Assembly: GCA_036267555.1 (NCBI GenBank)
Contig: DATAVV010000383.1
Location: 5,443 to 69,442, forward strand
Reading direction: 5' to 3'
Origin: Streptosporangiaceae bacterium
GTDB taxonomy: Bacteria; Actinomycetota; Actinomycetes; Streptosporangiales; Streptosporangiaceae
DNA length: 64,000 bases
The position numbers and the translations under genes are program-made. The notes under the pieces are model-generated. The model saw only the letters and a program-made list of their open reading frames with translations, did no database searches and was not told where the DNA came from. This document shows positions 1 through 64,000 of the stretch, piece by piece. How positions within the stretch are numbered: the stretch's first letter is position 1; each line of letters opens with the position of its first letter.

Positions 1-1
1 C

Positions 2-3000
2 GGGTTCGTCTCGGGAGATCAGCTGTTCGTGACGGGCCGGGTCAAAGACCTGATCATCGTGCGGGGACGCAACCACTACCCGCATGACATCGAAGCCACC
101 GCGGAGCGAAGCAGCCCGATGATGCGCCCCGGCTGCGGGGCGGCGTTCACCGTCGCGGACGATGACCAGGAGCGCCTGGTCATCGCGCACGAGGTCGCCC
201 GGGGGGTCGACCAGGTGAACGCCGGTGAAGTGGCCGGAGCGATCCGGGCTGCGGTGGCTGAGGAACACGGAGTCCGCGTCGATACCGTGGTCCTGCTGCC
301 GCCGGGCACGATCCCGAAGACCTCGAGCGGCAAGATCCAGCGCCACCAGTGCCTGGCCATGTTCGAAGCCGGAACCCTCACGCCGCTGGCCCGCGACGAC
401 GACGACGGCGGCGCCGGCGCCCGGGACGGGCGGCGCGCCCTGGACAAATCGCGGCTGCTCGCCGCGCCCGCCGCGCAGCGCCCCGGGCTCGTGCGGGACT
501 ACCTGTGCGATCTCGCCGCCGCGGAGTGCGGCATCGACGCGGACACCATCGCCACGGACGCGCCTCTGTTCGCCCTCGGCATCGACTCGCTCGCCATAAC
601 CGGCATCCAGCACTCGATCGAGACGGATTTGGGCGTGCGGGTGACTTTGTCGTACCTGGCCGACGCGGTCAGCCTCACTGGCCTGGCTGCCCGGCTGGGA
701 GAACAGGTCGAGGCGGACGGCATGTCGCCAGCGACCCAGATCCCGGTCTCCCCGGGGCAGCGCTCACTATGGTTCCTCCACGAGCTGGAACCCGGCAGCG
801 CCGCCCACACCATCGCGGTGGCCATGCGGTTGCGCGGCGAGCTGGACGTCGCCGCGCTGCAGAGCGCACTCGACGCGCTGGTCCGGCGGCACGCGTCACT
901 GCGCGCGACCTTCCCGGCCGTTGACGGCGCACCAGTCCAGCGGATCGCGGCCACGGCTCGGGCGCTGCTACGCCAGCACGACGCCCGGGATCTCGTCGAG
1001 GCGGCGCTCACCGAGCGGCTTGAGCAGGCCGCCCGCGAGCCGTTCGACCTGGCCCGCGGACCGCTGCTGCGCATCGACCTCTACCGCGCGGCACCGGGCG
1101 AGACGGTCGTCCTGGTGGCGGCCCACCACATCATCACGGACTTCTGGTCGATGACCGTACTCGTCCGCGAGCTCGAGGCGCTGTACGCCGAGCGGACCGG
1201 CGGTGCGCCCGCGCGGCTGCCGGAGCCGGCAGCGACCTACGCCGACTTCGTCGCCTGGCAGCAGCGAACGCTCGGAGAGGAGGCGGGCCAGCGCCTTGGC
1301 CATTACTGGCACGAGCAGTTGCAGGGCGCCGCGCCGCGGTTGCGGCTGCCGGGGCAGGTCACCGCGAGCGAGCCGCCCCCGGCCGCCGGGTCCGCGCCTG
1401 ACCCCGGCGGCCGGGACGCCGCGGCCATCTGTCGGCTGCGATTCGGGGAGTCGCTGCTGGGCCGCCTCAAGGAGCGGGCCCGCTCCGAAAGCGTCACCCT
1501 GCCCATGCTCATGCTCACGGCATTCCAGCTGCTGCTGCACCGCTACACGGGGCAGGACGATCTGAGCGTCGGCATGCCCGCGGCGGGGCGCGGGCGGCCC
1601 GAGTTCGAGGCCGTCGTCGGCTACTGCATGAACCCGGTCGTGATCCGCAGCACGCTGCGCGGCGGCGAGCCCGTGCGCGCGGCCCTGCGGCAGACGAGGA
1701 CGCGCGTCATCGGCGCCCTGGAACACCAGGAATACCCGCTGCCGCTCGTCGCCGCGGACCGCGGCGCACGTGAGCTGTTCCAGGCGATGTTCGTGTTCAA
1801 CCGGCCGCCGACCCCGGGCGAGGGCACGCTCGCGCTGCTGATGATGGGCCAGCCGGGACTGCGCCGCGGGTTCGGCGGCCTCCAAGCCGAGGCTGTGCCG
1901 CTGGACATAGGCGCCGCCGCGCACGATCTGGAACTTACCGTGGCCGAGGTCGACAACGCGCTGCTCGGCTCGTTCCGCTACCACCCCGAGGTGCTGGACC
2001 AGGCGACCGCCGCCCAGATGATGCGCCATCTCGAGGCCATCGCCGAAGCCATCGCGGAGAACGCCGCGCAGCCTGCGGATTCCGTTCCGATGCTGCGAGA
2101 CGACGAACGCCGGCGCATCGTCGCCGGGTGGCAGGCCACGGCGCGGGACTATGACGTCGGGGCCAACGTGGCCGGGCTTTTCGAGCGACAGGCGGACGCC
2201 GCCCCGGACGCGATCGCGGTCGAGGGGGAGTCCTCGCGGGTCACCTACGGGGAGCTGAACGAAAACGCCAACCGGATCGCCCACTTCCTGCGCCGCCGGG
2301 GCGTCAGGGCCGGCGCCCGCGTGGGCGTGTACGTCGACCGCTCACCCAGGATGGTCGCGGCCCTCATGGGCGTACTCAGGGCGGGCGCCGCCTACGTTCC
2401 TGTCGATCCGGCGCACCCGCGCGACCGGGTCGCGGCGATGTTCGCCGACGCGGGCGTGACGATCGTGCTGAGCCAGGCGGCGCTGGCCTCCCGGCTGCCG
2501 GGTGAGATCGAGGCGGTGCTGCTCGACGACGGCTGGGCGGCCCTCATGGCGCATCCGGAGGACAACCCGGGCCTGGCCACGCCCGCGGACGGCGCGGCCT
2601 ACGTGATCTACACCTCTGGCTCGACCGGCACCCCCAAGGGCGTGCAAGTGGGACACCGCTCCCTGACCAACTACACGCTGTCCGCCGTCGCGCAGTTCGG
2701 CCTCGCCCCGGGCGACCGGGTCCTCCAGTTCGCCTCGGTCGGCTTCGACGCCAGCGCCGAGGAGATCTACCCTGCCCTGGCCTCTGGCGCGACGGTGGTG
2801 CTGCGCAACGACTGGATGCTGAGTTCCGCGCAGACCTTCCTGGCCACGTGCGCCCAGTGGCGCATCAACGTGCTCGACCTGCCGACCGCGTACTGGCACG
2901 AACTGGTCACCGGCATCGCAGGCGGCCAGGCCGCGGTCCCGGCCAGCCTGCGCCTGGTCATCATCGGCGGCGAGCGTGCCTGGCCCCGGCAGTTGCGCGC

Positions 3001-5437
3001 GTGGCGAAAGCACGTCGGCGACTCCGTCCGCCTGGTCAACACCTACGGGCCCACGGAAGCGACGATCGTCGCGACCACGGGCGAACTGACCGGGATCCCG
3101 GCCGGCGGTGACGTGCCCATCGGCCGGCCCGTGGCCAACGTCACGGCCTACGTGCTCGACCCGGCGGGGGAGCCAGCCCCGCCGGGCGCCGCCGGGGAGC
3201 TCTACCTGGGCGGGGCCGGGATCGCGTACGGCTACCTGAATCGACCGGACCTGACCAGCACGCGCTTCGTGCCCGATCCGTTCCGGGGCGGCGGCTCCCG
3301 GATGTACCGTACCGGCGACCTCGCGTGCTATCTGCAGGACGGGAACCTCGTGTTCCTCGGGCGCGCCGACCGTCAGATCAAGCTGCGCGGCTACCGGGTT
3401 GAGCCCGGGGAGATCGAAGGCATCTTGCGCCAGCTTCCCGGGGTGGCTGACGCCCTGGTCACCCAGCACGGCGCGGCCGGTCAGCTCGTCGGGTACCTGG
3501 TCACCAACGGCGACGGCGCACCGGACCCGGCGCGGTTGCGCGGTGCGCTGCGGGAGAAGCTGCCCGGCTACATGGTGCCGTCCTCGTTCGTCGCGGTCGG
3601 GTCCTTCCCGCGCACGCCCAACGGCAAGGTCGACCTGGACGCCTTGCCGCCGCCGCGGCTCAGCGCGCCCGAGCCCACGGCGCCGCGGACCCCGGCCGAG
3701 GAATTCCTGGTCCGGACGTTCACCGACGTGCTCGGGCTGCCCGCCGTCGGGGTTCATGACGATTTCTTCGACCGCGGCGGTACTTCGCTGCTGGCCGCCC
3801 GGGTGGTCGCTCGCATCCGGGAGCACTTCTCGGTGGACGTTCCGCTCCGGTCGATCTTCGAGTGCGCGACCCCCGCCGCGCTGGCGGAACTGGTCGGCTC
3901 GGCGCCACCGGGCACGGCCGGGCCGCAGCTTCCCCCGATCCGCGGGGTGCCGCGGGACCAGCCGCTGCCGTTGTCATTCGTGCAAGAGCAGGTCTGGTTC
4001 CTGCAGCGGCTGGCCCCGGAATCCACCGCGTACAACGTGCCCCGGGCCCTGCGCGTCCGCGGCGAGTTCGACCAGGAGAAGGTCGCCCTGGCCTTCGCGG
4101 CGCTCGAAAGGCGCCACGAGATTCTCCGCACGACATTCCCTGACCACGGCGGCCAGCCCGTGCAAGTCATTCATCCGCCCCGCGGGATCCCGGTTCAGGC
4201 GGTTGACCTGGAATGCGTGCCCGAGGGCGAGCGGGACGACCGCATCAGGCAGTTCATCCTCGACCGCGGCCAGGAGCCCTTCGACCTGGCGACCGGCCCG
4301 CTCATCCGGCTGGCCCTGCTCCGGCTGGGACCGGCGGATCACGTACTGATCATGGTTGAGCACCATCTCGTTCATGACGGCTGGGCACAGGGTGTCCTGC
4401 TGCGGGACTTCCTCGAGCTGTACCAGGCCCAGGTCCTGCGGCGCCCGGCGAAGCTTCCCGAGCTGGCCGTTCAGTATGCCGACTACGCGGCTTGGCAACG
4501 TGAGAACCTGCGCGGCGAGCAACTCGACGCTCTGCTGGACTTCTGGACGGCGGAGCTGGAAGGAGCACCGCCGGTACTGACCCTGCCGACGGACCGGGCT
4601 CGCCCACAGACCCTGACCTTCGAGGGCCAGCAAGAGTCGCTGGTGATCGAGGGCGAATTCACCACCGCACTGCGCAGCTTCGGCCAGGAGCGCCGGGCGA
4701 CGCTCTTCATGACCATGCTCACCGGGTTCTCCGTTCTCCTGCACCGCTATGCCGCCCAGGCGGACATGGTGGTCGGAGTGGGCATCGCCAACCGCCAGCG
4801 GCCTGAGGCCGAGAACCTGCTGGGAATGATGATCAATACAGTGCTGGTGCGGGTCGACGCGTCAGGCACCCCGAGTTTCGAGGAGCTGCTCGGACGCGTC
4901 CGGGAGAGATGCCTGCAGGCCTACGCGCATCAGGACATGCCGTTCTCGAAGCTGGTCGAGCGGCTTGCCCCCCGGCGCAGCCTCAGCCGCATGCCGCTAT
5001 GCCAGGTGCTGTTCAGCTTCCTGGACACGCCCATGCCGGCCCTGCAGATACCGGGCCTGAGCTTCGAGGTCATCGAGGCGCACAACCGCAGCGCCAAATT
5101 CGATCTCAATGTGGTCGTGGTGCCGGGGGCGCTGCCGGGGGGCGGCCAGCCACAGCAGCGGCTGGACGGCGCGATCACCGTGCTCATGGAGTACAACGCC
5201 GACGTCTTCGAAGCCGAGACCGTGCGGCGAATGCTCGGCGACCTGCGGACCATCTTCACCACGGCGATCGCGCAGCCGCAGCGGCCCGTTGGCGACTTCC
5301 TCCCGGACCTCGTGCGGCCCTCGGCCGTGGCGCAGGACCAGGTGTCGGCCGTGGCCGAGCCGGCGCCGGACGGCGGCGGGGCGCCCAGGAAACTCGCAAG
5401 CTCCGGATCGAGCCGAGTGGGCAGCTGGTGGTCGTGA
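2..5437 (+). CDS. Non-ribosomal peptide synthetase (5' end outside window): FAAL C-terminal part-ACP-C-A-T-C
   Basis: The frame is open from nt 2. LFVTGRVKDLIIVRGRNHYP and KTSSGKIQRHQC are adenylate-forming A8/A10 cores of fatty-acyl-AMP-ligase type. The carrier Ser lies in LGIDSL. C-domain His motifs are HHIITDFWS and HHLVHDGWA. A-domain cores are YVIYTSGSTGTPKGV, NTYGPTE, YRTGDL, GRADRQIKLRGYRVEPGEIE and PNGKVD. The second carrier is FFDRGGTSLL. Stop TGA is at 5435-5437. Confidence 0.93.
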   Translation, partial: GFVSGDQLFVTGRVKDLIIVRGRNHYPHDIEATAERSSPMMRPGCGAAFTVADDDQERLVIAHEVARGVDQVNAGEVAGAIRAAVAEEHGVRVDTVVLLPPGTIPKTSSGKIQRHQCLAMFEAGTLTPLARDDDDGGAGARDGRRALDKSRLLAAPAAQRPGLVRDYLCDLAAAECGIDADTIATDAPLFALGIDSLAITGIQHSIETDLGVRVTLSYLADAVSLTGLAARLGEQVEADGMSPATQIPVSPGQRSLWFLHELEPGSAAHTIAVAMRLRGELDVAALQSALDALVRRHASLRATFPAVDGAPVQRIAATARALLRQHDARDLVEAALTERLEQAAREPFDLARGPLLRIDLYRAAPGETVVLVAAHHIITDFWSMTVLVRELEALYAERTGGAPARLPEPAATYADFVAWQQRTLGEEAGQRLGHYWHEQLQGAAPRLRLPGQVTASEPPPAAGSAPDPGGRDAAAICRLRFGESLLGRLKERARSESVTLPMLMLTAFQLLLHRYTGQDDLSVGMPAAGRGRPEFEAVVGYCMNPVVIRSTLRGGEPVRAALRQTRTRVIGALEHQEYPLPLVAADRGARELFQAMFVFNRPPTPGEGTLALLMMGQPGLRRGFGGLQAEAVPLDIGAAAHDLELTVAEVDNALLGSFRYHPEVLDQATAAQMMRHLEAIAEAIAENAAQPADSVPMLRDDERRRIVAGWQATARDYDVGANVAGLFERQADAAPDAIAVEGESSRVTYGELNENANRIAHFLRRRGVRAGARVGVYVDRSPRMVAALMGVLRAGAAYVPVDPAHPRDRVAAMFADAGVTIVLSQAALASRLPGEIEAVLLDDGWAALMAHPEDNPGLATPADGAAYVIYTSGSTGTPKGVQVGHRSLTNYTLSAVAQFGLAPGDRVLQFASVGFDASAEEIYPALASGATVVLRNDWMLSSAQTFLATCAQWRINVLDLPTAYWHELVTGIAGGQAAVPASLRLVIIGGERAWPRQLRAWRKHVGDSVRLVNTYGPTEATIVATTGELTGIPAGGDVPIGRPVANVTAYVLDPAGEPAPPGAAGELYLGGAGIAYGYLNRPDLTSTRFVPDPFRGGGSRMYRTGDLACYLQDGNLVFLGRADRQIKLRGYRVEPGEIEGILRQLPGVADALVTQHGAAGQLVGYLVTNGDGAPDPARLRGALREKLPGYMVPSSFVAVGSFPRTPNGKVDLDALPPPRLSAPEPTAPRTPAEEFLVRTFTDVLGLPAVGVHDDFFDRGGTSLLAARVVARIREHFSVDVPLRSIFECATPAALAELVGSAPPGTAGPQLPPIRGVPRDQPLPLSFVQEQVWFLQRLAPESTAYNVPRALRVRGEFDQEKVALAFAALERRHEILRTTFPDHGGQPVQVIHPPRGIPVQAVDLECVPEGERDDRIRQFILDRGQEPFDLATGPLIRLALLRLGPADHVLIMVEHHLVHDGWAQGVLLRDFLELYQAQVLRRPAKLPELAVQYADYAAWQRENLRGEQLDALLDFWTAELEGAPPVLTLPTDRARPQTLTFEGQQESLVIEGEFTTALRSFGQERRATLFMTMLTGFSVLLHRYAAQADMVVGVGIANRQRPEAENLLGMMINTVLVRVDASGTPSFEELLGRVRERCLQAYAHQDMPFSKLVERLAPRRSLSRMPLCQVLFSFLDTPMPALQIPGLSFEVIEAHNRSAKFDLNVVVVPGALPGGGQPQQRLDGAITVLMEYNADVFEAETVRRMLGDLRTIFTTAIAQPQRPVGDFLPDLVRPSAVAQDQVSAVAEPAPDGGGAPRKLASSGSSRVGSWWS
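476..703 (+). other. NRPS domain: acyl carrier (ACP/T1)
   Basis: The LFALGIDSLAITGIQ phosphopantetheine-Ser motif lies directly after the FAAL C-terminus. Boundaries are approximate. Confidence 0.75.
734..2068 (+). other. NRPS domain: condensation domain 1 (position of a lipo-initiation/starter C)
   Basis: SPGQRSLWFLHE C1 motif and HHIITDFWS C3 motif. The domain follows FAAL-ACP. Boundaries are approximate. Confidence 0.8.
2141..3643 (+). other. NRPS domain: adenylation domain (only A domain in the window)
   Basis: Cores A2 to A10 are recognisable: LRAGAAYVPVD, YTSGSTGTPKG, FDASAEE, NTYGPTE, GELYLGGAGIAYGYL, YRTGDL, GRADRQIKLRGYRVE, PNGKVD. Confidence 0.9.
3692..3898 (+). other. NRPS domain: peptidyl carrier (T2)
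   Basis: DDFFDRGGTSLLAARV motif. Confidence 0.85.
3941..5293 (+). other. NRPS domain: terminal condensation domain (no downstream A/T/TE in the same protein)
   Basis: LSFVQEQVWFLQRL C1 motif and MVEHHLVHDGWA C3 motif. A roughly 45-aa unstructured tail follows before the stop. Confidence 0.85.
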
Positions 5438-7752
5438 CCCGGGAAGACAGCCATCAGGTCGCACTGAGCGGCACCGCATGGGTCTTGTGGCGGGACGTCT
5501 GCGTGCGCAGCGCCGGTTTTCCGGTGCGGCGGGTACTCGCGCTGTGCGACGCCGACCTGGCGGATGCCGCGGACGAATACAGCCGCTCGGCTGACACGGC
5601 GTCGGCTGACACGGCCGCGGCCGTGACGTACCAGTCGGCCTACCAGGCGGCCGTCGCCCGGCTACCTGGCATTTTCGCGGACTTCGCGAGGGAGCCGCGA
5701 TTCCGGGAAGCGGTGATCTGGCAGAACCTGAACATGGCCGAGAACTGCCTCGACCGGCTGACGGCGCAGTCACGGCGCAACCGAAAGGGACGGCAGCGCG
5801 AAAACGCGGTCACCAGCTATGTCCAGCGGTATTGCCTGAAGAACGACTCCATCGGCTTCTTCGGGCCCGTGGGCTGGGCGTGCCTCACCGACGAAGACGA
5901 CGAGGCGGCCGTTATCCCGGGCGGTCAGCTGGTGGCCAGGAGAACGACCTACTTCGAGACGTGGGCCATCGACCAGATAGCCCGGGTGCTCGCCGAGCGT
6001 GACGATGTGTCCAGGTGGCTCCGGCCGCGCCGGGACCCGTCGACGCTGCTGGCGGGGAACCGCGTGCACAGCCTGCGGCGGCGCCCCGCGGCGCTGTCAC
6101 CCGAGCAGCTCCGCATGCTAATGCGCTGCGATGGCCGCCGGACGGTGAGCGAGCTGCTCGCCTCGCCCGAACCCGACCCCCGGACGGTGCTGGACGGCCT
6201 GCGGGATCTCGGCGCGGTGCGGATCGATCTCGCGGTCCCCGTCCAGACCTGGCCGGAACGGTGGCTGCGACGGCACCTCGAGGGCATCGGCGATCCCGCG
6301 GTCCGGGCTGAGGCGCTCCGCCCGCTGGACGATGTTGTCGCGGCCCGGGACGCGGTAGCGGCCGCCACGGGGGATCCCGACGCGCTGCGGGCCGCGATGT
6401 CGGCGCTCGCGCAGACCTTCGAGCGCGTCACGGGAAGGCCGCCGACCCGGCGGCCCGGTGAGACCTACGCGGCGCGCACGCTGGTCTATGAGGACACGGT
6501 CCGGGACCTGGAGGTGAGGCTGGGAAATACCATGATCAAGGCCCTGGCCGAGCCGCTGGGCCTGATGCTCGACAGCGCCCGCTGGCTGGTAACCGACATC
6601 ACTGAGCGGTACCGGGCGCTATTCCTGCGCTTGTTCGACGGCGAGTGCACGCGCACCGGGACCGGCCAGGTGCCGTTGTACCGCCTGCTGATGCTGGCCG
6701 CGAGCGAGATCTCCGCGCCATCGGCCCGCGGGCTCACCAAGGTCGTCTCCCAAGCTTTGCCGGAATTCCAGAAGCGCTGGCAGGCCGTGCTCCAGACCCC
6801 CCAGGACGGGCGTCCGCGGCACTCGGCCCGGTGCGCCGACATCGCCGAGAGGGTCGGCGCGCTGTTCCCGGCCCGGCCGGTGTCCTGGAGCTGCGCTTCG
6901 CAGTATTCGCCGGACATCATGATCGCCGCGACGTCGGCGGACGCGCTGGGCCAGGGCAACTTCCTGCTGGTACTCGGCGAGCTTCACCTGGCGGTCAACA
7001 CCCTGGAAAGCAGGTGCGCTGTCGAGCAGCACGCGGACCCGGCCCGGCTGCTGGACATGGTCGCCGCCGATCACGGCGCCAGGCGGATCGTCGCCGTTCC
7101 CGACCGGAATTCGCCCTTCGTCACGACGCGGGTGACGCCGCCGACGGCGCTGTTGTCGCCCGGCTTCACCTACCTGGCCAACGAGAACGGATCGTTCGAG
7201 CCACCCGAATCGGCTCAGGTGCTCCCGGCTGGAGGCATGTCCGTCAGACGCGACGGTGAAGACCTGGTCGTGCGGTCCGGTGCCTCGGGCCGGGCGTTCT
7301 CCTTCCTCGAACTCATCGGGGATCTCATGACCGCGGTGGTGGCCAACGCGTTCCGCCCCATGGCCCCGGCGCCGCATCAGCCTCGCGTCACGATCGACAA
7401 GCTCGTCTTCAGCCGGGAAGCCTGGACGTTCTCGGTCTCCGACTCACCATGGGTACTGGTCAAGGACGAGGCGCAGCGATATGCGCTGGCCCGGCAGTGG
7501 CGCACGGCAAACCGGCTCCCCGAGCGCATCTTCTACAAGGTCCCGTCCGAAGACAAGCCGGTAGCGGCCGACTTCCGGAGCCTGCCGCTCGTCAACCTGC
7601 TGGCCAGGAATGTGCGACACAGCCGGGACGCCGGGTTTGACACGTTCGGCGTCACCGAGATGCTGCCGGACATCGACCGGCTCTGGCTGCCCGACGCAGC
7701 GGACGAGCGGTACACCTGCGAGCTGAGATTCGTCGCGACGTCATGCGAATGA
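5434..7752 (+). CDS. Lantibiotic-dehydratase-N (LanB glutamylation domain)-like protein, small-LanB/PEARL-like size (772 aa)
   Basis: GTG 5434 overlaps the NRPS stop (GTGA). WVLWRDVCVRSAGFPV and YVQRYCLKNDSIGFFGPVGWA resemble, from memory, actinomycete proteins annotated as lantibiotic dehydratase (Lant_dehydr_N). No elimination (SpaB_C-like) domain is recognisable. The family call is by eye only. Confidence 0.55.
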   Translation: MTREDSHQVALSGTAWVLWRDVCVRSAGFPVRRVLALCDADLADAADEYSRSADTASADTAAAVTYQSAYQAAVARLPGIFADFAREPRFREAVIWQNLNMAENCLDRLTAQSRRNRKGRQRENAVTSYVQRYCLKNDSIGFFGPVGWACLTDEDDEAAVIPGGQLVARRTTYFETWAIDQIARVLAERDDVSRWLRPRRDPSTLLAGNRVHSLRRRPAALSPEQLRMLMRCDGRRTVSELLASPEPDPRTVLDGLRDLGAVRIDLAVPVQTWPERWLRRHLEGIGDPAVRAEALRPLDDVVAARDAVAAATGDPDALRAAMSALAQTFERVTGRPPTRRPGETYAARTLVYEDTVRDLEVRLGNTMIKALAEPLGLMLDSARWLVTDITERYRALFLRLFDGECTRTGTGQVPLYRLLMLAASEISAPSARGLTKVVSQALPEFQKRWQAVLQTPQDGRPRHSARCADIAERVGALFPARPVSWSCASQYSPDIMIAATSADALGQGNFLLVLGELHLAVNTLESRCAVEQHADPARLLDMVAADHGARRIVAVPDRNSPFVTTRVTPPTALLSPGFTYLANENGSFEPPESAQVLPAGGMSVRRDGEDLVVRSGASGRAFSFLELIGDLMTAVVANAFRPMAPAPHQPRVTIDKLVFSREAWTFSVSDSPWVLVKDEAQRYALARQWRTANRLPERIFYKVPSEDKPVAADFRSLPLVNLLARNVRHSRDAGFDTFGVTEMLPDIDRLWLPDAADERYTCELRFVATSCE

Positions 7753-7759
7753 GGTAGCC

Positions 7760-10351
7760 ATGCGGAACCATGTCCGCCGCGGGCCGCGCGCCGTGCGGCA
7801 CGCCGCGCACCTGCTGGTGGCGGTCTGCGTGTCCGCCAGCGTTCTCGGCGTGTTCGCGTTCGGCTGGGGTCCCCTCCCGGCGCTGGGCGAGGCGCTGGAC
7901 CCGGGCCACGGCGCGTGGGCGTCGGCGGCCGGCGCGGCCCTGCCGCACTCGGAATCTCTGCGCATCCCCGGCCTCATGCACCCGGCCACGGTCTACTTCA
8001 CGGCCCAGGGAATACCGTCGGTCCGGGCGGCGGACGAGAATGACCTGTATCTAGCGCAGGGATACGTCGAGGCCAGCTTCCGCCTGACCGAAATGGACCT
8101 GCAGCGCCGGCTCGCCGAGGGACGGCTGGCGCAGCTCGGCGGGGCCTCGGAGGTGTCCTCCGACGAGTTCGAACTGCGGCTGGGCCTGCTCAGGACCGCG
8201 GAGCAGGAATGGGCGCAGACTCCGCGCTCGAGCGCGGCGGGACAAGAGTTGCTCGCCTACTCCCGTGGCGTCAACGACTACCTGGCCCGGGAGCGGGCCA
8301 CGCATGGCTGGCCCGCGATATTCACGCTGGCCGGGGTCTACCCGGGCGCATGGACGCCGGTAGACAGCCTGGCCGTCCAAGGGCTGCTGACGCAGTTGCT
8401 CGATTTCACCACGACGCCGCTGGACTACGCGCTGCTGGAACGGTCCCTGGGCGCGGCCCGGACGATGACCTGGTTCCCGGTCGTCGCGCCGGACGCGCAG
8501 AGCCCGTACGACCAGGGGCCCTACCGGTATTCGGGGGTGACGCCACTTGCCGCCGGCGCCGCGAGTTCCGCGGGCGCCGCGATGAGCACGGCCGCGGCCG
8601 CCGGCCAGAACGGGCCGTCGGCCGCGCTGGACGCGGCGCACGGCGGCGTACCGGCCAAAGCCGCGGCGGCGGCACGCTCTCTTCTCGGCCAGATCGGCCA
8701 GCTTCCCGCCGGGCAGGTCCACGAGTACCCGGACAGCAACGCCTGGGCCGCCAACGGCCCCGCGGTGAGCGGCGGCGGCGCGATGCTGGCCGGTGACCCG
8801 CACCTGCCGCTGACGCTCCCGTCGATCTGGTACCAGCTCGCGCTGGGGGCGCCCGGCCTGGCGGTCAGCGGGGTAAGCGTTCCCGGCGTTCCCGGGATCG
8901 TCATCGGCCATAACAAAAACATCGCCTGGTCCCTGACCGACGTACAGAACGAGTCGACCCTGTTCTACTCGGAACAGACCAGCGCGAGCCACCCGGGCCA
9001 GTATTACTGGCGGGGCCGCTGGCGGCCCATGCGGCAAGTGCACTACACCATAGCCGTCCGGGGCGGAGCGCCCCGGCACCTGACCGTGGACATCACCGTT
9101 CACGGACCGATCATGACGCAGGTGCGGCAGACGACGGCCGTGGACTGGATGGGAAACGTTCCCTCGCCGGATGTGGCCGTCATCGCGCAAATCAGCAAGG
9201 CCAGCAACTACGCGCAGTTCCATGCGGCCCTGGCCAGGTGGAAGGCCCCGACGCAGAATTTCGTCTACGCGGATCAGGCCGGGAACATCGGCGTCGTGGC
9301 CGCGGGCTACTTTCCGCAGGTAGCGCACGGCGATCCGTGGCTTCCGCTGCCCGGGACCGGAGCCGATGACGTTGTCGGCGTCATTCCGTACCGCGCGACC
9401 CCTCAGGTATACGACCCGCCCGGTCATGTGGTCGCGACGGCGAACCAGCGGCCGGTAGGGCCTTCCTATCCCTACTACATAGGAACGTCCGCCGATTTTT
9501 ACGATCCCGGGTTCCGCGCCGATGACATCTACTCATACCTGCGGGCTCACCCGAGTATGCGAATGTCAGCCTTTGCCGCCCTGCAGACCAGCGTTCATGA
9601 CTGGCTGGCGAGCCAGATGGTGCCAAAGCTCCTGGCCGCGCTGCATGGCCACGAGCAGAGCGGAAAAGAGGAGGCGGCGATGCGATTGCTGACGGGATGG
9701 AATGACAGCATGGACAGCGACGCTCCGGCCGCCGCGATCTGGGCCACCTTCTGGTCGGATTACATATCCGCGGTGTTCGGGCCGTGGTGGCGGACGTCGC
9801 GGGTGCCGGTGGCCAGGAGCCTGAACGACCTGCAGGCCAGTTTCGACGCGGACCTGGAGGCCTGGACCCTGACCGATCCCGGTAATCCGGCCTTCAGCCC
9901 GCCGGGCGGCCGCCCGCGGACCGCGGCGCAGGTGATGAGGAGTGCCTTCGCGGCGGCGGTGACGCAGTTGTCGGCGAAGCTCGGGCCCCAGCCGGACAGG
10001 TGGGCGTGGGGGAGGCTGCACAGCACGGCGTTTCCTTCGCTGACCGGGATACCCGCGCTCGGCTACGGACCGCGGCCCGCTGGCGGTGATCAGTGGACCG
10101 TCAACGCCGCGGACGGATACCCCGTGTCCAGCGAGGGCCCGAGCTGGCGCATGATCGTGCGCTGGACCGCCCCGGGTCAGGCGGCAGCCGAGGGCCTCTA
10201 TCCGGGCGGCCAGAGCGAGAACCCGGCTTCGCCCTGGTACGACGACGACATGGCGCGCTGGTGGGCCGGAAGTTACCTGCCGATGCCGCCCGCCGGAGGA
10301 CACACCGGCGGCTGGGCCCGGTGGTCGCTACGTCCGGGGGGTGCGGGCTGA
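7760..10351 (+). CDS. Penicillin acylase-family Ntn hydrolase (PvdQ / aculeacin-A / AHL acylase-like), membrane-anchored or secreted
   Basis: ATG lies 8 nt after the previous stop, with a GAGG RBS. There is an N-terminal hydrophobic segment LLVAVCVSASVLGVFAF. The nucleophile context YPDSNAWAANGPAVSGGGAMLAGDPHL is typical of the beta-subunit N-terminus. The 863-aa length fits the family. Confidence 0.85.
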   Translation: MRNHVRRGPRAVRHAAHLLVAVCVSASVLGVFAFGWGPLPALGEALDPGHGAWASAAGAALPHSESLRIPGLMHPATVYFTAQGIPSVRAADENDLYLAQGYVEASFRLTEMDLQRRLAEGRLAQLGGASEVSSDEFELRLGLLRTAEQEWAQTPRSSAAGQELLAYSRGVNDYLARERATHGWPAIFTLAGVYPGAWTPVDSLAVQGLLTQLLDFTTTPLDYALLERSLGAARTMTWFPVVAPDAQSPYDQGPYRYSGVTPLAAGAASSAGAAMSTAAAAGQNGPSAALDAAHGGVPAKAAAAARSLLGQIGQLPAGQVHEYPDSNAWAANGPAVSGGGAMLAGDPHLPLTLPSIWYQLALGAPGLAVSGVSVPGVPGIVIGHNKNIAWSLTDVQNESTLFYSEQTSASHPGQYYWRGRWRPMRQVHYTIAVRGGAPRHLTVDITVHGPIMTQVRQTTAVDWMGNVPSPDVAVIAQISKASNYAQFHAALARWKAPTQNFVYADQAGNIGVVAAGYFPQVAHGDPWLPLPGTGADDVVGVIPYRATPQVYDPPGHVVATANQRPVGPSYPYYIGTSADFYDPGFRADDIYSYLRAHPSMRMSAFAALQTSVHDWLASQMVPKLLAALHGHEQSGKEEAAMRLLTGWNDSMDSDAPAAAIWATFWSDYISAVFGPWWRTSRVPVARSLNDLQASFDADLEAWTLTDPGNPAFSPPGGRPRTAAQVMRSAFAAAVTQLSAKLGPQPDRWAWGRLHSTAFPSLTGIPALGYGPRPAGGDQWTVNAADGYPVSSEGPSWRMIVRWTAPGQAAAEGLYPGGQSENPASPWYDDDMARWWAGSYLPMPPAGGHTGGWARWSLRPGGAG

Positions 10352-10803
10352 TGCGCACGCCGGCCGGACCCAGGACCGGACCCCCCGCGCCGCCTCTGCC
10401 CGGCGGCGTGAGCTCTGTCGCGCGGATCCCCGGGAAGGCCGCGGCATGGACGGCCGGGGCGCTGGCCGCGGCGATCGCCGTCGCCATCGGCGCGGCGGCG
10501 GGCGGCTGGTTCCTTCCCCTTCTCGTGGGCCTCGCCGCCGGCTGGACCGCCCCGCCTGGCCGGCTGCGCCGGGTCCTGGCCGCGAGCGTCCTCGTGACCG
10601 TGGCCGGGTGGGCGGCGCCGCTGCTGTGGCTGGCCGCGCGCGGGATCCCCGTCGCGGCCACCGCGCGGTCCATCGCGGCCACGGCCGGGCTGCCCGCATC
10701 CGCCGCCCTGATCGTGGCCGTCACCTTGCTGGTCGCCGCCATCCAGGCGGCGGCCGGCTTCTGGGTCGCGCGCACCGCGGCCTACTGGCGCAGGGCCGGC
10801 TGA
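10351..10803 (+). CDS. Small integral membrane protein (150 aa, about 4 TM), unknown function
   Basis: ATG 10351 overlaps the acylase stop (TGATG). The protein has A/L/G/W-rich hydrophobic helices. It is the last gene of the plus-strand operon. Confidence 0.6.
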   Translation: MRTPAGPRTGPPAPPLPGGVSSVARIPGKAAAWTAGALAAAIAVAIGAAAGGWFLPLLVGLAAGWTAPPGRLRRVLAASVLVTVAGWAAPLLWLAARGIPVAATARSIAATAGLPASAALIVAVTLLVAAIQAAAGFWVARTAAYWRRAG

Positions 10804-10837
10804 CCGGGGAGGACGCGGGGGGGCGGCGCGCGCCCCG

Positions 10838-12148
10838 CTACCGGCCCGGGCCGAGAGCGGCCGCGAAGACGGACGCGACCTCGAGCGCCTGCTGGCGGTT
10901 GAGGCGGGGATCGCAGGCTGTGCGATAGCGGCGTGGCAGGTCGTCTTCGGTGACGCCGGCGAGCCCGCCGATGCACTCGGTGACGTCTTCGCCCGTCAAC
11001 TCGAGATGGAGACCGCCCGGATGGGTGCCCAGGGCCCGGTGCACCGCCACGTACCCGTTCACCTCATCGGTCATGTCGTCGACGTAGCGCGTCTTATAGC
11101 CATTACGCGACCGCCGGGTATTGGCGTGCATGGGATCGCACTGCCAGATGGCCACCTGCTCACTCGCGAGCAATTTCTCGATGATCGGCGGAAGCAGGTC
11201 GCGGACCCGGTCATGGCCAAGACGGCAGATGAGCGTGAGCCGGCCTGGCACGCGATCCGGATTGAGCCGCTCCGCGCAGTCCGCGACCTCTTCCGGCCGG
11301 GCACCCGGGCCGATCTTCAGCCCGATGGGATTGGCCAGCAACGCAGCGAACTGGACGTGAGCTCCCGCTGGCTGCCTGGTGCGGTCTCCGATCCACAGGA
11401 AATGAGAAGAAAGGTCGTACAGCCGGGGCGGCCCAAGGCCGGCGGCGACCGAGCGCAGCAAGCCGTACTCGTAATCCAGCACCAGCGCCTCGTGGCTGGC
11501 GAATATCTCGGCCGCGCCATGCAGGCCGAAGGCGCCGCCGGCGGCCGCGGCCCGTCGCTGCGGGCGGTCAGCCGGCTGTGACCGGCAGAAGGCCCGCAGC
11601 AGCCCGATCGTCGAGCGGGCCCGGGCGTGCGCGGTGATCATCCTGGCCGGGTCAGGAACGCGGGCGGCGCGGTTGCCGGCGGCGGAGTGGACCATGTCTC
11701 CGCGGTATGACGGCAGTCCCTCGGCATCCAGCAAGGCTGATCGCGGTTTCGCGTACTGGCCTCCCAGGCGCCCGATCATGACGACCGGCATCGCGGTGCC
11801 GCGCTCTACCACCGCCGTCATCGCGCACAGCACGCGCAGGCTGCCCACGACCTGCCCGGCGGTGAGCGCGAAGGTCTCCGCGCATTCCCCGCCCTGTACG
11901 AGGAGAGCCTGACCCCGGCATACCGCCTCCAGCCTGGCGCTGAGCCGGTCCACCTCGCCGGCCGTGACCACCGGAGGCTCGCGCGCGAGCGTGGCCCGCA
12001 CCGTCAGGGCGCGCCGCCGGTCGGGCCAGGCGGGCTGCTGGGCCGCGGGCCGTTCGAGCGCGGCACGGACCGCGCGCACCTGGTGCTCGGTCAGCGCGCT
12101 GGCCGCATCCGGTCCGTCACCGCCGACGCGGGCGGGCGGTGGGCTCAC
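10838..12148 (-). CDS. 3-deoxy-7-phosphoheptulonate (DAHP) synthase, class II
   Basis: Motif series AQQPAWPD, GGECAE, GGQYAKPRS, HEALVLDYE, WIGDRTRQ, NPIGLKIGP, WQCDPMHANT. GTG 12148 overlaps the upstream stop (GTGA). Confidence 0.9.
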   Translation of the reverse strand: MSPPPARVGGDGPDAASALTEHQVRAVRAALERPAAQQPAWPDRRRALTVRATLAREPPVVTAGEVDRLSARLEAVCRGQALLVQGGECAETFALTAGQVVGSLRVLCAMTAVVERGTAMPVVMIGRLGGQYAKPRSALLDAEGLPSYRGDMVHSAAGNRAARVPDPARMITAHARARSTIGLLRAFCRSQPADRPQRRAAAAGGAFGLHGAAEIFASHEALVLDYEYGLLRSVAAGLGPPRLYDLSSHFLWIGDRTRQPAGAHVQFAALLANPIGLKIGPGARPEEVADCAERLNPDRVPGRLTLICRLGHDRVRDLLPPIIEKLLASEQVAIWQCDPMHANTRRSRNGYKTRYVDDMTDEVNGYVAVHRALGTHPGGLHLELTGEDVTECIGGLAGVTEDDLPRRYRTACDPRLNRQQALEVASVFAAALGPGR

Positions 12149-13104
12149 CAGGTACCGCCGCGGCCCGGAGACAGCACACGGACCTGCTGGAACAGCGCCG
12201 CGCAGAGTGCGCTGTAGCCGTCGGACCCATCGCCGAGCCGACCGCGAGACTGCCGCATGAGCTGGCCGAATGCTGTTTCGTCACCGCGGTCAGCCAGCTC
12301 CGAGAGGCGAGCCACGCTGTTCGACAGGGCCTGCCGGGCCGGTCCGGCGTAGGGGTTCGCCCGCTGGATATCCCAGTACACCTCGGGCGTGCCGCCGGTT
12401 ATCCGGGCCACCAGCGCCATCAGCGTCGTGTACGGGGGCGGCGCCGCCGGCGCCGCCCCGGCCAGGTCGACGTCCAGCTCAGCCAGGGCCAGAGCGAACG
12501 CGAGGACGGTCGCGTGGACCAGCACCTGGGTGACCGACGTCAGCCGGTCATGGTCATCGGCGCTGAGCCGGATAACGTGCGCCCTGGCCCCGGCGAGCAG
12601 GCTCAGCAACGCGGCGGCCCGGGGGCCGTCGCGCTCGACCACGGCGGCGACGGCCTGGCCCGCGAACCCGAGTGACGGGGCGAACATCGGGTTCAGGCTG
12701 GCCGTCTCGACCCCGCCGCGAAGCTGGCGCTGGATCGCGCACACCCGGGACTTGACGGACAGCGTGTCGGCGAGCAGCGACCCCGGCCGCATCTGGGCGG
12801 CCACCGCGGCGACCGCGGCGAGCGCGACGGCTTCCGGCACGGCCAGGATGACGAGGTCGGCCGTTGCGATCTCGTCTCGCAGTTCCCGGGCCGGGGCGTA
12901 CAGATCGGCGCGGAGGAAGCGCGGGGCCGGGCCGCGCGGGGGAGCCGCCGGAGGCGATCCCGGCCACCCGCACGCCCCGGCGGGCGGGACGAGGTCAGCC
13001 ACGCACAGCTGACTGCCGTGGTCGCGCAGGAGCCCGGCGAACATCCCGCCCACGGCGCCCGAGCCGCCCACCACGACACACCGCGCGAACCGGGCCGGCG
13101 TCAC
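12145..13104 (-). CDS. Prephenate-dehydrogenase (TyrA) family protein; PapC-like 4-amino-4-deoxyprephenate dehydrogenase by context
   Basis: Rossmann motif VVVGGSGAVGGMFAGLL. The length is 319 aa. It has 4-nt overlaps with both neighbours in the pabAB/mutase operon. Confidence 0.7.
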   Translation of the reverse strand: MTPARFARCVVVGGSGAVGGMFAGLLRDHGSQLCVADLVPPAGACGWPGSPPAAPPRGPAPRFLRADLYAPARELRDEIATADLVILAVPEAVALAAVAAVAAQMRPGSLLADTLSVKSRVCAIQRQLRGGVETASLNPMFAPSLGFAGQAVAAVVERDGPRAAALLSLLAGARAHVIRLSADDHDRLTSVTQVLVHATVLAFALALAELDVDLAGAAPAAPPPYTTLMALVARITGGTPEVYWDIQRANPYAGPARQALSNSVARLSELADRGDETAFGQLMRQSRGRLGDGSDGYSALCAALFQQVRVLSPGRGGTW

Positions 13105-15242
13105 CGGCTCGCTCCGGGCAGCAGCTCCTGAGCGGGCAGTTCGGCCCCCAGGGCGGCGAGCATGGCCCGCGACTTGACGAGGATCTCCTCGTACTCGTCC
13201 GCCGGGTCGGACAGCGCGACAATCGCGCCGCCCGTGCCGAAGCTAGCGGTGTCACCCGAAATCACGACGGTCCTTATGACGATGCTGAGATCCGCCGCGC
13301 CGCTGAGCCCGAACCAGCCCAGACCGCCTGAGTACACGCCGCGGGCCCCCTCTTCGAGAGAGTCGATGATCTGCATCGTGCGCACCTTGGGCGCGCCCGT
13401 CATCGACCCGCCCGGGAAGGCCGCGCGCACGCACTCAATGGTCGAGGCGCCGGCGCGCAACTGACCTCGTACCGTGGAGACGAGCTGGTGCACGGTCCGG
13501 TAGGTCTCGACCTCGAAGATCCGTGGCACGTGAACCGACCCGACCTCGCAGACCCGGCCAAGGTCGTTCCGGACCAGATCGACGATCATGAGGTTTTCCG
13601 CCTTGTCCTTCTCATGGTGGAGAAGGTCCAGGCGCAGCCGCTCGTCTTCGTCCTCAGTGGTACCCCGGGGCCGCGTTCCCTTGATCGGGCGTGACTCCAC
13701 GGCACCGTCGGCGGTCACCGAGATGAAGCGCTCGGGCGAGGAGCTCAGCACCGCGACCGACGGCAGTCTCAGCAGCGCGCCATAGGGGACAGGGCTTATC
13801 CGGCGCAGCCGGCGGTAGACCGTGACGACGTCGCCGCGCAGCGGGACCGCGGCCATGTTCGTCAGGCATACCTCGTAGGACTCGCCCTGGTGGATCTCCT
13901 GGAGGCTGGACTTGATCCGCTCGATGTAAGCCGGCTGCTCGTGGCGAAAGCGTGCGACATCCGGCTGGCCCGCGAGAGGCAGATCGTCCAGGTGCGGCGG
14001 CTTGGCATCGATCTTCTCCAGCTCGGCCATCCGGTCCGCGAACTCCTCCAGCCACCCCTCGGCGGCTGCCGCGCTTCCCGCCGGGCCGGCGTCGACGTGG
14101 CTGAGGCACACCAGCCATCCCGAGTCGTCAGCCGCGTCGAAGATGATCATCCTGTCGGCGAAGATGAAGGCGGCGTCCGGCCCTTCGGACGTGTGCGCGA
14201 CGTCGCCGCCTGTTTCCGCCTTCAGCTCGTAGCCGAGGTATCCGACGTATCCCAGGTTGAACTCCGACGGCAGCCCACCGGGTGCCGCGAGCCGGCGTTC
14301 GCGCAGCCGGCTCTCCAGATAGCGGAAGACGGACTCACGCACCGTTTCCTCGCTGCCGTCGGCACGGCGTATTCGCACGACACCAGACCGGATGTCGTAG
14401 GTGACCACCTCCGCCAGCGGGCCCTCGCCGTCGCCCATGAACGACAGCCGGCCCGATGACCCGGGCCCGCTGTCCAGCCAGAAGCTCGGCTCCTTCCGGG
14501 CGAAGAACGTCAGGTACACCCGCTCGGGATCGGGCATCGAAGGCAGCCGGCGTGCGTGCAGGCGGTAGCGCGGAGGGGGCAAGGGCGCGGCGCCGCCGGG
14601 CCGGCCTACGCGGTCACTGCCTGCCGCGCTCACCGAGCATCGCGATTGACGGTAGACGGCGGAAAGCTCCCGGAAATTGGCCAGCAACTCCGCGCCGTAT
14701 TCCGTGCAGATGGACTCCGGGTGAAACTGCACACCCCAGAGCGGGAAGTCCCGGTGTCGTACCGCCATCACGACGCCGTCGCCAGACCATGCCGTGCACT
14801 CGAGCTCGGAAGGGACGCCGCTGACGGCGAGAGAGTGGTAGCGAACGGCCGAGAATGGTGAAGGTATCCCGGCGAATAGTTCCCCGCCGTTGTGGTAAAC
14901 GGGTGATTTCCGCCCGTGACGGGGTTCGGGTGCGAGGCCCACCGTCGCCCCCCAGATCTCACAAATTCCCTGATGTCCGAGGCAGACGCCGAGCACAGGC
15001 AGGCCGCTGGACCGGATCGCGTCGGCGCTGATGCCGAAATCACGCGCCCGGTCCGGCCGTCCCGGTCCGGGAGAGATGATGATGTTGTCTATTTCACTGA
15101 GCTGGATCGAGGACCAGTCGGCATCATTGGTGACGACCAGGGGCTGGCACCCGTTGACGCTGGCGATGAGATGGTACAGGTTATAAGTGAAAGAGTCGTA
15201 GTTGTCGATGAGAAGGGTTCGCATGACGTCGTCGCCGATCAT
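13101..15242 (-). CDS. pabB: Fused aminodeoxychorismate synthase PabA-PabB (PapA-like)
   Basis: The N-terminal glutamine amidotransferase shows LLIDNYDSFTYNLYHLI, GVCLGHQ and VQFHPES. The chorismate-utilising domain shows SSSPERF, PIKGTRPRG, FPGGSMTGAPK and GGAIVALSDP. Confidence 0.92.
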   Translation of the reverse strand: MIGDDVMRTLLIDNYDSFTYNLYHLIASVNGCQPLVVTNDADWSSIQLSEIDNIIISPGPGRPDRARDFGISADAIRSSGLPVLGVCLGHQGICEIWGATVGLAPEPRHGRKSPVYHNGGELFAGIPSPFSAVRYHSLAVSGVPSELECTAWSGDGVVMAVRHRDFPLWGVQFHPESICTEYGAELLANFRELSAVYRQSRCSVSAAGSDRVGRPGGAAPLPPPRYRLHARRLPSMPDPERVYLTFFARKEPSFWLDSGPGSSGRLSFMGDGEGPLAEVVTYDIRSGVVRIRRADGSEETVRESVFRYLESRLRERRLAAPGGLPSEFNLGYVGYLGYELKAETGGDVAHTSEGPDAAFIFADRMIIFDAADDSGWLVCLSHVDAGPAGSAAAAEGWLEEFADRMAELEKIDAKPPHLDDLPLAGQPDVARFRHEQPAYIERIKSSLQEIHQGESYEVCLTNMAAVPLRGDVVTVYRRLRRISPVPYGALLRLPSVAVLSSSPERFISVTADGAVESRPIKGTRPRGTTEDEDERLRLDLLHHEKDKAENLMIVDLVRNDLGRVCEVGSVHVPRIFEVETYRTVHQLVSTVRGQLRAGASTIECVRAAFPGGSMTGAPKVRTMQIIDSLEEGARGVYSGGLGWFGLSGAADLSIVIRTVVISGDTASFGTGGAIVALSDPADEYEEILVKSRAMLAALGAELPAQELLPGASR

Positions 15243-15583
15243 CCCTGAGCGGCGCTGCTCGCGATGTCGTGTCCATGAGCGCTGTTAATGATCGCGTCTT
15301 CAACGCGGCAGCTTTCGGAAATAAGGACGGCATAGAGCGAGCGCAGAAATTCGGGACTAATCTGATGCGCGTGCGCGTAGTCGCGGGCCCGTTCCTGAAC
15401 CAGGTCAATCCGGGCGGGCTGCATCATGGGAACGCCGCTTTCCCGCTTATACGAGGCGATGCGCATGCAGCAGGACAGTCTCTCCCGCACGATGTCGAGT
15501 AGCCGCTGGTCTATCTCGTCGAGTTCCGCGCGTAGCGAAGAAAGGTCCGTTCCTGCTTGCCCGCCCATTGCCGATGTCACCAT
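15239..15583 (-). CDS. AroQ-type chorismate-mutase-like protein; PapB-like 4-amino-4-deoxychorismate mutase by context
   Basis: The protein is 114 aa. LRAELDEIDQRLLDIVRERLSCCMRIASYKRESGVPMMQPARIDLV fits the helical AroQ signature. It has an ATGA overlap with pabAB. Confidence 0.75.
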   Translation of the reverse strand: MVTSAMGGQAGTDLSSLRAELDEIDQRLLDIVRERLSCCMRIASYKRESGVPMMQPARIDLVQERARDYAHAHQISPEFLRSLYAVLISESCRVEDAIINSAHGHDIASSAAQG

Positions 15584-16515
15584 CTTTCCCTCCCTAGATC
15601 AAGGCCGAAGTCGCGCGCGGTGTCATCGCTGACTTCCGTAAAGAACGTGCCCAGAAAATCTTCTAGGTGGCTGAAAGATTCAGCGCAGAATAGAGTTGGC
15701 TTATAGGCTGAATCGTCATACCAGCGAGTAGCCATCTCCCGGACATCAAGCGGTATCGTCTCGGCCTCCTGTAGCTGGCTCATCTGCCCGTATGACGAGA
15801 GCAGCCCGGCGCCGATGGCCTGTACCCGGTCGCCTTTTTTTATGACGCCGTATTCGAGGCAGAACCAGAACACATTTGCCGCGACAAGCATCGCGTCCGG
15901 GTCGGTTAGCCGTACCGTCGCGTCGCCGATTACCTGATAGATACGGGCGATCCGCTCATTCGCCAGGACGTTGGCGTGGCCAATCATCTCATGGACCATG
16001 TCGGGTTCCGGGGAGAAATGGGGTGAAGAATGGTGGCGGAGATATTGCGTAGTCCGGAATACCCGGTGGTGCAGAGCGCCGTAAAAGTCGTCGAATGAGA
16101 CGCTGCCGACCGTGGGCCGCAGGGAGAATTCGGTGATCTTGCGCAGCGTCCGGGAGACATCCTCCAGTTCGGGTACGTGATCGTCAGGAAGGCCGAGCGC
16201 GTCGGCTCCGGCCAGGAATTCAGCGCAGGCATGCTCGCGGTGCAGTGAGCTCAGCCTCGAGGTGATGAGCTGCCACATGTCGTGTTCGCGATCGGTGTAC
16301 CCGACGCACGCGATGGGTTTTCCCGGCTCGTGCCCGAGCGCGAGCGCCGCGATGGTCTCCCTGCGCCGGACATAATCGGGATCGGAGCCACCTGGATGAC
16401 CGTCCGCGAAACAGACGGCCACCCGACCGCGATCTTGGATAACGAGCGGAGCGTCAAGCCTGGGCTGAGGGCTCGGCGCGGGGTGATCCGGTGCATTCCG
16501 TTCCATGGCTCGCAT
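15577..16515 (-). CDS. Pterin-dependent aromatic amino-acid hydroxylase (phenylalanine-hydroxylase family)
   Basis: The 2-His-1-carboxylate iron site is present as EPDMVHEMIGHANVL and FWFCLEYGV. HPGGSDPDYVRRRETIA is an N-terminal family motif. The start is ambiguous (16563, 16515 or 16506), and every option overlaps the 3' end of the upstream regulator. Confidence 0.85.
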   Translation of the reverse strand: MRAMERNAPDHPAPSPQPRLDAPLVIQDRGRVAVCFADGHPGGSDPDYVRRRETIAALALGHEPGKPIACVGYTDREHDMWQLITSRLSSLHREHACAEFLAGADALGLPDDHVPELEDVSRTLRKITEFSLRPTVGSVSFDDFYGALHHRVFRTTQYLRHHSSPHFSPEPDMVHEMIGHANVLANERIARIYQVIGDATVRLTDPDAMLVAANVFWFCLEYGVIKKGDRVQAIGAGLLSSYGQMSQLQEAETIPLDVREMATRWYDDSAYKPTLFCAESFSHLEDFLGTFFTEVSDDTARDFGLDLGRERW

Positions 16516-18709
16516 GCTGCCGAGATGCGCTGTTCGTGCGCTTAAGGCGAGCTGACACGCCATTGCCGTACCGGCCCGCGGGCTCGAGTCCCGCCGCGTA
16601 CTCGCGGATCAGGTCGTGAAACGCGAACCGGCCGGGCACGTGCTCGGTCAGAAGGTGAACGTGGCTGAGCTCACGCAGCAGGTCATGGGCGACGGGGAGG
16701 GGAACGCCGGCCAGGCGGGCCGCCACGGGCACGGTGACGTCGCGGCCCGGGTACCTGCCGAGCAGTCGGAACAGCCGTGCGCCCGGTTCGGTCAGCGCCT
16801 CGTAAGACCAGGAGAAGACCGTTCTCAGGTCGGTCGCGGGGTCCCCGCCGGCCAGGATGTCGAGCCGGCCGGCGCCGCGCCGCAGCTTGTCGGTGAGGAA
16901 GGCCAGCGGGAACGTGCGCTGCGCCGAGGCCAGGGTGGCGGCGATGCTGAGGGCCAGGGGAAGCCGGCCGCACGTCTCGACCAGCCGGGCCGCCGCGTCG
17001 GGCTCGTCGCTCAGGCGCCCCCGGCCCAGGCGGGACGCGAGCAGCTGGCGAGCGGCCTGCCGGCTGAGTACATCCAGTATGAGCAGCTGGGCGCGGTGCA
17101 CGGCGGCGAGCCCGGCGAGCTGGCTGCGGCTGGTGACGATGACCAGGCTGCCAGGGCCGCCCGGCAGCAGCGGCCGAACCTCCTCGACGTCACGGGCATT
17201 GTCCGCGAGCACCAGCATTCGCCGGTCGGCCAGTAACGTCCGGTACAAGGCGGCTCGTTCCTTCTGATGCGCCGGGATGTGCTCGGCGGGCATCCCCAGC
17301 GCCTCGAGGAAGCCGTGTAGCGCCTCCGTTGCACGGACCCGCGCGCCCCGGGGGCCGAAGCCGCCGAGATCGACGTACAGTTGTCCGTCCGGGAAGCAAG
17401 AAGCGGCCTGATGGGCCCATTGGATGGCCAGGGTGGTCTTGCCGACCCCGGCGGCGCCCACGATCGCCGTGATCACCGCCGACCCCCGCGCGGCGGCCGA
17501 GCCCTCCGCCATCCGGCTGAGGTGCGCGGACATCTGCTTCAGCTCATCCGCCCGGCCGACGGTCGGCCACAGCGCGGCCGGGAGCTGGCGCGGCATCGGC
17601 ATCCTGGCCACCGCGGCTGCCGGGTCGGGCAGGCGGTCCGGGGGTTCGCCGCCGAGGACGGCGCCGGTGGTGAGGCGGGCATCCTGACGCAGTATCAGCG
17701 CATGCGCCTGCGCCAGTTCGGCGCCGGGCAGCACACCGAACTCATGGTCCAGCCGCCTTCGGATCTCCTCGTAGATCTGCAGGGCGGCCGCTGCCTCGCC
17801 GCTGCCCGCCAGCGCGGTCATCAGCCTCGCGTGCGCGGGTTCGTGGAACGGGTGCACCGCCGTGGCCGCCCACAACTCGTCCAGCGCGCGCTCGGGATGG
17901 CCGTGCTGCCGGCAGGTATCGGCGTAAGCGAGGACGGTCCCGACGCGCTCCCGGGCCAGGCCGTACGTGGCCTTATGGCCGCGCAGCACATCAAGGTCGG
18001 CCAGCGGCTCGGCCTTCCAGGCCCGCAGCGCGCGCGTGAACAGGTCACTGGCGATCGCCGCGTCGCCCGCCCGCAGCGCGGCCCGGGCCTGCCGGACCAG
18101 GTCCCGGAAGCCGAGCAGGTCCAACTGGTCCGCGGTGACCTGGAGTCGGTAGCTGGTCCTCGCGGATACCAGTAGCCCGTCCTGGTCTTGCGGGGACCGG
18201 GCCGGGTCGAGGGCCGCGCGTAGCCGGCTCACATAGACCTGCACCAGGTTGACGGCGGTCGCCGGCGGCTGCTCCCACAGCGCGTCGATGATGGTCTCTC
18301 TGTGCACTACGGCGTTGGACTCGATGGCGAGGATGGCGAGGACCGCACGCTGCCGGGGCGGCCCGAGCAGGACCGGCCTGCCGTCACGCCATGCGGCCAG
18401 CGGGCCGAGCAGGCGCAGCCGCACTCCGGTGCCCGGCGCGGACTCGGCGTCGGCGCTGGCCACCGGCACGTGGGATTCCTCGGCGGCCAGGGCGAGGGCT
18501 CGCCGCTGTGATGAGTCCAGGAGGAGAGCGTGGCTGAGCTGGGCCAGTGAGCTAGGGCGTGGCCGTGACCTGCGACCTTGCTCCAGGTCTCTGATCGCTG
18601 CGACGCTGAGCCCGCTTCGCTGCGCCAGCGCTGACTGGGAGAGCTCAGCGGATTGCCGCAGTGAACGCAGCATGACGCTGAACTGCCTGGTAGATCTGTT
18701 GTTGCCCAT
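16454..18709 (-). CDS. XRE-HTH / SARP (wHTH+BTAD) / NB-ARC fusion transcriptional regulator
   Basis: The XRE helix-turn-helix is LSQSALAQRSGLSVAAIRDLEQGRR. The SARP wHTH shows LRLLGPLAAWRDGRPV and RQRAVLAILA. A BTAD-like helical region is present. The P-loop is GAAGVGKTTLA. Confidence 0.85.
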   Translation of the reverse strand: MGNNRSTRQFSVMLRSLRQSAELSQSALAQRSGLSVAAIRDLEQGRRSRPRPSSLAQLSHALLLDSSQRRALALAAEESHVPVASADAESAPGTGVRLRLLGPLAAWRDGRPVLLGPPRQRAVLAILAIESNAVVHRETIIDALWEQPPATAVNLVQVYVSRLRAALDPARSPQDQDGLLVSARTSYRLQVTADQLDLLGFRDLVRQARAALRAGDAAIASDLFTRALRAWKAEPLADLDVLRGHKATYGLARERVGTVLAYADTCRQHGHPERALDELWAATAVHPFHEPAHARLMTALAGSGEAAAALQIYEEIRRRLDHEFGVLPGAELAQAHALILRQDARLTTGAVLGGEPPDRLPDPAAAVARMPMPRQLPAALWPTVGRADELKQMSAHLSRMAEGSAAARGSAVITAIVGAAGVGKTTLAIQWAHQAASCFPDGQLYVDLGGFGPRGARVRATEALHGFLEALGMPAEHIPAHQKERAALYRTLLADRRMLVLADNARDVEEVRPLLPGGPGSLVIVTSRSQLAGLAAVHRAQLLILDVLSRQAARQLLASRLGRGRLSDEPDAAARLVETCGRLPLALSIAATLASAQRTFPLAFLTDKLRRGAGRLDILAGGDPATDLRTVFSWSYEALTEPGARLFRLLGRYPGRDVTVPVAARLAGVPLPVAHDLLRELSHVHLLTEHVPGRFAFHDLIREYAAGLEPAGRYGNGVSARLKRTNSASRQHASHGTECTGSPRAEPSAQA

Positions 18710-18981
18710 GAGGTCCGATCGCGGCTCTCTCCATCGGCGCCGGGACTATCGCGTCACAAGATCATGCTTGCACCGGGCGCTGCGGACCGGCTGTGCGCCC
18801 GCTACGGCCGATGGTCCGTGCGGTACCTGGTGAGGTCAGAGGTCACGAGGAGTCGGCTGAGCCCGCGCTGTGGTCGATGAGCAGGCGCTATGCCGCGTTA
18901 AGTCAAATCACAGTCAGACCACAGTGCGGGCCGCGATCCTGGTCCGGATACATAGCCGTCGGCTCATACAAGGGTGATTGC

Positions 18982-19137
18982 ATGAAATCCAAGGTTGTAC
19001 GGATCTTCGCGGCGCTCTCTGCCGCCGCGATACTGAGCTGGACCGGTGTGGCGGCCAGCAACGCCTCAGTGGCTGGCGTGCAGAACCCGGGAGTCTCGCC
19101 GCATTGCAGCGTGTGCTGGACCGCGCCTAACAGCTGA
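18982..19137 (+). CDS. Small predicted secreted peptide (51 aa) with C-terminal CxxC-W motif
   Basis: An AGGGTGA RBS lies 5 nt before ATG. MKSKVVRIFAALSAAAILSWTGVAASNA looks like a Sec signal peptide. The tail is SVAGVQNPGVSPHCSVCWTAPNS. The flank is locally lower in GC. A perfect 14-bp hairpin follows 13 nt after the stop. Confidence 0.5.
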   Translation: MKSKVVRIFAALSAAAILSWTGVAASNASVAGVQNPGVSPHCSVCWTAPNS

Positions 19138-19149
19138 GCGCGGGCATGT

Positions 19150-19182
19150 GCCCGTGGCCAGCCGCCCAGGCTGGCCACGGGC
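19150..19182. terminator. Bidirectional hairpin terminator between convergent genes
   Basis: GCCCGTGGCCAGCC-gccca-GGCTGGCCACGGGC forms a perfect 14-bp stem with a 5-nt loop. It lies between the stop at 19137 (+) and the stop at 19192 (-). Confidence 0.7.
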
Positions 19183-19191
19183 ATTGCGCTG

Positions 19192-22100
19192 TCAGAGGTG
19201 GTCGCCGAGCTTGTAGCCGCACTCTTCGAGGGCGCCGATGACGCGTTGCTCGTGCCCGGAGAGGCCAAGCTCGCGCAGGATCGGCAGGGCTGCCTTGAGG
19301 TGATCGGCGGCCTGACCGTAACGGCCGAGTGCCTGCTGGGCCAGCGCGATCTTGAACAGGCAGAGGGCGTTGCCTCGCTGCATCCCCCGGTCGCGGAAGA
19401 TCCGCTGCGCCCGGGATAGGGCTTCGATCGCATCGTCGTAGCGGCCCACCGCATGATAGGCATCGCCGAGCGGCCCGAGCGCATAGGCCTCGCCGACCGC
19501 GTAGCCGAGATCGCGGGCCATTTCTTCGCCCCGGCGGCACAGGCTGATGGCCGCCATATGCCGGGAGGCGCTCAGGTTCGCGAAGCCCAGGGTATGGAGG
19601 CACTCGAACTCCGCGTACGGCTCGTGCAGCTCACGCGCGATGGCCAGGGCGCACTCACAAGCCTGGATACCAGCTTCGTGATCACCGAGCCGGGTCGTGG
19701 TCACGCCGAGAATGCGCAGGCTCGACAGTTCGCTGTGGCGATCCCGGACGAGCCGAGCGACCTCAACGCCCTGCACGGCGTCTTTGCGTGCTTCCTGGAG
19801 AAGGTCTTGTTCCTCCGCGCAGTAAGCCCGCCAGTGCAGGGCGAGAGCCAGCGCGCGCTGATCCTCCAGTTGCTCAAAGACGTGGACGCACCGCTGCAGT
19901 ACCGCGAGTGCCTCGGCGTTCTTGCCGCGTTCGGCGGTGAACTGGACGAGTTGCAGTTCCGCGTGCGCGGTCGCCAGGAGATCATCCGCCGAGTCCGCGG
20001 CGGCGATGACCGACCTCCACAGCTGCTCAGCATCGTCAAGACGGGCCTGGAAGAACTGGAAGGCCGCCTGGCGTGCGGCGAGTTGCGCCGCCAGTTCGTG
20101 CCTGCTCGTCGTGCAGGCACGCCTGGTCGCCTCCATGAGGTTAAGCCGTTCCACGTTGAACCAGGTGATCGGATCGGCCGTCAGCCGGCTGACCAGCGCG
20201 CCGGCCACGACACTCTCGTCACGGGAAGCAGCCCGGCGGGGAATCGCCGGGACCCGGGGCAGCCGGAGGTCCGCTGCGGCGGCGACCTCAAGCCAGCCCC
20301 TCAGCACGCGCACGAGGGCGGCGTCGCGTTCTGGCTCCGGTTCGTCGGCCAGCCGCTCGGACGCGTAATCGCGCAGTAGATCGTGCAGCCGGTACCGGGG
20401 CTCGCCGGTGGCGTCGGTCCCCACCGGCATCAGCAGGGACTTGTCCACGAGCTGGTTCACGACGTCGGCAGCATCCCGCTCGCCGAGCAGGGCGGCGATC
20501 ACCCATTCGGCGACGTCGGCCGGCCACAGCAGGCCAATCCGCCGGAATGCCCGGCGCGCCCGCTCCTCCAGCATCTCGTAGCTAGGCATGACGCTGGCCC
20601 GGAACGCCAGGTCGTCCAGGGTTAGCTCGTCCAGCCGCCGCCGCTGGTCGGCGACCGCGTCGGCGATCCGCATGACGGGCCACGCCGGCCGCGTGGCGAG
20701 CTTGGCTCCGGCGATCCGGACGGCCAGGGGCAGCCGCCCGCACGCGGCCACCAGCATGTCACTGGCCGCGGTCTCGGCTGCCACCCGCTCGTGGCCAACG
20801 ATGCGACTCAGCATCGCCACCGCGTCGGAATGCGGCAGCGCATCGAGATGCCGCAGGTGCGCTCCGGCCATCCCGCCCAGCCGGGACCGGCTGGTCACGA
20901 TGACGGCACAGCCCGCGGTGCCGGGCAGCAGCGGCCGTACCTGATCCACGGAGCGGGCATCGTCCGCCATCACCAGGATCTTCTGGCCCGCCATCTGTGA
21001 CCGCAGCAGCGCGGCCCGTTCCGTAGCCGAGTCCGGGATGGCGGATCCGTGGAGTCCGAGAGCCCGCAGCAGCTCGCCCAGGACCTCGGCCGGGTCGCGA
21101 GGAAGCTGGGTGGACCCGGCCAGCTCGACATGCATCTGCCCGTCTGGGAACACGTGCCGGAGCAGGTGCGCCACCTGCAGGGCCAGTGCCGTCTTGCCCA
21201 CCCCAGGCGGCCCGCTGATGACCGCCATGGGCACCCCGACGGAGTCCGGGGTGGGCGTCAGCAGGCTCGTCAGGCTGCCGACCTCCACCGCACGGCCGGT
21301 GAAGTCGGGCAGGGCGGGCGGTAGCTGGCAGACGGGTGCACGCCCGTTGCCGGGCAGCCGGACGCCCTTGACCCGGGCTGGTCCCGAAGCGGATAGGGCG
21401 CTGTCGGCCGCACCGTCTGCCGCCTGCGGGAGATCCTGGCGCAGCACGCGGTCATGGGCCTCAGCCAGTTCGGCACCCGGGTAGACACCGAGCTGGTCAT
21501 CCAGGCGGCGGCGCAGTAGATCGAATGCCTGCAGGGCCGCGGCCTGCTGCCCGATTCCCGCCAAGGCGATCATCAGGTGAGCGTGCGCCTTCTCGTTCAG
21601 CGGCTCGCGCGCGGCGAGCGACTGCAAGTGTGACACCACGCTGTCATGCCGGTGGGCACTGAATGAGGCCTCGGCGTAATCGATGATCAGAGCCGTCTGC
21701 TGACTGGTGAGCCCGGTTACGGCCGGGTGATCGCGTAGCAGGTCCAGCTCGGCCAGGGGGCTCCCGCGCCACAACCCAAGTGCCTTCTCGTACAGCCCGC
21801 AGGCGGCGTCCAGGTCGCCGCGGGCATTCGCTTCGCGGGCGTGCTCGGCCAGTTCGTGGTAGGCCAGCAGGTCGAGCTGTTCCGGGGTCGCGCGCAACAA
21901 GTAGCTGGGGCCGAGCGATTCAAGCGGGGACGCGGAATCTCGCGCGGGCCGGGCCGGATCGAGGATTCTGCGCAACTTGCTGACATGGGCTTGCACCTGG
22001 TTCACCGCCGTGGCAGGCGGGGTATCGCCCCACAGCGCATCAATGATCGCTTCGCGATGCAAGGCGGCGTTCGGGTGCAGGGCGAGAAGACCGAACACCG

Positions 22101-22236
22101 CGCGCCGCATGCCCGCGCCTAGGGCGAACTCAACCCCGCAGCGGGACACGGCCAGAGAACCAAGCACGCTCACCCGCACGCTGTCAGCGGCCGCCCGGGC
22201 ACCGCCTATCCGTGCTGTTGGTTCGATGAACGTCAC
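19192..22236 (-). CDS. AfsR-like SARP / NB-ARC / TPR transcriptional regulator
   Basis: The SARP wHTH shows VSVLGSLAVSRCGVEF and RRAVFGLLAL. A BTAD region is present. The P-loop is GPPGVGKTALA. The C-terminal ~400 aa consists of TPR-like repeats. The start is taken as GTG 22236 (alternative GTG 22179). The ORF-track extension to 22662 runs through low-GC, intergenic-looking DNA. Confidence 0.85.
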   Translation of the reverse strand: MTFIEPTARIGGARAAADSVRVSVLGSLAVSRCGVEFALGAGMRRAVFGLLALHPNAALHREAIIDALWGDTPPATAVNQVQAHVSKLRRILDPARPARDSASPLESLGPSYLLRATPEQLDLLAYHELAEHAREANARGDLDAACGLYEKALGLWRGSPLAELDLLRDHPAVTGLTSQQTALIIDYAEASFSAHRHDSVVSHLQSLAAREPLNEKAHAHLMIALAGIGQQAAALQAFDLLRRRLDDQLGVYPGAELAEAHDRVLRQDLPQAADGAADSALSASGPARVKGVRLPGNGRAPVCQLPPALPDFTGRAVEVGSLTSLLTPTPDSVGVPMAVISGPPGVGKTALALQVAHLLRHVFPDGQMHVELAGSTQLPRDPAEVLGELLRALGLHGSAIPDSATERAALLRSQMAGQKILVMADDARSVDQVRPLLPGTAGCAVIVTSRSRLGGMAGAHLRHLDALPHSDAVAMLSRIVGHERVAAETAASDMLVAACGRLPLAVRIAGAKLATRPAWPVMRIADAVADQRRRLDELTLDDLAFRASVMPSYEMLEERARRAFRRIGLLWPADVAEWVIAALLGERDAADVVNQLVDKSLLMPVGTDATGEPRYRLHDLLRDYASERLADEPEPERDAALVRVLRGWLEVAAAADLRLPRVPAIPRRAASRDESVVAGALVSRLTADPITWFNVERLNLMEATRRACTTSRHELAAQLAARQAAFQFFQARLDDAEQLWRSVIAAADSADDLLATAHAELQLVQFTAERGKNAEALAVLQRCVHVFEQLEDQRALALALHWRAYCAEEQDLLQEARKDAVQGVEVARLVRDRHSELSSLRILGVTTTRLGDHEAGIQACECALAIARELHEPYAEFECLHTLGFANLSASRHMAAISLCRRGEEMARDLGYAVGEAYALGPLGDAYHAVGRYDDAIEALSRAQRIFRDRGMQRGNALCLFKIALAQQALGRYGQAADHLKAALPILRELGLSGHEQRVIGALEECGYKLGDHL

Positions 22237-22500
22237 CCCATATACCCCCCAGTCGGGATCAGTCTCCCCATACAGTAAAAACTGACCAACTCGGTCATGG
22301 CCGATGCTACGCGCATAAGTAGCCAGGCCACGCGTCAGATACCCGATCAATCCGATGAATCGCTGCCGGTCTGGGCGCCGTGACCGCCCCGGCCTCGTTG
22401 ACCGCCGGGGCCCGCTAACGCCGGCGATGTAAATGGATGCTGGCCGGACCGCGGCGCGGCTGGTTACCGTGGGCTGTGCCTGCCGATCCCGCGTCCTGGC

Positions 22501-22713
22501 CAGCCTGCCCGACGGGAACGAGCCCGCGGAGTCGGCCGGAGCCTGGACGCGCTCGACTGGTACGTCGTATTGGCCTGCTTTAAGCTCGGGATCATCCTGG
22601 AGAGTTCCAACGCGCGCGCCTGCGCCGGGCTGACCGACCGCGCGATCGGTGACCGGCTGCACGCCATGTCGCTCGCGCTGTTCGCCCGCGCGCGCCGTCT
22701 CGCCCGGGTGTGA
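22501..22713 (+). pseudogene. 3'-terminal remnant of a phosphotransferase (APH-fold, FadE36-like) gene
   Basis: The frame ending at TGA 22711-22713 reads ..LDALDWYVVLACFKLGIILESSNARACAGLTDRAIGDRLHAMSLALFARARRLARV. This matches the C-terminal WY..LA.FKL..I.EG signature of that family (from memory). No start codon is present and the N-terminal ~280 aa are absent. Confidence 0.45.
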
Positions 22714-22763
22714 GCCGCCCGCCCGCCTGCCGCGTTAAACCGTTGGCCCGAGAAGGGGTGCCG

Positions 22764-23531
22764 ATGACCGACCCGCTGTTCGACCTGTCCGGCCGCGTCG
22801 CGCTCGTGACCGGCGGCAGCCGCGGCCTGGGCCGGGAGATCGCATTCGGCTTCGCCGCGCACGGCGCCCGCGTGATCGTGGCCAGCCGCAAGCAGGAGGC
22901 GTGTGAGCAGGCCGCGGCCGAGATCCGGGCCCGGCACGGCGTCGACGCGTGGGCGATCAGCGCCAACGTCTCGCACTGGGACCAGTGCGACGCGCTGGTA
23001 GATCGTGCCTACGAGCAGGCCGGCCGGGTCGACGTGCTGGTCAACAACGCCGGGCTGTCGCCCGTGTACTCCTCGCTGACCGATGTCACCGAGGCGCTCT
23101 ACGACAAGGTGCTCGCGGTCAATCTCAAGGGGCCATTCCGGCTGGGCACGCTGGTCGGGGAGCGGATGGCCGCCGCCGGCTGCGGCACGATCATCAACAT
23201 CTCCTCGGTGGAGGCGGTGAGCCCTTCGCCCCGCGCGCTGCCCTACGCCGCGGCCAAGGCCGGCCTGGACGCGCTCACGATCGGCCTGGCCAGCGCGTAC
23301 GGCCCCGCGGTCCGGGTCAACACGATCATGGCCGGGCCGTTCCTCACCGACATCAGCAAGGCCTGGGACCTGGACGCGGTCGCCGAGAACCTGCGGCACA
23401 CGGCCGCCCTGGGCCGGGCCGGGCGTCCCGAGGAGATCGTGGGCGCGGCCCTGTACCTCGCGTCGCCGTCCGCCAGTTTCACGTCCGGCGCCACCATCCG
23501 GGTCGACGGCGGCCATGGCGTCGTGCGGTGA
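22764..23531 (+). CDS. SDR-family oxidoreductase
   Basis: A GAAGGGG RBS precedes the ATG. VALVTGGSRGLGREIA is the cofactor motif. NNAG and YAAAKAG are the catalytic motifs. Confidence 0.88.
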   Translation: MTDPLFDLSGRVALVTGGSRGLGREIAFGFAAHGARVIVASRKQEACEQAAAEIRARHGVDAWAISANVSHWDQCDALVDRAYEQAGRVDVLVNNAGLSPVYSSLTDVTEALYDKVLAVNLKGPFRLGTLVGERMAAAGCGTIINISSVEAVSPSPRALPYAAAKAGLDALTIGLASAYGPAVRVNTIMAGPFLTDISKAWDLDAVAENLRHTAALGRAGRPEEIVGAALYLASPSASFTSGATIRVDGGHGVVR

Positions 23532-23558
23532 AAGGTCTATTTCGGTGAAGGAGCGAGA

Positions 23559-24554
23559 GTGACCGAGCTTTACCCGGAAATCGAGCCGTACGCGCAGGGG
23601 ATGCTCGGCGTCGGGGACGGCAACCGCGTGCACTGGGAGTCGAGCGGCAACCCGGCGGGGAAGGCCGCGCTCGTCGTGCACGGCGGCCCGGGTTCGGGTT
23701 CCAATCCGCGGATGCGCCGGTACTTCGACCCCGCGCGGTACCGGATTGTCCAGTTCGACCAGCGCGGCTGCGGCGCCAGCACTCCGCACGCGAGCGACCC
23801 GGCCACCGACATGAGCCACAACACCACCGCGCACCTGATCGCGGACATGGAGCGGCTGCGCGAGCACCTCGGCATCGGCCAGTGGCTGGTGTACGGCGGC
23901 TCCTGGGGCTCCACGCTCACGCTGGCCTACGCCGAGCAGCACCCGGAACGGGTCACCCAGATCGTTCTCTTCGCGGTCACGATGACCCGGCGCAGCGAGA
24001 TCGACTGGCTCTACCGCGGCGCGGGCCGCTTCTTCCCGCGGGAGTGGGAACGGTTCTGGGCTGGGGCGGGCGGCATTCCCCGCCACGGCGACATCGTCGC
24101 CGCCTACGCCGGTTTGGTCGAGCACCCCGACGCCGCCGTCCGGGAGCGAGCGGTCGCCGACTGGTGCGCGTGGGAAGACGCGGTAGTGGCCGCGGAGGCT
24201 GCGCTTTCGGGGAAAACTGTGCTGTCGGGGGAGACCCAGGGCACCTCCAGCCCCTACGGCGGCCGCCCCCCGCTGGCCAAGGTGGCGTTCATGCGCATCT
24301 GCAGCCGCTACTTCGCCCACGGCGCCTGGCTCGAGGAAGGCGTGCTGCTGCGCGAGGCCCACGTGCTGGCCGGGATCCCCGGTGTGCTTATCCACGGCCG
24401 CCTCGACATGGGCGGCCCGCTGATCACCCCCTGGGAACTGTCCCGCGCCTGGCCCGGCGCCCAGTTGCTCGTCGCGGAAGACTCCGGCCACCTCGGCAGC
24501 CCCACCTCCCGCGACCACATCCTCCATGCCCTGAACCGGCTAGCCCTGCGCTAG
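23559..24554 (+). CDS. pip: Prolyl aminopeptidase (proline iminopeptidase), alpha/beta hydrolase
   Basis: GTG start with a GAAGGAG RBS. LYPEIEPYAQGMLGVGDGNRVHWESSGNPAGKAALVVHGGPGSG is the classic Pip N-terminus. GGSWGSTL is the nucleophile elbow. Confidence 0.9.
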   Translation: MTELYPEIEPYAQGMLGVGDGNRVHWESSGNPAGKAALVVHGGPGSGSNPRMRRYFDPARYRIVQFDQRGCGASTPHASDPATDMSHNTTAHLIADMERLREHLGIGQWLVYGGSWGSTLTLAYAEQHPERVTQIVLFAVTMTRRSEIDWLYRGAGRFFPREWERFWAGAGGIPRHGDIVAAYAGLVEHPDAAVRERAVADWCAWEDAVVAAEAALSGKTVLSGETQGTSSPYGGRPPLAKVAFMRICSRYFAHGAWLEEGVLLREAHVLAGIPGVLIHGRLDMGGPLITPWELSRAWPGAQLLVAEDSGHLGSPTSRDHILHALNRLALR

Positions 24555-24644
24555 CGCCCGGGCCAGGCATTTGCGCCTTTGCGTCACGTCAGGGATTACT
24601 TGTGCCTATCCTGGCGAACCTAGCTCGTTCTGCTGGGGGGATAG

Positions 24645-27600
24645 ATGAATCTCTTGCGCCCGCTACGAAAAATAGTCAGCCCGGGCCGCGGTGAGAGGTC
24701 GGCAGGCCTTCAGGCGGCGCTGCAATCGCCTGATGATCCGCTCGAATTGCGTGGCGTGACGATGATCCGGCGTCTTAAGGAAACGACCGGAGATGTATTT
24801 AACGTCGGGTGGTCGCCGGACGGGAATTTTCTTGCCGCAACTTCCTTGAATGGCGGTGTCGCCGTCTGGCAGGCGACAGCCGATCAGCCCCCGCTGCGTT
24901 TGTACGGTCACGGCGCCCGCAACGTGCTGGGGCTGGCGTGGCACCCCACGCGCCCGTTACTGGCGACCGCGGCCCGTGATTGCACCGTGCGGCTGTGGAA
25001 CCTCAGCACCGGAGTTTCCGAAGTACTCAGGGAAGCCCAGGAACTCCTCGGCGTGAGTTGGTCACCAGATGGCCGATGGCTCGCTGTGACGGACGCTCAG
25101 GGTGGTGTCACCGTCTGGGATGAGAGAATTTCGGTGCAGCTTCGGCGTACTAATCTGGCGGCAAGAGAAGTCGCCCGAGCGCGCTGGTCGCCGGATGGCA
25201 GCCTGCTGATCGCCGGCGGCATGGGCATGGGCGTCGACATCCTGGGCAGCCGGAAGCTCGAATTATTGCGCGCGATAGCCTCCCATCTTCAGATCGTTGA
25301 TTTAGATGTGTCTCCCGCTGGCGACAGGATCGCGACTGCCGTCGTGAATGGCGGTGTTGTATCTATCTGGGACGTGAGCACGGGCCAGGAGTGCATTGCC
25401 CTGGAAGGTCACACCGATGAGGTCAATTGCGTACGGTTCTGCCCCGATGGCGAGTTCCTGGCCACAAGATCCGCGCGTCAGACCCGGCTGTGGCGCTGTC
25501 GCGACTGGGAGTGCGTCGCGGTCATCCCCCAGGCTTACGACCACACATGGGGAGGCCTGGACTTTCATCCCCATCAGCCGCTCCTCGCGGTCAAAGGCAA
25601 CGAAGCCGCCGAGATCAGCTGCTGGCGGCTGGACTACGACCTGCTGTTCGGCGCCCAGGTCCGGGCCGATTCCCGGCGCTATGCCAACGCCAAGGTAGTG
25701 CTGCTCGGGGACACCGGGGTGGGCAAGTCCGGGCTGGGGCTGGTGCTCAGCGGCCAGGAGTACCGGCCGACGGACTCAACGCACGGCCGCAACGTCTGGA
25801 CGTTCGGCGCCGAGCAGGTGGAGGCGCCGGGCGGCGGTAGCCAGACGCGTGAGGTGCTGCTGTGGGACCTGGCCGGGCAACCCGGCTACCGGCTTGTCCA
25901 CCAACTGCACCTGAACGAGGTGGCGGTGGCCCTGATCGTGTTCGATTCGCGCAGCGAGACCGACCCGTTCTCAGGCGTCAAGCACTGGGTGCGGGCACTG
26001 GCCCAGGCGCGGCGCCTGGAAGGCGACGCCGCCGTGCCGCTGCGGGCCTACCTGGTGGCGGCGCGGGCCGACCGCGGCGGGGTTGCGGTCACCCGAGACC
26101 GGGTCCGGGCCATGGTGGGCGAACTCGGCCTGGACGGATTCTTCGAGACCAGCGCGAAGGAGGGCTGGCAGGTCACCGACCTGGCCCAGGAGATCAGGAC
26201 GGCCATCGACTGGGAGGCGCTCCCGATGGTCAGTTCCAACGCGCTGTTCGACTCGATCAAGCAGTACCTGGTGGAGGAGAAGCAGCAGGGACGGCTGCTG
26301 TCCACCGTCGACGACCTGTTCCGGGGTTTCCAGCGGACACAGCCCGGCAGCGCCGAAGGCCCGGGGCTACGGGCCAGCTTCGCGGCCTGTGTCGGCCGGG
26401 TCGAGAGCCGAGGGCTCATCCGCCGGCTGCACTTTGGTGGCCTGGTGCTGCTGCAGCCGGAACTGCTGGACGCGTACGCCTCGGCGATGGTCCAGGCCGC
26501 GAAGGAGGAGCCGGAAGGGCTCGGGTTCATCACCGAGCAGGCGGCTCTGAACGGGGACTTCCGGCTGGGGGAGAGCGAGCGGATCACGGACCGGGTCCAG
26601 GAGAAGCTGCTGCTGATCGCGACCGTGGAGGAGTTGCTCCGGCACGAGATCGCGCTGAAGGAGACGACCGACCGCGGAGCCGACCTGGTGTTCCCGTCCC
26701 AGTTCACCAGGGAACGGCCCGACCCGCCCGGCATCCCGGGCCAGCAGGTCGTGTTCACCTTCGAGGGCCCGCTGTACAGCATTTACGCCACGCTGGCCGT
26801 GCGCCTGTCCCACTCCCTGCTGTTCCAGCGCGAAGACATGTGGCAGAACGTCGCGTCCTATACCGCGACCGGCGGCGGGCGCTGCGGCCTTCACGTGCGC
26901 GAACTGGACGAAGGCCGAGGCGAGCTCGTCCTGTTCTTCGACGGGCAGGCCGGGCCGGCGGTGCGCATCCAGTTCGAGGCCTACGTCTTCGAGCACCTCA
27001 GACTGCGCGCGATCCGGGGAACGGTCAGTCGCCGGGGCATCCGGACCTGTTCCCGGTGCGGGTACGTCGTCCCGGAGAATCTGATCCGGCGGCGGCTCGA
27101 CCGGAACGCGGCCAGCCTGCGCTGCCCGGACTGCGAGGAGGCAGTCATCAGCCTGGTCGATGAGCCATCCCGTGAGGGCACCGCGACCGACGCGGCGGTG
27201 GCCGAGATGAACCGCAGCGCAGACGCGCAGCGCAACCGGAACATCGCCGAGACGCGGCTGAAGGGCAAGATCGAGGCGAACGACTACGACGTGTTCCTCT
27301 GCTACAACACCCGGGACCGGCAGCAGGTCAAGGCCATCGCCGGCCGTCTCAAGGAGTACGGCATCCTGCCCTGGCTTGACGTGTGGGACGTCCGCCCTGG
27401 CACCCGCTGGCAGGACGAGCTCGCGCGGCAGATCACGTCGATCAACGCGGCTGCCGTGTTCCTCGGCCCCGGGAGAACGGGACCCTGGCAGGACCTCGAG
27501 ATCCAGGAGATCCTGCAGCAGTTCGCCAAGCGCAAGCGCCCCGTCATCCCGGTCATCCTGGAGGGCCGCGCCGGCCGGCCGCAACTCCCCGGATTCCTCG

Positions 27601-27695
27601 GCCTGTGGCATGTGGTCGACATGCGCCAGGCGGAGCCCGAGCCGATGGGCCAGCTCGTCTGGGGCATCACCGGAGAGAAACAGCCGCTGGCCTAG
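24645..27695 (+). CDS. WD40 - Roc-type small GTPase - COR-like - zinc ribbon - TIR multidomain protein (1016 aa)
   Basis: See the domain sub-features below. A GGGGGGA RBS lies 4 nt before the ATG. The gap to pip is 90 nt. The 5' third is visibly lower in G+C than its neighbours. Confidence 0.9.
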   Translation: MNLLRPLRKIVSPGRGERSAGLQAALQSPDDPLELRGVTMIRRLKETTGDVFNVGWSPDGNFLAATSLNGGVAVWQATADQPPLRLYGHGARNVLGLAWHPTRPLLATAARDCTVRLWNLSTGVSEVLREAQELLGVSWSPDGRWLAVTDAQGGVTVWDERISVQLRRTNLAAREVARARWSPDGSLLIAGGMGMGVDILGSRKLELLRAIASHLQIVDLDVSPAGDRIATAVVNGGVVSIWDVSTGQECIALEGHTDEVNCVRFCPDGEFLATRSARQTRLWRCRDWECVAVIPQAYDHTWGGLDFHPHQPLLAVKGNEAAEISCWRLDYDLLFGAQVRADSRRYANAKVVLLGDTGVGKSGLGLVLSGQEYRPTDSTHGRNVWTFGAEQVEAPGGGSQTREVLLWDLAGQPGYRLVHQLHLNEVAVALIVFDSRSETDPFSGVKHWVRALAQARRLEGDAAVPLRAYLVAARADRGGVAVTRDRVRAMVGELGLDGFFETSAKEGWQVTDLAQEIRTAIDWEALPMVSSNALFDSIKQYLVEEKQQGRLLSTVDDLFRGFQRTQPGSAEGPGLRASFAACVGRVESRGLIRRLHFGGLVLLQPELLDAYASAMVQAAKEEPEGLGFITEQAALNGDFRLGESERITDRVQEKLLLIATVEELLRHEIALKETTDRGADLVFPSQFTRERPDPPGIPGQQVVFTFEGPLYSIYATLAVRLSHSLLFQREDMWQNVASYTATGGGRCGLHVRELDEGRGELVLFFDGQAGPAVRIQFEAYVFEHLRLRAIRGTVSRRGIRTCSRCGYVVPENLIRRRLDRNAASLRCPDCEEAVISLVDEPSREGTATDAAVAEMNRSADAQRNRNIAETRLKGKIEANDYDVFLCYNTRDRQQVKAIAGRLKEYGILPWLDVWDVRPGTRWQDELARQITSINAAAVFLGPGRTGPWQDLEIQEILQQFAKRKRPVIPVILEGRAGRPQLPGFLGLWHVVDMRQAEPEPMGQLVWGITGEKQPLA
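24771..25640 (+). other. Domain: WD40-like beta-propeller (about 7 blades)
   Basis: Repeated units are GWSPDGNFLAAT..VAVWQ, LAWHPTRPLLATA..VRLWN, VSWSPDGRWLAVT..VTVWD, ARWSPDGSLLIAG, LDVSPAGDRIATA..VSIWD, VRFCPDGEFLATR..TRLWR and LDFHPHQPLLAVK..ISCWR. Confidence 0.85.
25686..26204 (+). other. Domain: Ras/Roc-like GTPase
   Basis: G1 is KVVLLGDTGVGKS (K361). G3 is LLWDLAGQ. G4 is degenerate (ARAD instead of NKxD). G5 is TSAK. Confidence 0.8.
26217..27029 (+). other. Domain: COR-like region (assigned by position and length after Roc)
   Basis: A ~270-aa helical/wHTH-looking segment (GLIRRLHFGGLVLLQPELLDAYASAMV ..) sits immediately C-terminal to the GTPase. No diagnostic motif could be verified by eye. 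Confidence 0.4.
27048..27137 (+). other. Domain: CxxC...CxxC zinc ribbon
   Basis: CSRCGYVVPENLIRRRLDRNAASLRCPDCE, with cysteines C802, C805, C827 and C830. Confidence 0.7.
27282..27659 (+). other. Domain: TIR
   Basis: YDVFLCYNTRDRQQVKAIAGRLKEYGILPWLDVWDVRPGTRWQDEL..AAAVFLGPG..GPWQDLEIQE. The WxxxE arrangement places the candidate catalytic Glu at E952 (nt 27498-27500). Confidence 0.85.
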
Positions 27696-27715
27696 CGCGG
27701 GCCGGTCCGGTGCCG

Positions 27716-28013
27716 CTAGGCGTTGCCGGATATCGCGGCGTTCCAGAACTTCTGGATCTCCGGGTAGATCAGGCGTCGAACGGGTTGGTGAAGAAGCTGG
27801 TGACCGACAGCATGTTGACGATCGCGCCGCCGTTGCGGCCGAGCACCGGCGCGAAGGCCCGGCACATGCTCAGCGTGCCGAAGTAGTTGGTCTCCATCTC
27901 CAGCCGGGCCGCGTCGAGGTTCGGCGCGCCGGGGAACGTGCTGTACTGCAGCACGCCCGCGTTGTTCACCAGCAGGCTGACGTCCGCGCAGCCTAAAGCT
28001 ATGGGGATGAGCG
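27716..28013 (-). pseudogene. SDR-family gene remnant (N-terminus missing, internal deletion/frameshift)
   Basis: The minus strand reads ..ADVSLLVNNAGV..NYFGTLSMCRAFAPVLGRNGGAIVNMLSVTSF, then a stop at 27769. A C-terminal-looking tail RLIYPEIQKFWNAAISGNA* follows in another frame (stop 27716-27718). The TGxxxGxG Rossmann motif and the YxxxK catalytic motif are both absent. Confidence 0.5.
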
Positions 28014-28976
28014 TCAGCGCCTGGCCTTGTACTCGTAGAACGTGGTGTTCACCGCGCAGGTACCCGGCTGGATGATGCTCACCCGCAGCACGCCGGTGGC
28101 GGTGTCGTAGTCGTCGCCCTCGGCCTCGAACGTTCCGGTGCAGGAACTGCGCTGCGGAATCGAGCCGAGGTCGATGACGTGGCCGGCCACGCTGTGGCCG
28201 TTCAGCTTCCGGGCCAGGACGACCTCCAGCAGCGGCTTGGCGTTGCTGAACAGGGTCTGCGTCGAGTCGTCGGACTCGCAGATCAGCCGCCGGGCGGTGA
28301 CGAAGTCGCAGCCCTGGATGTCGTTGACCGGGTGGTCCAGCTTGACGTACCCGGCGAGCCGCAGCGACCCGCCCTTGCGCGCGGTGGCCCGGTTCAGGAT
28401 CGGCGTCGGGTAGATCTGCAGGTGCGTCATCGTGTTCCACTCGCCGGAGAGCGTCCAGCGGGTGCTGGGCGAGACCGCCACCCACGAGTTGTTGTACAAC
28501 TCGCCGGTGACCAGCGTGTGCACGTACTGGTACTGAGCGCCGGACGGCGTGGTGACCAGGTACATCTTCGACGTGCCCGTGCTGGCCTTCCACTGGTAGT
28601 CGTCGAAGATGTAGCCGCGCGCCGAGTCCGGGTCGCCGATGTGCTGCCAGCCCGCCACGGCCAGGGGGATCGAGATCGACCCGAGGCCCCGGTAGAGCGT
28701 GTATGGCGTGCCGTGGCGGGGCGTGACCGTCGCCACGCCCTCGCCCGCGGTCAGCGTGGGCTCGGTGTAGCTGCGGGCCTGCCGCCAGCCCGCGATGCCG
28801 TGTGCGGACAGCGGGCGGGTCACGCCGGCGGCGCGGGCGGCGGCCGCGGCGGGGGTGGCGGGGGCGGGCAGGAAGACAGCCAGCGCGAGCCCGGCGGAAA
28901 CGGCGACGGCCGCTCCGGCGGCGGCCACCCGGAGGCGGTGGCGAGCTGCCACGCGGAAGATTTGGGGCGCAGTCAC
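28014..28976 (-). CDS. Secreted protein of unknown function (320 aa)
   Basis: The N-terminus (RVAAAGAAVAVSAGLALAVFLPAPATPAAAAARA) looks like a signal or Tat-like leader. The rest has coding-like composition (Y/W/T-rich, few R/P runs). I recognise no family motif. Confidence 0.6.
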   Translation of the reverse strand: MTAPQIFRVAARHRLRVAAAGAAVAVSAGLALAVFLPAPATPAAAAARAAGVTRPLSAHGIAGWRQARSYTEPTLTAGEGVATVTPRHGTPYTLYRGLGSISIPLAVAGWQHIGDPDSARGYIFDDYQWKASTGTSKMYLVTTPSGAQYQYVHTLVTGELYNNSWVAVSPSTRWTLSGEWNTMTHLQIYPTPILNRATARKGGSLRLAGYVKLDHPVNDIQGCDFVTARRLICESDDSTQTLFSNAKPLLEVVLARKLNGHSVAGHVIDLGSIPQRSSCTGTFEAEGDDYDTATGVLRVSIIQPGTCAVNTTFYEYKARR

Positions 28977-29067
28977 AGTCGCACTATGTCAGAACCTGTG
29001 CCGGTTCGCGGCGTGACCCCGGGCACTGGGCCGTGCGGTGCCGCCGCCGCGCGCCTAGGGTCGTGTC

Positions 29068-30480
29068 ATGGAGCCAGCACAGCAGGCCGTGACCGCGCCC
29101 GGGGTGCTGCTCGAGGCGCTGGGCCGGGGCCTGCCCGGCGACCGCGTCGTGGCCGATCCCGACGTGCTCGCCGCGATCTCGCACGACGAGGCCGAGTGGG
29201 CGCCGGCCGCGGCCGCGGCCGCCGGGGTGCGCGCGCGGTCCGAGGCCGAGGTGCAGCACGTGGTGCGGGTCTGCGCCGAACTGACCGTGCCGGTCGTGCC
29301 GCGCGGGGCGGGCACCGGGCTGTCCGGCGGGGCGAACGCGGTCAGCGGCTGCGTCATCCTCGACCTGTCGCGCATGAACCAGGTCCTCGAGATCGACCCC
29401 GACAACCTGGTGTGCGTCGTGCAGCCCGGCGCGGTCAACAACGACGTCAAGGCGGCCGTGGCCGAGCACGGCCTGTGGTACCCGCCGGATCCGGCCAGCG
29501 CCCCGTGGTCCACGATCGGCGGCAACGTCGCCACCAACGCCGGCGGCCTGTGCTGCCTGAAGTACGGCGTCACCCGGGACTACGTGCTCGGCCTGCGCGC
29601 GGTCGTCGGCGGGCCTGTCGCCTACGGCGACGCCGTGCGCCTCGGCCGGCGCACCACCAAGGGCGTGGCCGGGCTCGACCTGGCCGGGCTGTTCGTCGGG
29701 GCCGAGGGCACGCTCGGGGTCGTAACCGAGGTGACGCTGCGGCTTCGGCCCGCGCCGGCGGGCACGCCGCGCACGATCGTCGGCGCGTTCGGTGACCTGG
29801 TCTCCTCGGGCCGGGCCGTAGCCCAGATCACCCGGCGCGGGCTCACCCCGGCCGTGCTTGAACTGCTCGACCGGGCCTGCCTGGAAGCGGTCGAGGACTG
29901 GAAGCACCTGGGCCTGGAGGCGGACGCCGCCGCGCTGCTGCTGGCCCGCGTGGACACGCCGGGGGACTCCGGTGCGGCCGAGTCCGCCGCGGTCGCGTCG
30001 ACCATGACCGGCGCCGGGGCGCTCTGGGTCGAGCAGTCGACCGACGAGACCGAGGCCGAGGCGCTGTTCGAGGCGCGGCGGCTGGCCTACCCGGCGCTGG
30101 AACGGCTCGGCCCGGTGCTCACCGAGGATGTCTGCGTGCCGCGGTCCAAGGTCCCGGAGATGCTGGAGCGGGTGAGCGCGATCGCCGCCCGCCGCGGCGT
30201 GCGGGTCGCGACGATCGCCCACGCGGGCGACGGCAACCTGCACCCGCTGCTGATCACGCCGCCGGGCGACGAGGCGGCGCGGGTCGCGGCCCAGGCCGCG
30301 TTCGAGGAGTTCCTCGACGCGGCGATCGCGCTCGGCGGCACGGTCACCGGTGAGCACGGGGTCGGGATCCTGAAGCGGGATGGCATGCGCCGCGAACTCG
30401 ACCCCGGTTCCCTGGCGCTGCAGTCCGCGGTGCGCCGCGCCCTCGACCCGCTGGAGATCTTCAACCCGGGCAAGGGCTGA
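29068..30480 (+). CDS. FAD-binding oxidase (GlcD / D-lactate dehydrogenase-like)
   Basis: VVPRGAGTGLSGGA FAD motif and GEHGVGILKR C-terminal motif. The length is 470 aa. Confidence 0.88.
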   Translation: MEPAQQAVTAPGVLLEALGRGLPGDRVVADPDVLAAISHDEAEWAPAAAAAAGVRARSEAEVQHVVRVCAELTVPVVPRGAGTGLSGGANAVSGCVILDLSRMNQVLEIDPDNLVCVVQPGAVNNDVKAAVAEHGLWYPPDPASAPWSTIGGNVATNAGGLCCLKYGVTRDYVLGLRAVVGGPVAYGDAVRLGRRTTKGVAGLDLAGLFVGAEGTLGVVTEVTLRLRPAPAGTPRTIVGAFGDLVSSGRAVAQITRRGLTPAVLELLDRACLEAVEDWKHLGLEADAAALLLARVDTPGDSGAAESAAVASTMTGAGALWVEQSTDETEAEALFEARRLAYPALERLGPVLTEDVCVPRSKVPEMLERVSAIAARRGVRVATIAHAGDGNLHPLLITPPGDEAARVAAQAAFEEFLDAAIALGGTVTGEHGVGILKRDGMRRELDPGSLALQSAVRRALDPLEIFNPGKG

Positions 30481-30499
30481 CGCCGGGCCCGCGGTGCCG

Positions 30500-31258
30500 T
30501 CAGGGCTTGCGGGCCTCGATGAGGAACCGCGCGCTGTGCGCCACGAACGGGCCGTCGGCCTCGATCCGGTCGTGCAGCGCACGCAGCCGGCCGGCGTAGC
30601 GCTCCACGCTGAAGTCCGGCACCATCCAGATCACCTTGCGCAGGAAGTAGACCACCGCCCCGATGTCGAAGAACTCGACGCGCAGCGTCTCCGGGCGCAG
30701 GCTGGTGACCTCCAGGCCCGCGGCCTGCGCCCGGGCCCTGGCCTTCCCGGGATCACGCCTGCCCCGGACATCGGGCGGCTGCGGGCCGAGGAACCACTCG
30801 ACGAGTTCGAACACGCTGGCCGGGCCGACCTGCTGCGAGAAATACGTGCCGCCCGGCTGCAGCACCCGTGCGATCTCCGCCCACCGGGTGACCACCGGAT
30901 GGCGGGAAACCACCAGGTCGAAGGCTTCCGCCGCGAACGGCAGCGGCGGCTTGTCCTCGTCGGCGACCACGGCCACCCCGCGCGGGTGCAGCAGCCGGGT
31001 CGCCTTGACCACGTTCGGCGGCCACGCCTCGGTGGCCACGGTCAGCGGGGCCAGGTGTGCGGCTCCGGCCAGCACCTCGCCGCCACCGGTCTGGATGTCC
31101 AACGCGGCGCGGGCGCTGGCCATCTTCGCGCCCATCGCTCGCTGGTAGCCCCACGAGGGACGCTCCTCGGTGGCCCGGCCGTCCAGCCACGAGAAGTCCC
31201 AGCCGTCGACCGAAACGCAGCCGGCCTCGGCGATCAAGTCCTCGAACGCGCGCGACAT
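30500..31258 (-). CDS. Class I SAM-dependent methyltransferase
   Basis: The start is taken at ATG 31258 (MSRAFEDL). ALDIQTGGGEVL is motif I-like. FDLVVSRH and LQPGGTYF are also present. The upstream ORF extension is R/G/A-rich and non-coding-looking. Confidence 0.75.
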   Translation of the reverse strand: MSRAFEDLIAEAGCVSVDGWDFSWLDGRATEERPSWGYQRAMGAKMASARAALDIQTGGGEVLAGAAHLAPLTVATEAWPPNVVKATRLLHPRGVAVVADEDKPPLPFAAEAFDLVVSRHPVVTRWAEIARVLQPGGTYFSQQVGPASVFELVEWFLGPQPPDVRGRRDPGKARARAQAAGLEVTSLRPETLRVEFFDIGAVVYFLRKVIWMVPDFSVERYAGRLRALHDRIEADGPFVAHSARFLIEARKP

Positions 31259-31645
31259 GCCATCATCCCTACACCAACGGGCCCAGGTGCACGCAAACGA
31301 GTTGGCCCTACCGCCCCGGATGGACATGACCGCGGGCCAGGCGGTCCGGACGCGGGAGGTGGCGCCGGACGGCGCGACCGTCAGGCCGCCGGGCGCGGCG
31401 ACGAGTACCTGGTCCGGATGCCAGGGCCCTGGGACGGCCCGGTGCGCGTCGTGCACACCGGCGCGGCCTCGTTCCGGTTCGCCACCCTGGCGGGCCACCT
31501 GGAGGCGGGGGAAATCGAATTCCGGCGGGCGGCCGCTCTCGCGGGCGGCCGGCCGCGGGGAGGCGTGACCATCCGGACGCGCTGGGTCGACTGGCCCCCG
31601 CCCGGCCGTGACGATCGGCCGGCTGAAACCGCGGCGGAGGTGTGA
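31257..31645 (+). pseudogene. DUF1990-like gene remnant (frameshifted, N-terminal part missing)
   Basis: One frame reads YLVRMPGPWDGPVRVVHTGAASFRFATLAGHLEAGEIEF, resembling the DUF1990 core ..RVV..F.YGTL.GHPE.GEE.F (from memory). The preceding segment RMDMTAGQAVRTREVAPDGATV is in a different frame. The expected N-terminal third would collide with the divergent methyltransferase. Confidence 0.35.
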
Positions 31646-31752
31646 CCGCCCGGGACGCGGGTAGCCCTGGCCTCAGCGGCGAGGTTCGCCGTCGGCCGCC
31701 GCGTCGGCCTGGCCCGGGGCCTGGCGCTGTGACCTGGGACTACGGCCCAAGC

Positions 31753-31781
31753 TTGCTTTAGTATGCGGTGCTTGCTAAAGT
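31753..31781 (+). promoter_or_regulatory. Sigma70-like promoter TTGCTT-17 nt-TAAAGT overlapped by palindrome TGCTAA-ag-TTAGCA (31773-31786)
   Basis: The hexamers and spacing were read directly from the sequence. The site lies 37 nt upstream of ATG 31818, which has a strong AAGGAGAG RBS. Confidence 0.35.
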
Positions 31782-31817
31782 TAGCAGTGTTCATTCGGGT
31801 CGATCAAGGAGAGACAT

Positions 31818-32360
31818 ATGAGCAGCCTGACCAGGCAATACAGCGCTGCCGCGAGCCAGGCTCGCGACGCCGCAGGCAAGACCGCCGACTACTGGACCCA
31901 GCGCACGCGGACGCTGACGCAGACCACGCGGACGCTGGCCGGATACCTTCCCGAGGTCCGGCAGGTGGATCTGGTCCCGGTCGTCGAGCGCTACTTCGAC
32001 TTCGTGCAGCGGACCGTGGACGCCAATCGCCGCGTCGCCGTCAAGGTGGCACGGGCCGCGGGCACGCTGCCCGTGGCCGCCCGCGACCGGGCCGGGGAGG
32101 CCGGGCAGGCCGTGCGCGAGAAGGCCACCGCCGCGGAGCAGGCATTTGACGAGCACACCGAGAAGGCCGCGCACGAACTGGCGCGCGAGGCCCGCAAGGT
32201 CGAGCGCGAGCAGGGCCGGCGCGCCCAGGCCAAGGCCCGCGAGCCGTACGAGGGCCTGACCAAGGCCGAGCTGAGCGACCGGCTGGCCAAGCGGGGCCTG
32301 CCCAAGACGGGCAACGTCGAGGACCTCATCGAGCGCCTCGTCGAGTCCGACGCCAGGTAA
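31818..32360 (+). CDS. Hypothetical protein with C-terminal SAP/Rho_N-like helix-extended-helix motif
   Basis: Strong RBS. The body is charged and helical. The C-terminus LTKAELSDRLAKRGLPKTGNVEDLIERL matches the SAP/Rho-N pattern. Confidence 0.7.
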   Translation: MSSLTRQYSAAASQARDAAGKTADYWTQRTRTLTQTTRTLAGYLPEVRQVDLVPVVERYFDFVQRTVDANRRVAVKVARAAGTLPVAARDRAGEAGQAVREKATAAEQAFDEHTEKAAHELAREARKVEREQGRRAQAKAREPYEGLTKAELSDRLAKRGLPKTGNVEDLIERLVESDAR

Positions 32361-32382
32361 GCCCCTCGCCCAGCCACGACGC

Positions 32383-32416
32383 CCGGGCCGGAGCACACGC
32401 TCCGGCCCGGTTTCTC
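32383..32416 (+). terminator. Rho-independent terminator
   Basis: CCGGGCCGGAGC-acac-GCTCCGGCCCGG forms a perfect 12-bp stem, followed by TTTCTC. Confidence 0.75.
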
Positions 32417-32465
32417 ATGGAATGGGCCAGCGTGGGGGCGCCGGCGGGGAGCTTAGGGTGGTCGC

Positions 32466-33032
32466 GTGGATGCCGCGCAGCGACAGTTGAGTGAGCGGAT
32501 CGACGACGCGACCCAGCGCCTGCTGGGCACGGCGCGGGTGCTGACCGATCCTGGCCTGCGGGAGCCGTCGATGCTGCCGGGCTGGAGCCGGGCGTATGTG
32601 CTCGCGCACCTGGCCCGCGGCGCCGACGCCATGCGCGATCTCCTGGTCGGGGCCAGGACGGGGGAGGACGGGTCCGCGTACGCCGGCAGCGAGTACCGGG
32701 CGGCCGGCATCGAGCAGGGCGCCCGCGGCAGCGCGAAGGACCTGGCGGCAGACGTGGCCGACTCGGCGATGGCCTTGCGCACGATCGCCCGGCAGTTGCC
32801 CGGCTCCGCCTGGCAGGTGTACCTGCGGATCCCGGGCCTGGTCCCGTTCCCGGCCGCCCAGTTGCTGGCCCGGCGGCTGGTCGAGGTCGAACTGCACCAC
32901 GCCGACCTCGGTGCTGGTTACGGCCCGGAGAACTGGCCGGCCGAGTTCACGGCCATGGAACTGGCCGAGCCGATGCGCACGCAACGCCAGGACCGGCTCG
33001 ACTGGGCCGGGCCGCCCGGGACCACCGCCTAG
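32466..33032 (+). CDS. Maleylpyruvate-isomerase-family mycothiol-dependent enzyme (DinB-like)
   Basis: GTG start. LREPSMLPGWSRAYVLAHLARGADAMRDLL is the family N-terminal motif. ELHHADLGAGY is also present. Confidence 0.75.
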   Translation: MDAAQRQLSERIDDATQRLLGTARVLTDPGLREPSMLPGWSRAYVLAHLARGADAMRDLLVGARTGEDGSAYAGSEYRAAGIEQGARGSAKDLAADVADSAMALRTIARQLPGSAWQVYLRIPGLVPFPAAQLLARRLVEVELHHADLGAGYGPENWPAEFTAMELAEPMRTQRQDRLDWAGPPGTTA

Positions 33033-33140
33033 TCAGCCGCCCCGGCGCCGGGCCCGGCTGGGGAAGCCGGACTGGCCTGGTTGCCGCGTTAAGGGTCAAA
33101 TGACAGTTGCGGGCGGCGGCCGTGCGGCGAGAGGCAAGCG

Positions 33141-33638
33141 GTGCCCGGCCGGGGGCTGTTAGTAGCCCCCGCCGACGGCCTGGTGCACGGGAAGTCCGCG
33201 GCCGGCACCGACGAGTTCCTCGGCATCCCGTACGCGCCCCCGCCCGTCGGCGCGCTGCGCTGGCAGCCGCCGCAGCCCGCCGCCCGGTGGCGGGGCGTCC
33301 GGCAGGCCACGGCGTTCGCCCCGCACTGCCCGCAGCCGCCGTCGGACTTCGGCGTAGCGAGCACTTCTGAGAACTGCCTGTACCTGAACGTATACGCCCC
33401 GGCACACGCCGCAAGCCTGCGCGGGCTGCCGGTCATGGTCTGGGTGCACGGCGGGTCGCTGCTGGTGGGGGAGAGCGATGACTGCAACCCGGCCGCACTG
33501 GTCCGCCGCGGCGTTGGACGGCCGCGTGCTGCCCCAGTCGATCGGCACCGCGCTGGCCAGCGGCCAGTTCAACCGCAGGTCGAGACCGACTTCTCGGCCG
33601 AGCACCACTGCGGGTTCTGGTCCCTGGCCGAGGGCTGA
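33141..33638 (+). pseudogene. Carboxylesterase type B remnant with large internal deletions and frameshifts
   Basis: Segment 1 is FLGIPYAPPPVGALRWQPP..ENCLYLNVYAP..LPVMVWVHGGSLLVGES (the N-terminal ~120 aa). Segment 2, in another frame, is DGRVLPQSIGTALASGQFNR (a mid/late motif). Segment 3 is the C-terminal ..HHCGFW tail. The GxSxG nucleophile region is absent. Confidence 0.6.
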
Positions 33639-33662
33639 CCGCCCCGCTTCGGCCCGGTCAGG

Positions 33663-33911
33663 TCACCAGCCGATCGCCGTCCCGTAGGCGGCCCAGCGCA
33701 CCTCGGTGATCACCTCGGCCGGGGAGAGGATCTCCGCGGTGGCCACGATGCGCACGCCGACCACGGCGTTGAAGTTGCACCGCTGAGCCCATTCGGCCAG
33801 CGCGTCGCGGGCCGTGCCCGGATTCGGGTGCCCGCGGCTGGTCAGGATCGTGGCGCGGTTTATGACCTGGCCGTCCCGCAGGCCCTGCGGCAGCGAGTCG
33901 GTGGTGGTCAT
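33663..33911 (-). CDS. Small YbjQ/UPF0145-like protein (tentative)
   Basis: MTTTDSLPQG..A..WAQRCNFNAVVGVRI..AAYGTAIGW resembles the GANAV.G...YGTAV pattern of YbjQ-family proteins. Confidence 0.4.
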   Translation of the reverse strand: MTTTDSLPQGLRDGQVINRATILTSRGHPNPGTARDALAEWAQRCNFNAVVGVRIVATAEILSPAEVITEVRWAAYGTAIGW

Positions 33912-33963
33912 CGGAATGCATGGCTCGGGCATCGGGCCAGTATCCCAGAGAGGGCCGCCGGTC

Positions 33964-35145
33964 TCAGTCGTGGTTGCAGGTGCGGCGCAGCGCGCCCGGG
34001 GTCAGGTCGGCCAGCGTGGGGTACCCGTCCACGGCCATGATCAGGTCGGCCTCGGCCAGGAGGCTGCGCAGGACGTGGACGATGCCGTCGACGCCGCCGA
34101 TCGCGAGCCCGTAGGCGTACGGGCGCCCGACGCCCACCGCGGTGGCGCCCAGGGCGAGCGCCTTGATCACGTCGGCGCCGGAGCGGACGCCGGAGTCGAA
34201 CAGCACGGGCAGGCCGTCGGCGGCGTCCACCACGGCGGGCAGGCAGTCGAGCGCGGGCAGGCCGCCGTCGGCCTGCCGGCCGCCGTGGGTCGAGCAGTAG
34301 AGCCCGTCCACCCCGCCGTCCTTGGCCCGGCGGGCGTCGTCGGGGTGGCAGATGCCCTTGACCAGCAGCGGCAGCGTGGTGAGCGAGCGCAGCCAGGGCA
34401 GGTCGTCCCAGGTGAGCGGGTTGCCGAACAGGCGGCTGAAGCCCCCGACCGTCGCGGCCACATCCTGCGCCGGGTCATGGATGCCCAGCAGGTCGCGGAA
34501 CACCGGGTCGGAGGTGTAGTTGGCCAGGCAGTGCCCGCGAAGCTGAGGGAAGTTGCTCGTGCCGAGGTCGCGCGGGCGCCAGCCGGTGACCCAGGTGTCG
34601 AGGGTGACCACGATGCCCTTGAACCCGGCCGCCTCGGCCCGGTGCACCAGGCTCGCGGCCAGGTCCCGGTCGGTGGGCGGGTAGAGCTGGAAGAAGCCCG
34701 GCGTGCCGCCGAACCGGGCCGCGACGTCCTCCATGGGGTCGACGGTCAGCGTGGAAGCGATCATCGGCACGCCGGTGCGCGCCGCGGCCTGTGCGGTGGC
34801 GAGGTCCCCGTGCCCGTCCTGGGCGCACAGGCCGATCACCCCGATGGGCGCCATGAACAGCGGGGACGGCAGCGTCATCCCGAACAGGTCGACGGACAGG
34901 TCGCGCTCGGTCGCGCCCACGAACATGCGGGGGATCAGGCCCCAGTCGTGAAACGCGCGCGCGTTGGCCCGCTGGGTGTGCTCACTGCCCGCGCCCCCGG
35001 CGACGTACGACAGCACCGACGGCGGCAGCGCCCGTGCCGCCCTGGCCTCGAGTTCGGGAAAGGCCATCGGGAACCGGGGCAGGACCCCGCGCAGGCCGTC
35101 GGCGTAGATCTCGGTCTGGTAGTCGCCGAACGCTCCGCTGATCAT
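33964..35145 (-). CDS. FMN-dependent alpha-hydroxy-acid oxidase/dehydrogenase (lactate 2-monooxygenase / LldD-like)
   Basis: [16 protein letters not shown] and [20 protein letters not shown] motifs. The length is 393 aa. Confidence 0.88.
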
Positions 35146-35234
35146 TGTCTATCTTGAGCACTGAGCCGATCGGGGTGTCAAGGACGGGTTCAGGGCGGCA
35201 GGCCCGCCGCGCGGGCCAGGACGGAGGGGACGAC

Positions 35235-35738
35235 GTGGGTTACTCGGCCGCGGGGTGGCTTGGCTTCGGCGCGGCGCTGGCCGGGGCGTCCGGCGCGCTG
35301 ACCGGCCTGTTGTTCGTCGCCGTCTCGTTCAAGAGCGACCTGATCACCCGGTCGCGCACCCTCGCCCCCCGCGCGGCGCAGACCCTGACGCTGTTCATGA
35401 TCTCGGTGCTCGCCGGGCTGCTGCTCGTGGCGCCCCAGCCCCGGGCCGCGCTCGGGTCCGAGTTCCTGGCCCTGGCGCTGGCCTGCGGCGTGATCCTGGT
35501 CATCCTCGACCGCCGGGCGACCCGCGGGGCCGGCGGGCCGGGACCGGACAGCAGGTTGGCCGGCTACCTTGACCGGTACTCGCCCAACCTGGTCACCGCG
35601 CTGCTGCTGGGCGTGGCGGGCATCACCGACCTCGTGCATGCGGGCGGCGGGCTTTACTGGCTGATCCCGGCCTCGATGGCCAGCCTGATCGGCGGCGTGG
35701 TCAGCGCGTGGCTGTTCCTGGTCAAGGTCAACGGGTAG
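35235..35738 (+). CDS. Integral membrane protein, unknown function
   Basis: GTG 35235 follows a GGAGGGG RBS. The ORF-track ATG 35145 would abut the divergent gene start. The protein has 4-5 hydrophobic helices. Confidence 0.55.
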   Translation: MGYSAAGWLGFGAALAGASGALTGLLFVAVSFKSDLITRSRTLAPRAAQTLTLFMISVLAGLLLVAPQPRAALGSEFLALALACGVILVILDRRATRGAGGPGPDSRLAGYLDRYSPNLVTALLLGVAGITDLVHAGGGLYWLIPASMASLIGGVVSAWLFLVKVNG

Positions 35739-35854
35739 CGAGCTAGGCCGGCGGCCCGTTGTGCCGCGCCACGGCGTCGGCGTAGTTCTGCAGCGTCTCG
35801 CCCGGGTTCGCGCCCTCGACCGCCGACCGGGTCACCGAGGCCGGGCTGGCAGAG

Positions 35855-36163
35855 GTGCGGCGCTGGCTGACCGCGACCCAGGTCGACCATACGCTCCGGG
35901 CGGAGCCGCTGCTGCGGTCGGCATTCTTCTGGCTGATGACGCCCGATCAGGTGGCCGCCCACCTGGACCAGGAGGCGGTCTACTTCCGGACCGTGGCCGG
36001 GAAGCTGCGCGAGATCGCGGACGGAAAGGACCGGGGCGAGTTCGGCCGCAGCCCGCAGACGCAGTCGCTGCGGGTCGCCATCGAGGCCTCGATCAGGGTC
36101 AACGAGGCACTGGCCGGCTGGGCCGAGTGGGCCAAGACCCAGCCCCCGGCCCGGGGCTCATAG
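35855..36163 (+). CDS. Hypothetical protein (102 aa)
   Basis: The ORF has coding-like composition (AFFWLMTPDQVAAHLDQEAVYFRTVAGKLREIADG). It has a GTG start and no recognisable family. Confidence 0.3.
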   Translation: MRRWLTATQVDHTLRAEPLLRSAFFWLMTPDQVAAHLDQEAVYFRTVAGKLREIADGKDRGEFGRSPQTQSLRVAIEASIRVNEALAGWAEWAKTQPPARGS

Positions 36164-36250
36164 GGCGCGCGGAGCCGGGGCCGCGCGCGCCCGGCACCGC
36201 CCGGCACCGCCGGGTGCCGTTCGCAGGGTCATGAAGCTGGCCAGATCCGG

Positions 36251-38533
36251 CTAGATGTTGCCCGGCGTCTCCTGGCGGGCGCCGTACTTGGCCGCGAGCG
36301 GATTCCAGACCTGGACGAACTCCTGCTTGGAGGTGGCCGCCTGCGAGTCCATGCTGAACGCGGCGCTGTAGGCCTTCGACCGCGCGGCGGGCTTGCACCC
36401 CGAGTGCAGTTGCTGCCGGGCCCAGATCAGGTAGTCGCGGTCGGCGCTCAGCGAGTCATGCAGGGCCTTGATCAGGTCGGCCTTGACCGCTGCGCCGTTG
36501 GTCAGGGCGCTCATGGTCAGGGCCTCGGCCTGCTTGTTCTCGGTGTTGCGCTGGTTCACGACCCGGCGGATCCTGGCCACCGACACGGGCAGGCTCTTGC
36601 AGTTGCGGACGTCACCGACCGCGCCAGCCAGGCTCTTCCTGGCGGCGCCGCTCGAATCGAGCAGGGTGGTCACGGCCGACGCCTGCTGGGTCGCCAGGCG
36701 GGAAGTGGACGCGGCCGGAGCCGAGGATCCGTTGGCGGACGCCGGCGATTTGCTCGGTGCCGAGCCGCCCGAGAACGCCACGATGGCGACGATCAGCACG
36801 ATGACGACGACGACCGCGCCCGCCCCGATCACTAGCCGCTTGTCGGCGGGGAGTTGCACGGTATGGCCGCCGGGGAGTCGCAGCGACGTGTCCTTCCGGC
36901 GCGGGCCCGCCCCGGCCAGCGGCTGCTGCCAGTTCGCCCCGGCCTGCTGCTGCCAGCCGGGTGCGCCCGCGGGCTGTGGCCAGTCAGGGCCGCCCTCGGG
37001 TCGCTGCCAGCCCGCTCCGCCCGACGGCGACTGCGGCGGCGGCGGCGACTGCGGCGGCTGCTGCCAGTTCCCTCCGGTCTGCTGCTGCCAGTTCGGCCCG
37101 GCCTGCTGCTGCCAGTCCGCTCCGCCCGGACCCTGCTGCCAGTCCGCTCCGCCCGCCGGCTGCTGCCAGTCCGGTGCGCCCGGCTGCTGCCAGTCCGCGC
37201 CGCCCACCGGTTGCTGCCAGTCCGCCGTCGCCCAGTCGGGATCCGGCGGGGCCGGGGTGAGGGCCTGCGTGGCCTGGACGTCGTGCGGCCCGGTCGGTCC
37301 CTGGCCGCCAGGCGGCCAGGCGGCCGGGGCGGCGGCGGCGTTCGGCTGGGTGTCGCCCGAGGCCGGCTCGGCATCGCCCGGCGCTGAGCCAGAGCCGCCC
37401 GCGGCATGTCCAGGGCTACCGGGAACCGGTCCCGCCAGCCCGGAGCCGGCCGGGGTCAGCCCCGGAATCAGGACCGACTCGGCCGGGGCCGCCCCGGGTC
37501 CGGGGCCGGCCGGGGTCAGGCCCGGGATCAGATCCGGCTCGGCGGAGGCCGGGCCGAGGCCGCCGTCCGCGCCCGGCCGGGCGTCACCGCCGGGGCCGAG
37601 GTAACCCGGCGCCTGCCACGACCCGGGAGTGGCGGGCTCGGCGGGCAGCAACCCGAGCGCGTCGTGCAGGTCCTCGGCGAACTCGGCGCAGCTTGGGTAC
37701 CGATCCGCCGGGTTCTTGGCCATGGCCCGGGCCAGCACCTGGTCGACGGCACCCGGCAGTTCCGGCCGCGCGGCGGCGGCCGAGGGCGGCGCCGCGTACA
37801 GGTGCGCGTACAGCACGGTCAGCCCCTGATCCTGCCCGAACGGCGGCGCGCCGCACAGCAGTTCGTAGCCGGAGCAGGCCAGCGAGTAGAGGTCCGCGCG
37901 CCCGTCCAGGGCGCGGCCCTCGATCTGCTCCGGCGCGGTGTAGTCGAGCCGTCCGGAGATCTGGCCGGTGGCGGCGGGGTCGCCCGGCGGGTCCTTGATC
38001 ATCCCGAAGTCGGACAGGTACACGTGATCGAAGTCGCTGCCGTCGGCCCGGCGCGGCGTCTGCCCGGCCGGCGTGCTGGTGTCGAGCAGCATGCTGGCGG
38101 GCTTGAGGTCGCCGTGGACCAGGCCGCGGGCATGCGCGGCGTCCAGGGCCGACGCGATCTGGGCGATGATGTTCCACGCCCACGCGGTCGGCAGCGGCCC
38201 GAGCCGTCCCAGCAGCCCCCGGGCGTCGCCGCCCTGGACGTAGCGCATGGCCACGTACAGGGCGCCGTTCGCCTCACCCGCCTCGTAGATCGGGATGATG
38301 TGCGGATGGCCGATCTCGGCGACCGCCTGGGACTGGCTCAGGAACCGGGCCTTGAAGACCTCGTCGCGGGTCAGTTCGGGCGTGAGGATCTTGAGCGCCA
38401 CCTGGCGGTCCCCGCGCTCATCCTGGGCGAGGTAGACAACGGCCAGGTCACCCCGGCCGATGTATCCCTCCAGGCGGTAACCGGCGACTGTGCCGGACAT
38501 CCCGGACAGAGCCGGCTGCGTTTCGCGGGTCAT
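36251..38533 (-). CDS. Transmembrane Ser/Thr protein kinase with P/G-rich DWQQP-repeat linker and extracytoplasmic C-terminal domain
   Basis: Kinase motifs are VALKIL, HGDLKPASMLL, SDFG and YTAPE. The TM helix is VVVVIVLIVAIVAF (aa ~568-587). About 170 aa lie outside the membrane. Confidence 0.88.
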   Translation of the reverse strand: MTRETQPALSGMSGTVAGYRLEGYIGRGDLAVVYLAQDERGDRQVALKILTPELTRDEVFKARFLSQSQAVAEIGHPHIIPIYEAGEANGALYVAMRYVQGGDARGLLGRLGPLPTAWAWNIIAQIASALDAAHARGLVHGDLKPASMLLDTSTPAGQTPRRADGSDFDHVYLSDFGMIKDPPGDPAATGQISGRLDYTAPEQIEGRALDGRADLYSLACSGYELLCGAPPFGQDQGLTVLYAHLYAAPPSAAAARPELPGAVDQVLARAMAKNPADRYPSCAEFAEDLHDALGLLPAEPATPGSWQAPGYLGPGGDARPGADGGLGPASAEPDLIPGLTPAGPGPGAAPAESVLIPGLTPAGSGLAGPVPGSPGHAAGGSGSAPGDAEPASGDTQPNAAAAPAAWPPGGQGPTGPHDVQATQALTPAPPDPDWATADWQQPVGGADWQQPGAPDWQQPAGGADWQQGPGGADWQQQAGPNWQQQTGGNWQQPPQSPPPPQSPSGGAGWQRPEGGPDWPQPAGAPGWQQQAGANWQQPLAGAGPRRKDTSLRLPGGHTVQLPADKRLVIGAGAVVVVIVLIVAIVAFSGGSAPSKSPASANGSSAPAASTSRLATQQASAVTTLLDSSGAARKSLAGAVGDVRNCKSLPVSVARIRRVVNQRNTENKQAEALTMSALTNGAAVKADLIKALHDSLSADRDYLIWARQQLHSGCKPAARSKAYSAAFSMDSQAATSKQEFVQVWNPLAAKYGARQETPGNI
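36920..37240 (-). repeat. In-frame tandem repeat encoding about 11-12 units of (G/A)x(D/N/G)WQQ(P/Q)xG
   Basis: The peptide reads ADWQQPVGGADWQQPGAPDWQQPAGGADWQQGPGGADWQQQAGPNWQQQTGGNWQQP...GAGWQRPEGGPDWPQPAGAPGWQQQAGANWQQP. The DNA periodicity is visible as repeated ctgctgccagtc on the plus strand. Confidence 0.85.
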
Positions 38534-38754
38534 GGGCGCACCTCACGAACCTCCGCTCGCGGTGCGGCTAGCGGGCAAAAGCAGCTCCACGATAGTGACA
38601 TTTCACCAGGCCTGTCCGGCCAACACCGAATCAACGACAGCTGAGCGGCCGCGCCCGGGCGGCATGCTCCGGGGTGCGGGCATCCAGAGATTTTGTCACG
38701 ATCGGCCCACCCGCAGGACGCTTTGCCACAGTCGCCGCGGCGCGGCCCCCGTTA

Positions 38755-39285
38755 TTAGGGCGCGGCCAGGCCCGAGTTGAGCAACTGATACAGGACGTGA
38801 TCTTGCCACCGGCCCGCGATGGCGAGGTACCCGGGCGCCAGGCCGAAGCGGACGAACCCGTTGCGCTCCAGCACGCGCTGTGAGGCGGTGTTGTGCGGCA
38901 GCGTCTCGGCCTGGATCCGGTGCAGCCCGAGTTCGCCGAAGGTCACGCCGATCATCTCGCGCACGGCCGCCGTGGCCAGGCCGCGCCCGTTGTGGTCCGC
39001 GGCCACCCAGTAGCCCATGCTGCACGACTGGAACGGGCCGCGCACGATGCCGCTGAGCGTGACGCGGCCCACGAGGCGGCCGGTTTCGTCGAGGATGCCG
39101 TGCGGCAGGCCCGATCCCTGCCGGTGCGCCGACAGCGCGTTCCTGACGACCTCCCGCTGCCCGCCGGCCGTGAAGTACTCCTCGCGGTGACGCGGGTCCC
39201 ATGGGGCGAGGAACTCGCGGTTGGCGCGGGCCAGGCCGGCCAGGGCGGGCGCGTCCTCGATCGTGAGGAGCCGGGTGACGCTCAT
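38755..39285 (-). CDS. GNAT-family N-acetyltransferase (RimJ/RimL-like)
   Basis: The start is taken at MSVTRLL (ATG 39285). RGLATAAVREMIGVTF and LHRIQAETLPHNTASQRVLERNGF motifs are present. Confidence 0.8.
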   Translation of the reverse strand: MSVTRLLTIEDAPALAGLARANREFLAPWDPRHREEYFTAGGQREVVRNALSAHRQGSGLPHGILDETGRLVGRVTLSGIVRGPFQSCSMGYWVAADHNGRGLATAAVREMIGVTFGELGLHRIQAETLPHNTASQRVLERNGFVRFGLAPGYLAIAGRWQDHVLYQLLNSGLAAP

Positions 39286-39289
39286 CTGC

Positions 39290-40117
39290 TCATGATCGCC
39301 GGGCCGGGCCGGGCCTGCGGGCCAGTTCGTAGGCAAAGCGGATCGTCTGCGTGAGCGGGTCCGCGGGCGCGAACGCGCTGAGCGCGCGGCGCAGGTCGGC
39401 CTCGAAACTGCCGGCGGACCGGCCCAGCGCGCTCCGGGACAGCGTCGAGGTGGAGAACGCGTAGCCGATTAGCGAATCGGGCGTCCACTCGTGAACCGCG
39501 GGGAACGTGTAGGAGCCCACGGCCTCGAAACCGGCCCCGGCCAGGACGTCGCGATCCGGCCGCTGCTCGCGGTCGGCGGCATAGCCGGCCGGGATCAGGG
39601 CGCTCGCGCCGGTGCGGGTCTTCCACTCGTCCGCGACGTGCGACGCGACCTGCTGCCAGGGCGCCGGGCCGGGCCACGGACCCTCGCTCCACAGCAGCGC
39701 GACGAACCGGCCCGGCCGCAGCCACCGCCAGGCGCGGGCGGCCACGGCCGTCCGGGGCAGGCGGTGAAAGGCGTTGCCGATGGTTACCAGGTCGAACGCC
39801 TCTTCGGGCGCGGAAAGGCCCGCGGCGTCCGCGACCATCGGGCGGATCGAGCCGATCCCGGCCGCCTGCGCCTTCTCGCGGACCACGTCGATCATCTCCG
39901 GTTCCTGGTCGACGGCCCAGATCTGGCCGAAATGACGGTGCAGGGCGAAGCTGATCAGCCCGGGACCGCAGCCTAAGTCGAGCAGCCGTCCCTCGCCGTC
40001 GGCCCCGGCGCGGGACGCGAGGTCATCGGCCAGGCTGCGCGGGTAGGGCACGCGGAAGCGGTCGTAGTACCGGGCGGTGCCCGTGTACAGGTCGCGCCGG
40101 AACTCTAATTCCTCCAC
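39290..40117 (-). CDS. Class I SAM-dependent methyltransferase
   Basis: RLLDLGCGPGLISFAL is motif I. FDLVTIGNAFH is also present. The start is taken at GTG 40117; the upstream ORF extension is non-coding-looking. Confidence 0.8.
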   Translation of the reverse strand: MEELEFRRDLYTGTARYYDRFRVPYPRSLADDLASRAGADGEGRLLDLGCGPGLISFALHRHFGQIWAVDQEPEMIDVVREKAQAAGIGSIRPMVADAAGLSAPEEAFDLVTIGNAFHRLPRTAVAARAWRWLRPGRFVALLWSEGPWPGPAPWQQVASHVADEWKTRTGASALIPAGYAADREQRPDRDVLAGAGFEAVGSYTFPAVHEWTPDSLIGYAFSTSTLSRSALGRSAGSFEADLRRALSAFAPADPLTQTIRFAYELARRPGPARRS

Positions 40118-40168
40118 CAGGCTATTGTCGCTTCCGGGGGGGCACCAGCGGCGCGAGGGGGGTTGATC

Positions 40169-40837
40169 ATGGCGCAGGGGCCGGAGCAGGCCCGGCCGGT
40201 CCGTAGCTGGCCCGCGGCCGCGGCCATCCTGGCCGAGCGGGACCCGGTGCTGCGCCGGCTGGCGGCGCAGGCCGGCCCGCCCCGCGTCCGGCCGCCGGCC
40301 GAATCGCATTTCGCGGCGCTGGTCCGCGCGGTCGTCTACCAGCAACTGGCCGGGGCCGCGGCCGCCGCGATCCACGGCCGCCTGATCGCCGCGCTCGGCG
40401 GTGAGGTCGCCCCCGAGCCGCTGCGGGCGCTGTCCGCCGACACGCTCCGGTCCGTGGGCCTGTCCGGCGCCAAGGCCGCGTCCGTGCGGGACCTGGCGGA
40501 CAAGGTGCTGGACGGGACGGTCGTGCTCGACCCGCGGGGCCTGCGGGCCGAAAGCGACGCCGAGGTCGTCGCCCGCCTGTCGGCCGTGCGCGGGATCGGC
40601 AAGTGGACCGCGGAGATGTTCCTGATGTTCCAGCTACGGCGCCTGGACGTGTGGCCCACCGGCGACCTGGGGGTGCGGAAGGGATTCGGGCTGGCCTGGG
40701 GGATCCCGACGCCGACCGCCAGGGAACTCGACCCGCTCGGCGAGCCCTACCGCCCGTACCGGTCGGTCGTGGCCTGGTACTGCTGGCGAGCCGCCGAGAT
40801 CTACGGCGGTGCCGCGGAAAGCGCCGTAACGCGGTGA
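40169..40837 (+). CDS. DNA-3-methyladenine glycosylase II family (AlkA-like, HhH-GPD)
   Basis: VRGIGKWTAEMFLMF is the helix-hairpin-helix. WPTGDLGVRKG is also present. ATG 40169 follows a GAGGGGGG RBS. Confidence 0.85.
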   Translation: MAQGPEQARPVRSWPAAAAILAERDPVLRRLAAQAGPPRVRPPAESHFAALVRAVVYQQLAGAAAAAIHGRLIAALGGEVAPEPLRALSADTLRSVGLSGAKAASVRDLADKVLDGTVVLDPRGLRAESDAEVVARLSAVRGIGKWTAEMFLMFQLRRLDVWPTGDLGVRKGFGLAWGIPTPTARELDPLGEPYRPYRSVVAWYCWRAAEIYGGAAESAVTR

Positions 40838-40868
40838 CCGGCCGCCCTGGTCGCCCCGATCGGTATAC

Positions 40869-41399
40869 CTAGCGCAGCCGGGCCAGTTCGCCGCGGACCT
40901 CGTCCCAGGGGAAGACGGCGGTCCCCTCGGTCGCGTCCGGCAGCCGGTCCGGGTCGAGGACGACGCGGACCCCCCATTCGGCCAGGATCGCCACGCTGCG
41001 CTCGAACACCGGATGGCGGGCCAGCGCCGCGTTGGGCCAGGGCGCGGCCACCATGGGCAGGCCCAGGCCCACCGCCTCGTTCAGCAGGCCGAGGGCCAGC
41101 GTGTCGCTGATCCCCTGGGCCCACTTGTTGACGGTGTTGAACGTGGCCGGCGCGATCACGAAGGCATCGGCGGGCGGCAGCACGTCCGGCTCGTCGGGAT
41201 GCTTGTACTGGCTGCGGACCGGATGCCCGGTCTGCTCGGCCAGCGGCCCGGTGTCCAGGAACTTCGTCGCGGCGGGCGTGGCGATCACGCACACGTCCCA
41301 GCCCTGCCGCTGCGCGAACCCCGCGAAGTCCGGCAGTTGCCCGGCCGGCCTCGCGCCGCACGCGACGACGTACAGGACAGGGGATCTGTCGGCGGTCAT
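40869..41399 (-). CDS. Flavoprotein (HFCD / phosphopantothenoylcysteine-decarboxylase-like fold)
   Basis: LYVVACGARPAG and IAPATFNTVNKWAQGISDTLALG motifs. Confidence 0.75.
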   Translation of the reverse strand: MTADRSPVLYVVACGARPAGQLPDFAGFAQRQGWDVCVIATPAATKFLDTGPLAEQTGHPVRSQYKHPDEPDVLPPADAFVIAPATFNTVNKWAQGISDTLALGLLNEAVGLGLPMVAAPWPNAALARHPVFERSVAILAEWGVRVVLDPDRLPDATEGTAVFPWDEVRGELARLR

Positions 41400-41431
41400 G
41401 CGAACGTCCTTTCCGGCGCCTGGTCGGCACG

Positions 41432-41449
41432 CTACATCCTGGGTTGTAG
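41432..41449. promoter_or_regulatory. 18-bp near-palindrome CTACATCC-TG-GGTTGTAG (copy 1 of 2)
   Basis: It lies in the divergent intergenic region between the flavoprotein and the sensor-kinase remnant. A second copy, CTACATCCCAGGTTGCAG, sits at 42817-42834. Confidence 0.3.
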
Positions 41450-41505
41450 CTGGGCTGCGACCCGGGACGGACGCGTTCGCGCCGGGTCGTGGCTACTGTT
41501 CGGTT

Positions 41506-42155
41506 ATGGCTGCTAGACAGGAAGCCGTGGCGCCGCTGCGGCCGCCGCTGGCCTACCGGATGACGCGCCGGCAGCGGGTGGCGGCCGACAGCGCGGTGGC
41601 GGCCGCCACGGTGCTGATCGTGGCGTTCAAAGCCGGGCTGCTGCATGGCTGGCACTCCCACATGCCCACGGCGGTGACGGCCGGCGCGGCCCTGGCGCTC
41701 GGCGCCGCCGTGCTGGCCGCCGTGGCCAGCGGCACCGGGCCGAGACCGAGCGCGGCCGCCAGGCCGTCAGGGAGGAACGGGTCCGGATCGCCCGCGAGCC
41801 GCACGACGTCGTGGCGCACAGCCTGAGCGTGGTCACGGTCCAGGCCGGCGTCGGCCGCCGGGTCGAGGCGGTCAGGCCGGGGGAGGCGCTGCGGGCGCTG
41901 CGGGCGGTCGAGGTGACCGGCCGGGGCGCGCTGGAAGAACTGCGGCGCATCCTGGGGCTGCTGCGCGACGAGGCCGAGGGGGCGAGCCTGGCCCGGGCGC
42001 CGGGGATCGAGGATCTCGGGGGAATTGGCGTCGGCATGCGCGAGCGCGCCGTGGCGTTCGGCGGCACGCTGGACGCCGGGCCGCCGCCGGGCGGCGGGTT
42101 CGGCGTCAGCGCGTTCCTGCCGGTGCGTGCGACGGCCGGGCAGGTGACCCGGTGA
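41506..42155 (+). pseudogene. Degenerate NarL-class (HisKA_3) sensor histidine kinase: frameshifted, ATP-binding core largely deleted
   Basis: The TM part (MAARQEAV..AVTAGAALALGAAVLAAVASG) is in one frame. EERVRIAREPHDVVAHSLSVVTVQAG (H-box) is in another. The H-box region runs after ~60 aa straight into the C-terminal G2-box tail GIGVGMRERAVAFGGTLDAGPPPGGGFGVSAFLP. The total is ~215 aa against the usual ~400. GTGA coupling to the response regulator is retained. Confidence 0.55.
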
Positions 42156-42808
42156 CGATCGGCGTCGTGGTCGCCGACGACCAGGCCATCGTGCGGGCCG
42201 GGTTCCGGCTGCTGATCGGCTCCGAGCCGGACCTGGCGGTGCTGGGCGTGGCCGCGAACGGCGCGGAGGCGGTCAAGGTCGCCGGCCAGACCACCCCGGA
42301 CGTGGTGCTGATGGACATCCGCATGCCGGTGCTGGACGGCATCGAGGCCACCCGCCGGATCACGGCGTCCGGGCCGCCGCCCCGGGTCCTGATCCTGACC
42401 ACGTTCGACCTCGACGAGTATGTATTCGGCGCGCTGCGGGCCGGGGCGAGCGGGTTCATGCTCAAGGAGCGCCCGCCCGAGGAACTGCTGTCAGCCATCC
42501 GGGTCATCGCGGCCGGCGAGGCCCTGCTCGCGCCGAACATCACCCAGCGGCTGATCGCGCACTTCGCGCGGCAGCCGGACCCGATGCGGCCGCTGCCGCG
42601 TTCGATGGCCCAGTTGACGGCGCGCGAGCGCGAGGTGCTCGTGCTGATCGCCAACGGGTTGTCCAACACCGAGATCGCCGGACGGCTGACGATGAGCGTG
42701 CCCACGGCCAAGACGCACGTCAGCCGGATCCTGGCCAAGCTCGCGGCCCGGGACCGGGCCCAGCTTGTCGTGCTCGCCTACCAGGCCGGCCTGGTGACCC
42801 CGGGCTAG
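42152..42808 (+). CDS. NarL/LuxR-family response regulator
   Basis: VVVADDQAIVRAGF and DVVLMDIRMPVLDG form the receiver domain. LTAREREVLVLIANGLSNTEIAGRL is the LuxR HTH. Confidence 0.9.
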   Translation: MTIGVVVADDQAIVRAGFRLLIGSEPDLAVLGVAANGAEAVKVAGQTTPDVVLMDIRMPVLDGIEATRRITASGPPPRVLILTTFDLDEYVFGALRAGASGFMLKERPPEELLSAIRVIAAGEALLAPNITQRLIAHFARQPDPMRPLPRSMAQLTAREREVLVLIANGLSNTEIAGRLTMSVPTAKTHVSRILAKLAARDRAQLVVLAYQAGLVTPG

Positions 42809-42816
42809 CAGGCGGG

Positions 42817-42834
42817 CTACATCCCAGGTTGCAG
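42817..42834. promoter_or_regulatory. 18-bp near-palindrome CTACATCC-CA-GGTTGCAG (copy 2 of 2)
   Basis: It lies 9 nt after the response-regulator stop and ~110 nt upstream of ORF 42942. Confidence 0.3.
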
Positions 42835-42941
42835 GCCGTGGCCGCCGGTAACGCCGTGGCCGCAGGCGAACCCGATCCGCCAGGCCGACGACGCGCGGCG
42901 CCGCGCTGGCCACCATGGACTGATGCGGGCGGGGCGCTGAC

Positions 42942-43304
42942 ATGGCCGGGCTGAGGGCGGCAGCCGCCGCCGTGGCGGACGGCATCGCGGCGCTGCAGGA
43001 CCTGACCCTCGGCCCTGGTGACGAGCTGGAGAGCCCGGCCGACGTGCGGGATGTGCTCGCCAGCCTGGCCCAGGCCATGGCCCAGATGCCGCAGATGCTC
43101 GGCCAGCTCGCGGTGTTCGTCGAGATCGAGCACGTCAAGGGCGGGGTCGCGGACTGGCCCGACACCGAAGCGGCCGGGCACGTGCGGGCCGTCAGCCAGG
43201 CCCTGCACCGGGCCGGCCTGGACGCCGAGACCATGGCCGCGGCGCTGGGCGCGGCCATGCAGGCCTGCGCCAGCCTCAGGGCGTCCGCCCCGCGCGGCGG
43301 CTGA
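42942..43304 (+). CDS. Hypothetical protein (120 aa, helical, acidic)
   Basis: The ORF has coding-like composition. I recognise no family. Confidence 0.4.
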   Translation: MAGLRAAAAAVADGIAALQDLTLGPGDELESPADVRDVLASLAQAMAQMPQMLGQLAVFVEIEHVKGGVADWPDTEAAGHVRAVSQALHRAGLDAETMAAALGAAMQACASLRASAPRGG

Positions 43305-43551
43305 ACCCCGGCCGGGGCCAGGCCGGGGACGCCAGATCGTCCCGGGCGCCAGGAAAATGGTGAAACGCCGGTACTGATCGACCCGGTGAAATGGCATCAA
43401 CCCCTATTCCGCGTTAAAAATGAATAAACAGGGGAGCAATTCGGACAGCTTGTTTTTCATGTATCTGCCGGGCCCTAAAATCCTCTTCCTGTAAGGCGGC
43501 CGCAGAAGGGCTGCCGAGCCATTCATCACGGTAAGAAGAAGGAGATGGAGC

Positions 43552-44646
43552 ATGCCAATTCAGGTTAGTTCCGAGTCCGGAAGCACCTCCCGGCGGCCGA
43601 GACTTCGGGCCGTCCGCGTGACCGCGGCGGCCGCGGTGGCGGCGGCGGCCGTGGCGATGGTGGCCGGCGCGGCGGGCCCGGCGCTCGCCACGCCGGCGGG
43701 CCCGGTGCCGTCGGTGGTGACCGGTCACGTCGCCGCTCAGCCGTCCATCAAGGGGGGCGTGAGCGCCGCCGCCAGGTTCTGGACCCGCGGCCGGATGCTC
43801 TCGGCCCGCAGCGCCCAGGCGATCGTGGCCAAGCGGGGCGCGCAGGTCCCGAACTTCTCGCGGCCGACCGGCAAGGCGGGCAAGGTCGCCGCGGCCCTGC
43901 CCGCGCAGGCGGCAAGGTCCGGAAAGAGCGCGATCCGTCCCGACACCGGGCCGATCGGCGCTCCCTGGCCCGGCAACCCCAACCTGCCCCCGGCCACCAC
44001 CACCGGCCGGGTGTTCTTCACGACCAACGGCGGCCGTGAATCCTGGAGTTGCTCGGCCAGCCTGGTGAACAGCGCGGCGAAGAACGAGGTGTTCACCGCC
44101 GGGCACTGCGTCTACGGGAACCTCGGTGGCGAGGCGCCGGGCGAGGGATGGCACTCGAACTGGGTGTTCGTCCCTGGCTACCACAACGGCACCGCCCCTC
44201 ACGGCGTCTGGACGGCACGGCAGTTGTGGACGCTGACCGCCTACGTCCAGACTCAGTCGGAGAGCTACGACATGGGCGCCGTGGTCCTCAACCCCAACGC
44301 CAACGGGCAGCAGGCCGTCAACCTCCTCGGCGGGCAGGGACTCGCCTGGAACTGGTCGGCCAGCCAGTACGTGTATTCCTTCGGCTACCCGGCCGCTCCG
44401 CCCTTCAACGGGAGCGTGCTGGACTACTGCAGCGGCTATGAGTTCAACTGGCCGTACTACGCCAGCACAATGGGCCTGAACTGCAACTTCACCCCGGGCT
44501 CCAGCGGCGGGCCGTGGCTGGCCTTCTTCAACGGTGAATACGGCTACGTCAACGGCGTGAACGCCTTCAGCTACACGTCGATCCCCGGGTACATTTTCTC
44601 GCCGTACTTCGGCACCGACGCCTACGACCTCTACCTCGCGGCCTAG
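43552..44646 (+). CDS. Secreted trypsin-like (S1 family) serine protease
   Basis: GAAGGAG RBS. The signal-like N-terminus is AAAAVAAAAVAMVAGAAGPALA. The catalytic triad contexts are TAGHCV (His), YDMGAVVL (Asp) and TPGSSGGPWL (Ser). The upstream 170 nt are AT-rich. Confidence 0.88.
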   Translation: MPIQVSSESGSTSRRPRLRAVRVTAAAAVAAAAVAMVAGAAGPALATPAGPVPSVVTGHVAAQPSIKGGVSAAARFWTRGRMLSARSAQAIVAKRGAQVPNFSRPTGKAGKVAAALPAQAARSGKSAIRPDTGPIGAPWPGNPNLPPATTTGRVFFTTNGGRESWSCSASLVNSAAKNEVFTAGHCVYGNLGGEAPGEGWHSNWVFVPGYHNGTAPHGVWTARQLWTLTAYVQTQSESYDMGAVVLNPNANGQQAVNLLGGQGLAWNWSASQYVYSFGYPAAPPFNGSVLDYCSGYEFNWPYYASTMGLNCNFTPGSSGGPWLAFFNGEYGYVNGVNAFSYTSIPGYIFSPYFGTDAYDLYLAA

Positions 44647-44662
44647 GCGCCATTACGCAAAA

Positions 44663-44703
44663 CGTCTGGGTGCACGAGGCTCCTATGCTCGTGCACCCAG
44701 ACG
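44663..44703. terminator. Strong hairpin terminator
   Basis: CGTCTGGGTGCACGAG-9 nt-CTCGTGCACCCAGACG forms a perfect 16-bp stem, followed by GTTCTGTGTTTCC. It lies between the protease stop and a convergent mini-ORF. Confidence 0.8.
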
Positions 44704-44730
44704 GTTCTGTGTTTCCTGAAGGTGTGCCGG

Positions 44731-44802
44731 TCACCTGCGCAACAGCATGACGATGAGCACGATGATGACGATCACGACTATGGTCCCGATGCCGATGTAA
44801 AT
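44731..44802 (-). CDS. Candidate 23-aa hydrophobic mini-protein with non-canonical ATT start
   Basis: A perfect GAAGGAGG SD (44811-44818) lies 8 nt upstream of ATT. The frame reads IYIGIGTIVVIVIIVLIVMLLRR then TGA. There is no in-frame ATG/GTG/TTG before codon 10. Confidence 0.35.
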   Translation of the reverse strand: MYIGIGTIVVIVIIVLIVMLLRR

Positions 44803-44868
44803 GGCTCTGCCCTCCTTCGAAGTTCCGCCCGCCTTAGCTGTCCGGGTTGGCTGGCTTTAAACATGGCG

Positions 44869-45183
44869 TCACGCGGGGATGCGGGCGGGCGCGGTCTGTG
44901 CCGCCCGCCGGGCCGCGCGCATCCGGGCCTTGGCCTCGCGCTGGCGCAACCGCCGCCGCTCCTCCTCGTTCAGCCCGCCCCAGATGCCCTCCAGTGGCCC
45001 GGCGTCCAGCGCGTACCGCAGGCAGTCGGTCCGCACCGGGCAGCGGGCGCACACGGCCTTCGCCCCGGAGACCTGCCTGAGGGCGGGCCCCGACGCGGTG
45101 ATGGGGAAGAAGAGGTCAGGATCGGCATACTGGCAGGCGGCGTAGGACCACCACTCAGCCTGGTTCGGTGCAGTAGTCGTCAT
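44869..45183 (-). CDS. WhiB-family transcriptional regulator (Wbl)
   Basis: The Cys pattern is C..(29)..CARCPVRTDC. The GIWGG turn is present. The C-terminal tail is basic. Confidence 0.9.
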   Translation of the reverse strand: MTTTAPNQAEWWSYAACQYADPDLFFPITASGPALRQVSGAKAVCARCPVRTDCLRYALDAGPLEGIWGGLNEEERRRLRQREAKARMRAARRAAQTAPARIPA

Positions 45184-45293
45184 GTGAGCCTCGGTTTGCT
45201 CGCGTCCGGCTGGCCATCGCGGCTGGCTGTCGCAGCCGTGAGCGATCTGACTTCCCAGATCGGCCCGGCCTATTCCTGCCGGGGCCAGCCTGT

Positions 45294-46073
45294 TTACCGG
45301 CGCCCGCGGCTCCACTGCGGCTTGCGCTTCTCCAGGAACGCGTGCATTCCCTCGCGGGCGTCTGGCAACTGGCTGGTCGCGGCCATGACCTCGATCGCGT
45401 AGGCGTACGCCTTGGGCTGGTCCAGGTCGACCTGCGTGTAGAGGGCCTGCTTGCCGATGCCCTTGCTGGCCGCGGACCCGAGCGTGACGCGCTCGAGCAG
45501 GTCCTCGGTGGCCGCGTCGAGCTGGTCGGCCGGGACGACCCGGTTGACCAGTCCCCAGTCCAGCGCGGTGCGGGCGTCGATCGTCTCGCCCGACATGGCC
45601 ATCTCCGCGGCCCGCTTGCGGCCGACGTTGCGCGCGACCGCCACCATGGGCGTGTGGCAGAACCAGCCGCCCTTGCCTCCCGGGGCGGCGAAGCCCGCGT
45701 TCTCGCTGGCCACGGCGAGGTCGGCGGTCGCGACGAGCTGGCAGCCAGCGGCCGTGGCCAGCCCGTGCACGCGCGCCACCACCGGCTGCGGCACCTGCTG
45801 CATGAGCGTCATCAGCTCGGTGCAGGTCGTCAGCAGCGACCGGACCGCGGGCAGGTCGGCGTCGGCCACGTCGGCGAAGTCGTGCCCAGCGCTGAACACC
45901 GGGCCGTTGCCGGCCAGGACGATGCCCAGCGCGTCGCCGTCGCCCACCTCGCGGAACGCCGCGATCAGCTCGCGCATGTGCGGCAGCGACAGGGCGTTGC
46001 GCCGCTGCGGGCGGTTCATCGTGATCGTGGCGAACGCACCCGACCGCTCGACCAGGATGTGCTCGAAGTCCAT
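45294..46073 (-). CDS. Enoyl-CoA hydratase/isomerase family protein
   Basis: ATG 46073 follows a GGAGGGGG RBS. ITMNRPQRRNALS and GNGPVFSAGHDF motifs are present. Confidence 0.88.
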   Translation of the reverse strand: MDFEHILVERSGAFATITMNRPQRRNALSLPHMRELIAAFREVGDGDALGIVLAGNGPVFSAGHDFADVADADLPAVRSLLTTCTELMTLMQQVPQPVVARVHGLATAAGCQLVATADLAVASENAGFAAPGGKGGWFCHTPMVAVARNVGRKRAAEMAMSGETIDARTALDWGLVNRVVPADQLDAATEDLLERVTLGSAASKGIGKQALYTQVDLDQPKAYAYAIEVMAATSQLPDAREGMHAFLEKRKPQWSRGRR

Positions 46074-46105
46074 GGCCCCCTCCTGCCTGCTCCCTTGACC
46101 GCAGC

Positions 46106-46720
46106 CTACGCGCCGGGCGCCGGGTCGCCCGTCCGGGCCGCCCGGCGCTTCGCCCACCGGTTGACAAGCAGGATCACCGCGGTGGCCGCGGTGCGCAGCA
46201 GTCCCGCGCGGCGGGACAGCACGTCCGAGTCGGCCGTCAGCAGGCCCCGGCGCCGCCCGAGGTCGAGCGTGGCCTGCGTGGCCAGGCTGGCCACCAGCAG
46301 GTTCAGGGCGAAGATGCCGACGGCCAGCGGGTTGCTGGCGTACTGGCCGAGCAGGGCGCTGGTGAACGGCATGATCGTGATCGTGAACAGGAAGGCGAAG
46401 TTCCACCAGGCCAGGCCCTCCTGCTGGCCGCTGAGCTGGCGGAACACCCGGTGGTGGATGAGCCAGAAATGGGCGATCACATAAAACGAGATCACGTAGC
46501 TGATGAGCTGGTCGGCATCGTGGCCGAGCTGCGCGGCGAGGTCGGAGGCCGACTGCGGGTTGGCGAGCTTGGACGGCACCGTGAGCTGCAGGACCAGCAG
46601 CGTGAGCGCGATCGCTACCACGCCGTCGGACAAGGTGAGCAGGCGGTCCACGCTCGGCAGGTCGTCGCGCTTGGCCGCGGCGGCGTCGGAGCCCCCGGCC
46701 GGGGCTGGTTCGGTGGACAT
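46106..46720 (-). CDS. TMEM175/DUF1211-family membrane protein (putative K+ channel)
   Basis: The signature RLLTLSDGVVAIALTLLVLQL is present, with six hydrophobic helices. Confidence 0.8.
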   Translation of the reverse strand: MSTEPAPAGGSDAAAAKRDDLPSVDRLLTLSDGVVAIALTLLVLQLTVPSKLANPQSASDLAAQLGHDADQLISYVISFYVIAHFWLIHHRVFRQLSGQQEGLAWWNFAFLFTITIMPFTSALLGQYASNPLAVGIFALNLLVASLATQATLDLGRRRGLLTADSDVLSRRAGLLRTAATAVILLVNRWAKRRAARTGDPAPGA

Positions 46721-46830
46721 CGCAGCCTAGCTTGGCTGACCCGCGCGGGCGCCCCGGCTGAGCCCTTGGCTACCTTGCGGTAACTTTGGGGGCGCCGCTC
46801 TGCGTCCCGCGGCCGGCGATAGGAGGTCCC

Positions 46831-48204
46831 GTGGCCGACATGCGATCGCTGCTCGCCGGAGCCGTGGGGGAGGAGCACGTGCTGGCCGCGGGCGACTTCC
46901 CGCCGGATTACGGCCACGACGAGACCCTCACCGTCCCGGCCGGCGAGCCGGCGTTCGTGGTCCGGCCCGGCGCGACCGCCGAGGTGGCCGCGGTGCTGCG
47001 GATCGCCGTCGAGTACGGGCTCGCGGTGACCGCGCGCGGCTCGGGCACGGGCATGTCGGGGGCGGCGATTCCCCGCGACGGCGCCCTGGTGCTGTCGTTC
47101 GAGCGGATGAACCAGGTGCTGGAGGTCGACGCCGCGAACAACACCGCGACCGTGCAGCCGGGCGTGACCCTGGCCCAGCTGGACGAGGCCGCGGCCGCCC
47201 ACGGCCTGTTCTACCCGGTGTACCCGGGCGAGATGAGCGCCAGCGTGGGCGGCACGATCGGCACCAACGCGGGCGGGATGCGGGCGGCCAAGTACGGCGT
47301 CACCCGCCACCACGTACTCGGGATCGAGGCCGTCCTGGCCTCGGGCGAGGTGCTGCGCACCGGCGGGAAGTACACCAAGAACAGCACCGGCTATGACCTG
47401 ACCCAGCTGATCATCGGCTCCGAGGGCACCCTGGCCCTGGCGACCGAGGCGGTGGTCCGGCTCTACCCGCGGCTGCCGCACCAGGCCACCATGCTGGCCC
47501 CGTTCGCGTCGCTGGAGGAGGTCACCACCGCCGTGCCGCGCATCGTGGCCAGCGGGGTCGGGCCGCTGATCCTCGAGTACATCGACCTGGTCACGATGGC
47601 GGCGATCACCGCGAACGACGACCTCGACCTCGGGATCCCGGCGACGGTCCGCGAGAGCGCGCTGGCCTACCTGGTCGTGGTGCTGGAGGAGCGCAGCCAG
47701 GACCGCCTGGACGCCACGGTGGAGGAGGTGGGGCAGCAACTCGGCGAACTCGGCGCGGCCGACGTCTATGTGCTGCCCGGCCCGGCCGCGCGCCGCCTCA
47801 TCGAGGCGCGCGAGAAGGCGTTCTTCGCGGCCAAGGCGGCCGGGGCCGACGACATCGTGGACACGGTCGTGCCGCGGGCGGCCATGGCCGCGTTCCTGGC
47901 CGACGTCACCCAGATCGCCGGCGACCACGGCGGGCTGGCCGTCGGCTGCGGGCACGCGGGCGACGGCAACGTGCACCTGGCCGTGTTCCAGCCCGACCCG
48001 GCCGCGCGCACCGAACTGCTGCGCGGCATCTTCGCCGCCGCCGTGGCCCGGGGCGGCGCGATCAGCGGTGAGCACGGCATCGGCCTCGCGAAGAAGCGCT
48101 ACTTCCTCGAGCTGGCCGATCCGGTGGCGGTCGGCCTCATGCGCGGCGTGAAGCAGGTGTTCGACCCCAAGGGCATCCTGAACCCGGGTGTCCTGTTCGA
48201 CTGA
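46831..48204 (+). CDS. FAD-binding oxidase (GlcD-like), second copy in window
   Basis: GTG 46831 lies 4 nt after an AGGAGG RBS. VTARGSGTGMSGAA and GEHGIGLAKK motifs are present. Confidence 0.88.
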   Translation: MADMRSLLAGAVGEEHVLAAGDFPPDYGHDETLTVPAGEPAFVVRPGATAEVAAVLRIAVEYGLAVTARGSGTGMSGAAIPRDGALVLSFERMNQVLEVDAANNTATVQPGVTLAQLDEAAAAHGLFYPVYPGEMSASVGGTIGTNAGGMRAAKYGVTRHHVLGIEAVLASGEVLRTGGKYTKNSTGYDLTQLIIGSEGTLALATEAVVRLYPRLPHQATMLAPFASLEEVTTAVPRIVASGVGPLILEYIDLVTMAAITANDDLDLGIPATVRESALAYLVVVLEERSQDRLDATVEEVGQQLGELGAADVYVLPGPAARRLIEAREKAFFAAKAAGADDIVDTVVPRAAMAAFLADVTQIAGDHGGLAVGCGHAGDGNVHLAVFQPDPAARTELLRGIFAAAVARGGAISGEHGIGLAKKRYFLELADPVAVGLMRGVKQVFDPKGILNPGVLFD

Positions 48205-48259
48205 CCCAAGGGCATCCTGGGCTCAGGCGTCCGGTTCGACCGACCCGCGGGAGGGACCC

Positions 48260-49810
48260 ATGAACGGCGCGCAGGCTCTGATCCGCACCCTGGCCGGCTG
48301 CGGCGTGAACGTGTGCTACAGCAACCCCGGGACCTCGGAGATGCACTTCGTCGCGGCCCTGGACACCGTGCCCGAGATGCGCGGGGTGCTGTGCCTGTTC
48401 GAGGGGGTGGCGACCGGCGCCGCCGACGGTCACGGCCGGATGACCGGCCACCCGGCCGCGGCCCTGCTGCACCTGGGCCCCGGACTGGCTAACGGCCTGG
48501 CCAACCTGCACAACGCCCGCCGGGCCGCCACCCCGCTGCTCACCGTGGTGGGTGACCACGCCACTCACCACAAGCGCCTCGACGCACCGCTGGAGTCGGA
48601 CATCGACGCCCTGGCCGGCTCGGTGTCGGTCTGGGTCCGCCGGTCGGCGCGCAGCGCGGACGTGGCTGCGGACGCCGCCGAGGGGGTGGCCGCGGCCCTG
48701 GACCCGCCCGGCGGGGTGGCCACGCTCATCCTCCCGGCCGACGTGTCCTGGTCCGAGCCCGCCGAGCCCGCTGCGGCGCTTCCGGTGCGGGCGCCCGCGG
48801 CGGTTCCCGGTGACGTCGTCGGCACCGCCGCGGCCGCGCTGCGCAGCGGCGAGCCGTGCGTGATCCTGCTCGGCGGCGCGGCCACCCGGCGGGCCGGCCT
48901 GGAAGCGGCCAGCCGGATCGCGCAGGCCGCCGGGGCCCGGCTGCTGTGCGAGACGTTCCCGGCCCGTATCGAGCGCGGCGCGGGCATCCCCGCCGTCGAC
49001 CGGCTGGCCTACCTGGCCGAGTTCGCCACCGCGCAGCTCGCGAGCCCGCGGCACCTGATCCTGGCCGGGGCGCGGGCGCCGGTCTCGTTCTTCGCCTACC
49101 CGGGCCAGCCCAGCTCGCTTGCCACGGACGACACCCAAGTGCACCGGCTCGCCGACGGCCGCGACGACGCGGCCGCGGCCCTGGCCGCCCTGGCCGATCT
49201 CGTCGCCCCCGACGCCAAGCCGGCACCGGCCGAGCCTTCCCGCCCCGGCCTGCCCGATGGCGACCTCACCGGGGACAAGGCCGCGGCGGTCATCGGCGCG
49301 CTGCTGCCCGAGGGCGCGATCGTCTCCGACGAGGCCAACACGTCCGGGCTGTGGCTGCCCGGCGCGACCGCGGGAGCGCCCCCGCACGACTGGCTCACGC
49401 TCACCGGCGGCGCCATCGGCCAGGGGCTGCCGGTGGCCACCGGCGCCGCGGTCGCCTGCCCGGGGCGCCCGGTCCTCGCGCTGGAAGCCGACGGCAGCGC
49501 CATGTACACGCTGTCCGCGCTGTGGACGCAGGCCCGCGAGGGGCTGGACGTCACCACGGTCATCTTCAACAACAACTCGTACGCGGTCCTGCGCATGGAA
49601 CTGCAGCGGGTCGGCGCGCAGGCGTCCGGGGACGCGGCCAAGAGCCTGCTCGACCTGTCCCGGCCCGACCTGGACTTCGTTTCCCTGGCCACCGGGATGG
49701 GCGTCCCGGCCAGCCGGGCCACGACCGCGGAAGAACTCGCGGCCCAGCTCGGCCGGGCGCTGGCCGAGCCTGGCCCGCATCTCATCGAGGCCGTGGTCCC
49801 GTCCATGTGA
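48260..49810 (+). CDS. Thiamine-diphosphate-dependent enzyme (acetolactate-synthase large-subunit-like)
   Basis: GGGAGGGA RBS. GVNVCYSNPGTSEMHF is the N-terminal Pyr-domain motif. GAIGQGLPVATGAA..EADGSAMYT..NNNSY is the TPP motif. Confidence 0.88.
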   Translation: MNGAQALIRTLAGCGVNVCYSNPGTSEMHFVAALDTVPEMRGVLCLFEGVATGAADGHGRMTGHPAAALLHLGPGLANGLANLHNARRAATPLLTVVGDHATHHKRLDAPLESDIDALAGSVSVWVRRSARSADVAADAAEGVAAALDPPGGVATLILPADVSWSEPAEPAAALPVRAPAAVPGDVVGTAAAALRSGEPCVILLGGAATRRAGLEAASRIAQAAGARLLCETFPARIERGAGIPAVDRLAYLAEFATAQLASPRHLILAGARAPVSFFAYPGQPSSLATDDTQVHRLADGRDDAAAALAALADLVAPDAKPAPAEPSRPGLPDGDLTGDKAAAVIGALLPEGAIVSDEANTSGLWLPGATAGAPPHDWLTLTGGAIGQGLPVATGAAVACPGRPVLALEADGSAMYTLSALWTQAREGLDVTTVIFNNNSYAVLRMELQRVGAQASGDAAKSLLDLSRPDLDFVSLATGMGVPASRATTAEELAAQLGRALAEPGPHLIEAVVPSM

Positions 49811-49829
49811 CCGAGCCCGGCGTGGCCTG

Positions 49830-49934
49830 GCTTTGAGAGGCGGCCGGCTGGGCCGGAGGGGCGTGCGGCGCCGGGCGGCCGCTTTGAGTGGAGTCGGCCG
49901 GCTGGGCCGGAGGGGCGTGCGGCGTCGGGCGGCC
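49830..49934. repeat. Two tandem 51/54-bp direct repeats in a convergent intergenic region
   Basis: Copy 1 is GCTTTGAGAGGCGGCCGGCTGGGCCGGAGGGGCGTGCGGCGCCGGGCGGCC. Copy 2 is GCTTTGAGTGGAGTCGGCCGGCTGGGCCGGAGGGGCGTGCGGCGTCGGGCGGCC. Confidence 0.85.
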
Positions 49935-49972
49935 GTGGGGGGCGGCCCTGGGCGGGCCGCCCGGCGCCGCAC
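49917..49972. terminator. 18-bp-stem hairpin formed by the end of repeat copy 2 and an inverted partial third copy
   Basis: GTGCGGCGTCGGGCGGCC-20 nt-GGCCGCCCGGCGCCGCAC, with one G-U/T pair. It lies between stops at 49810 (+) and 49976 (-). Confidence 0.65.
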
Positions 49973-49975
49973 GGT

Positions 49976-51271
49976 TCAGCAGGGACCGTCGTTGTTCCAG
50001 GCCCCCGACGCTCCGCCCGGGACCTCGTCGTAGTTCCACTGGTTGGCGGTCCACTGGTCGCCGTTGTAGGAGACCACGTTGCCGCTGCTGTAGGCGACGT
50101 TGTTGACCCAGGCCGCGGCCGTGCAGCCACCGCCGCCGCCGGACGTCGGCGAGGGGGTCGGCGTCGGGGTCGGGGTCGGGGTCGGGGTTGGTGTGGGCTG
50201 GCTGACCGGCGCGTTGTTGGCGAACGCCACCGTGTAGGCGGTGAAGTCCCAGGAGTTCTGGGTCACGCTGCTGCACTCGCTGGAGGTCACGTCGTTGTTG
50301 TCGGGCGGGTTGCACTCACGGTCCCGGTTGACCGACCAGAACGTGTACCGGCTCATGCCGTTGCTCTCGGCGAAGTTCAGCACGGTCTGGAAGTCGCTCT
50401 GGTAGAAGTACTCGCCGGTGTCGGTCCGGCCGTTCATTCCGGAGAAGCCTTCGTACGCGTACGCCTGGGAGCTGGACCAGCCGAACGTGCTCATCAGCTG
50501 CGCGTTGAAGTCCTGTAGCGCGGTGACCTGTGAGGACCCGCCGCTGAATCCGCCATCGAACGGCATGATCGTGTAGTCGTTCGGGGTGAAGCCCAGGCTC
50601 TTGGCCTCGTCGAGCAGCAACCCGCCGAAGTAGTTCGCGCCGGTGGTCGTGGACGGCATGGTGATCGAGACGAACAGGCCCGGGTCCTCGGACTGCAGGA
50701 TCTGCGCCGCGCCGAGTTCGTTGGCGATCGCCGTGGAGTTCTCGATCTCCGGCTCTTCCAGGTCGAAGTCGAACGCGTGCAGCCCGTAGGTGGTGATCAC
50801 CTGCTGGTAGGCGGCGGCCGTGGCCGAGGCCGAACTGCAGACCTGGCCGAGCTTGGTGCCGTTGTACCCGCCAGCCGAGACGATGACGTCGCCGCCGTCC
50901 GACCGGACCTCGTTGATCACCGAGGCGACCTGGGTGTCCGATGATACCGGGTCGGTTCCGTCCCAGGCGGGGGCGCACGAGCTGCCGCTGGCCAGGATGA
51001 ACGCCATGTCGAAGGCCCTCTGCCCGGTCGCGGACATGACCTGGCCGACGTCGGGTGCGCTCGAGTCCAGCGTGCTGTAATACGGAGCCGACTCGTACCA
51101 GTTGGCGCTGAGGGCCGCCGCCGCCGATGCCGACCCGGACAGGGTCACCGACGCCACGGCCGCGGTCGCGCCGCCGATAAGGAGAACGGCCGCCAGCGCG
51201 GCCGCTCCCGTGCGCCATCGCCTGCGCGCCCACGGCACGCGGCGCAGCAGGCCTAGCGGGGATCGATGCAC
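49976..51271 (-). CDS. Secreted GH18 (class III/hevamine-type) chitinase-like hydrolase with (PT)n linker and C-terminal CBM5/12-like chitin-binding module
   Basis: GTG 51271 follows a GGGAGG RBS. A signal peptide is present. The catalytic motif is AFDFDLEEPE (DxDxE). The linker is PTPTPTPTPTPTPTPSPT. The CBM reads AAWVNNVAYSSGNVVSYNGDQWTANQWNYDEVPG. Confidence 0.85.
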   Translation of the reverse strand: MHRSPLGLLRRVPWARRRWRTGAAALAAVLLIGGATAAVASVTLSGSASAAAALSANWYESAPYYSTLDSSAPDVGQVMSATGQRAFDMAFILASGSSCAPAWDGTDPVSSDTQVASVINEVRSDGGDVIVSAGGYNGTKLGQVCSSASATAAAYQQVITTYGLHAFDFDLEEPEIENSTAIANELGAAQILQSEDPGLFVSITMPSTTTGANYFGGLLLDEAKSLGFTPNDYTIMPFDGGFSGGSSQVTALQDFNAQLMSTFGWSSSQAYAYEGFSGMNGRTDTGEYFYQSDFQTVLNFAESNGMSRYTFWSVNRDRECNPPDNNDVTSSECSSVTQNSWDFTAYTVAFANNAPVSQPTPTPTPTPTPTPTPSPTSGGGGGCTAAAWVNNVAYSSGNVVSYNGDQWTANQWNYDEVPGGASGAWNNDGPC

Positions 51272-51315
51272 GTTACCTCCCAGGAGCCGAATCGGGCGGG
51301 GCCGGGGCGGACTAA

Positions 51316-51330
51316 TAGGAAAGTTTCCTA
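51316..51330. promoter_or_regulatory. Perfect palindrome TAGGAAA-G-TTTCCTA flanked by direct CTAATAG repeats, 45-60 nt upstream of the chitinase start
   Basis: Read directly from the sequence. The candidate operator has an unknown binding protein. Confidence 0.3.
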
Positions 51331-51785
51331 ATAGTTTCTGCCTAGGAACGTATGCCTGCAGCCGGACCTGGTCAACCAAATGGGCCTAAAACCCACCGCA
51401 CATAAATCGCTCATAAGCCCGACATAACCCACCCTTAAGGTCACCCACCACGCCAGCAACGCCGTTGACCGCCCGGATCGGCTGGCCGCCCCGCCCCGCC
51501 GGGCTGCGGGTTCCGTGAGCCGTCGCTGTGGAGAGTCACGTGCTCTATGGCCACGCACGCTGGTTCCGTGATCGCGGAGGATGCCGTGCGCATAGCCCGC
51601 GCGATCCTCCACGATCATGAAACGCCGCCCGGCCTGGGCGCAGCGGGGATCCCTGACGCCCCTCCTTGCGTTGTCAGCGGGAATGATGGGTGTGGTGTGG
51701 CGAGTGTTGCCTGAAGAGGCACAACCTTGAAAGCACGCCGCCCGATCTGGGCGGGGCCGGGATTTTGCGGACGGGGACGGGAGTG

Positions 51786-51831
51786 CCCTTGGGCACAAAC
51801 CGCTGTGGGAGCAGCGGTTTGTGCCCAAGGG
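51786..51831 (-). terminator. Perfect 20-bp-stem hairpin downstream of marR-family gene
   Basis: CCCTTGGGCACAAACCGCTG-tgggag-CAGCGGTTTGTGCCCAAGGG. No U-tract follows on the minus strand. Confidence 0.55.
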
Positions 51832-51924
51832 GTGATATGTGGCCGGTATAAATCATCATAAAACGCCCCGAACCTGAGTCGGGTTAGTTGTCGTCAAACT
51901 CATCTTCGACGAAAGGGGCGGGGG

Positions 51925-52431
51925 TTAGTCGCTCGGGGTGCTGACGGGCGGGCTGCTGACGGGCGGCGCGGTGTCGGGCGGGGTGCCGACGGGCGGCGCG
52001 GTGTCGGTGGTGGCGTTGTGCTCGATCCGGGTGAGCAAGGTTTCGAGAACGGTGATCTCGTCGTCACCGAAACCGCGCCGCAGTCGCTCGTCAAACGCCG
52101 TGGCCGCGCCGCGCAGCGCGGCGAACGCGGCCTCGCCTTGCTCGGTCAGTTCGACCAGGTGCACGCGGCGGTTGGCCGGATCGCGGCGACGGGTGACGAG
52201 TCCCTGGGCGTCCATCGCGTTCAGGTGGTGGGTGAGCGTGGCTTCCCTGATGCCCACGGCGTCGGCCAACTCGCGCTGGTTGCGCAGGTCCTGGCTCTTG
52301 AGCGAGATCAGCACCAGCCAGAGCGGGATCGAACCTCCCGCCTCGCCCAGGGCGTCGTCGAACGCACGGCTCACGGACTTGGCGGTGCGCGCGAGCCGGA
52401 GGCCGATCGGCATGCGCGCGGGCTTAGGCAT
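51925..52431 (-). CDS. MarR-family transcriptional regulator with P/T/S-rich C-terminal tail
   Basis: The wHTH is LTHHLNAMDAQGLVTRRRDPANRRVHLVELTEQG. The tail is TAPPVGTPPDTAPPVSSPPVSTPSD. Confidence 0.88.
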   Translation of the reverse strand: MPKPARMPIGLRLARTAKSVSRAFDDALGEAGGSIPLWLVLISLKSQDLRNQRELADAVGIREATLTHHLNAMDAQGLVTRRRDPANRRVHLVELTEQGEAAFAALRGAATAFDERLRRGFGDDEITVLETLLTRIEHNATTDTAPPVGTPPDTAPPVSSPPVSTPSD

Positions 52432-52462
52432 GTGTGCAGCCTACCAATAGAAGCCTAAATAT

Positions 52463-52491
52463 TTGACACACAACGATTAGATGTCTAACCT
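52463..52491 (+). promoter_or_regulatory. Sigma70-like promoter TTGACA-17 nt-TAACCT, overlapped by palindrome TTAGA-tg-TCTAA (52477-52488; candidate MarR operator)
   Basis: The hexamers and spacing were read directly in the only AT-rich patch of the marR/SDR divergent region. The predicted TSS is near 52497-52500, at the start of the 8-mer array. Confidence 0.4.
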
Positions 52492-52493
52492 TA

Positions 52494-52623
52494 GCGCGGG
52501 CTGGCGGGCTGGCGGGCTGGCGGGCTGGCGGGCTGGCGGGCTGGCGGGCTGGCGGGCTGGCGGGCTGGCGGGCTGGCGGGCTGGCGGGCTGGCGGGCTGG
52601 CGGGCTGGCGGGCTGGCGCGGGG
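52494..52623. repeat. Microsatellite: (CTGGCGGG)x14 perfect plus degenerate flanking units (about 15-16 units, 8-nt period)
   Basis: Perfect units span 52501-52612. The flanks are gcgcggg and ctggcgcg-ggg. The array is non-coding because the period is not a multiple of 3. It lies between the promoter and the RBS/GTG 52638. Confidence 0.95.
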
Positions 52624-52637
52624 ATGGAGGAGGGCAC

Positions 52638-53429
52638 GTGAACAGGGAGGGCAACGTGAACGGGGGACAGGCGGGCGGCCTCGACGGCAAGGTGGCCCTG
52701 GTGACCGGCAGTTCGCGCGGGATCGGGGCGGCGATCGCCACGAACTTCGCCGAGCATGGGGCGGCCGTGGCCGTGCACGGCCGGGACGCCGCTGCCGTGG
52801 CCGCGGTGGCCGCCCGCATCGAGGGGGCAGGTGGCCGGGCCCTGCCGGTCACGGCCGACGTCACGCGGTACGCCGAGATCGAGGCGATGCGCGGCCGGAT
52901 CGAAGCCGAACTCGGGCCCGTGGACGTGCTGGTGGCCAACGCCGGGGGCAACGCGGTCCCGCCCGGGCCGGTCGAGGAGATCAGCGCCGAGGACTGGCGG
53001 GCGATCGTCGACGGCAACCTGACGGCGACGTTCCTGACCGTTAAGAGCTTCCTGCCGGGCATGAAGGAACGCAGGGCCGGGAGCATCGTCACGATGTCCT
53101 CGGCCGCCGCCCGCAGGCCGAACGCGCACTCGCCGGTCCCGTACGCCGCGGCCAAGGCCGGTATCCAGATTCTCACCCAGGACCTGGCCGCGCAGGCCGG
53201 GCCGTTCGGCATCCGGGTGAACTGCCTGGCCCCGGAGACGATCATGACCGAGCGCAACCTCCGGCAGATCCCGCAGGCGCAGCAGGAAGCGCTGGTCGGC
53301 ATGCACCCAATCCGAAGGCTGGGCACGCCTGAGGACGTGGCGGACGCGGCCCGCTACCTCGCCTCGGACGACGCGGCCTGGGTCTCCGGCGTGATCCTGG
53401 ACGTCGCCGGCGGCTCGGTCCTAGCCTGA
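52638..53429 (+). CDS. SDR-family oxidoreductase (FabG-like)
   Basis: A GGAGGAGGG RBS precedes GTG 52638 (alternative GTG 52656). VALVTGSSRGIGAAIA, ANAGG, YAAAKAG and the C-terminal WVSGVILDVAGG motif are present. Confidence 0.88.
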   Translation: MNREGNVNGGQAGGLDGKVALVTGSSRGIGAAIATNFAEHGAAVAVHGRDAAAVAAVAARIEGAGGRALPVTADVTRYAEIEAMRGRIEAELGPVDVLVANAGGNAVPPGPVEEISAEDWRAIVDGNLTATFLTVKSFLPGMKERRAGSIVTMSSAAARRPNAHSPVPYAAAKAGIQILTQDLAAQAGPFGIRVNCLAPETIMTERNLRQIPQAQQEALVGMHPIRRLGTPEDVADAARYLASDDAAWVSGVILDVAGGSVLA

Positions 53430-53541
53430 CCCCGCCGGCCAGCCCTCCGCCCGCTGATCTGAGCCCGGTGCTGCGGGTGCTGGCGGTGCTGGCCAGGCCG
53501 CGGCTGGGGGTGGGGGTGGGGCGCGGAGCCGTCAGGCGCGG

Positions 53542-53964
53542 TCAGCCGGCGAGGCCGCGCAGGGCCGGGGGCAGCGGCGTCGGGGTTCCCTCGCCGTCGA
53601 CGTGCACGGTGACCGTGCGGCCCTCGACGCAGACCTGGCCGTCCCTGACCGCCTGCCAGGCGTAGGTGACGGAGGTGCGGCCGATCCGCTCGGCCGCCAG
53701 GACCAGGTCGAACTCGTCGGCGAAGCACATGGGCTTGTGGAAGGTGGCCTCAACGTGCCGCCGGGGGAACCCGTCGGCGTTGCCCGGCGGGTGCAGCCCG
53801 AGGCGGCGCAGCAGTGCATGCTCGGCCGTCTCGGCCCAGCGGAACGCGGCGGTGAAGTGGATCTGGCCGCTGGCGTCGGTGTCGGCCCAGGCGACCCGCA
53901 TCCGTTCCCGGTGGCGGGCCGCGTCGCCCGGGCACGCGCTCGCCCGCTGACCCGGCTGATCCAT
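53542..53964 (-). CDS. Hotdog-fold acyl-CoA thioesterase (4HBT/YbgC-like)
   Basis: GAGGAGGGA RBS. VAWADTDASGQIHFTAAFRWAE is the catalytic Asp context. The length is 140 aa. Confidence 0.75.
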   Translation of the reverse strand: MDQPGQRASACPGDAARHRERMRVAWADTDASGQIHFTAAFRWAETAEHALLRRLGLHPPGNADGFPRRHVEATFHKPMCFADEFDLVLAAERIGRTSVTYAWQAVRDGQVCVEGRTVTVHVDGEGTPTPLPPALRGLAG

Positions 53965-54111
53965 GGCCGACCGTCCCTCCTCGGCGGGTTTATTCATGAC
54001 ATATTTCATCACGACCGTCAACAGCTGGGTCCAATGACGGCGGGAGCTGTGGCAATTTGGCGCGATTTGCGGTTTGCGTGAGCGACACTGGAGTCGAGGG
54101 GGAGGTGGTCG

Positions 54112-54813
54112 GTGGCGGAATCCGCAGCCGGAGCGCAGCGCGCGCCGGACCTGGGCGCGCTCTACGACGCCCGCCGCGACGTCTACTACACCAAACCCGT
54201 CCTGCGCGGCTGGCTGCACCTGCTGTGGTTCGAGGCCTCGCTGGTGCTCGGGACGCTGCTGCTGGTCCACGTGCGCGGCACCGCGCAGGTCACGGCCGTG
54301 GCCGTCTACGCGGCCAGCGTCAGCGCCCTGTTCGGGATCAGCGCCCTCTATCACCGGGGCAACTGGACCGAAACCTGGCGCCGCCGGCTGCAGCGCCTCG
54401 ACCATGCGATGATCTTCTTCTTGATCGCGGGCACCGCCACCCCCGCGTTCCTGGTCGCGATGCGCGGGACCGTCGGGCTGACGTGCCTGATCCTGGTCTG
54501 GTCGCTCACGCTGGGCGCGGGCGCGTTCCACATGGCGTGGATGGGCCTGCCCGAACGGCTGATGGGCGCGATCTTCCTGGTACTGGGCTGGGTCGCGGGC
54601 CTGGCCCTGCCCGAGGTGTGGATCCACGCGGGCGTCGTGCCCGGGGTGCTGATGCTCGTCGGCGGCCTGCTGTACACGATCGGGGCGCTCTCCTACCACC
54701 GGCGCTGGCCCGACCCTGTGCCCTCGGTCTTCGGCTACCACGAGGTCTTTCACACCTTCGTGTGTGCCGCCGCGACGTGCCAGTACATCGCGATTGCGTT
54801 GCTTGTCAGCTGA
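54112..54813 (+). CDS. Hemolysin III / PAQR-family membrane protein
   Basis: GTG start with a GGGGGAGG RBS. There are 7 TM helices. LYHRGNW, RLDHAMIFFLIAGTATP and HEVFHTFV motifs are present. Confidence 0.85.
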   Translation: MAESAAGAQRAPDLGALYDARRDVYYTKPVLRGWLHLLWFEASLVLGTLLLVHVRGTAQVTAVAVYAASVSALFGISALYHRGNWTETWRRRLQRLDHAMIFFLIAGTATPAFLVAMRGTVGLTCLILVWSLTLGAGAFHMAWMGLPERLMGAIFLVLGWVAGLALPEVWIHAGVVPGVLMLVGGLLYTIGALSYHRRWPDPVPSVFGYHEVFHTFVCAAATCQYIAIALLVS

Positions 54814-54917
54814 AGGCGGCCCCTGTCGCCCCATGACAACCGGATTGGCCTGGTCAGCGTCCTACATTGATGCGGATATGTCACTCCTGGCTGACGCGCC
54901 CAGGCAGAAGGACACCG

Positions 54918-55556
54918 ATGACCTCATCCTCAGGCGCGCCCCGGCGGTCCAGGCTGACGTCCGCCTGGCGTGCCGTGATCACCGCCGCCTGCGGCGCGGT
55001 GCTCGTCTCGGCCTGTTCCGCCTCGCCCAGCCCGTCCGTCACGCCCTCTAACGCGGCATCGGCCACTCCGGCGGGCTCCTCGGCGAGTGGGCCGCCCTTG
55101 CCGGTCACGTCGCCGGCCGCCGCCGGCACGGTCCCGTGCCCGACCCACGCGCTCGGGCTGCGGGCCGGAACCAGCCAGGGGGCGGCCGGAAGCACCAGCC
55201 AGGTGCTGGAATTCACGAACATCTCCAAGGCCACCTGCACGCTGTACGGCTACCCGGGTGCCCTGTTCGCCTCGGCCCCGAGTCCGAGCGGCCAGATCGG
55301 CGCCGCGGCCAAGGAGAGCTCGGCGGCCCCGCGGCAACTGGTCACGCTCGCGCCCGGCGGCATCGCCCACGCCCAACTGCAGATCGTCCAGGCCGGCAAC
55401 TTCGCGCGCGCCAACTGCCAGCCGACCACGGCGCGCTGGCTGGTGATCTTCCCGCCGGACCAGGCGACGCCCATCTATCTGCGCTACTCCTCGCCCACGT
55501 GCCAGAAGCCGGTGCAGATCCTGACCATCAGCGTGGTCAAGCCCGGCTCGCGGTAA
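54918..55556 (+). CDS. DUF4232-like lipoprotein
   Basis: ATG 54918 follows a GAAGGA RBS. The lipobox is LVSAC. CTLYGYPG and ANCQP motifs are present. Confidence 0.7.
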   Translation: MTSSSGAPRRSRLTSAWRAVITAACGAVLVSACSASPSPSVTPSNAASATPAGSSASGPPLPVTSPAAAGTVPCPTHALGLRAGTSQGAAGSTSQVLEFTNISKATCTLYGYPGALFASAPSPSGQIGAAAKESSAAPRQLVTLAPGGIAHAQLQIVQAGNFARANCQPTTARWLVIFPPDQATPIYLRYSSPTCQKPVQILTISVVKPGSR

Positions 55557-55569
55557 GAAGCGGCTCCGC

Positions 55570-57420
55570 TCACTCGGCCCGCAGCGCCTCGGCCACGGGG
55601 CGGCGCGCGGCCAGCCGGGCGGGCCCGGCCGCCAGCAGGCCGACGCCGGCCAGCACGCACGCCGCGACCGCGACGAGGACCAGCGGTGAGGGCAGCACCT
55701 GCGCGGCGGTGACCCCGGCGGCCGATGCGGCCAGCCGGTAGACAGCGATCCCCGCGGGCACGCCGGCGATGGCCGCGACCAGGGCCGGGATTCCCTGAGC
55801 CGCGCCGAGCGCGGCCGCGACCTGGCGTGAGGAGGCGCCGAGAGCCCGGGCCAGCGCGGTGATGCGCCGGGTGTCGAGCGACGCGGCCCAGGAGATCATG
55901 ATCGTGTTGACCGCGGCCAGCACGACCAGCACAACGGCGAGGACGAAACCCACGTCGCCCAGTTGCGCGTCGGCCGGGTTGGTCGCGCCCGGCACCAGCG
56001 TGCCGAGTTGGCGGGCCTGGCCGGCCGAGACGTCCAGGTTGAGCTGCAGGGCGAGCGCGGCGACGACCATGGCCGTGGTGACGGTCAGGCTGGCCGCCGC
56101 GAGCAGCGCGCGCCCCGGGCGGCGGCTGGCCATCCGCACTCCGAGCAGCAGCGCAACCGGCAGGTGGGCCGACAGCCGCAGCAGCCAGGGGGCGCGTCGC
56201 GGCGGCCGTGTGGTGGTCGCCAGGGAGCGCAGCGTGCTGCGCCGGGCCCCGCGGATGGCGGGCGGCACGGTCGCCGAGCCGGCGACCGCGACCGTGAACG
56301 CCACCACCGCCGTCCCGGTGCCCAGCGTGACCGGGGGCGCCGCGACCGCGCCGAGCAGCCCGGCGCCCATGCTGGTCAGCAGGGGAGCAATCCGCCAGCC
56401 GAGAAGCAGGCCAGCCGCGGCGGACAGCACCGCGATCGCCACGTGCTCGGCCAGCAGCACCGCGGTGACCAGCCGCGGCGTCGCGCCTACCGCCTTGAGC
56501 AGCCCGGCGCGCCGGCCCTGAGCGGCCAGCCGGCCTCCGACGAGTACGGTGACGCAGGCGGCCGACAGCATGCCCAGGCCCCAGGCCCCGGTGAGCAGGG
56601 CGGCGTGCGTGGTGCCCATGCCGGTCGCGGTGTTGCGGTTCTGCTGCCAGGTCCGGCACGTGAAGGCGGGGCCGGCGCAGTAGCGGCGGGCGAACGCGGC
56701 CGCGGCGGCCCGGCTGGCCAGGCGCAGGTCGACCACGTCGAGCACCCCGGAACCGGCGCCGGCCAGCCGCGCGGCGTCAGCCTCGGTTGCCCAGGCTTGG
56801 CCGATCATGAACTGGGGATAGGGCGCCCGGACGGTGCTGACCGCGAGCCCGGTGACCGTGAACGGCCGCCCGGACAGCGTGATGCGGTCTCCCGGGCGTA
56901 CCCCCAGGGCCTGCGCAAAGGACTGCTCGATGACCACGCCGCCTGGGCGTACCCACCGGCCCGCGGTGACCGCCGGGCGGTCTACCGCGGCGGGCGCCTC
57001 GGGCCGGCCTTCCACCTCGACGGCGACCCGGATGCCGCGGACGGACAAGCCCCCGGGAAGCATGTCCGTCTGGAATGGACCGGCCGCGGCCACGACGCCC
57101 GCGGCCCGGGTCAAGCCGGTCAGCGCGGCCCGCCCGGCCTGCTGCGAGCGGCCGCGCGGATCGGCGTAGAGCGCGGTGCTGCCGACCACGTCGGGGCCCT
57201 GGGTGGCGGCCTGGGTGCGGTCCCACGGCGAGTTGCTCGTGGCGGCCAGGGCCAGTGCCATGGTCAGCGTGGTCGCCGCGGCGGCCAGCGCGATGAACAG
57301 CAGCGCCGCCTGCGCCGGGCGACGCCGGATGTCCGCGGCGGCGAGCATGGTCACCAGCCGGCCGGTGCTCCCGAGCCGCCAGGTGCCGCCCGGTCGCCCG
57401 AGCCCCCCCGGCTCGCTCAC
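55570..57420 (-). CDS. ABC transporter permease, FtsX/MacB-like (two FtsX modules)
   Basis: GTG 57420 overlaps the ATPase stop (GTGA). The 616-aa protein has large extracytoplasmic loops and about 8-10 TM helices. Confidence 0.8.
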   Translation of the reverse strand: MSEPGGLGRPGGTWRLGSTGRLVTMLAAADIRRRPAQAALLFIALAAAATTLTMALALAATSNSPWDRTQAATQGPDVVGSTALYADPRGRSQQAGRAALTGLTRAAGVVAAAGPFQTDMLPGGLSVRGIRVAVEVEGRPEAPAAVDRPAVTAGRWVRPGGVVIEQSFAQALGVRPGDRITLSGRPFTVTGLAVSTVRAPYPQFMIGQAWATEADAARLAGAGSGVLDVVDLRLASRAAAAAFARRYCAGPAFTCRTWQQNRNTATGMGTTHAALLTGAWGLGMLSAACVTVLVGGRLAAQGRRAGLLKAVGATPRLVTAVLLAEHVAIAVLSAAAGLLLGWRIAPLLTSMGAGLLGAVAAPPVTLGTGTAVVAFTVAVAGSATVPPAIRGARRSTLRSLATTTRPPRRAPWLLRLSAHLPVALLLGVRMASRRPGRALLAAASLTVTTAMVVAALALQLNLDVSAGQARQLGTLVPGATNPADAQLGDVGFVLAVVLVVLAAVNTIMISWAASLDTRRITALARALGASSRQVAAALGAAQGIPALVAAIAGVPAGIAVYRLAASAAGVTAAQVLPSPLVLVAVAACVLAGVGLLAAGPARLAARRPVAEALRAE

Positions 57421-58160
57421 GGGCCCAGGCCGGTGAGCGTGGCTAGGCCGGGCCGGGCTCTGGCGGCCAGGCTCAGGTTCTCGACGAACGACCCGTCCCG
57501 CATCGTGATCAGCTGGTCGGCGGTGGCGGCCACCCGCGAATCGTGCGTGACGGTCACCAGTGTCTGGCCCGTCGAGCGCAGTTCGCCGAACAGGCGCAGC
57601 AGGTCCTGGGTCGCGGCCGTGTCCAGGTTCCCGGTCGGCTCGTCGGCCAGCACCAGCAGCGGCTGGTTGGCGAGCGCGCGGGCGACCGCCACGCGCTGCC
57701 GCTGGCCGCCGGACAGGGTGGCGGGCAGGTGGCGGCCCCGGTCGGCCAGGCCGACCCGGTCCAGCAGTTCCGCGGCCCGGCGCCGGGCCGCGCGCGGGGA
57801 GGTGCCGGCCAGCAGCGCGGGAAGCTCCACGTTCTCCGCCGCGGTGAGCTCGTCCACCAGGTGGAAGTCCTGGAACACGAAGCCGATCGCGCGGCGCCGC
57901 AACTGGGCCAGGCCGGACTCGGAGAGCCGGCTGGTCTGCTCGCCCGCGACCCAGATCTCGCCCGCGTCCGGCCGCTCCAGCCCGCCGAGCAGGTACAGCA
58001 GGGTGGATTTCCCGCAGCCGCTCGGGCCCATGATCCCGGTGGACTCGCCGGCCACGAGTTCCAGGCTGACGTCGTCGACCGCTTGCACGAGCGCGTCACC
58101 GCGCCCGTAACGCTTGCGCAGGGCCTTGGCCCGCAGCACGGCGTGCGTCTCAGTCGTCAT
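57417..58160 (-). CDS. ABC transporter ATP-binding protein (MacB/LolD-like)
   Basis: AGGGAG RBS. Walker A is GPSGCGKSTLL. The signature is LSGGQRQRVAVARAL. Walker B is LLVLADEPTGNLD. Confidence 0.92.
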   Translation of the reverse strand: MTTETHAVLRAKALRKRYGRGDALVQAVDDVSLELVAGESTGIMGPSGCGKSTLLYLLGGLERPDAGEIWVAGEQTSRLSESGLAQLRRRAIGFVFQDFHLVDELTAAENVELPALLAGTSPRAARRRAAELLDRVGLADRGRHLPATLSGGQRQRVAVARALANQPLLVLADEPTGNLDTAATQDLLRLFGELRSTGQTLVTVTHDSRVAATADQLITMRDGSFVENLSLAARARPGLATLTGLGP

Positions 58161-58200
58161 CGGTGCTCCCTGTCGGCAGCGCGGGGTCACAAGTGCGGGG

Positions 58201-58740
58201 TCAGGTGAGACGGCGCCGGGCCCAGTATCCCTCGCACGCCTCGAGCCAGCGCACGTCCGCCTGCAGCCGCAGCACGGTGCCTTCGAGCACCACCGCCGCT
58301 GCCGAGTCCGCTGGCTGGGCGAGCGCGGCGCGCTCGGCGTCGCTGAGCTGGCGCAGCAGTTCGCGTCGCTGGGCGTCGATCAGCTCCACCGGGTCGGCCA
58401 GGCGCCCGGCCGCGGCGGCCACGAGCTTGAGGTGGAACTCGCTCGGCGCCGGGCGCGGCCAGGCCACGACGCCCAGCCAGTGCGCGACGCGCTCCTGGCC
58501 CCCGGGCGTCAGCTCGTAGACCTTGCGGTCCGGCCGCTCGGCCTGCCCGACGCGGTGCGCGACCACAAGCCCGGCCCGTTCCAGGCGGCCGAGCGTGACG
58601 TAGATCTGGGCCGCGCTGAGGTCACCGCCGAGCGACCCCAGGGCGTCGCGCATCCTCGCGTGCAGCTCGTAGCCGTGCGAGGGCTCCTTGGACAGCAGGG
58701 CCAGCACAATGTCCTGCACGGGCATCACTCCTTCGTACAT
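58201..58740 (-). CDS. PadR-family transcriptional regulator
   Basis: The wHTH is LALLSKEPSHGYELHARMRD. The start is ambiguous (58740 or 58725). Confidence 0.85.
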   Translation of the reverse strand: MYEGVMPVQDIVLALLSKEPSHGYELHARMRDALGSLGGDLSAAQIYVTLGRLERAGLVVAHRVGQAERPDRKVYELTPGGQERVAHWLGVVAWPRPAPSEFHLKLVAAAAGRLADPVELIDAQRRELLRQLSDAERAALAQPADSAAAVVLEGTVLRLQADVRWLEACEGYWARRRLT

Positions 58741-58829
58741 CCCCGCGCCCTACCGGTCCGGTAGCAGCAAACAGCGAGGATGGCCCGCAGGCAAGCAGAA
58801 TGCGCAGATCGGCCAGGACCGGGCCGGTT

Positions 58830-60461
58830 TCAGCCCCGCGCCAGGCCCCGGTAGCGCCGGATGAGCGCGTTGGTGGACGAGTCGTGCCCGAGGTCGGGCT
58901 CGGCGGCGCTGGTGAGCTCGGGGATGATCGCAGCGGCCAGCACCTTGCCCAGCTCGACGCCCCACTGGTCGAAGGAGTCGATGTCCCAGATCGTGCCCTG
59001 GGTGAAGACGCTGTGCTCGTAGAGCGCTACCAGCGTGCCCAGCAGGCGCGGGGTCAGCTTCTGCGCCAGCAGCACGTTGGTCGGGCGGTTGCCCTCCATC
59101 ACCCGGTGCGGCGCCACCCGCGGCGAGGTGCCCTCGGCGAGGACCTCTTCCCGCGTCTTGCCGAACGCCAGGGCCTGCGCCTGGGCGAACACGTTGGACG
59201 ACAGGATGTCGTGGTGGTCGCCGAGCGGGTTCAGTCCCTGGCCGAAGCCGATCAGGTCGACCGGGATCAGCCGCGTGCCCTGGTGGATGAGCTGGTAGAA
59301 GCTGTGCTGGCCGTTGGTGCCCGGCTCACCCCAGTACACCGCGCCCGTGTCGTAGTCGACCGGCGTGCCGTCGATCGTCACGTGCTTGCCGTTCGACTCC
59401 ATCGTGAGCTGCTGGAGGTACGCCGGGAACCGCTTCAGGTACTGGTCGTAGGGCATGACCCCGGAGGTCTGGGCGCCGAAGAAGTTGCCGTACCACACCG
59501 CGAGCAGGCCCAGGAGCACCGGCAGGTTCGCGGCCAGCGGCGCGGTGGCGAAGTGCTCGTCCATCTCGTGGAACCCGGCCAGCATCTCGCGAAAGCGCTC
59601 GGGCCCGACCGCGATCATGGTGGACAGTCCGATCGCGGAATCCATCGAGTAGCGGCCGCCGACCCAGTCCCAGAAGCCGAACATGTTCGCGGTATCGATG
59701 CCGAACGCGGCGACCTTCTCGGTGTTGGTAGAGACCGCGACGAAGTGGCGGCTCACCGCGTCCTCCGAGCCCAGCGCGCCGACCACCCAGTCACGCGCGG
59801 AGTGGGCGTTGGTGAGGGTCTCCAGGGTGCCGAACGTCTTGGACGATATGACGAACAGCGTCTCGGCCGGATCGAGGTCCCTGGTCGCCTCCACGAAGTC
59901 GGTCGCGTCCACGTTCGACACGAAACGGAACGTCAGGTCGCGCCGGGTGTAGTAGCGCAGCGCCTCGTAGGCCATGACCGGGCCGAGATCGGAGCCGCCG
60001 ATGCCGACGTTGACCACGTTCTTGATGGGCCGCCCGGTGAAGCCTTTCCATTCCCCGCTCAGTATCTGCTCACTGAACGCGGCCATGCGGTCGAGCACCT
60101 CGTGCACCTCGGCGACCACGTCGACCCCGTCCACCACGAGCGTGCTGCCCTTCGGCATGCGCAGGGCCACGTGCAGCACCGAGCGGTTCTCGGACACGTT
60201 GATCCGGTCGCCGCGCAGCATCATGTCCCGGCGTTCCTCCAGGTCCGACTCCTGTGCCAGGGAGATCAGCAGGCGCAGCGTCTCGTCGGTGACCCGGTTC
60301 TTCGAGTAGTCGAGGTAGAGTCCGGCCGCCTCGGCGCTGAGGCGCTCGGCGCGCCCCGGGTCGTCGGCGAAAAGCTCGCGCAGGTGCAGCCCTCTGATCT
60401 CGGCGTAATGCTGCTCGAGCGCCTTCCAGGCCGGGCGCTGGCGGAGCGGGGTGGTCGGCAT
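58830..60461 (-). CDS. pgi: Glucose-6-phosphate isomerase
   Basis: ATG 60461 follows an [42 protein letters not shown] and the N-terminal AWKALEQHY motif are present. Confidence 0.93.
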
Positions 60462-60492
60462 CGGCAACTTCCTCTTGGTCGTCTCGGGTTTG

Positions 60493-60840
60493 TTAGCGGG
60501 CCTGCTCGTGCCGCGCGGCCGCCACGCGCTCGCGGGCGGCCTGCGCCACCCGCCCGGGCGTCCTGCCCGCGTCCACGCCGAGCGGATCGCCGTGCGCCTT
60601 GGGCATGTCCTCGACCGGGGAGCCGCAGCCGATGTGGCTGTGCACCAGCACCAGCGCGGGCCGCTCGCTCTCGGCGCGGAACGAGTGCAGCGCGCGGGCC
60701 ACCATCTCCAGGTCGTTCGCGTCGGCGACGGTGGTGACGTTCCAGCCGTAGGCGATGAACCGGGCGGCGACGTCCTCGGCGTCCATGCACAGGCCGCGGA
60801 TCGTGTTGACGGACAGCGCGTCAAGATCGGTCGTGCTCAA
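60493..60840 (-). pseudogene. Transketolase remnant (internal ~180-aa deletion, C-terminal ~400 aa missing)
   Basis: TTG start with a [25 protein letters not shown] (Tkt residues ~5-20) is fused directly to [60 protein letters not shown] (Tkt ~200-270). An out-of-frame tail follows. The GHPG TPP-binding region is absent. Confidence 0.6.
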
Positions 60841-60861
60841 GCTGGCCTCCCGCGTAGGAAC

Positions 60862-61677
60862 TTAGCCGGACGCGGGCCCCGCATCGTCCGGCCGGTCGTC
60901 GAGGTTCTCGTATTCCGGGCCGAGGACCTCGGCGTCACCGGACGATGCGACCATCCTGGATTTGTCGTGGCTGCCAATCTCGGCGGGCACGCTCATGCGC
61001 TTGTCCGTGACATGGTCCCAAAGCTCGAGGCGGGCGTTGGGCGGCTCAGCGATCTTATCGAGGTAGTACCCGGGTATCTCGTAGACCAGGTGACCAGCGG
61101 TCGCGGTACCCGGCGGCAGGTCGAAAGGCATCGAGATCGGGTTCAGGCCCAGCGAGGGCGGCAGCGCCCAGTCTGGCGGCGGGCAGAGCGCCTCGCCCAC
61201 CCGCCCCCACGAGCCCGGGATCAGCTTCAGGTACAGCAGCACCGTCAGGCTCGCGCCCTGGCCGGTGCCGGTATTCACCAGGCGCGCATTGAACGACCGC
61301 AGGTGAGCGGGCACGGCCAGGCCCGATTCGGACTCGCGCTGCGTGTCCATCGAGCCGGCGCCGAATATCTCGAGCTCGATGTCGGGAAATTCGGGCCGGG
61401 CCACGGACGGGAGTGACCAGCCCCTGATCGCGCCGAAGAAACATGCGTAGGACGCGAGGAAACAGATAAGCGCCCCCAGCATCCATCCATTCAGGAAAAG
61501 GGAGTAATTTCCCCGCTTAAGAAAATACGCGATTGCCACGGCGGCCAGGAATACGAAGAGCGTCAGGAACAGCGCGCCGAGCCACAGCCACAGTTCACGG
61601 TAGGATCGCACGGCGGGGAGTCTACGCTGATCGGGGCAAAGGCCACGCCCCGGTCCCGCCTGGAGCGCCTGACCCAT
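60862..61677 (-). CDS. Membrane protein of unknown function (N-terminal 2-3 TM, ~170-aa soluble C-terminal domain)
   Basis: The TM segments are LWLWLGALFLTLFVFLAAVAIAYFL and WMLGALICFLASYACFFGAI. The 5' part is lower in GC. The start is uncertain (61686 TTG, 61677 ATG or 61611 GTG). Confidence 0.55.
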   Translation of the reverse strand: MGQALQAGPGRGLCPDQRRLPAVRSYRELWLWLGALFLTLFVFLAAVAIAYFLKRGNYSLFLNGWMLGALICFLASYACFFGAIRGWSLPSVARPEFPDIELEIFGAGSMDTQRESESGLAVPAHLRSFNARLVNTGTGQGASLTVLLYLKLIPGSWGRVGEALCPPPDWALPPSLGLNPISMPFDLPPGTATAGHLVYEIPGYYLDKIAEPPNARLELWDHVTDKRMSVPAEIGSHDKSRMVASSGDAEVLGPEYENLDDRPDDAGPASG

Positions 61678-62323
61678 GGACGTCAACGAACTGGCCGACC
61701 TCCCGTTCGCCGCGACGCTGACCCGGCACTCGGGCGGGCTGGCTTCGGGGGCCGACTATGACGTGGAGCATTTCGACCGGCTCAGCTTCGATGAGCCGCA
61801 CGCGGCCAGCAGCCGGTTCCTCGAATGCGCGTTCACCGGGGTCACGTTCCAGGGCGGCCGGCTGGCCAAGGCCACCTTCCGCGAGACATGGCTGCGCGAC
61901 GTGCGCCTGGTCGCGACCGCGCTCGGCGAGTCGCGCTGGGAGGACGTGACGATCGCCGAGAGCGTCCTGGCCGGCGCCGAGCTGTACGGCGCGCAGTTGC
62001 GCCAGGTCACGCTGCGGGGCTGCAAGCTCGACTCGGTGAACTTCCGCGGCGCCCAGCTCACGGAGGTGACCTTCGACGGCTGCGAACTGCGCGACGTGGA
62101 CTTCGCGGGCGCCACGCTGACCCGGGCGGCTTTCCCGGGCTCGCGGCTGACCAGGACCGACTTCACCAACGTGCGCCTGGAAGCGACCGACCTGCGCGGC
62201 GCGGAGCTTGGGCTCATCGTCGGCCCCGACTCGCTGCGCGGCGCCATCGTCGACACCGCGCAACTCGTCTACCTGGCCCCGGTGCTCGCGCAGACCATGG
62301 GCATCACCGTCTCCGACGACTAG
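61676..62323 (+). CDS. Pentapeptide-repeat protein (MfpA/Qnr-like fold)
   Basis: There are long runs of A(D/N)LxX-type quintets, for example CKLDSVNFRGAQLTEVTFDGCELRDVDFAGATLTRAAFPGSRLTRTDFTNVRLEATDLRGAEL. Confidence 0.85.
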   Translation: MDVNELADLPFAATLTRHSGGLASGADYDVEHFDRLSFDEPHAASSRFLECAFTGVTFQGGRLAKATFRETWLRDVRLVATALGESRWEDVTIAESVLAGAELYGAQLRQVTLRGCKLDSVNFRGAQLTEVTFDGCELRDVDFAGATLTRAAFPGSRLTRTDFTNVRLEATDLRGAELGLIVGPDSLRGAIVDTAQLVYLAPVLAQTMGITVSDD

Positions 62324-62657
62324 CGCCGCTAGCCCCGCACCCGGCGATCCTGTGCGGGCGCGGGCGCGGGCGCGGCCGATTCGGCCGGAATTGGCAGCAC
62401 ATCTGGGCCGGGTGCGGTGGAATGCCAGTTATGCAGACGGCTTCGGGGCGATGTTCGATCCCCGCCCGCTGGCGGTGCGGGCCCTGTCCGTGCGGCTGCC
62501 AGGCCGCCCGGACCGCGGGCCCCCGGGCGCGGCCGCGCCGTCGGCGGCGGCCCGAATACAAGCGCGAGCCGAGACGGTGCCTGATGGCGCAGCGCTGGTG
62601 CTGACGGACCGATACCGCCGTGATTCCCCGCAAAGGACCCGACCGTAGTCTTGGCCC

Positions 62658-63233
62658 ATGGCGAACGGCGGGAGCAGGCGGCTGGTGGTCGGCATGTCCG
62701 GATCCAGCGCCCCGCAACTGGGCCGGGCCTTCCTGCGCGCGGCGCGGCCCCTGGAGCGGGTCGAGACGCACCTGGTGCTCTCGCGCGGAGCACGCCGCAG
62801 CATCGAACTCGAGCTGCGCACCGACCCGGCCGAGGTGGAGAAGCTGGCCGACGTGGTCTACGACGCGGCTGACCTGGGCGCGTCGATCTCGTCCGGCTCG
62901 TTCCTGACCATGGGGATGGTCGTCATCCCGTGCTCGATGCGCACGCTGGGCGCGGTGGCCAGCGGCAACTCCGACAACCTCCTCACCCGGGCCGCGGATG
63001 TGGCACTCAAGGAGCGGCGGCCGCTGGTGCTGGTCACCCGGGAGACGCCGCTGAGCTACATCCACATCCGCAACATGGAGACGGTGACGCTGGCGGGCGC
63101 GACCGTGCTGCCGCCGGTGCCCGCGTTCTACCACCAGCCCTCGACCATCGACGACCTGCTCAACCACATCTGCGGCAAGGTCCTGGACCAGTTCGGCCTG
63201 GAGCACGACCTGTACCACCGGTGGTCGGGATGA
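62658..63233 (+). CDS. ubiX: UbiX-family flavin prenyltransferase
   Basis: VVGMSGSSAP, MVVIPCSMRTLGAVASG and LKERRPLVLVTRETPL motifs. Confidence 0.9.
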   Translation: MANGGSRRLVVGMSGSSAPQLGRAFLRAARPLERVETHLVLSRGARRSIELELRTDPAEVEKLADVVYDAADLGASISSGSFLTMGMVVIPCSMRTLGAVASGNSDNLLTRAADVALKERRPLVLVTRETPLSYIHIRNMETVTLAGATVLPPVPAFYHQPSTIDDLLNHICGKVLDQFGLEHDLYHRWSG

Positions 63234-63709
63234 GAGTCCCCGAGGCTCTGGCCCGGCTGCTCGACGGCCGGCCCGCGGTCGGCGCCGCCGAGCAGGCGTT
63301 CCCGTTCCTGACCGTGGACGAGGCGGGCTTTCCGCATGTCGCGCTGCTGTCCCGGGCCGAACTCGGCGTGAGCCCCGGCGGCGGCGAGGTGCTGGCCGTG
63401 GTCGCGAGCACGCGTACCCGGTCCAATCTCGAACGCGGCGGCATGGCCGGCCTGATCGCGGTCGAGGGAACCACGGCGCACTACGCCAAGCTGCGGGTCG
63501 TGCGCACGATCGAGGCCGGCCCGGTGCTCGGCTGCGCGCTGACCGTCGCCGAGCACAAGGCCGACTCCCTGGGCATCCCGCTGTCGCCGGTCAGCTTCAC
63601 GACGACAGCGCAGATAGCGCAGGCCGAGGACTGGGCCGCGAGCGAACGGCTGCTGCGCGCGCTGGCCGCCGGGGCGCCAGGGCCGGCCGCGCCCGCGGGT
63701 CTGGCGTAG
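63230..63709 (+). CDS. Pyridoxamine-5'-phosphate-oxidase-like (FMN-binding split-barrel) protein, tentative
   Basis: It has an ATGA overlap with the ubiX stop. The 159-aa protein reads FLTVDEAGFPHVALLS..VLAVVAS..TRSNLERGG, consistent with a PNPOx-like fold. Confidence 0.45.
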   Translation: MRVPEALARLLDGRPAVGAAEQAFPFLTVDEAGFPHVALLSRAELGVSPGGGEVLAVVASTRTRSNLERGGMAGLIAVEGTTAHYAKLRVVRTIEAGPVLGCALTVAEHKADSLGIPLSPVSFTTTAQIAQAEDWAASERLLRALAAGAPGPAAPAGLA

Positions 63710-63855
63710 GCGCCGTCGGCGGCCTCGGCTAGCATGAATTCCGGCATGCGGCGCTACGTACTCATTCTTAGCAGCCGTAGCGGGACCTGATCTGGCCGGC
63801 CAGCAACCCGCTACGGGATGAGGTGCTGGCCGTGAGCCCTCGTCAGGAGAATCTC

Positions 63856-63984
63856 GTGTCCGACAACAGCCTCTCGAACAATTCCGCGGACAGCGCCGAC
63901 ACCCTGCGGCGCGCGCTCCAGGCCGTCCAGACCGCCCTGGACCGCCGCGACAACGGCGGCGACACCGGGACCCAGGGCGACTAG
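63856..63984 (+). CDS. Small acidic/hydrophilic hypothetical protein (42 aa)
   Basis: An AGGAGA RBS lies 5 nt before GTG 63856 (alternative in-frame GTG 63832). The sequence is VSDNSLSNNSADSADTLRRALQAVQTALDRRDNGGDTGTQGD. Confidence 0.3.
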   Translation: MSDNSLSNNSADSADTLRRALQAVQTALDRRDNGGDTGTQGD

Positions 63985-64000
63985 CTACTAGCCGGGCCCG

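Follow-up and report, generated by a model that had tools for sequence, protein, structure and literature searches.

What would a bacterium make from a locus in which genes for a fatty-acid-loading nonribosomal peptide synthetase (NRPS), a LanB-like protein and an Ntn-hydrolase acylase converge on an operon for p-aminophenylalanine (PAPA)? The window, that is the whole stretch of 64,000 nucleotides that was analysed, comes from a soil Streptosporangiaceae bacterium. We lean, with some reserve, towards the answer that it covers the right-hand two thirds of a single NRPS gene cluster, whose product is a lipidated ureido-peptide pro-form with a PAPA-derived residue. Pfam and NCBIfam profiles found all 11 genes of an earlier sequence-only reading in place:

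2..5437, plus strand: NRPS fragment, the C-terminal 1811 aa of a 2234-aa protein (from Pfam, motifs in the translation and an identical full-length protein)
nt 47-379, plus strand: FAAL C-terminal subdomain (PF23024)
nt 1124-1144, plus strand: active site HHIITDF of the first C domain, read from the translation
nt 2180-3628, plus strand: A domain with an Arg/Lys-like specificity code, DAEDIGTIVK
nt 3704-3895, plus strand: second T domain
nt 3965-5296, plus strand: terminal C domain, predicted to be ureido-forming
4358..4381, plus strand: active-site octet EHHLVHDG of the terminal C domain, a Curea signature
5428 (or 5434)..7752, plus strand: LanB-like protein, a probable SnaE-like PEARL by its motifs (774 aa; PF04738 only)
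7760..10351, plus strand: Ntn-hydrolase acylase of the penicillin amidase family (863 aa; PF01804, E=1.5e-176)
10351..10803, plus strand: small, presumed integral membrane protein (150 aa, Ala/Leu/Gly-rich, several hydrophobic segments)
10838..12148, minus strand: dedicated class II DAHP synthase at the entry to the shikimate pathway (PF01474, E=9e-139; TIGR01358)
12145..13104, minus strand: PapC-like 4-amino-4-deoxyprephenate dehydrogenase of the TyrA family (PDH_N/PDH_C)
13101..15242, minus strand: fused PabAB/PapA aminodeoxychorismate synthase (GATase and Chorismate_bind; TIGR00553, 356.8 bits above a cut-off of 328.4)
15239..15583, minus strand: PapB-like protein of the chorismate mutase (CM) family, candidate 4-amino-4-deoxychorismate mutase (PF01817, CM_2; TIGR01803 'CM-like', 78.4 bits above a cut-off of 73.35)
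15577..16563, minus strand: pterin-dependent aromatic amino acid hydroxylase with tyrosine-3-hydroxylase-like features (PF00351, Biopterin_H)
16454..18709, minus strand: SARP1, a large regulator (XRE HTH, Trans_reg_C, BTAD and NB-ARC)
19192..22662, minus strand: SARP2, a large AfsR-type regulator (Trans_reg_C, BTAD, NB-ARC and TPR)

The first four genes form a plus-strand operon (2..10803) and the five from the DAHP synthase to the hydroxylase a convergent minus-strand operon (10838..16563). The NRPS and LanB-like genes are joined by a GTGA overlap, both GTG start candidates of the latter (5428, 5434) being in frame; an 8-nt gap precedes the acylase gene, to which the small membrane protein gene is translationally coupled (TGATG), and the overlaps in the minus-strand operon, in the order given, are 4, 4, 4 and 7 nt. 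SARP1 lies directly upstream of the PAPA operon on the same strand, and SARP2 is 40% identical to it. Gene content, layout and junctions are as the sequence-only reading had claimed, the two SARP regulators do lie beside the minus-strand operon, and the domain and family assignments bear out its description of a hybrid biosynthetic locus. It had also expected more genes to the left, where about 423 aa of the NRPS N-terminus are found; the full-length 2234-aa protein (P0241, HEX3925176.1) comes from a 70,975-bp contig of a Streptosporangiaceae MAG. A sister contig from an independent metagenome (L103, JGI 3300062832) aligns collinearly with window positions 1..13044 (94.65% nucleotide identity); the match crosses the convergence point and stops where L103 itself ends. 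The convergent arrangement is no chance juxtaposition. Further genes appear in the left flank of L103, and are known from that contig alone, outside the window: two ABC transporters, an A-T-C-T NRPS with Ser as predicted substrate, MbtH, TauD and a stand-alone A domain.

The full-length NRPS has the architecture FAAL-T-C-A-T-C(urea), of which the window holds, by Pfam, the FAAL C-terminal subdomain, T, C, A, T and C. The specificity code, taken by hand against GrsA numbering, agrees at 8 of 10 positions with the Arg consensus D-[AV]-E-D-[IVL]-G-A-[VI]-[TD]-K (PMC12283262) and is identical to none of the published codes. The terminal C domain is predicted to be ureido-forming because its octet EHHLVHDG is identical to SnaA E744-G751; across the C domains in MIBiG the octet is reportedly both required and enough for ureido formation, and SnaA depends on E744 and H749. 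The architecture is kept in all 27 homologues (50-100% identity), as is the motif EHH[LM][IV]HDG. The octet is followed here by W-A, while characterised Curea domains have W-S, and since this Ala stands where those domains have a 'fully conserved' Ser, the FAAL-Curea clade may do different chemistry. We see no TE or R domain for release at the locus.

The LanB-like protein is probably no dehydratase-type enzyme: its homology is to the LanB glutamylation domain, it matches PF04738 only and has no elimination domain, and it carries the PEARL/SnaE motifs QRYCLKNDSIGFF and C-terminal ELR. In comparison with Fig. S12 of PMC11212132 these correspond to SYVQRYCLKNDSIGFF (aa 130-145) and YTCELRFVA (aa 762-770), and the tRNA-binding Q-R-x3-K-N-D and the C-terminal phosphorylation motif E-x-R are invariant in 23 homologues. 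These motifs make a tRNA-dependent peptide ligase (PEARL), acting after the urea-forming synthetase domain, the most likely identity of the 'lantibiotic dehydratase'. It could instead be a split-LanB glutamylase that uses Glu-tRNA to activate the hydroxyl of a Ser (or Thr) incorporated by an NRPS, giving a dehydroalanine lipopeptide by spontaneous elimination or through an unrecognised partner. The PF04738 homology fits such an enzyme, as does the Ser predicted for the second NRPS of L103, and a Foldseek search with a low-confidence model returned LanB glutamylation domains as all of its top nine matches, the best being TbtB, which is glutamylation-only. We nevertheless consider it improbable, since the protein has the PEARL-type Q-R-x3-K-N-D, not the dehydratase R-x3-R-x-T-P, and the C-terminal Arg of E-x-R that dehydratases lack, PF14028 is absent by Pfam from the window and from L103, and the gene lies directly 3' of a Curea domain, like SnaE. 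Of the PEARL relatives at or below 54% identity, the majority lack a neighbouring Curea, and several FAAL-Curea NRPS relatives (L104, L105 and L023) lack a neighbouring PEARL.

With a Curea octet in the terminal C domain and PEARL motifs without an elimination domain, the core would follow, by analogy, the logic described in 2024 for threopeptin, in which urea chain reversal is followed by tRNA-dependent extension of the freed carboxylate. The sna cluster of Stackebrandtia nassauensis pairs the Curea NRPS SnaA with the PEARL SnaE (Yu & van der Donk 2024, PMC11212132), and the terminal ureido residue of SnaA is Arg, which SnaE then extends. Both systems share the octet, an Arg-like donor residue, a stand-alone LanB homologue without elimination domain but with the same tRNA-binding and E-x-R motifs, an MbtH and an ABC transporter pair (here via L103), and neither has a ribosomal carrier peptide; over the two short SnaE regions compared, SnaE reads ...YTSELRFVAV and our protein ...YTCELRFVA. 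Here, in contrast, Curea ends a protein that starts with FAAL-T-C, so that an acylating module precedes the donor module, the acceptor T is carried by another protein, DGW is followed by Ala where Ser is otherwise conserved, and there is no PKS or acyl-CoA dehydrogenase; the acylase, small membrane protein, pap operon, pterin hydroxylase and SARPs are extra. We found no described cluster with the same gene set, and in that respect the earlier view that the combination cannot be placed stands, although PMC11212132 provides a partial precedent. A simple N-acyl dipeptide is not the expected product, as Curea and PEARL indicate urea chain reversal and tRNA-dependent extension (PMC11212132); the product is also probably larger than previously inferred, given the A(Ser)-T-C-T NRPS, stand-alone A, TauD and MbtH of L103. 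A lipoinitiation module placed immediately before a Curea donor is at odds with the published mechanism, in which the alpha-amine of the donor has to be free. For that reason the acyl chain, if the urea is formed, must sit on a side-chain nitrogen or another amine, for example the 4-NH2 of PAPA.

Near its N-terminus the acylase carries a signal/anchor helix (aa 18-36, from hydrophobicity and sequence), and its candidate nucleophile is S326 in DSNAW. Its gene directly follows the PEARL gene also in L018/19, L020, L021 and L103, and the cassette of PEARL, acylase and small membrane protein recurs in five related loci; the membrane protein matches no Pfam family and is 49-93% identical to the equivalent gene in four related loci. 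Some relatives carry AlkZ-like or pentapeptide-repeat genes. In PvdL/PvdQ of pyoverdine and Tem25 of telomycin, an N-terminal adenylating domain loads a fatty acid and the cluster encodes an exported penicillin-amidase-family hydrolase, as here. A fatty-acid loader together with such a hydrolase bearing an export signal implies transient acylation. The acylase here differs from both in its linkage to a PEARL gene and a conserved membrane protein, and their usual acylation site, the N-terminal alpha-amine, is impossible here if the urea is formed. The likeness might be carried further, to a pyoverdine-like chromophore or siderophore whose acylated precursor is exported and deacylated by the acylase, with the hydroxylated aromatic residue oxidised to a chromophore or chelator. 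We give this very little credence: the FAAL-initiated NRPS and acylase do mirror PvdL/PvdQ, L103 has ABC exporters, MbtH and TauD, and an o-aminophenol or catechol-type residue is predicted, but there are no siderophore uptake, reductase or N-hydroxylase genes, the flanking control is SARP and not iron-type, and the weak match to the PvdQ equivalog model (59 bits against a cut-off of 950) argues that the acylase is no PvdQ orthologue. The AlkZ-like and pentapeptide-repeat genes, which we take to be resistance-type genes, point to toxins instead.

The domain assignments support the minus-strand operon as a PapA/B/C-type PAPA operon with a dedicated DAHP synthase, as first proposed and as the Pfam and TIGR matches bear out, plus an extra aromatic hydroxylase. 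Several homologues of the dehydrogenase (47-55% identical) are named 4-amino-4-deoxyprephenate dehydrogenase by JGI. In common with PapA/PapB/PapC of pristinamycin I, the chloramphenicol cml genes and DinV/E/F of dnacin B1 are the fused ADC synthase, TIGR01803 CM-like mutase, TyrA-like dehydrogenase and pathway-specific class II DAHP synthase, a dedicated aminotransferase being absent in all; the assembly line downstream differs in type. If ATG 16563 is taken as the start of the hydroxylase, its reading frame shares 110 nt with the 3' end of SARP1. The actual start codon therefore probably lies downstream of this ATG, and the Pfam match begins at aa 55. Among PDB entries the hydroxylase matches rat tyrosine hydroxylase best (1TOH, 9e-56; bacterial PAH about 1e-23), its catalytic-domain fold is closest to TyrH, and its Fe ligands, a 2-His-1-Glu site, are conserved. 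It shares Asp at the position of TyrH D425 with the eukaryote-type tyrosine 3-hydroxylase and lacks the Cys187/Thr202 pair diagnostic of Streptomyces Phe 3-hydroxylase (PacX/SfaA), with Gly at the T202 position; beside the iron-binding Glu it has Tyr in place of the substrate-stacking Phe of TyrH (Phe also in PAH, Cys in Phe3H). Dnacin uses an HpaB-type flavin monooxygenase instead of a pterin-dependent hydroxylase, and the counterpart in the chloramphenicol cluster is reportedly the diiron enzyme CmlA. Dnacin B1 also unites PapABC homologues with an AL-T cryptic-acyl loader, a ring hydroxylase, an extracellular peptidase and a SARP, and SfmD-like peroxidase genes adjoin the homologous NRPS in L002 and L104, which invites a tetrahydroisoquinoline-type (saframycin/dnacin-like) reading with a cryptic fatty acyl group guiding assembly and hydroxylated PAPA becoming an aminoquinone ring. 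Such a product seems highly unlikely, as neither the window nor L103 shows a Pictet-Spengler C-A-T-R NRPS, transketolase/ACP glycolaldehyde genes or an FAD oxidase, and that assembly has no role for a Curea signature or a PEARL.

Whether the two operons serve one product is a separate question. L002, L018-L021 and L003 have the NRPS/PEARL core but no pap genes, and the homology of L002, the closest NRPS/PEARL relative, ends about 125 nt past the PEARL gene, where SfmD-like and TE genes replace the set found here. The CM and hydroxylase genes have GC3 of 0.69-0.70, markedly below their neighbours, and from this and the L002 core without a PAPA operon the linkage could be recent or incidental. 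These data, and an A-domain code that looks basic and not aromatic, would suit two unrelated abutting pathways, one giving a ureido-lipopeptide without PAPA and the other, under SARP control, a free PAPA-derived metabolite or a supply for a remote synthetase. We think this unlikely, as the junction is retained in a second sample at 94.7% identity, and the stand-alone A and A-less T domain of L103 need a substrate. With no further NRPS genes in the window at 22-64 kb, and no other assembly enzyme in those remaining 40 kb, the PAPA operon has no other nearby customer, and the known pap operons of pristinamycin, chloramphenicol and dnacin always supply an adjacent NRPS. L002 also encodes an aromatic-ring hydroxylase, and its SfmD-like tyrosine-ring hydroxylase in place of the PAPA/hydroxylase set fits a hydroxylated para-substituted Phe building block. 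Both operons are likely to belong to one pathway.

In that single pathway, all of whose chemistry is inferred, DAHP synthase, PabAB, the PapB-like mutase and the PapC-like dehydrogenase would, by homology, provide p-aminophenylpyruvate and hence PAPA, and the tyrosine-hydroxylase-like enzyme would probably act at C-3 of the para-substituted ring to give 3-hydroxy-PAPA, an o-aminophenol. The FAAL-T-C-A-T-Curea NRPS would load a fatty acid and a basic amino acid, and its EHHLVHDG domain would reverse the chain, a CO2-derived urea linking the alpha-amine of the basic residue to the amine of the next carrier-bound residue. Judging by the motif and SnaA, this step would free the carboxylate of the basic residue. 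By analogy with L103 the urea acceptor would be Ser, possibly O-methylated, on the A-T-C-T NRPS, whose last T would be loaded in trans by the stand-alone A, plausibly with a PAPA-type amino acid. The conserved motifs and SnaE suggest that the PEARL would phosphorylate the freed carboxylate with ATP and then add one proteinogenic amino acid from aminoacyl-tRNA. The ABC pair would export the pro-form, the signal-anchored acylase would then cleave off its fatty acyl chain beyond the cytoplasm, as PvdQ or Tem25 do, and the two SARPs would activate the cluster. New with respect to the threopeptin system are the FAAL-T-C ahead of the Curea donor module, the cassette of PEARL, acylase and membrane protein, and the PapABC-type operon with its class II DAHP synthase and tyrosine-hydroxylase-like enzyme. 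We conclude that the locus is a real antibiotic-type gene cluster, previously uncharacterised.

Open reading frame listing, codon-position GC and Pfam/NCBIfam scans of the window, which is actinomycete DNA of ~70% G+C, recovered every gene named in an earlier sequence-only reading. The gene junctions claimed there are all present, with GTGA, an 8-nt gap and TGATG on the plus strand and overlaps of 4–7 nt on the minus strand. The observation itself is confirmed, while the interpretation placed on it is partly supported. The genes of the two convergent operons are:

2..5437 (+), C-terminal 1811 aa of an NRPS: PF23024 FAAL-type C-terminal subdomain, then T, C, A, T and C domains
5428..7752 (+), protein with a match to lantibiotic dehydratases in their N-terminal (glutamylation) part alone (PF04738)
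7760..10351 (+), full-length penicillin-amidase-family protein
10351..10803 (+), 150-aa hydrophobic protein
Minus strand, class II DAHP synthase, prephenate-dehydrogenase-like protein, fused PabAB, 114-aa CM_2 protein and Biopterin_H hydroxylase (the pap operon)

The NRPS begins to the left of the window, as had been proposed: the 1811-aa fragment is 100% identical to HEX3925176.1, a 2234-aa protein from a 70,975-bp contig of a Streptosporangiaceae MAG. Next on the minus strand after the hydroxylase lie two large SARPs, 40% identical to each other, and Pfam places an OmpR-type winged helix (Trans_reg_C) followed by BTAD in both, in keeping with their earlier assignment. Right of 22.7 kb the genes are unrelated to the cluster (SDR, hydrolase, WD40-Roc-TIR protein, kinase, oxidoreductases and others), and the Pfam/NCBIfam scans found no NRPS gene in that part of the window. 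The WD40-Roc-TIR protein (24645..27695, plus strand, 1016 aa) joins a WD40 propeller and a Roc/Ras-like GTPase to a C-terminal TIR domain, a STAND/defence-like architecture. No tRNA genes or Rfam families were found in the window, and a promoter/terminator scan performed no better than on shuffled sequence. The 34-nt gap in which the operons converge (10804..10837) is nearly pure G+C and holds the inverted repeat GGGGGGGCGGCGCGCGCCCCGC; this gap may serve both operons as a bidirectional terminator, one that the simple terminator scan does not call. Read from its first ATG, the hydroxylase ORF overlaps the 3′ end of the first SARP gene by 110 nt (16454..16563); the true start of the hydroxylase lies further downstream, or else the tail of this SARP is not real. 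Since there is no intergenic space between the two genes, this SARP may be co-transcribed with the pap operon.

The product of 5428..7752 had been described as LanB-like. Its homology to the LanB glutamylation domain stands, PF04738 being the sole Pfam match in its 774 residues, but the protein is not of the dehydratase type. We set its motifs against those in Fig. S12 of PMC11212132, which describes SnaE, the peptide aminoacyl-tRNA ligase (PEARL) of the threopeptin (sna) cluster of Stackebrandtia nassauensis. Residues 130–145, SYVQRYCLKNDSIGFF, match the form of the PEARL motif for the tRNA 3′ end, Y-x-Q-R-x3-K-N-[DE]-T, and Y131, Q133, R134, K138, N139 and D140 are invariant among 23 homologues; the equivalent in SnaE is SYAQRYFTKNDTIGFF, while dehydratases have R-x3-R-x-TPFGLF (PMC11212132). 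The C-terminus reads ...YTCELRFVATSCE, with E765-L-R767 invariant in the same 23 sequences, and that of SnaE reads YTSELRFVAV (PMC11212132). This Glu-x-Arg pair corresponds to E801/R803 of TglB, which are required for ATP-dependent phosphorylation of the substrate carboxylate and of which the Arg is missing in dehydratases; the third phosphorylation residue of PEARLs is E542 in TglB and D558 in BhaB7. The elimination domain PF14028 is absent from the protein, from every gene of the cluster and from L103, a sister metagenome contig (JGI 3300062832). On the basis of these motifs and of a cluster that lacks an elimination domain, we file the protein as a SnaE-like PEARL of predicted activity.

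A class I lanthipeptide dehydratase was considered and rejected, as neither PF14028 nor a LanC-type gene was found in the window. The only small Cys-containing ORF considered as LanA, 51 aa between the SARP genes (18982..19137, plus strand, MKSKVVRIFAALSAAAILSWTGVAASNASVAGVQNPGVSPHCSVCWTAPNS), was rejected both as LanA and as a lanthipeptide or PEARL carrier peptide, because its signal peptide is of the Sec type and does not resemble a lanthipeptide leader. The ORF has a short CxxC tail and could encode a secreted signalling peptide; behind it comes a long inverted repeat rich in GC, with a hairpin at ~19141–19190. Searching the PDB with the PEARL sequence gave no match. An AlphaFold2 model built from the 23-sequence alignment was poor (mean pLDDT 54), so that the fold evidence is weak, but it is consistent: the sole significant Foldseek matches in the PDB are LanB glutamylation domains, led by the split enzyme TbtB. 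Among GTDB representative genomes the PEARL has only relatives of ≤54% identity, none with pap genes or acylase. Two Actinomycetota MAGs, one labelled Streptosporangiaceae, carry two adjacent PEARL-like paralogues beside an NRPS (L005 10001..14601 and L017 7315..13348), with identities to the window PEARL of 53% and about 40%.

The partner of SnaE is SnaA, an NRPS whose C domain links two Arg through a urea; a carboxylate is set free by this “chain reversal”, and SnaE, annotated as a lantibiotic dehydratase but PEARL-like, adds Thr to it (PMC11212132). The mark of such ureido-forming C domains (Curea) is EHHxxHDG (PMC11212132), and the terminal C domain of the window NRPS carries it within MVEHHLVHDGW (fragment aa 1451–1461), the octet EHHLVHDG being identical to SnaA E744–G751. 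The 27 NRPS homologues retrieved at 2150–2400 aa and 50–100% identity come from hosts among which are cultured strains of Kitasatospora, Phytohabitans suffuscus, Plantactinospora, Nonomuraea, Solwaraspora and Streptomyces. All 27 have the order FAAL-T-C-A-T-C, with HHxxxDF in the first C domain and EHH[LM][IV]HDG in the terminal one, and all have the A-domain code DAEDIGTIVK or its variant DAQDIGNIVK. This code, taken from a hand alignment to GrsA, agrees with the published Arg consensus at 8/10 positions and also resembles a Lys code, so that the A domain is predicted to load a basic residue, as SnaA does. A literature search for the code or near variants found nothing. Stand-alone A domains of the relatives are without the canonical YGPTE motif, and the arrangement FAAL-T-C-A-T-Curea-A-T also exists in cis in MAG proteins, including one with the label Thermoanaerobaculia.

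Two features set the window domain apart from characterised Curea domains. The Ser that follows DGW (SnaA S753) is reported as fully conserved in them (PMC11212132), whereas the window and most of the NRPS family have Ala (HDGWAQG in the window); this is of limited weight because the Ser is present in amide-forming domains as well (PMC11212132). The second feature is position. A Curea domain is expected within the first extension module, behind a loading A-T whose aminoacyl group keeps a free alpha-amine; in the window the donor A-T is preceded by a FAAL-T-C unit (C motif HHIITDF), as in 27/27 homologues. Every characterised Curea domain uses a donor with a free alpha-amine, with which an acylating unit before the donor conflicts. 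It is possible that a side-chain nitrogen takes up the acyl chain, or that a different amine does so, for example the 4-NH2 of p-aminophenylalanine (PAPA). The first C domain may not be a conventional N-acylating domain, or the Curea-like clade of the window NRPS, with its Ala for Ser, may have a different activity. Chitinimide, a detoxin-like ureido compound, was considered as a possible lipo-ureido precedent, and the accessible part of its description gave no acylated ureido donor.

A fatty acyl group, wherever it is placed, could be a substrate of the penicillin-amidase-family protein. PF01804 spans positions 1–667 of the 675 in the model, the nucleophile motif DSNAW lies at aa 324–328 and a hydrophobic segment at aa 18–36; given the N-terminal anchor and the SNAW motif the acylase should act outside the cytoplasm. 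It is not a PvdQ orthologue, scoring 59.2 bits against an NCBIfam equivalog cut-off of 950. Among close relatives of the PEARL (63–95% identity), the acylase and the same small membrane protein come next in loci L018/19, L020, L021 and L103, while in L003 the acylase is further downstream, after an AlkZ-like gene. The L020 cluster also includes a homologue of glutamyl-tRNA reductase (HemA-like, 18782..20293), a second tRNA-linked enzyme.

The minus-strand operon had been read as making a PAPA-type precursor, and the domain scans uphold this. PabAB passes the TIGR00553 cut-off, the 114-aa CM_2 protein that of TIGR01803 (“CM-like”), and the TyrA-like dehydrogenase has PDH_N and PDH_C. An ADC synthase, a CM-like ADC mutase and a TyrA-like ADP dehydrogenase are thus found in one operon of overlapping stop and start codons, accompanied by a pathway-specific DAHP synthase, and homologues of the dehydrogenase at 47–55% identity are annotated as 4-amino-4-deoxyprephenate dehydrogenase. 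These three are the predicted PapA/B/C set for PAPA, a set familiar from pristinamycin, chloramphenicol and dnacin; with dinVEF the PAPA pathway has been reconstituted in E. coli. For a preference of PapABC for 4-amino substrate analogues, no diagnostic residue is known to us.

For the hydroxylase, eukaryote-type tyrosine hydroxylase (1TOH, 9e-56) is a nearer match than are bacterial Phe 4-hydroxylases (~1e-23). It keeps the iron ligands, and its residue at the specificity position TyrH D425 is Asp, with Tyr replacing the substrate-stacking Phe. We infer from this a 3-hydroxylation of para-substituted Phe, most simply of PAPA. A Streptomyces Phe 3-hydroxylase of the PacX/SfaA type, in which Cys stands for the substrate-stacking Phe and Thr for Gly (C187/T202), was rejected, as the hydroxylase has Tyr and Gly at those positions. 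The mutase and hydroxylase genes (15239..16563) have a GC of 0.60–0.61 and a GC3 of 0.69–0.70, against a GC3 of 0.81–0.93 in all neighbouring genes, which suggests a more recent or foreign origin. In L002, a relative's locus 85% identical to the window, homology ends ~125 nt past the PEARL stop (L002 12414; window ~7877), and beyond lie an SfmD-like peroxidase/tyrosine-ring hydroxylase and a thioesterase, with no acylase or pap genes. Such a loss of collinearity marks a sharp module-swap breakpoint, and comparison with the window suggests that interchangeable modules supply the hydroxylated aromatic residue. A tetrahydroisoquinoline cluster of the saframycin/dnacin kind is very improbable, since neither the window nor L103, as far left as it reaches, has a Pictet-Spengler C-A-T-R NRPS or glycolaldehyde-unit genes.

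What lies left of the window was read from L103 (23,829 bp, a different sample), reached through P0362, its member of the NRPS protein cluster. L103 forms one collinear block with window positions 1..13044 at 94.65% nucleotide identity, crossing the convergence point and stopping only at its own contig end, and by this analogy the same left flank is very probable for the window. Its genes upstream of the NRPS, in order, are:

Stand-alone adenylation enzyme (end only)
TauD-family oxygenase
MbtH
1412-aa NRPS
Two ABC transporters

The 1412-aa NRPS is A-T-C-T with an FkbM-like insert (weak Pfam match), and its A-domain code is DVWHISLIDK, which we take to be Ser-like.

Whether the convergent operons serve one pathway has to be judged from such relatives. 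FAAL-Curea NRPSs occur without a nearby PEARL in Phytohabitans and Kitasatospora, more distant PEARL homologues adjoin ordinary C domains, and the pap operon was found beside the NRPS/PEARL core only in the window and its 94.7%-identical sister L103. Together with the low GC3 of the mutase and hydroxylase genes, this leaves a single pathway likely, not certain; that two unrelated pathways simply abut here is unlikely.

The loci of those relatives have contents of their own. In Phytohabitans suffuscus (L104, 5180..16729) the homologous NRPS follows genes for a gamma-glutamyl transpeptidase (a further Ntn hydrolase), an SfmD-like peroxidase, a glyoxalase and a pentapeptide-repeat protein, and no PEARL was found before the contig end. 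In Kitasatospora sp. NPDC089509 (L105, 10001..25439), with which L003 and L021 are grouped, a FAAL-...-Curea(-T) NRPS stands beside an Asn synthase, a 3HCDH-ACP-acyl-CoA dehydrogenase-acyltransferase set, presumably aminomalonyl-ACP-like, and an AlkZ-like gene. Enzymes of the AlkZ type act as DNA glycosylases, and this gene hints at a genotoxin made from the same front-end module.

In the scheme with the best support, the pap operon and hydroxylase would supply the precursor, and a urea would join the basic residue on the second T domain to the carrier-bound residue that comes next. If L103 is a guide, that residue would be Ser, and the A-less T domain behind it would be loaded in trans. The PEARL would then extend the freed carboxylate by one amino acid taken from aminoacyl-tRNA, the ABC transporters would export the product, and the fatty acyl group would be removed outside the cytoplasm. 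A bolder reading, which we consider distinctly improbable, is that the FAAL-T-C/Curea fusion performs undescribed chemistry, making a lipidated ureido-peptide “carrier” for the PEARL, with the co-transcribed acylase and membrane protein unmasking an o-aminophenol only after export. Such a carrier would be small and non-ribosomal, and the o-aminophenol warhead oxidation-prone. One option is that the first C domain (HHxxxDF) acylates a side-chain nitrogen to give a removable lipid handle; the other would make PAPA a branching diamine, with the urea built onto its aromatic 4-amino group.

“Lantibiotic dehydratases” are encoded in some two thousand NRPS/PKS clusters (PMC11212132), and sna is the only characterised one that we found in the literature. 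The enzyme combination, which could not be placed when read from the sequence, is not wholly novel, as its “Curea plus PEARL” logic is known from sna; judged by its genes, the locus is an uncharacterised member of this newly recognised logic. What stands of the claim are three additions for which we found no precedent in a described cluster: the lipoinitiation module, the Ntn acylase/membrane-protein cassette and the PAPA/hydroxylase operon. The locus defines a second, recurrent architecture of FAAL-T-C-A-T-Curea, PEARL, Ntn acylase and membrane protein, found in several actinomycete lineages and in soil metagenomes, and 3-hydroxy-4-aminophenylalanine, the unit predicted for it, would be uncommon as a building block. 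The locus lends itself to a concrete test of three points: if PEARLs accompany urea chain reversal in general, if a Curea-type domain can function behind an acylating module, and if transient lipidation serves as a pro-drug or handle in such pathways.

Follow-up and report, generated by a model that had tools for sequence, protein, structure and literature searches.

A subset of NRPS clusters encodes enzymes that resemble peptide aminoacyl-tRNA ligases (PEARLs), as noted in the introduction to the study of SnaE, the PEARL-like enzyme of the sna NRPS–PKS cluster of Stackebrandtia nassauensis (Yu & van der Donk, ACS Cent Sci 2024, PMC11212132). SnaE, which remains the only characterised NRPS-linked relative of the protein described here, acts on the ureido-side carboxylate, to which it adds Thr, and its ATP- and tRNA-dependent mechanism was deduced in that work from gene deletion and homology (PMC11212132). 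A ureido linkage leaves one carboxylate free and out of reach of further elongation by the assembly line; the job assigned to SnaE is to carry out this extension with ATP and aminoacyl-tRNA.

The RiPP-type PEARLs – TglB, BhaB1/5/7 and AmmB2-4 – extend the C-terminus of a 5–10 kDa ribosomal scaffold peptide. In BhaB7, R208, K212 and Y205 bind the 3' end of the aminoacyl-tRNA (R208 and Y205 touch its CCA end, and their mutants are inactive), and phosphorylation requires E813/R815, or E801/R803 in TglB. Further PEARL residues include a third, acidic phosphorylation site (TglB E542, BhaB7 D558) and an N-terminal Arg (TglB R10, BhaB7 R34).

The gene of interest lies near the left end of a 64-kb window – the whole stretch of DNA that was analysed – which begins inside an NRPS gene. 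The features of its cluster are as follows:

2..5437, plus strand: NRPS, cut at the window's left edge (Pfam domains, motifs, A-domain code)
3965..5296, plus strand: terminal condensation domain of that NRPS, Curea (ureido-forming) type (motif, BLASTP, NJ tree)
5434..7752, plus strand: PEARL-like (SnaE-type) LanB-glutamylation-fold protein, 772 aa (PF04738, Foldseek, residue blocks)
7760..10351, plus strand: penicillin-amidase (Ntn-hydrolase) family acylase, 863 aa (PF01804, 590 bits)
10838..12148, minus strand: class II DAHP synthase, an extra shikimate-pathway entry enzyme (PF01474, 463 bits)
12145..13104, minus strand: prephenate-dehydrogenase homologue, PapC-like (PDH_C and PDH_N)
13101..15242, minus strand: aminodeoxychorismate synthase with fused GATase and chorismate-binding domains, PapA-like (Pfam and NCBIfam)
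15239..15583, minus strand: AroQ-type chorismate mutase, 114 aa, PapB-like (PF01817 CM_2, 70 bits)
15577..16563, minus strand: biopterin-dependent aromatic amino acid hydroxylase (PF00351, 231 bits)
16454..22734, minus strand: two large BTAD/NB-ARC (SARP-LAL-like) regulators, 16454–18745 and 19192–22734 (Pfam)

The two regulators probably form the right-hand border of the cluster; by domain searches, the genes past 22.7 kb look unrelated to it.

The first-pass annotation had described a 772-aa ORF starting at a GTG that overlaps the NRPS stop codon, and this description is accurate: the GTG at 5434–5436 and the TGA at 5435–5437 form a GTGA overlap, the ORF translates as described, and the GC content per codon position of 5434–7752 (0.70/0.52/0.88, in 70% GC DNA) reveals a coding-type bias. 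The values for the upstream in-frame stretch 4909–5433 (0.91/0.71/0.49) mark it as non-coding in this frame, and the starts of homologues, with the consensus 'MT...', coincide with the start position chosen here. In another gene call, the protein (P0001, 774 aa) starts two codons further upstream, presumably at the in-frame GTG at 5428; with either start the gene overlaps that of the NRPS. The two motifs quoted in support of the original reading, WVLWRDVCVRSAGFPV (aa 16–31) and RYCLKNDSIGFFGP (aa 132–145), are both present. Less significance attaches to the tight physical coupling that had been emphasised: 4-nt overlaps are also found at the junctions 12148/12145 and 13104/13101 and between the chorismate mutase stop and the aminodeoxychorismate synthase start, and in relatives the PEARL start overlaps either an MFS transporter gene or the gene of another NRPS. 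The 4-nt NRPS/PEARL overlap is ordinary operon packing in this cluster.

The encoded protein has the lantibiotic-dehydratase fold and is a relative of the LanB glutamylation domain that lacks the elimination domain. A Pfam search confirmed the proposed Lant_dehydr_N relationship, with PF04738 as the sole domain match (82 bits against a cut-off of 28, E = 3.8e-23) and PF14028 absent from the protein. When an AF2 model (pLDDT 73.5) was compared with known structures using Foldseek, as had been suggested for NisB and MibB, the top 11 matches were all LanB proteins or glutamylation domains (E from 7e-16 to 3e-11) – including MibB (7e-16), TbtB (5e-15), GodF, NisB and MadB – and no other fold appeared below E = 1. 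The best mutual coverage was with TbtB, a stand-alone glutamylation domain (TMq 0.61, TMt 0.59). The model also contains a strand/helix module at about aa 196–266, in which C232 and D233 are invariant and G234 near-invariant among homologues, and which could be a vestigial RRE-like element.

NisB, MibB, MadB and the split TbtB/GodF share with our protein PF04738 and the glutamylation fold (TM about 0.5–0.6), although sequence similarity is too low for dehydratases to be detected from it by phmmer or a family-profile hmmsearch. Unlike these class I lanthipeptide and thiopeptide dehydratases, it has no elimination domain, in cis or in trans, and no LanC or precursor in the window. The absence of such genes from its surroundings, recorded at first pass, extends to the full 64 kb from position 1: no predicted gene matches PF14028 or a LanC family, the PEARL-like gene has no small neighbouring ORF with coding-type bias, and there is no credible precursor gene. 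The sole small secreted-type ORF in the window (51 aa, 18982–19137), which encodes a signal peptide, is not conserved in related loci.

The distinction between ligase and dehydratase can be drawn at the level of individual residues, mapped through two short published alignment blocks (Fig. S12, PMC11212132), on which the PEARL assignment rests. The protein carries SYVQRYCLKNDSIGFF and YTCELRFVA, with Y129, Q131, R132, K136 and N137 in the tRNA-end binding block and E763 and R765 in the ATP/phosphorylation block. Within SYVQRYCLKND, R132, K136 and Y129 are the counterparts of BhaB7 R208, K212 and Y205, and E763/R765 within YTCELRFVA are those of BhaB7 E813/R815 and TglB E801/R803. All 33 aligned homologues have Q131, R132, K136, N137, E763 and R765, and conservation of Y129 is 90% or higher; R25, E516 and D546, also invariant in this alignment, are unmapped candidates for the counterparts of TglB R10 and E542. 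Our protein resembles the RiPP-type PEARLs in its fold, in the Arg/Lys/Tyr set for the tRNA 3' end and in the Glu/Arg pair of the ATP-grasp-like site, and may be expected to share their chemistry – an acyl-phosphate, then attack by aminoacyl-tRNA – but its genomic partner is an NRPS.

In both diagnostic blocks, the closest protein is SnaE (29/56 and 14/28 identical residues, or 52% and 50%, for these two published blocks only), with which it shares Y-x-Q-R-x-x-x-K-N-D-x-I-G-F-F and Y-T-x-E-L-R-F-V-A. Identity to RiPP-type PEARLs is just about 33–40% (16–22 of 43–57 aligned residues and 10–11 of 24–27), and dehydratases are the lowest of the three groups (9–17 of 52–57 in the first block, for NisB, MibB, SpaB, EpiB and TbtB, and 6–10 of 20–28 in the second). 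The first block reads R-Y-C-L-K-N-D-S-I-G-F-F rather than the dehydratase-type R-x-x-x-R/K-x-(T/S)-P-(F/Y); PEARL-type Q-R-x-x-x-K-N-D and, near the C-terminus, E-L-R with its PEARL-specific Arg are present where dehydratases differ. By these residues, the protein looks like a SnaE-type tRNA-dependent amide ligase and is most likely not a dehydratase. Whether it dehydrates a residue or appends one had initially been left as a choice; the appending half is favoured, whereas dehydration is disfavoured by the PEARL-type residues and the lack of an elimination domain in view.

The visible part of the upstream NRPS consists of the C-terminal subdomain of a FAAL-like adenylation domain, a T domain, a C domain (AHHIITDF), an A domain (DAEDIGTIVK), a further T domain and a terminal C domain; full-length relatives in L014 and L020 (2250–2287 aa) have the layout FAAL-T-C-A-T-C. 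The acidic A-domain code, which we take to specify a cationic substrate, recurs unchanged in L014 and in the nine positions recovered from L015, and L020 has a near-identical one. The terminal C domain, whose ureido-forming type the first-pass annotation had missed, carries the active site EHHLVHDG (nt 4358–4381), an exact match to the EHHXXHDG signature and identical to the validated ureido-forming motif of SnaA, E744HHLVH749DG. The three Curea references used are its top BLASTP matches, at 309, 298 and 278 bits, whereas the best LCL reaches 262; a single split unites all EHHxxHDG domains in 88% of 300 NJ bootstraps. That the NRPS ends in a ureido-forming-type domain makes sense of its pairing with a PEARL-like gene.

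The architecture is nonetheless a variant. Known modular systems have Curea in the first extension module, right behind a loading A-T didomain (supporting information), as in SnaA (A-T-Curea-A-T), whereas here the domain closes the protein, behind FAAL-T-C-A-T, with an acceptor apparently in trans. A point against the reading favoured below is that a donor residue in this position would be expected to carry an N-acyl group already, so ureido formation needs a second free amine; speculatively, this could come from, for example, a side-chain-acylated Lys/Orn-type residue.

SnaE itself resembles our protein in having PF04738 only, in being annotated as a lantibiotic dehydratase and in belonging to an NRPS cluster without precursor peptide or elimination domain, although it is longer (845 against 772 aa). 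The sna cluster has a PKS, of which none is visible here; the present cluster, in turn, adds the acylase and a PapABC-type p-aminophenylalanine gene set. An acyl-CoA-dehydrogenase-like gene (SnaO in sna) is also found in the sister cluster L020.

The acylase gene begins 7 nt past the end of the PEARL-like gene, and its product has a signal- or anchor-like hydrophobic N-terminal segment. In pyoverdine biosynthesis, a PvdQ-type Ntn-hydrolase acylase accompanies a FAAL-initiated NRPS, and the present operon likewise combines a FAAL-like starter with a secreted or anchored penicillin-amidase-family enzyme, which suggests a transient acyl group removed late; the PvdQ model itself gives a weak, sub-threshold match (59 bits against a cut-off of 950). 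Among the genes on the opposite strand, the prephenate dehydrogenase homologue is below the cut-offs of all NCBIfam prephenate dehydrogenase models, and the hydroxylase scores 246.8 bits with the phenylalanine 4-monooxygenase model (cut-off 247). The hydroxylase ORF as listed shares 110 nt with the next ORF, so its true start is uncertain. The aminodeoxychorismate synthase has no counterpart in any related locus, which makes it at most a putative part of the PEARL system.

The PEARL-like family comprises about 2,400 representative clusters and is usually NRPS-linked. NRPS modules lie within 10 kb of the PEARL-like gene in 12 of 13 related genome loci, and natural fusions – C-A-T-PEARL (P0256), C-PEARL (P0246) and TE-PEARL (P0241) – all keep the PEARL motifs, including E/R; the proposed tie between a LanB-type enzyme and an NRPS is thus well founded. 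Three other clusters, L014, L020 and L099 (Streptosporangium longisporum), likewise combine a FAAL-T-C-A-T-Curea(terminal) NRPS with a PEARL-like gene; their PEARL-like proteins are 84%, 50% and 48% identical to ours, and L014 also has the same 4-nt overlap. L015, L016 and L018 keep the order PEARL-then-amidase (71% identity), and L017 has fragments. Stand-alone A and T-first NRPS genes are found in L099, L015 and L016 (a T-first NRPS also in L019), and second NRPS A domains have the codes DVWHMSLVDK and DVWHFSLVDK in L020 and L017, which resemble Ser codes. Neither PF14028, LanC nor a scaffold-like ORF is listed among the called genes of L014–L019 and L099. The linkage between Curea and PEARL is not obligatory: most PEARL-like homologues adjoin ordinary C domains with no Curea nearby, the C domains of the fusion proteins are likewise ordinary, and at four of five other metagenome Curea loci the available flanks contain no PEARL.

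The reading that we favour, and hold to be probably correct, sees in the 772-aa protein a PEARL of the SnaE type: an amide ligase that depends on ATP and aminoacyl-tRNA, is built on a LanB glutamylation fold and serves as tailoring partner of the NRPS. The FAAL-like domain of the NRPS would load an acyl starter, and the A domain an amino acid, cationic to judge from DAEDIGTIVK. The terminal C domain, assigned to Curea by motif and clade, would then bridge the free amine of this first residue, via CO, to the amine of a second aminoacyl-S-T on a separate protein; such an in-trans acceptor is suggested by the stand-alone A and T-first NRPS genes of the three related loci. The resulting chain reversal would leave the carboxylate of the first residue free and unactivated; the PEARL-like enzyme, by homology to SnaE and TglB, would phosphorylate it with ATP for attack by the amine of an aminoacyl-tRNA, the tRNA then being hydrolysed off. 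The net outcome would be the addition of one proteinogenic amino acid opposite to the direction of NRPS growth. Finally, as the conserved gene order hints, the secreted or anchored acylase would probably strip off the starter acyl group late, PvdQ-style.

As the Curea–PEARL link is not obligatory, the same ligase chemistry could be directed at another carboxylate: a C-terminal acid after thioesterase release, or, with the enzyme docked on-line to the NRPS, a carrier-bound intermediate attacked by the aminoacyl-tRNA amine. The fusions with ordinary C domains, the many NRPS-linked homologues without a nearby Curea and the C-A-T-TE or stand-alone TE genes of sister clusters all speak for this version, which we nevertheless consider unlikely, given that a terminal-Curea NRPS and a PEARL-like gene co-occur in the four clusters closest to the window and that the sole characterised NRPS-linked relative uses the ureido-side carboxylate; the conserved E/R phosphorylation residues, too, speak for a free acid as substrate and against a carrier-bound thioester.

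Two further possibilities depart more widely from the SnaE model. A Glu-tRNA-dependent glutamylase could dehydrate or stably esterify Ser/Thr of a nonribosomal peptide, elimination being spontaneous or left to an unrelated enzyme, and both the fold common to the NisB, MibB and TbtB glutamylation domains and the Ser-like codes in L020 and L017 would suit such a role. It is very unlikely, however, with PF14028 missing from protein, window and sister loci, K-N-D following the conserved Arg in place of the dehydratase R/K-x-(T/S)-P, the PEARL-specific Arg in E-L-R, and block similarity lowest for dehydratases. Slimmer still is the chance of a canonical pearlin pathway that neighbours the NRPS by coincidence: a scaffold gene could sit left of the window's first position, and the aa 196–266 module of the model might be a remnant RRE, but RiPP PEARLs themselves can do without the RRE, the called genes beside the homologues in L014–L019 and L099 include none for a small peptide, the window's own secreted-type ORF is not kept in relatives, and an NRPS neighbourhood is the rule for the clade, up to covalent fusion.

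The first-pass annotation had regarded a LanB-type enzyme working with an NRPS as unusual biochemistry, yet SnaE (PMC11212132, 2024) is a direct precedent. With this precedent and a Curea partner, the system belongs to a known kind: it would be a further example of the recently discovered SnaE-type pairing rather than a new kind of chemistry.

The argument concerns an NRPS and the gene directly downstream of it:
2..5437 (+), NRPS, cut at the left edge of the window
3965..5296 (+), terminal condensation (C) domain of this NRPS, with its active-site motif EHHLVHDG at nt 4358-4381
5434-7752 (+), gene for a 772-aa PF04738 protein, hereafter the target

The position given in the first-pass annotation stands: the target gene opens with a GTG (5434-5436) that overlaps the TGA stop codon of the NRPS (5435-5437) and ends at 7752, encoding 772 aa, and both peptide motifs quoted there are present in the product. 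A start at or very near 5434 is indicated by the GC content at the third codon position, which is 0.88 within the ORF versus 0.49 in the in-frame stretch upstream; the homologues use the equivalent start residue in the family alignment. A gene call made elsewhere (P0001) adds two residues to the N terminus and presumably starts at the in-frame GTG at 5428. The tight coupling to the NRPS, initially regarded as special, turns out to be common here, as the same 4-nt overlap occurs at two other junctions of the cluster. In relatives, the gene overlapping that for the PEARL-like (peptide aminoacyl-tRNA ligase-like) protein from upstream sometimes encodes an MFS transporter or another NRPS.

The LanB-like character ascribed to the target is borne out by both profile and fold. 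PF04738 (Lant_dehydr_N) is the sole Pfam family matched (82 bits; cut-off 28), and an NCBIfam scan gave no match. An AlphaFold2 model built from a 33-sequence alignment (pLDDT 73.5, pTM 0.74) matches, in the PDB, only class-I dehydratases or glutamylation domains – MibB, TbtB, GodF, NisB and MadB, with E-values of 7e-16 to 3e-11 – thus including the MibB and NisB proposed for comparison, and every further fold match has E > 1. As neither phmmer with the target nor hmmsearch with the 33-sequence family profile found a LanB among PDB sequences, the relationship is visible by fold comparison only.

Two properties distinguish PEARLs from dehydratases: PEARLs have no elimination-domain partner (PMC11212132, discussion and Fig. 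S12; PMC11962472), and they possess extra residues for the ATP-dependent phosphorylation of a carboxylate (PMC11212132; PMC11962472). A scan of essentially every ORF with coding bias in the 64-kb window found neither PF14028 nor a LanC family, in agreement with the absence reported earlier. The target carries SYVQRYCLKNDSIGFF as well as a C-terminal YTCELRFVA. In an alignment via the published Fig. S12 blocks, its Y129 and R132 align with BhaB7 Y205 and R208, which touch the CCA end of the tRNA and whose mutants are inactive (PMC11962472); its E763 and R765 correspond, via the published blocks, to BhaB7 E813/R815 and TglB E801/R803, which are required for phosphorylation (PMC11962472). Across the 33 aligned family sequences, R132, E763 and R765 do not vary, and conservation of Y129 reaches at least 90%. 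Among the references is SnaE (ADD43711.1), the PEARL-like protein encoded with the NRPS SnaA in the sna NRPS-PKS cluster of Stackebrandtia nassauensis (Yu and van der Donk 2024, PMC11212132); the published SnaE fragments have no match among 269 fetched target-family proteins.

Identities between the target and reference proteins, counted in two short published alignment blocks
SnaE: block 1, 29/56; block 2, 14/28
RiPP PEARLs: block 1, 16-22 of 43-57; block 2, 10-11 of 24-27
Dehydratases: block 1, 9-17 of 52-57; block 2, 6-10 of 20-28

The first-pass annotation had offered two activities, dehydration of Ser/Thr or the appending of an amino acid. Three defining LanB features were looked for in the target and the window and none was found, so the target is most likely not a LanB dehydratase. 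The identity of a canonical PEARL acting on a scaffold peptide was also rejected. A candidate for such a peptide – a 51-aa ORF at 18982-19137 (+), between two regulator genes, reading MKSKVVRIFAALSAAAILSWTGVAAS and then NASVAGVQNPGVSPHCSVCWTAPNS – has an AAGGG-type ribosome-binding site upstream, a strong GC-rich hairpin right after the stop codon, and two Cys residues in the short mature part behind a Sec-type signal peptide; it was discarded on account of this signal peptide, its weak codon bias and its lack of conservation, with no homologue in the 99 fetched loci.

At residues ~196-266 of the target, the AlphaFold2 model has three short strands, then three helices and another strand; C232 and D233 are invariant here, and G234 and T237 near-invariant. 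Pfam calls no PqqD-type domain in this segment, which in the model resembles a winged-helix, RRE-like element, albeit in an enzyme without an apparent leader peptide.

A feature overlooked at first is that the terminal C domain of the NRPS carries the signature of the ureido-forming (Curea) type. The motif EHHXXHDG marks such domains (Yu and van der Donk, PMC11212132); in SnaA it reads E744-HH-LV-H749-DG, and mutation of E744, H746 or H749 cuts or abolishes ureido formation (PMC11212132). In BLASTP against the labelled alignment from the PMC11212132 supplement, which holds three Curea references, the terminal C domain scored 309 bits with SnaA, 298 with ChmA1 and 278 with pppA1, versus 262 with the best LCL domain; the best matches of the first C domain of the same NRPS (AHHIITDF) are LCL types. 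A neighbour-joining tree unites all EHHxxHDG domains in a single split with 88% support (300 bootstraps), a value from the run with corrected distances (a run with saturated, NaN distances gave 46% and was discarded).

The closest known system to this pairing is SnaE/SnaA. As there, the target is a PF04738-only protein with PEARL residues and no RiPP parts, and the Curea motif of its partner NRPS is identical to that of SnaA. Unlike SnaA, the window NRPS is lipo-initiated and has Curea as its last domain, with an apparently split acceptor; the cluster further differs in its associated acylase and aromatic-amine supply, and the target is shorter than SnaE.

The pairing recurs among related loci fetched for comparison. 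In L014, a PEARL-like homologue 84% identical to the target lies behind a 2250-aa FAAL-T-C-A-T-C NRPS, again with EHHLVHDG and an identical 4-nt overlap. When metagenomes were scanned with the terminal C domain, 79 loci came up, only five of them with the EHHxxHDG motif; the closest of these five, L020 (68% identity), has a 2287-aa NRPS of the same type ending in EHHLIHDG, and a PEARL-like gene (50% identity to the target) ~8 kb away. In L099, from Streptosporangium longisporum (cluster at 389-411 kb of BAAAWD010000002.1), FAAL-T-C(AHHIVTDF)-A-T-Curea(EHHMVHDG) is followed directly by a stand-alone A domain, and the gene for a T-C-A-T protein overlaps that for the PEARL-like protein (48% identity). 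L015 and L016, with a PEARL 67% identical, share this NRPS type and contain a stand-alone A domain and a T-first NRPS, although the fetched DNA stops short of the terminal C motif. The A domain feeding the terminal Curea has the specificity code DAEDIGTIVK in the window and L014; in L015, the nine positions that could be recovered agree with it, and the code of L020 is DAQDIGNIVK. A general Curea-PEARL linkage was rejected: a PEARL lies in the flank of just one of the five motif-bearing loci, and distant PEARL-like homologues adjoin ordinary C domains.

By analogy with SnaA, the Curea domain would join two amines via CO, after which the carboxylate of the donor residue would be free and could not be extended by thioester chemistry; by analogy with SnaE, the PEARL-like enzyme would use ATP to phosphorylate this carboxylate and then couple it to an aminoacyl-tRNA, the net effect being one residue added in the reverse direction. 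We infer all of this chemistry by analogy, from a fold, residues, a motif, a clade and a recurrence that are themselves observed; the ATP/tRNA chemistry of SnaE was likewise inferred, without reconstitution (PMC11212132). The window contains no tRNA gene.

The modular Curea domains known so far follow a loading A-T (PMC11212132 supplement). In the window NRPS, the α-amine of the donor should already be acylated, because FAAL-T-C precedes the donor module, and this is a real difficulty for the ureido proposal. The acidic DAEDIGTIVK code may point to a cationic donor residue, possibly a diamino one, which would offer a second amine. Judging from L099, L015 and L016, which have both a stand-alone A domain and a T-first NRPS, and from L019, which has a T-first NRPS, these two components appear to provide the acceptor half of the Curea module in trans; in the window, this half would lie left of the edge.

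At E <= 1e-3, a full-library search gave 2,422 representative clusters, and at E <= 1e-30 it gave 1,129. NRPS modules lie within 10 kb in 12 of the 13 related loci of named genomes. Some homologues are natural fusions – of which the literature searched gave no account – and all four of the following retain the PEARL motifs.

Natural fusions of PEARL-like proteins
P0256, 1894 aa: C-A-T-PEARL, with a full NRPS module
P0246, 1307 aa: C-PEARL, with a lone C domain
P0241, 1040 aa: TE-PEARL, with a thioesterase
P0125, 1007 aa: fusion to a nucleoside-2-deoxyribosyltransferase-like domain

As the C domains fused to PEARL, or adjoining more distant homologues, are ordinary rather than Curea, NRPS-PEARL cooperation is a wide phenomenon, with the Curea pairing as one sub-type, to which the window belongs. 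The C-PEARL, C-A-T-PEARL and TE-PEARL fusions also hint that the PEARL-like enzyme, instead of being a free-standing tailoring enzyme, might be a docked, quasi-modular part of the assembly line: a tRNA-dependent elongation/termination unit, complexed with the C terminus of the NRPS, to which the terminal Curea/T domains would hand over the substrate directly. We consider this improbable – less likely, yet more interesting, than the main, SnaE-like view. If true, the clade (more than 1,000 representative clusters) would constitute a general hybrid NRPS/aminoacyl-tRNA peptide-synthesis machinery, with substrate rules differing from those of the SnaE post-release model.

Two divergent PEARL-like paralogues (~53% and 40% identity to the target) stand tail-to-tail beside an NRPS in L001 (10001-12265 and 12316-14601) and in L013 (7309-9609 and about 11067-13342). 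The reference closest (42-44%) to the neighbouring C domain (THHIASDG) in L001, L006, L007 and L013 is Tcp12, a glycopeptide X domain.

Only 7 nt past the end of the PEARL-like gene starts a penicillin-amidase-family gene (PF01804, 590 bits), whose product has a signal- or anchor-like N terminus; the order is kept in L015, L016 and L018 (71% identity), with fragments in L017. PvdQ removes the acyl group of pyoverdine outside the cell, and the amidase matches the PvdQ model weakly. Its combination with a FAAL-like starter suggests, by analogy, a transient acyl group that would be removed extracellularly in PvdQ style. In place of the amidase, L014 has an SfmD-type haem peroxidase (PF27188; 12547-13620), of a family that hydroxylates tyrosine in saframycin-type pathways; at another place in the window cluster there is a biopterin-type aromatic hydroxylase. 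AlkZ-like genes, from a family some of whose members are DNA glycosylases that confer self-resistance to DNA-alkylating natural products, lie beside the PEARL-like gene or its NRPS in L017 (12309-13883), L018 (346-1479), L019 (14581-15663) and the contig of P0270 (61-67% relatives), and hint that those clusters may make genotoxic compounds; none is visible in the window.

The opposite strand encodes a PapABC-type set for p-aminophenylalanine, made up of an ADC synthase, a CM_2 mutase and a prephenate-dehydrogenase homologue; next to it lie a class II DAHP synthase, the biopterin-type hydroxylase and then two BTAD/NB-ARC regulators. No related locus has the PapABC-type, DAHP-synthase or hydroxylase genes, so they were rejected as a conserved part of the system and are either specific to the window cluster or merely adjacent. 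The CM_2 mutase gene occupies the 334-nt 'gap' between 15242 and 15577; the hydroxylase ORF (15577-16563, -) and a regulator ORF (16454-18745, -) have 110 nt in common, which means that simple ORF calling misplaced one start codon or both.

Further along, 24645-27695 (+) encodes a 1016-aa protein in which a WD40 beta-propeller is joined to a Ras/Roc-type GTPase domain and, at the C terminus, a TIR domain. This layout is NLR/STAND-like and recalls proteins that signal in anti-phage defence or cell death. The run at 36251-41492 (-) comprises a 763-aa Ser/Thr protein kinase (with ~480 unassigned C-terminal residues), a GNAT acetyltransferase, a methyltransferase and an HFCD-type flavoprotein (PF02441), near a LuxR-type response regulator at 41678-42808 (+); it may represent a small tailoring or RiPP-like locus in its own right, with no LanC-type domain detected in it.

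SnaE is the sole NRPS-associated PEARL studied so far, and a search of the available literature found no follow-up characterisation of others. The family is large, mostly NRPS-linked and at times covalently fused to NRPS domains, and annotation pipelines that label such genes 'lantibiotic dehydratase', or report a lanthipeptide cluster at this place, are in all likelihood wrong. The co-occurrence of the Curea motif and PEARL residues in independent test cases – the window and three sister clusters, one of which belongs to a cultured strain of Streptosporangium longisporum – lends support to the view that biosynthetic pathways can reuse a strategy of chain reversal and subsequent tRNA-dependent extension. 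From sequence, EHHxxHDG together with a PF04738-only gene would predict a ureido lipopeptide with an extra tRNA-derived residue, and these clusters provide an independent test bed for chemistry hitherto proposed from a single system.

What the first reader, a model, noticed from the sequence alone, without database searches (positions are those of the whole stretch)
10838..16515. Pterin-dependent aromatic hydroxylase embedded as first gene of a PAPA-type (PabAB/mutase/dehydrogenase/DAHPS) operon
Seen in the sequence: the five genes are overlap-coupled. The hydroxylase keeps the HEMIGH...E iron triad.

Established knowledge: PapA/B/C-type enzymes yield 4-aminophenylpyruvate and then PAPA, with a housekeeping aminotransferase completing the last step. 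Phenylalanine-hydroxylase homologues in clusters can act as regio-divergent ring hydroxylases, for example the Phe 3-hydroxylase that makes m-Tyr for pacidamycin.

Inference: the operon may make a ring-hydroxylated aminophenylalanine (amino-tyrosine-like) building block. I cannot assign such a block to any known pathway. Alternatively the hydroxylase supplies Tyr or m-Tyr as a second precursor. No dedicated A domain or carrier for such a unit is visible in the window.
Basis: partly seen in the sequence, partly recalled or inferred. Interest (0 to 1): 0.6.

Follow-up and report, generated by a model that had tools for sequence, protein, structure and literature searches.

The report
Aminophenylalanine operon with a built-in ring hydroxylase
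An uncultured actinomycete carries a five-gene operon that should make the unusual amino acid p-aminophenylalanine for a peptide antibiotic-type cluster, and it has an atypical pterin-dependent ring hydroxylase attached, which may turn that amino acid into a hydroxy-amino form not yet known as a natural building block.

Summary
Five minus-strand genes (10838-16515) overlap by 7, 4, 4 and 4 nt: an aromatic amino acid hydroxylase (AAAH), an AroQ mutase, a fused PabAB, a TyrA-like dehydrogenase and a class II DAHP synthase.

The four non-hydroxylase genes are a chloramphenicol-type (CmlE/D/C/B) p-aminophenylalanine (PAPA) module:
- PabAB keeps the PIKGT lysine.
- The mutase passes the PapB/PchB-type model.
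- The dehydrogenase has Asn in place of the catalytic His of prephenate dehydrogenases, as do its 120 best homologues.
- In other genomes it sits in mutase-PabAB-dehydrogenase cassettes.

The hydroxylase has no close orthologue outside its own lineage (50% identity at most). It lies in a small clade of non-canonical actinobacterial AAAHs. It lacks the PacX Cys/Thr signature. It carries an Asp at the position of tyrosine hydroxylase Asp425.

No other AAAH or PAPA cassette examined shows this pairing. It is conserved, under purifying selection, in a sister metagenome lineage.

PAPA 3-hydroxylation is the best inference but is unproven. The cluster runs beyond the window and includes an orphan carrier domain and a freestanding adenylation enzyme.

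The scan noted this stretch before. On other DNA it noted PAPA cassettes with other oxygenases.

The parts
15577..16515 (-). Pterin/iron-dependent aromatic amino acid hydroxylase (AAAH), catalytic domain only, non-canonical active site
   Evidence: - Family and fold: Pfam PF00351, 231 bits. AF2 model pLDDT 89.9, TM 0.85-0.86 to PAH, TyrH and TPH.
- Iron triad: H144/H149/E190.
- Specificity positions (hPAH H264/Y277/F331/G346/V379) read R/F/Y/G/D.
- Selection: dN/dS 0.19 against the sister contig.
- Start: 16515 or 16506.
15239..15583 (-). AroQ-type mutase, PapB/CmlD-like (4-amino-4-deoxychorismate mutase by inference)
   Evidence: PF01817. TIGR01803 'CM-like' subfamily scores 78.4 bits against a cut-off of 73.35, while all ordinary chorismate mutase models fall below their cut-offs. 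It is 46-57% identical to mutases that precede PabAB in cassettes of other genomes.
13101..15242 (-). Fused PabA-PabB aminodeoxychorismate synthase (PapA/CmlB-like)
   Evidence: GATase + Anth_synt_I_N + Chorismate_bind. pabB TIGR00553 scores 356.8 against a cut-off of 328.4. The PIKGT motif with its lysine is at residue 519. It is 49-58% identical to cassette homologues.
12145..13104 (-). TyrA-family dehydrogenase of the PapC/CmlC type (4-amino-4-deoxyprephenate dehydrogenase by inference)
   Evidence: - It is far below every prephenate dehydrogenase cut-off (105 bits against 310 or more).
- SLNPMFAP aligns with GLHPMFG of H. influenzae TyrA (2PV7), so Asn replaces the catalytic His.
- Asn is found in 120/120 best homologues.
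- JGI names many of those homologues 4-amino-4-deoxyprephenate dehydrogenase.
10838..12148 (-). Class II DAHP synthase, cluster-dedicated copy (CmlE-like)
   Evidence: PF01474, 463 bits. A second copy, 47% identical, lies on contig C100. Same-genus genomes carry only the housekeeping-type copy (~67% nt matches).
16454..18709 (-). XRE-HTH/SARP/NB-ARC regulator whose 3' end overlaps the hydroxylase start
   Evidence: Pfam domains. Stop codon TGA at 16456-16454. The order regulator-hydroxylase is the same in sister contigs L101 and L102.
2..10351 (+). Convergent biosynthetic operon that the precursor operon most likely serves: NRPS2 (FAAL-ACP-C-A-T-C, 5' end outside the window), LanB-like ligase, Ntn acylase
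   Evidence: Pfam. The last C domain carries EHHLVHDG, the ureido-forming signature of PMC11212132. The A-domain code reads DAEDIGTIVK.

Best explanation
SHOWN
- The five genes form a dedicated aromatic-precursor operon of an NRPS cluster.
- Four of them are the chloramphenicol-type module. DAHP synthase raises shikimate flux. Fused PabAB makes 4-amino-4-deoxychorismate. A PapB-type mutase and a PapC-type dehydrogenase convert that to 4-aminophenylpyruvate.
- The fifth gene encodes an intact pterin- and iron-dependent aromatic amino acid hydroxylase. It belongs to a small non-canonical, gene-cluster-associated clade.
- That gene is translationally coupled to the mutase, conserved in a sister lineage and under purifying selection.

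INFERRED
- A housekeeping aminotransferase converts 4-aminophenylpyruvate to p-aminophenylalanine (PAPA).
- The hydroxylase takes free PAPA. The para position is occupied, so, as tyrosine hydroxylase does with tyrosine, it hydroxylates C3 and gives 4-amino-3-hydroxyphenylalanine, an o-aminophenol amino acid.
- A freestanding adenylation enzyme encoded upstream of the window activates this unit and loads it on the orphan carrier domain of NRPS1. The unit then enters a ureido-linked lipopeptide.
For: PAPA module
- Family scores and the PIKGT lysine.
- Catalytic His replaced by Asn here and in 120/120 homologues.
- Housekeeping PDHs in 14 of 15 same-genus genomes score 70-97 bits on PF02153 and keep GGHPLAG. 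This protein scores 27 bits.
- Only 7 of 400 class genomes have this dehydrogenase. In 5 of them it sits in a mutase-PabAB-dehydrogenase cassette in the same order.
- No Aminotran_4 (PabC) on the contig.
- The gene set matches cmlE/D/C/B (PMC4249514).

Hydroxylase is a cluster gene
- It is the only AAAH in the genome. None was found in 15 same-genus genomes.
- The cluster is not syntenic in the genus.
- Gene order is the same in L102 (99.98% nt) and in L101+L008 (94-96% nt). The hydroxylase is 96% identical there and all key residues are kept.
- dN/dS is 0.19, like PabAB at 0.18.
- The hydroxylase and the mutase share a low-GC3 patch (0.70 and 0.69, against 0.83-0.95 in neighbouring genes).

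Substrate inference
- 78 of 84 related loci carry Tyr/Phe/Gly/Ile at the hPAH 277/331/346/379 positions, 65 of them with His264. This enzyme has Phe/Tyr/Gly/Asp with Arg at 264.
- Among about 270 relatives, Asp at the 379 position marks the eukaryotic tyrosine hydroxylase clade. Among proteins with bacterial context it occurs only here and in one NRPS-embedded relative, P0004.
- Rat TyrH Asp425 is listed as a tyrosine-binding residue (PMC13705442). From my own knowledge, it is essential for DOPA formation (Daubner et al., Biochemistry 2000).
- Three aligners agree on this column.

Carrier
- NRPS1 = A(Ser-like)-T-C-T, with an A-less last T, beside a freestanding A tail, MbtH and TauD-like genes.
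Against: - No assay, product or expression data exist. The substrate assignment rests on one convergent residue plus gene coupling.
- The mechanistic role of TyrH Asp425 is not a simple contact with the para substituent, so transferring it to an amino substituent is an analogy.
- The pairing of an AAAH with a PAPA cassette is seen in only one lineage. None of the 84 AAAH loci examined (80 from species genomes plus 4 context loci) has PAPA genes within the DNA held, at most 10 kb on each side and much less on a few short contigs. None of the 5 PAPA cassettes has an AAAH. Comparative support for functional coupling is therefore absent.
- NCBIfam's phenylalanine 4-monooxygenase model NF008877 is just passed (247.5 bits against a cut-off of 247).
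- Neither visible A-domain code looks aromatic (DAEDIGTIVK, Lys-like; DVWHISLIDK, Ser-like).
- The freestanding A enzyme is known only from its last 133 residues.
- The genome is 78.8% complete.
Confidence: 0.42

Rival explanations
1. The hydroxylase supplies a second, separate aromatic building block from a proteinogenic amino acid, while PAPA is used unmodified or modified later by other enzymes. The candidates are Tyr to DOPA (most compatible with the Asp), Phe to Tyr, or Phe to m-Tyr, as PacX does for the ureido peptide pacidamycin.
For: - All characterised AAAHs act on Phe, Tyr or Trp.
- NF008877, the phenylalanine 4-monooxygenase model, is just passed.
- Trp326 and Gly346 equivalents are kept, as in Phe and Tyr hydroxylases.
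- Asp at the TyrH 425 position fits Tyr as well as PAPA.
- The cluster has a ureido-forming C domain, and ureido peptides often carry Phe, Tyr or m-Tyr at that position (PacX precedent, PMC7027792).
- No other PAPA cassette has an AAAH.
Against: - Tyr is available from primary metabolism.
- The canonical Phe4H signature, kept in 78 of 84 relatives, is lost here.
- The m-Tyr determinants Cys187 and Thr202 are absent.
- The gene is translationally coupled to the aminodeoxychorismate mutase and shares its odd base composition. That is hard to explain if the two pathways are unrelated.
Confidence: 0.35
2. The hydroxylase performs other chemistry on a PAPA-pathway compound. Examples are benzylic or beta hydroxylation, ipso attack with loss or shift of the amino group, or oxidation leading to an aminoquinone, as in dnacin-type units.
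For: - From my own knowledge, AAAHs can do benzylic hydroxylation and NIH shifts on para-substituted phenylalanines.
- Dnacin B1 shows that PAPA can end up as an aminoquinone (PMC7570522).
- The active site is altered at four positions.
Against: There is no precedent for a natural AAAH dedicated to such reactions. A TauD-like oxygenase upstream is a more usual candidate for beta-hydroxylation.
Confidence: 0.08
3. The operon is primary metabolism: extra tyrosine supply (DAHPS, mutase, prephenate dehydrogenase, Phe hydroxylase) plus PabAB for folate.
For: Every family also has primary-metabolism members. No housekeeping PDH was found in this 78.8%-complete genome.
Against: - The dehydrogenase lacks the catalytic His and belongs to a rare accessory subfamily, present in 7 of 400 class genomes.
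- Same-genus genomes have a distinct housekeeping PDH and lack this operon.
- There is no ADC lyase nearby.
- The operon sits between SARP regulators and an NRPS.
Confidence: 0.02

Closest known systems
Chloramphenicol precursor module cmlE-cmlD-cmlC-cmlB of Streptomyces venezuelae (equivalent to PapA/B/C of pristinamycin and DinV/E/F of dnacin B1)
   Same: The same four enzyme families are clustered: a dedicated DAHP synthase, fused ADC synthase, an AroQ mutase and a TyrA-like dehydrogenase. There is no ADC lyase, and the last transamination is left to housekeeping enzymes (PMC4249514, PMC7570522).
   Different: None of those modules contains a pterin-dependent hydroxylase. Chloramphenicol modifies carrier-bound PAPA with the diiron enzymes CmlA and CmlI. 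Here an AAAH is translationally coupled to the mutase.
PacX / SfaA phenylalanine 3-hydroxylases (pacidamycin, sanglifehrin)
   Same: These are actinobacterial AAAHs, catalytic domain only, recruited into gene clusters to make a non-proteinogenic ring-hydroxylated amino acid. Pacidamycin is also a ureido peptide.
   Different: The Cys187 and Thr202 determinants (PMC7027792) are Tyr and Gly here. The PacX-type representative (P0270, QYWVCTDI) branches outside the clade that holds this enzyme. PacX is not linked to PAPA genes.
Eukaryotic tyrosine 3-monooxygenase (TyrH)
   Same: It hydroxylates a para-substituted phenylalanine at C3. Both share the Asp at position 425, and TyrH is the highest-identity solved structure (39-40%).
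   Different: This enzyme is not in the TyrH clade, so the Asp is convergent. TyrH Gln310 and His323 are Arg and Phe here. There is no regulatory or tetramerisation domain.
sna (threopeptin) type clusters: Curea-domain NRPS plus PEARL-like ligase SnaE (PMC11212132)
   Same: The surrounding cluster has a C domain with the EHHXXHDG signature and a LanB-like protein.
   Different: The sna cluster has no PAPA module and no AAAH. This comparison concerns the context, not the operon itself.

Membership tests
PAPA precursor module (PapA/B/C, CmlB/D/C + CmlE) | ADC synthase (PabB-type chorismate-binding enzyme with the PIKGT lysine, with glutamine amidotransferase) | tested here: met
   TIGR00553 scores 356.8 against a cut-off of 328.4. 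The GATase fusion is seen. PIKGT is at residue 519.
PAPA precursor module (PapA/B/C, CmlB/D/C + CmlE) | AroQ mutase of the PapB/CmlD-like subfamily, not an ordinary chorismate mutase | tested here: met
   TIGR01803 'CM-like' is passed (78.4 against 73.35), while all chorismate mutase equivalogs fall below their cut-offs. The same gene precedes PabAB in 5 cassettes elsewhere.
PAPA precursor module (PapA/B/C, CmlB/D/C + CmlE) | TyrA-family dehydrogenase distinct from prephenate dehydrogenase | tested here: met
   It is below all PDH cut-offs. The catalytic His is Asn here and in 120/120 homologues. The housekeeping PDH of the genus is a different gene. Direct identity to characterised PapC or CmlC could not be measured, because no reference sequence was available in the tools.
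PAPA precursor module (PapA/B/C, CmlB/D/C + CmlE) | No ADC lyase, so flux does not go to PABA | tested here: met
   The two Aminotran_4 genes of the genome lie on other contigs, C474 and C279.
PAPA precursor module (PapA/B/C, CmlB/D/C + CmlE) | Production of 4-aminophenylpyruvate / PAPA | not testable with these tools
   This needs expression and LC-MS.
Pterin-dependent aromatic amino acid hydroxylase (PF00351) | 2-His-1-Glu iron site, pterin-binding Glu after the first His, and the catalytic-domain fold | tested here: met
   H144-E145...H149 and E190 are invariant or nearly so. The model has pLDDT 89.9 and TM 0.85-0.86 to PAH, TyrH and TPH.
Canonical bacterial phenylalanine 4-hydroxylase (PhhA) | Specificity positions His264/Tyr277/Phe331/Gly346/Val or Ile379 (hPAH numbering) | tested here: not met
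   The enzyme reads Arg/Phe/Tyr/Gly/Asp. By contrast, 78 of 84 related loci keep Tyr/Phe/Gly/Ile. The NF008877 score is only at the cut-off (247.5 against 247).
PacX-type phenylalanine 3-hydroxylase | Cys at the Phe331 position and Thr at the Gly346 position (PacX Cys187, Thr202) | tested here: not met
   Tyr and Gly are found here. It is separate from the PacX-type sequence in the tree.
Tyrosine 3-monooxygenase | Gln310/His323/Asp425 and membership of the TyrH clade | tested here: not met
   Only the Asp425 equivalent is present. The enzyme is nested in the actinobacterial clade, far from the TyrH clade.

The most novel reading that the evidence does not exclude
The enzyme is a dedicated p-aminophenylalanine 3-hydroxylase. 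It would be a bacterial AAAH that convergently acquired the tyrosine hydroxylase Asp to work on a para-amino ring. The operon would then deliver 4-amino-3-hydroxyphenylalanine, an o-aminophenol amino acid not reported as a natural-product building block, into a ureido lipopeptide assembled by an NRPS together with a tRNA-dependent ligase.
Probability: 0.4. Interest if true: 0.7.

Novelty: new variant of a known kind. Interest (0 to 1): 0.55.

Why it matters
PAPA modules are known from chloramphenicol, pristinamycin, dnacin and obafluorin. Their ring is modified late, by diiron, flavin or haem enzymes. A pterin-dependent hydroxylase built into the module would be a new substrate class for this enzyme family. 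It would also be a one-step biocatalytic route to an o-aminophenol amino acid, which is useful for genetic-code expansion, benzoxazole or phenoxazinone chemistry, and polymers.

Two by-products are usable at once:
- The family-wide His-to-Asn change (NPMFAP in place of HPxxG) separates PapC-type dehydrogenases from prephenate dehydrogenases, which databases still name alike.
- There is a small clade of non-canonical, cluster-associated AAAHs whose products are unknown.

Tried and rejected
- **PAPA genes near AAAH relatives.** I searched the 80 closest AAAH loci of species genomes plus 4 context loci. None had PAPA genes.
- **AAAH near other PAPA cassettes.** None found.
- **Metagenome scan with the sub-clade alignment.** It returned only two distant hits.
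- **Contexts of other Asp-bearing short AAAHs.** One lies on a eukaryote-like contig and one on a contig with no context.
- **Closing the cluster.**
  - Contig C276 carries an adenylating enzyme at its end, but it is an acyl-CoA-ligase type (GYWG motif). It cannot continue into the NRPS-type A8-A10 tail on C241, so I rejected it as the missing freestanding A enzyme.
  - The rest of the sister JGI record could not be read (and the half-record limit).
- **Structure model and Foldseek.** They confirm the fold but do not discriminate between PAH, TyrH and TPH.
- **Promoter and terminator scan.** Nothing above chance.
- **tRNA genes.** None in the window.
- **Literature search for hydroxy-PAPA as a natural building block.** It found only pheomelanin degradation chemistry.
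- **Pterin recycling.** A pterin-4a-carbinolamine dehydratase exists on C52, but such genes are widespread, so it says little.

Full report
**What is there.** The window comes from a high-GC (about 71%) actinobacterial metagenome-assembled genome of 482 contigs, 78.8% complete. Between 10838 and 16515 five minus-strand genes follow each other with start/stop overlaps of 7, 4, 4 and 4 nt:
- a Biopterin_H hydroxylase
- a CM_2 mutase
- a GATase/chorismate-binding fusion
- a PDH-like protein
- a class II DAHP synthase

The long GTG start of the dehydrogenase is correct, because the Rossmann motif lies upstream of the shorter start called on sister contigs. The hydroxylase begins at ATG 16515 or 16506. 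The database call of 281 aa (GTG 16422) cuts off a stretch, APLVIQDRG, that is conserved in relatives. The gene therefore overlaps by 53-62 nt the stop codon (16454) of an XRE-HTH/SARP/NB-ARC regulator on the same strand. The HEMIGH...E iron triad is present and falls in invariant alignment columns.

**The four non-hydroxylase genes are a PAPA-type module.**
- PabAB passes the pabB equivalog (356.8 against 328.4 bits) and keeps the PIKGT lysine.
- The mutase passes TIGR01803, the 'CM-like' subfamily, and fails every ordinary chorismate mutase model.
- The dehydrogenase scores 105 bits or less against prephenate dehydrogenase models whose cut-offs are 273 or more. Its only solved relative is H. 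influenzae TyrA (2PV7). GLHPMFG of that enzyme aligns with SLNPMFAP here, so the catalytic histidine (E. coli His197, from my own knowledge) is asparagine.
- All 120 best homologues have the same Asn. Many are named 4-amino-4-deoxyprephenate dehydrogenase by JGI.
- Same-genus genomes carry a separate housekeeping PDH with GGHPLAG that scores 70-97 bits on PF02153. This protein scores 27 bits.
- In a sample of 400 genomes of the class, only 7 have this dehydrogenase. In 5 of them it lies in a mutase-PabAB-dehydrogenase cassette in the same order, at 45-58% identity.
- No class IV aminotransferase (ADC lyase) is on the contig.
- The genome has a second DAHP synthase, 47% identical, elsewhere.
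- The gene set equals cmlE/cmlD/cmlC/cmlB of the chloramphenicol cluster (PMC4249514) and DinV/E/F of dnacin (PMC7570522).

**The hydroxylase.**
- *Fold.* It is a complete catalytic domain. The AF2 model has pLDDT 89.9 and TM 0.85-0.86 to PAH, TyrH and TPH. The best solved match by sequence is rat TyrH, marginally (192.7 bits against 189.6 for PAH).
- *Relatives.* In 5.8 billion clustered proteins the nearest relative outside its own 90% cluster is 50% identical. It is the only AAAH in the genome. None was found in 15 genomes of the genus, and the cluster is not syntenic there.
- *Specificity positions.* I read five positions known from the literature, in hPAH numbering: His264, Tyr277, Phe331 (PacX Cys187), Gly346 (PacX Thr202) and Val379 (TyrH Asp425). 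Sources are PMC7027792, PMC13705442 and, from my own knowledge, Daubner et al. 2000. Of 84 related loci, 78 read Tyr/Phe/Gly/Ile at the last four, 65 of them with His at the first. This enzyme reads Arg/Phe/Tyr/Gly/Asp.
- *The Asp.* Across about 270 relatives, Asp at the last position marks the eukaryotic tyrosine hydroxylase clade. Among proteins with bacterial context it occurs only here and in P0004. P0004 is a 47%-identical protein wedged between a C-A-T module and an A-T-reductase on a short metagenome contig.
- *Tree.* In a maximum-likelihood tree (165 rows, quick method, midpoint rooted) this enzyme groups with P0004 (SH-aLRT 92) and P0047. They sit inside a clade of 17 non-canonical AAAHs (support 95) that includes Streptomyces genes next to NRPS genes. 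That clade is nested among canonical actinobacterial enzymes. The PacX-type sequence (Cys/Thr signature) and the TyrH clade branch elsewhere.
- *Conclusion.* The enzyme is not a PacX-type Phe 3-hydroxylase and not a canonical Phe 4-hydroxylase, and its TyrH-like Asp is convergent.

**Is the pairing real?** Two metagenome contigs carry the same order: regulator, hydroxylase, mutase, PabAB, (dehydrogenase, DAHPS).
- L102 is 99.98% identical to the window.
- L101 plus L008 are 94-96% identical.
- In this sister lineage the hydroxylase is 96% identical and all key residues are kept.
- dN/dS is 0.19, against 0.18 for PabAB, 0.30 for the mutase and 0.22 for DAHPS.

The hydroxylase, the mutase, the first 200 codons of PabAB and the last 100 codons of the regulator share a low GC3 (0.69-0.78, against 0.83-0.95 around them). 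This suggests that hydroxylase and mutase share a history. Outside this lineage the pairing was not found. None of the 84 AAAH loci has PAPA genes in the DNA held, at most 10 kb on each side, and none of the 5 cassettes has an AAAH.

**Context beyond the window.**
- The window starts inside NRPS2 (FAAL-ACP-C-A-T-C). Its last C domain has EHHLVHDG, the ureido-forming signature of PMC11212132. Its A-domain code reads DAEDIGTIVK, which is Lys-like.
- Upstream on the contig are two ABC transporters and the end (C tail-T) of another NRPS.
- Contig C241 supplies the rest. In order it carries the last 133 residues of a freestanding A enzyme, a TauD-like oxygenase, and NRPS1 with an A domain (DVWHISLIDK, Ser-like, with an embedded methyltransferase), then T and C.
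- That C241 belongs here is shown by P0404. It is 94% identical, 1412 aa long, and lies on the same 23.8-kb JGI contig as the sister PAPA genes. A 74%-identical cluster, L112, shows the order TauD, MbtH, NRPS1 (A-T-C-T), ABC, ABC, NRPS2.
- NRPS1 thus ends in a carrier domain without its own A domain, next to a freestanding A enzyme and an MbtH protein. This is a plausible entry point for the aromatic unit. By my own recollection it resembles the pacidamycin ureido machinery. The specificity of that A enzyme is unknown, because its N-terminal part is not assembled.

**Interpretation.** That the operon is a dedicated PAPA supply module with an attached, functional, specialised hydroxylase is well supported. 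What the hydroxylase acts on is inferred. Three points favour PAPA giving 4-amino-3-hydroxyphenylalanine:
- translational coupling to the mutase
- shared base composition with the mutase
- loss of the Phe4H signature together with gain of the TyrH Asp, which in TyrH goes with hydroxylation next to an occupied para position

Several points count against it:
- The pairing occurs in a single lineage.
- The transfer of the Asp's role is by analogy.
- Tyr to DOPA fits the Asp equally well.
- No A-domain code seen so far looks aromatic.

I put PAPA 3-hydroxylation at about 0.4, a separate Phe- or Tyr-derived precursor at about 0.35, other chemistry at about 0.08 and primary metabolism at about 0.02. 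The remainder is left unassigned.

**Comparison with what is known.** The library search found no report of hydroxy-PAPA as a natural building block. The nearest precedent for an oxygenated PAPA-derived ring is the aminoquinone of dnacin B1, attributed to other enzymes. Earlier notes of this scan describe, on other DNA, PAPA-type cassettes with P450, flavin or N-oxygenases. I did not test them, and none involves an AAAH. The finding is a new variant of a known kind: a known precursor module with a new tailoring partner from a known enzyme family.

Noticed in passing
window 12145-13104, and homologues P0122-P0241: The whole PapC-like dehydrogenase subfamily carries [SG]LNPMFAP where prephenate dehydrogenases have the catalytic His (GGHPLAG / GLHPMFG). 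This is a simple sequence marker. Databases still label most members 'prephenate dehydrogenase'.
   Followed up: yes
window 14800-16560: There is a low-GC3 patch: 0.69-0.78 against 0.83-0.95 in the neighbouring genes. It covers the last ~100 codons of the SARP regulator, the hydroxylase, the mutase and the first ~200 codons of PabAB.
   Followed up: partly
G000 contig C241 (L110) and C383:1-5442 (L004), upstream of the window: The cluster continues beyond the window. In order it holds a freestanding A enzyme (tail only), a TauD-like oxygenase, NRPS1 (A with embedded methyltransferase, Ser-like code, then T-C-T ending in an orphan carrier domain) and two ABC transporters. A relative, L112, also has an MbtH gene.
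   Followed up: partly
window 2-5437 (NRPS2 residue ~1895 of the full protein): The terminal C domain reads EHHLVHDG. This matches exactly the EHHXXHDG signature proposed for ureido-forming condensation domains.
   Followed up: partly
L001, L007, L027, L067; proteins P0003, P0011, P0013, P0059: A clade of Streptomyces and Streptosporangium AAAHs carries Phe/Tyr/Ser/Val at the specificity positions, with Ser where PacX has Thr202. In L001 and L007 they lie beside a UvrA-like gene, a TPMT-like methyltransferase and a xanthine-dehydrogenase-like gene, and in L001 also an NRPS gene. The neighbourhoods of L027 and L067 were not examined. Their function is uncharacterised.
   Followed up: partly
L005 / L006 (Logan contigs), protein P0004: This is the only other AAAH with bacterial context that has the TyrH-like Asp. 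It sits between a C-A-T module and an A-T-reductase. The adjacent A domain has an unusual code, about DGFDNGAVWK.
   Followed up: partly
window 16454-18709, codon 492: A single TTA codon lies in the XRE/SARP regulator. No other cluster gene examined has one. This is a possible bldA-type developmental control.
   Followed up: no
L102 13379-14278 and L008 1-903: The JGI gene calls for the dehydrogenase start about 20 codons too late and remove the GxGxxG nucleotide-binding motif.
   Followed up: yes
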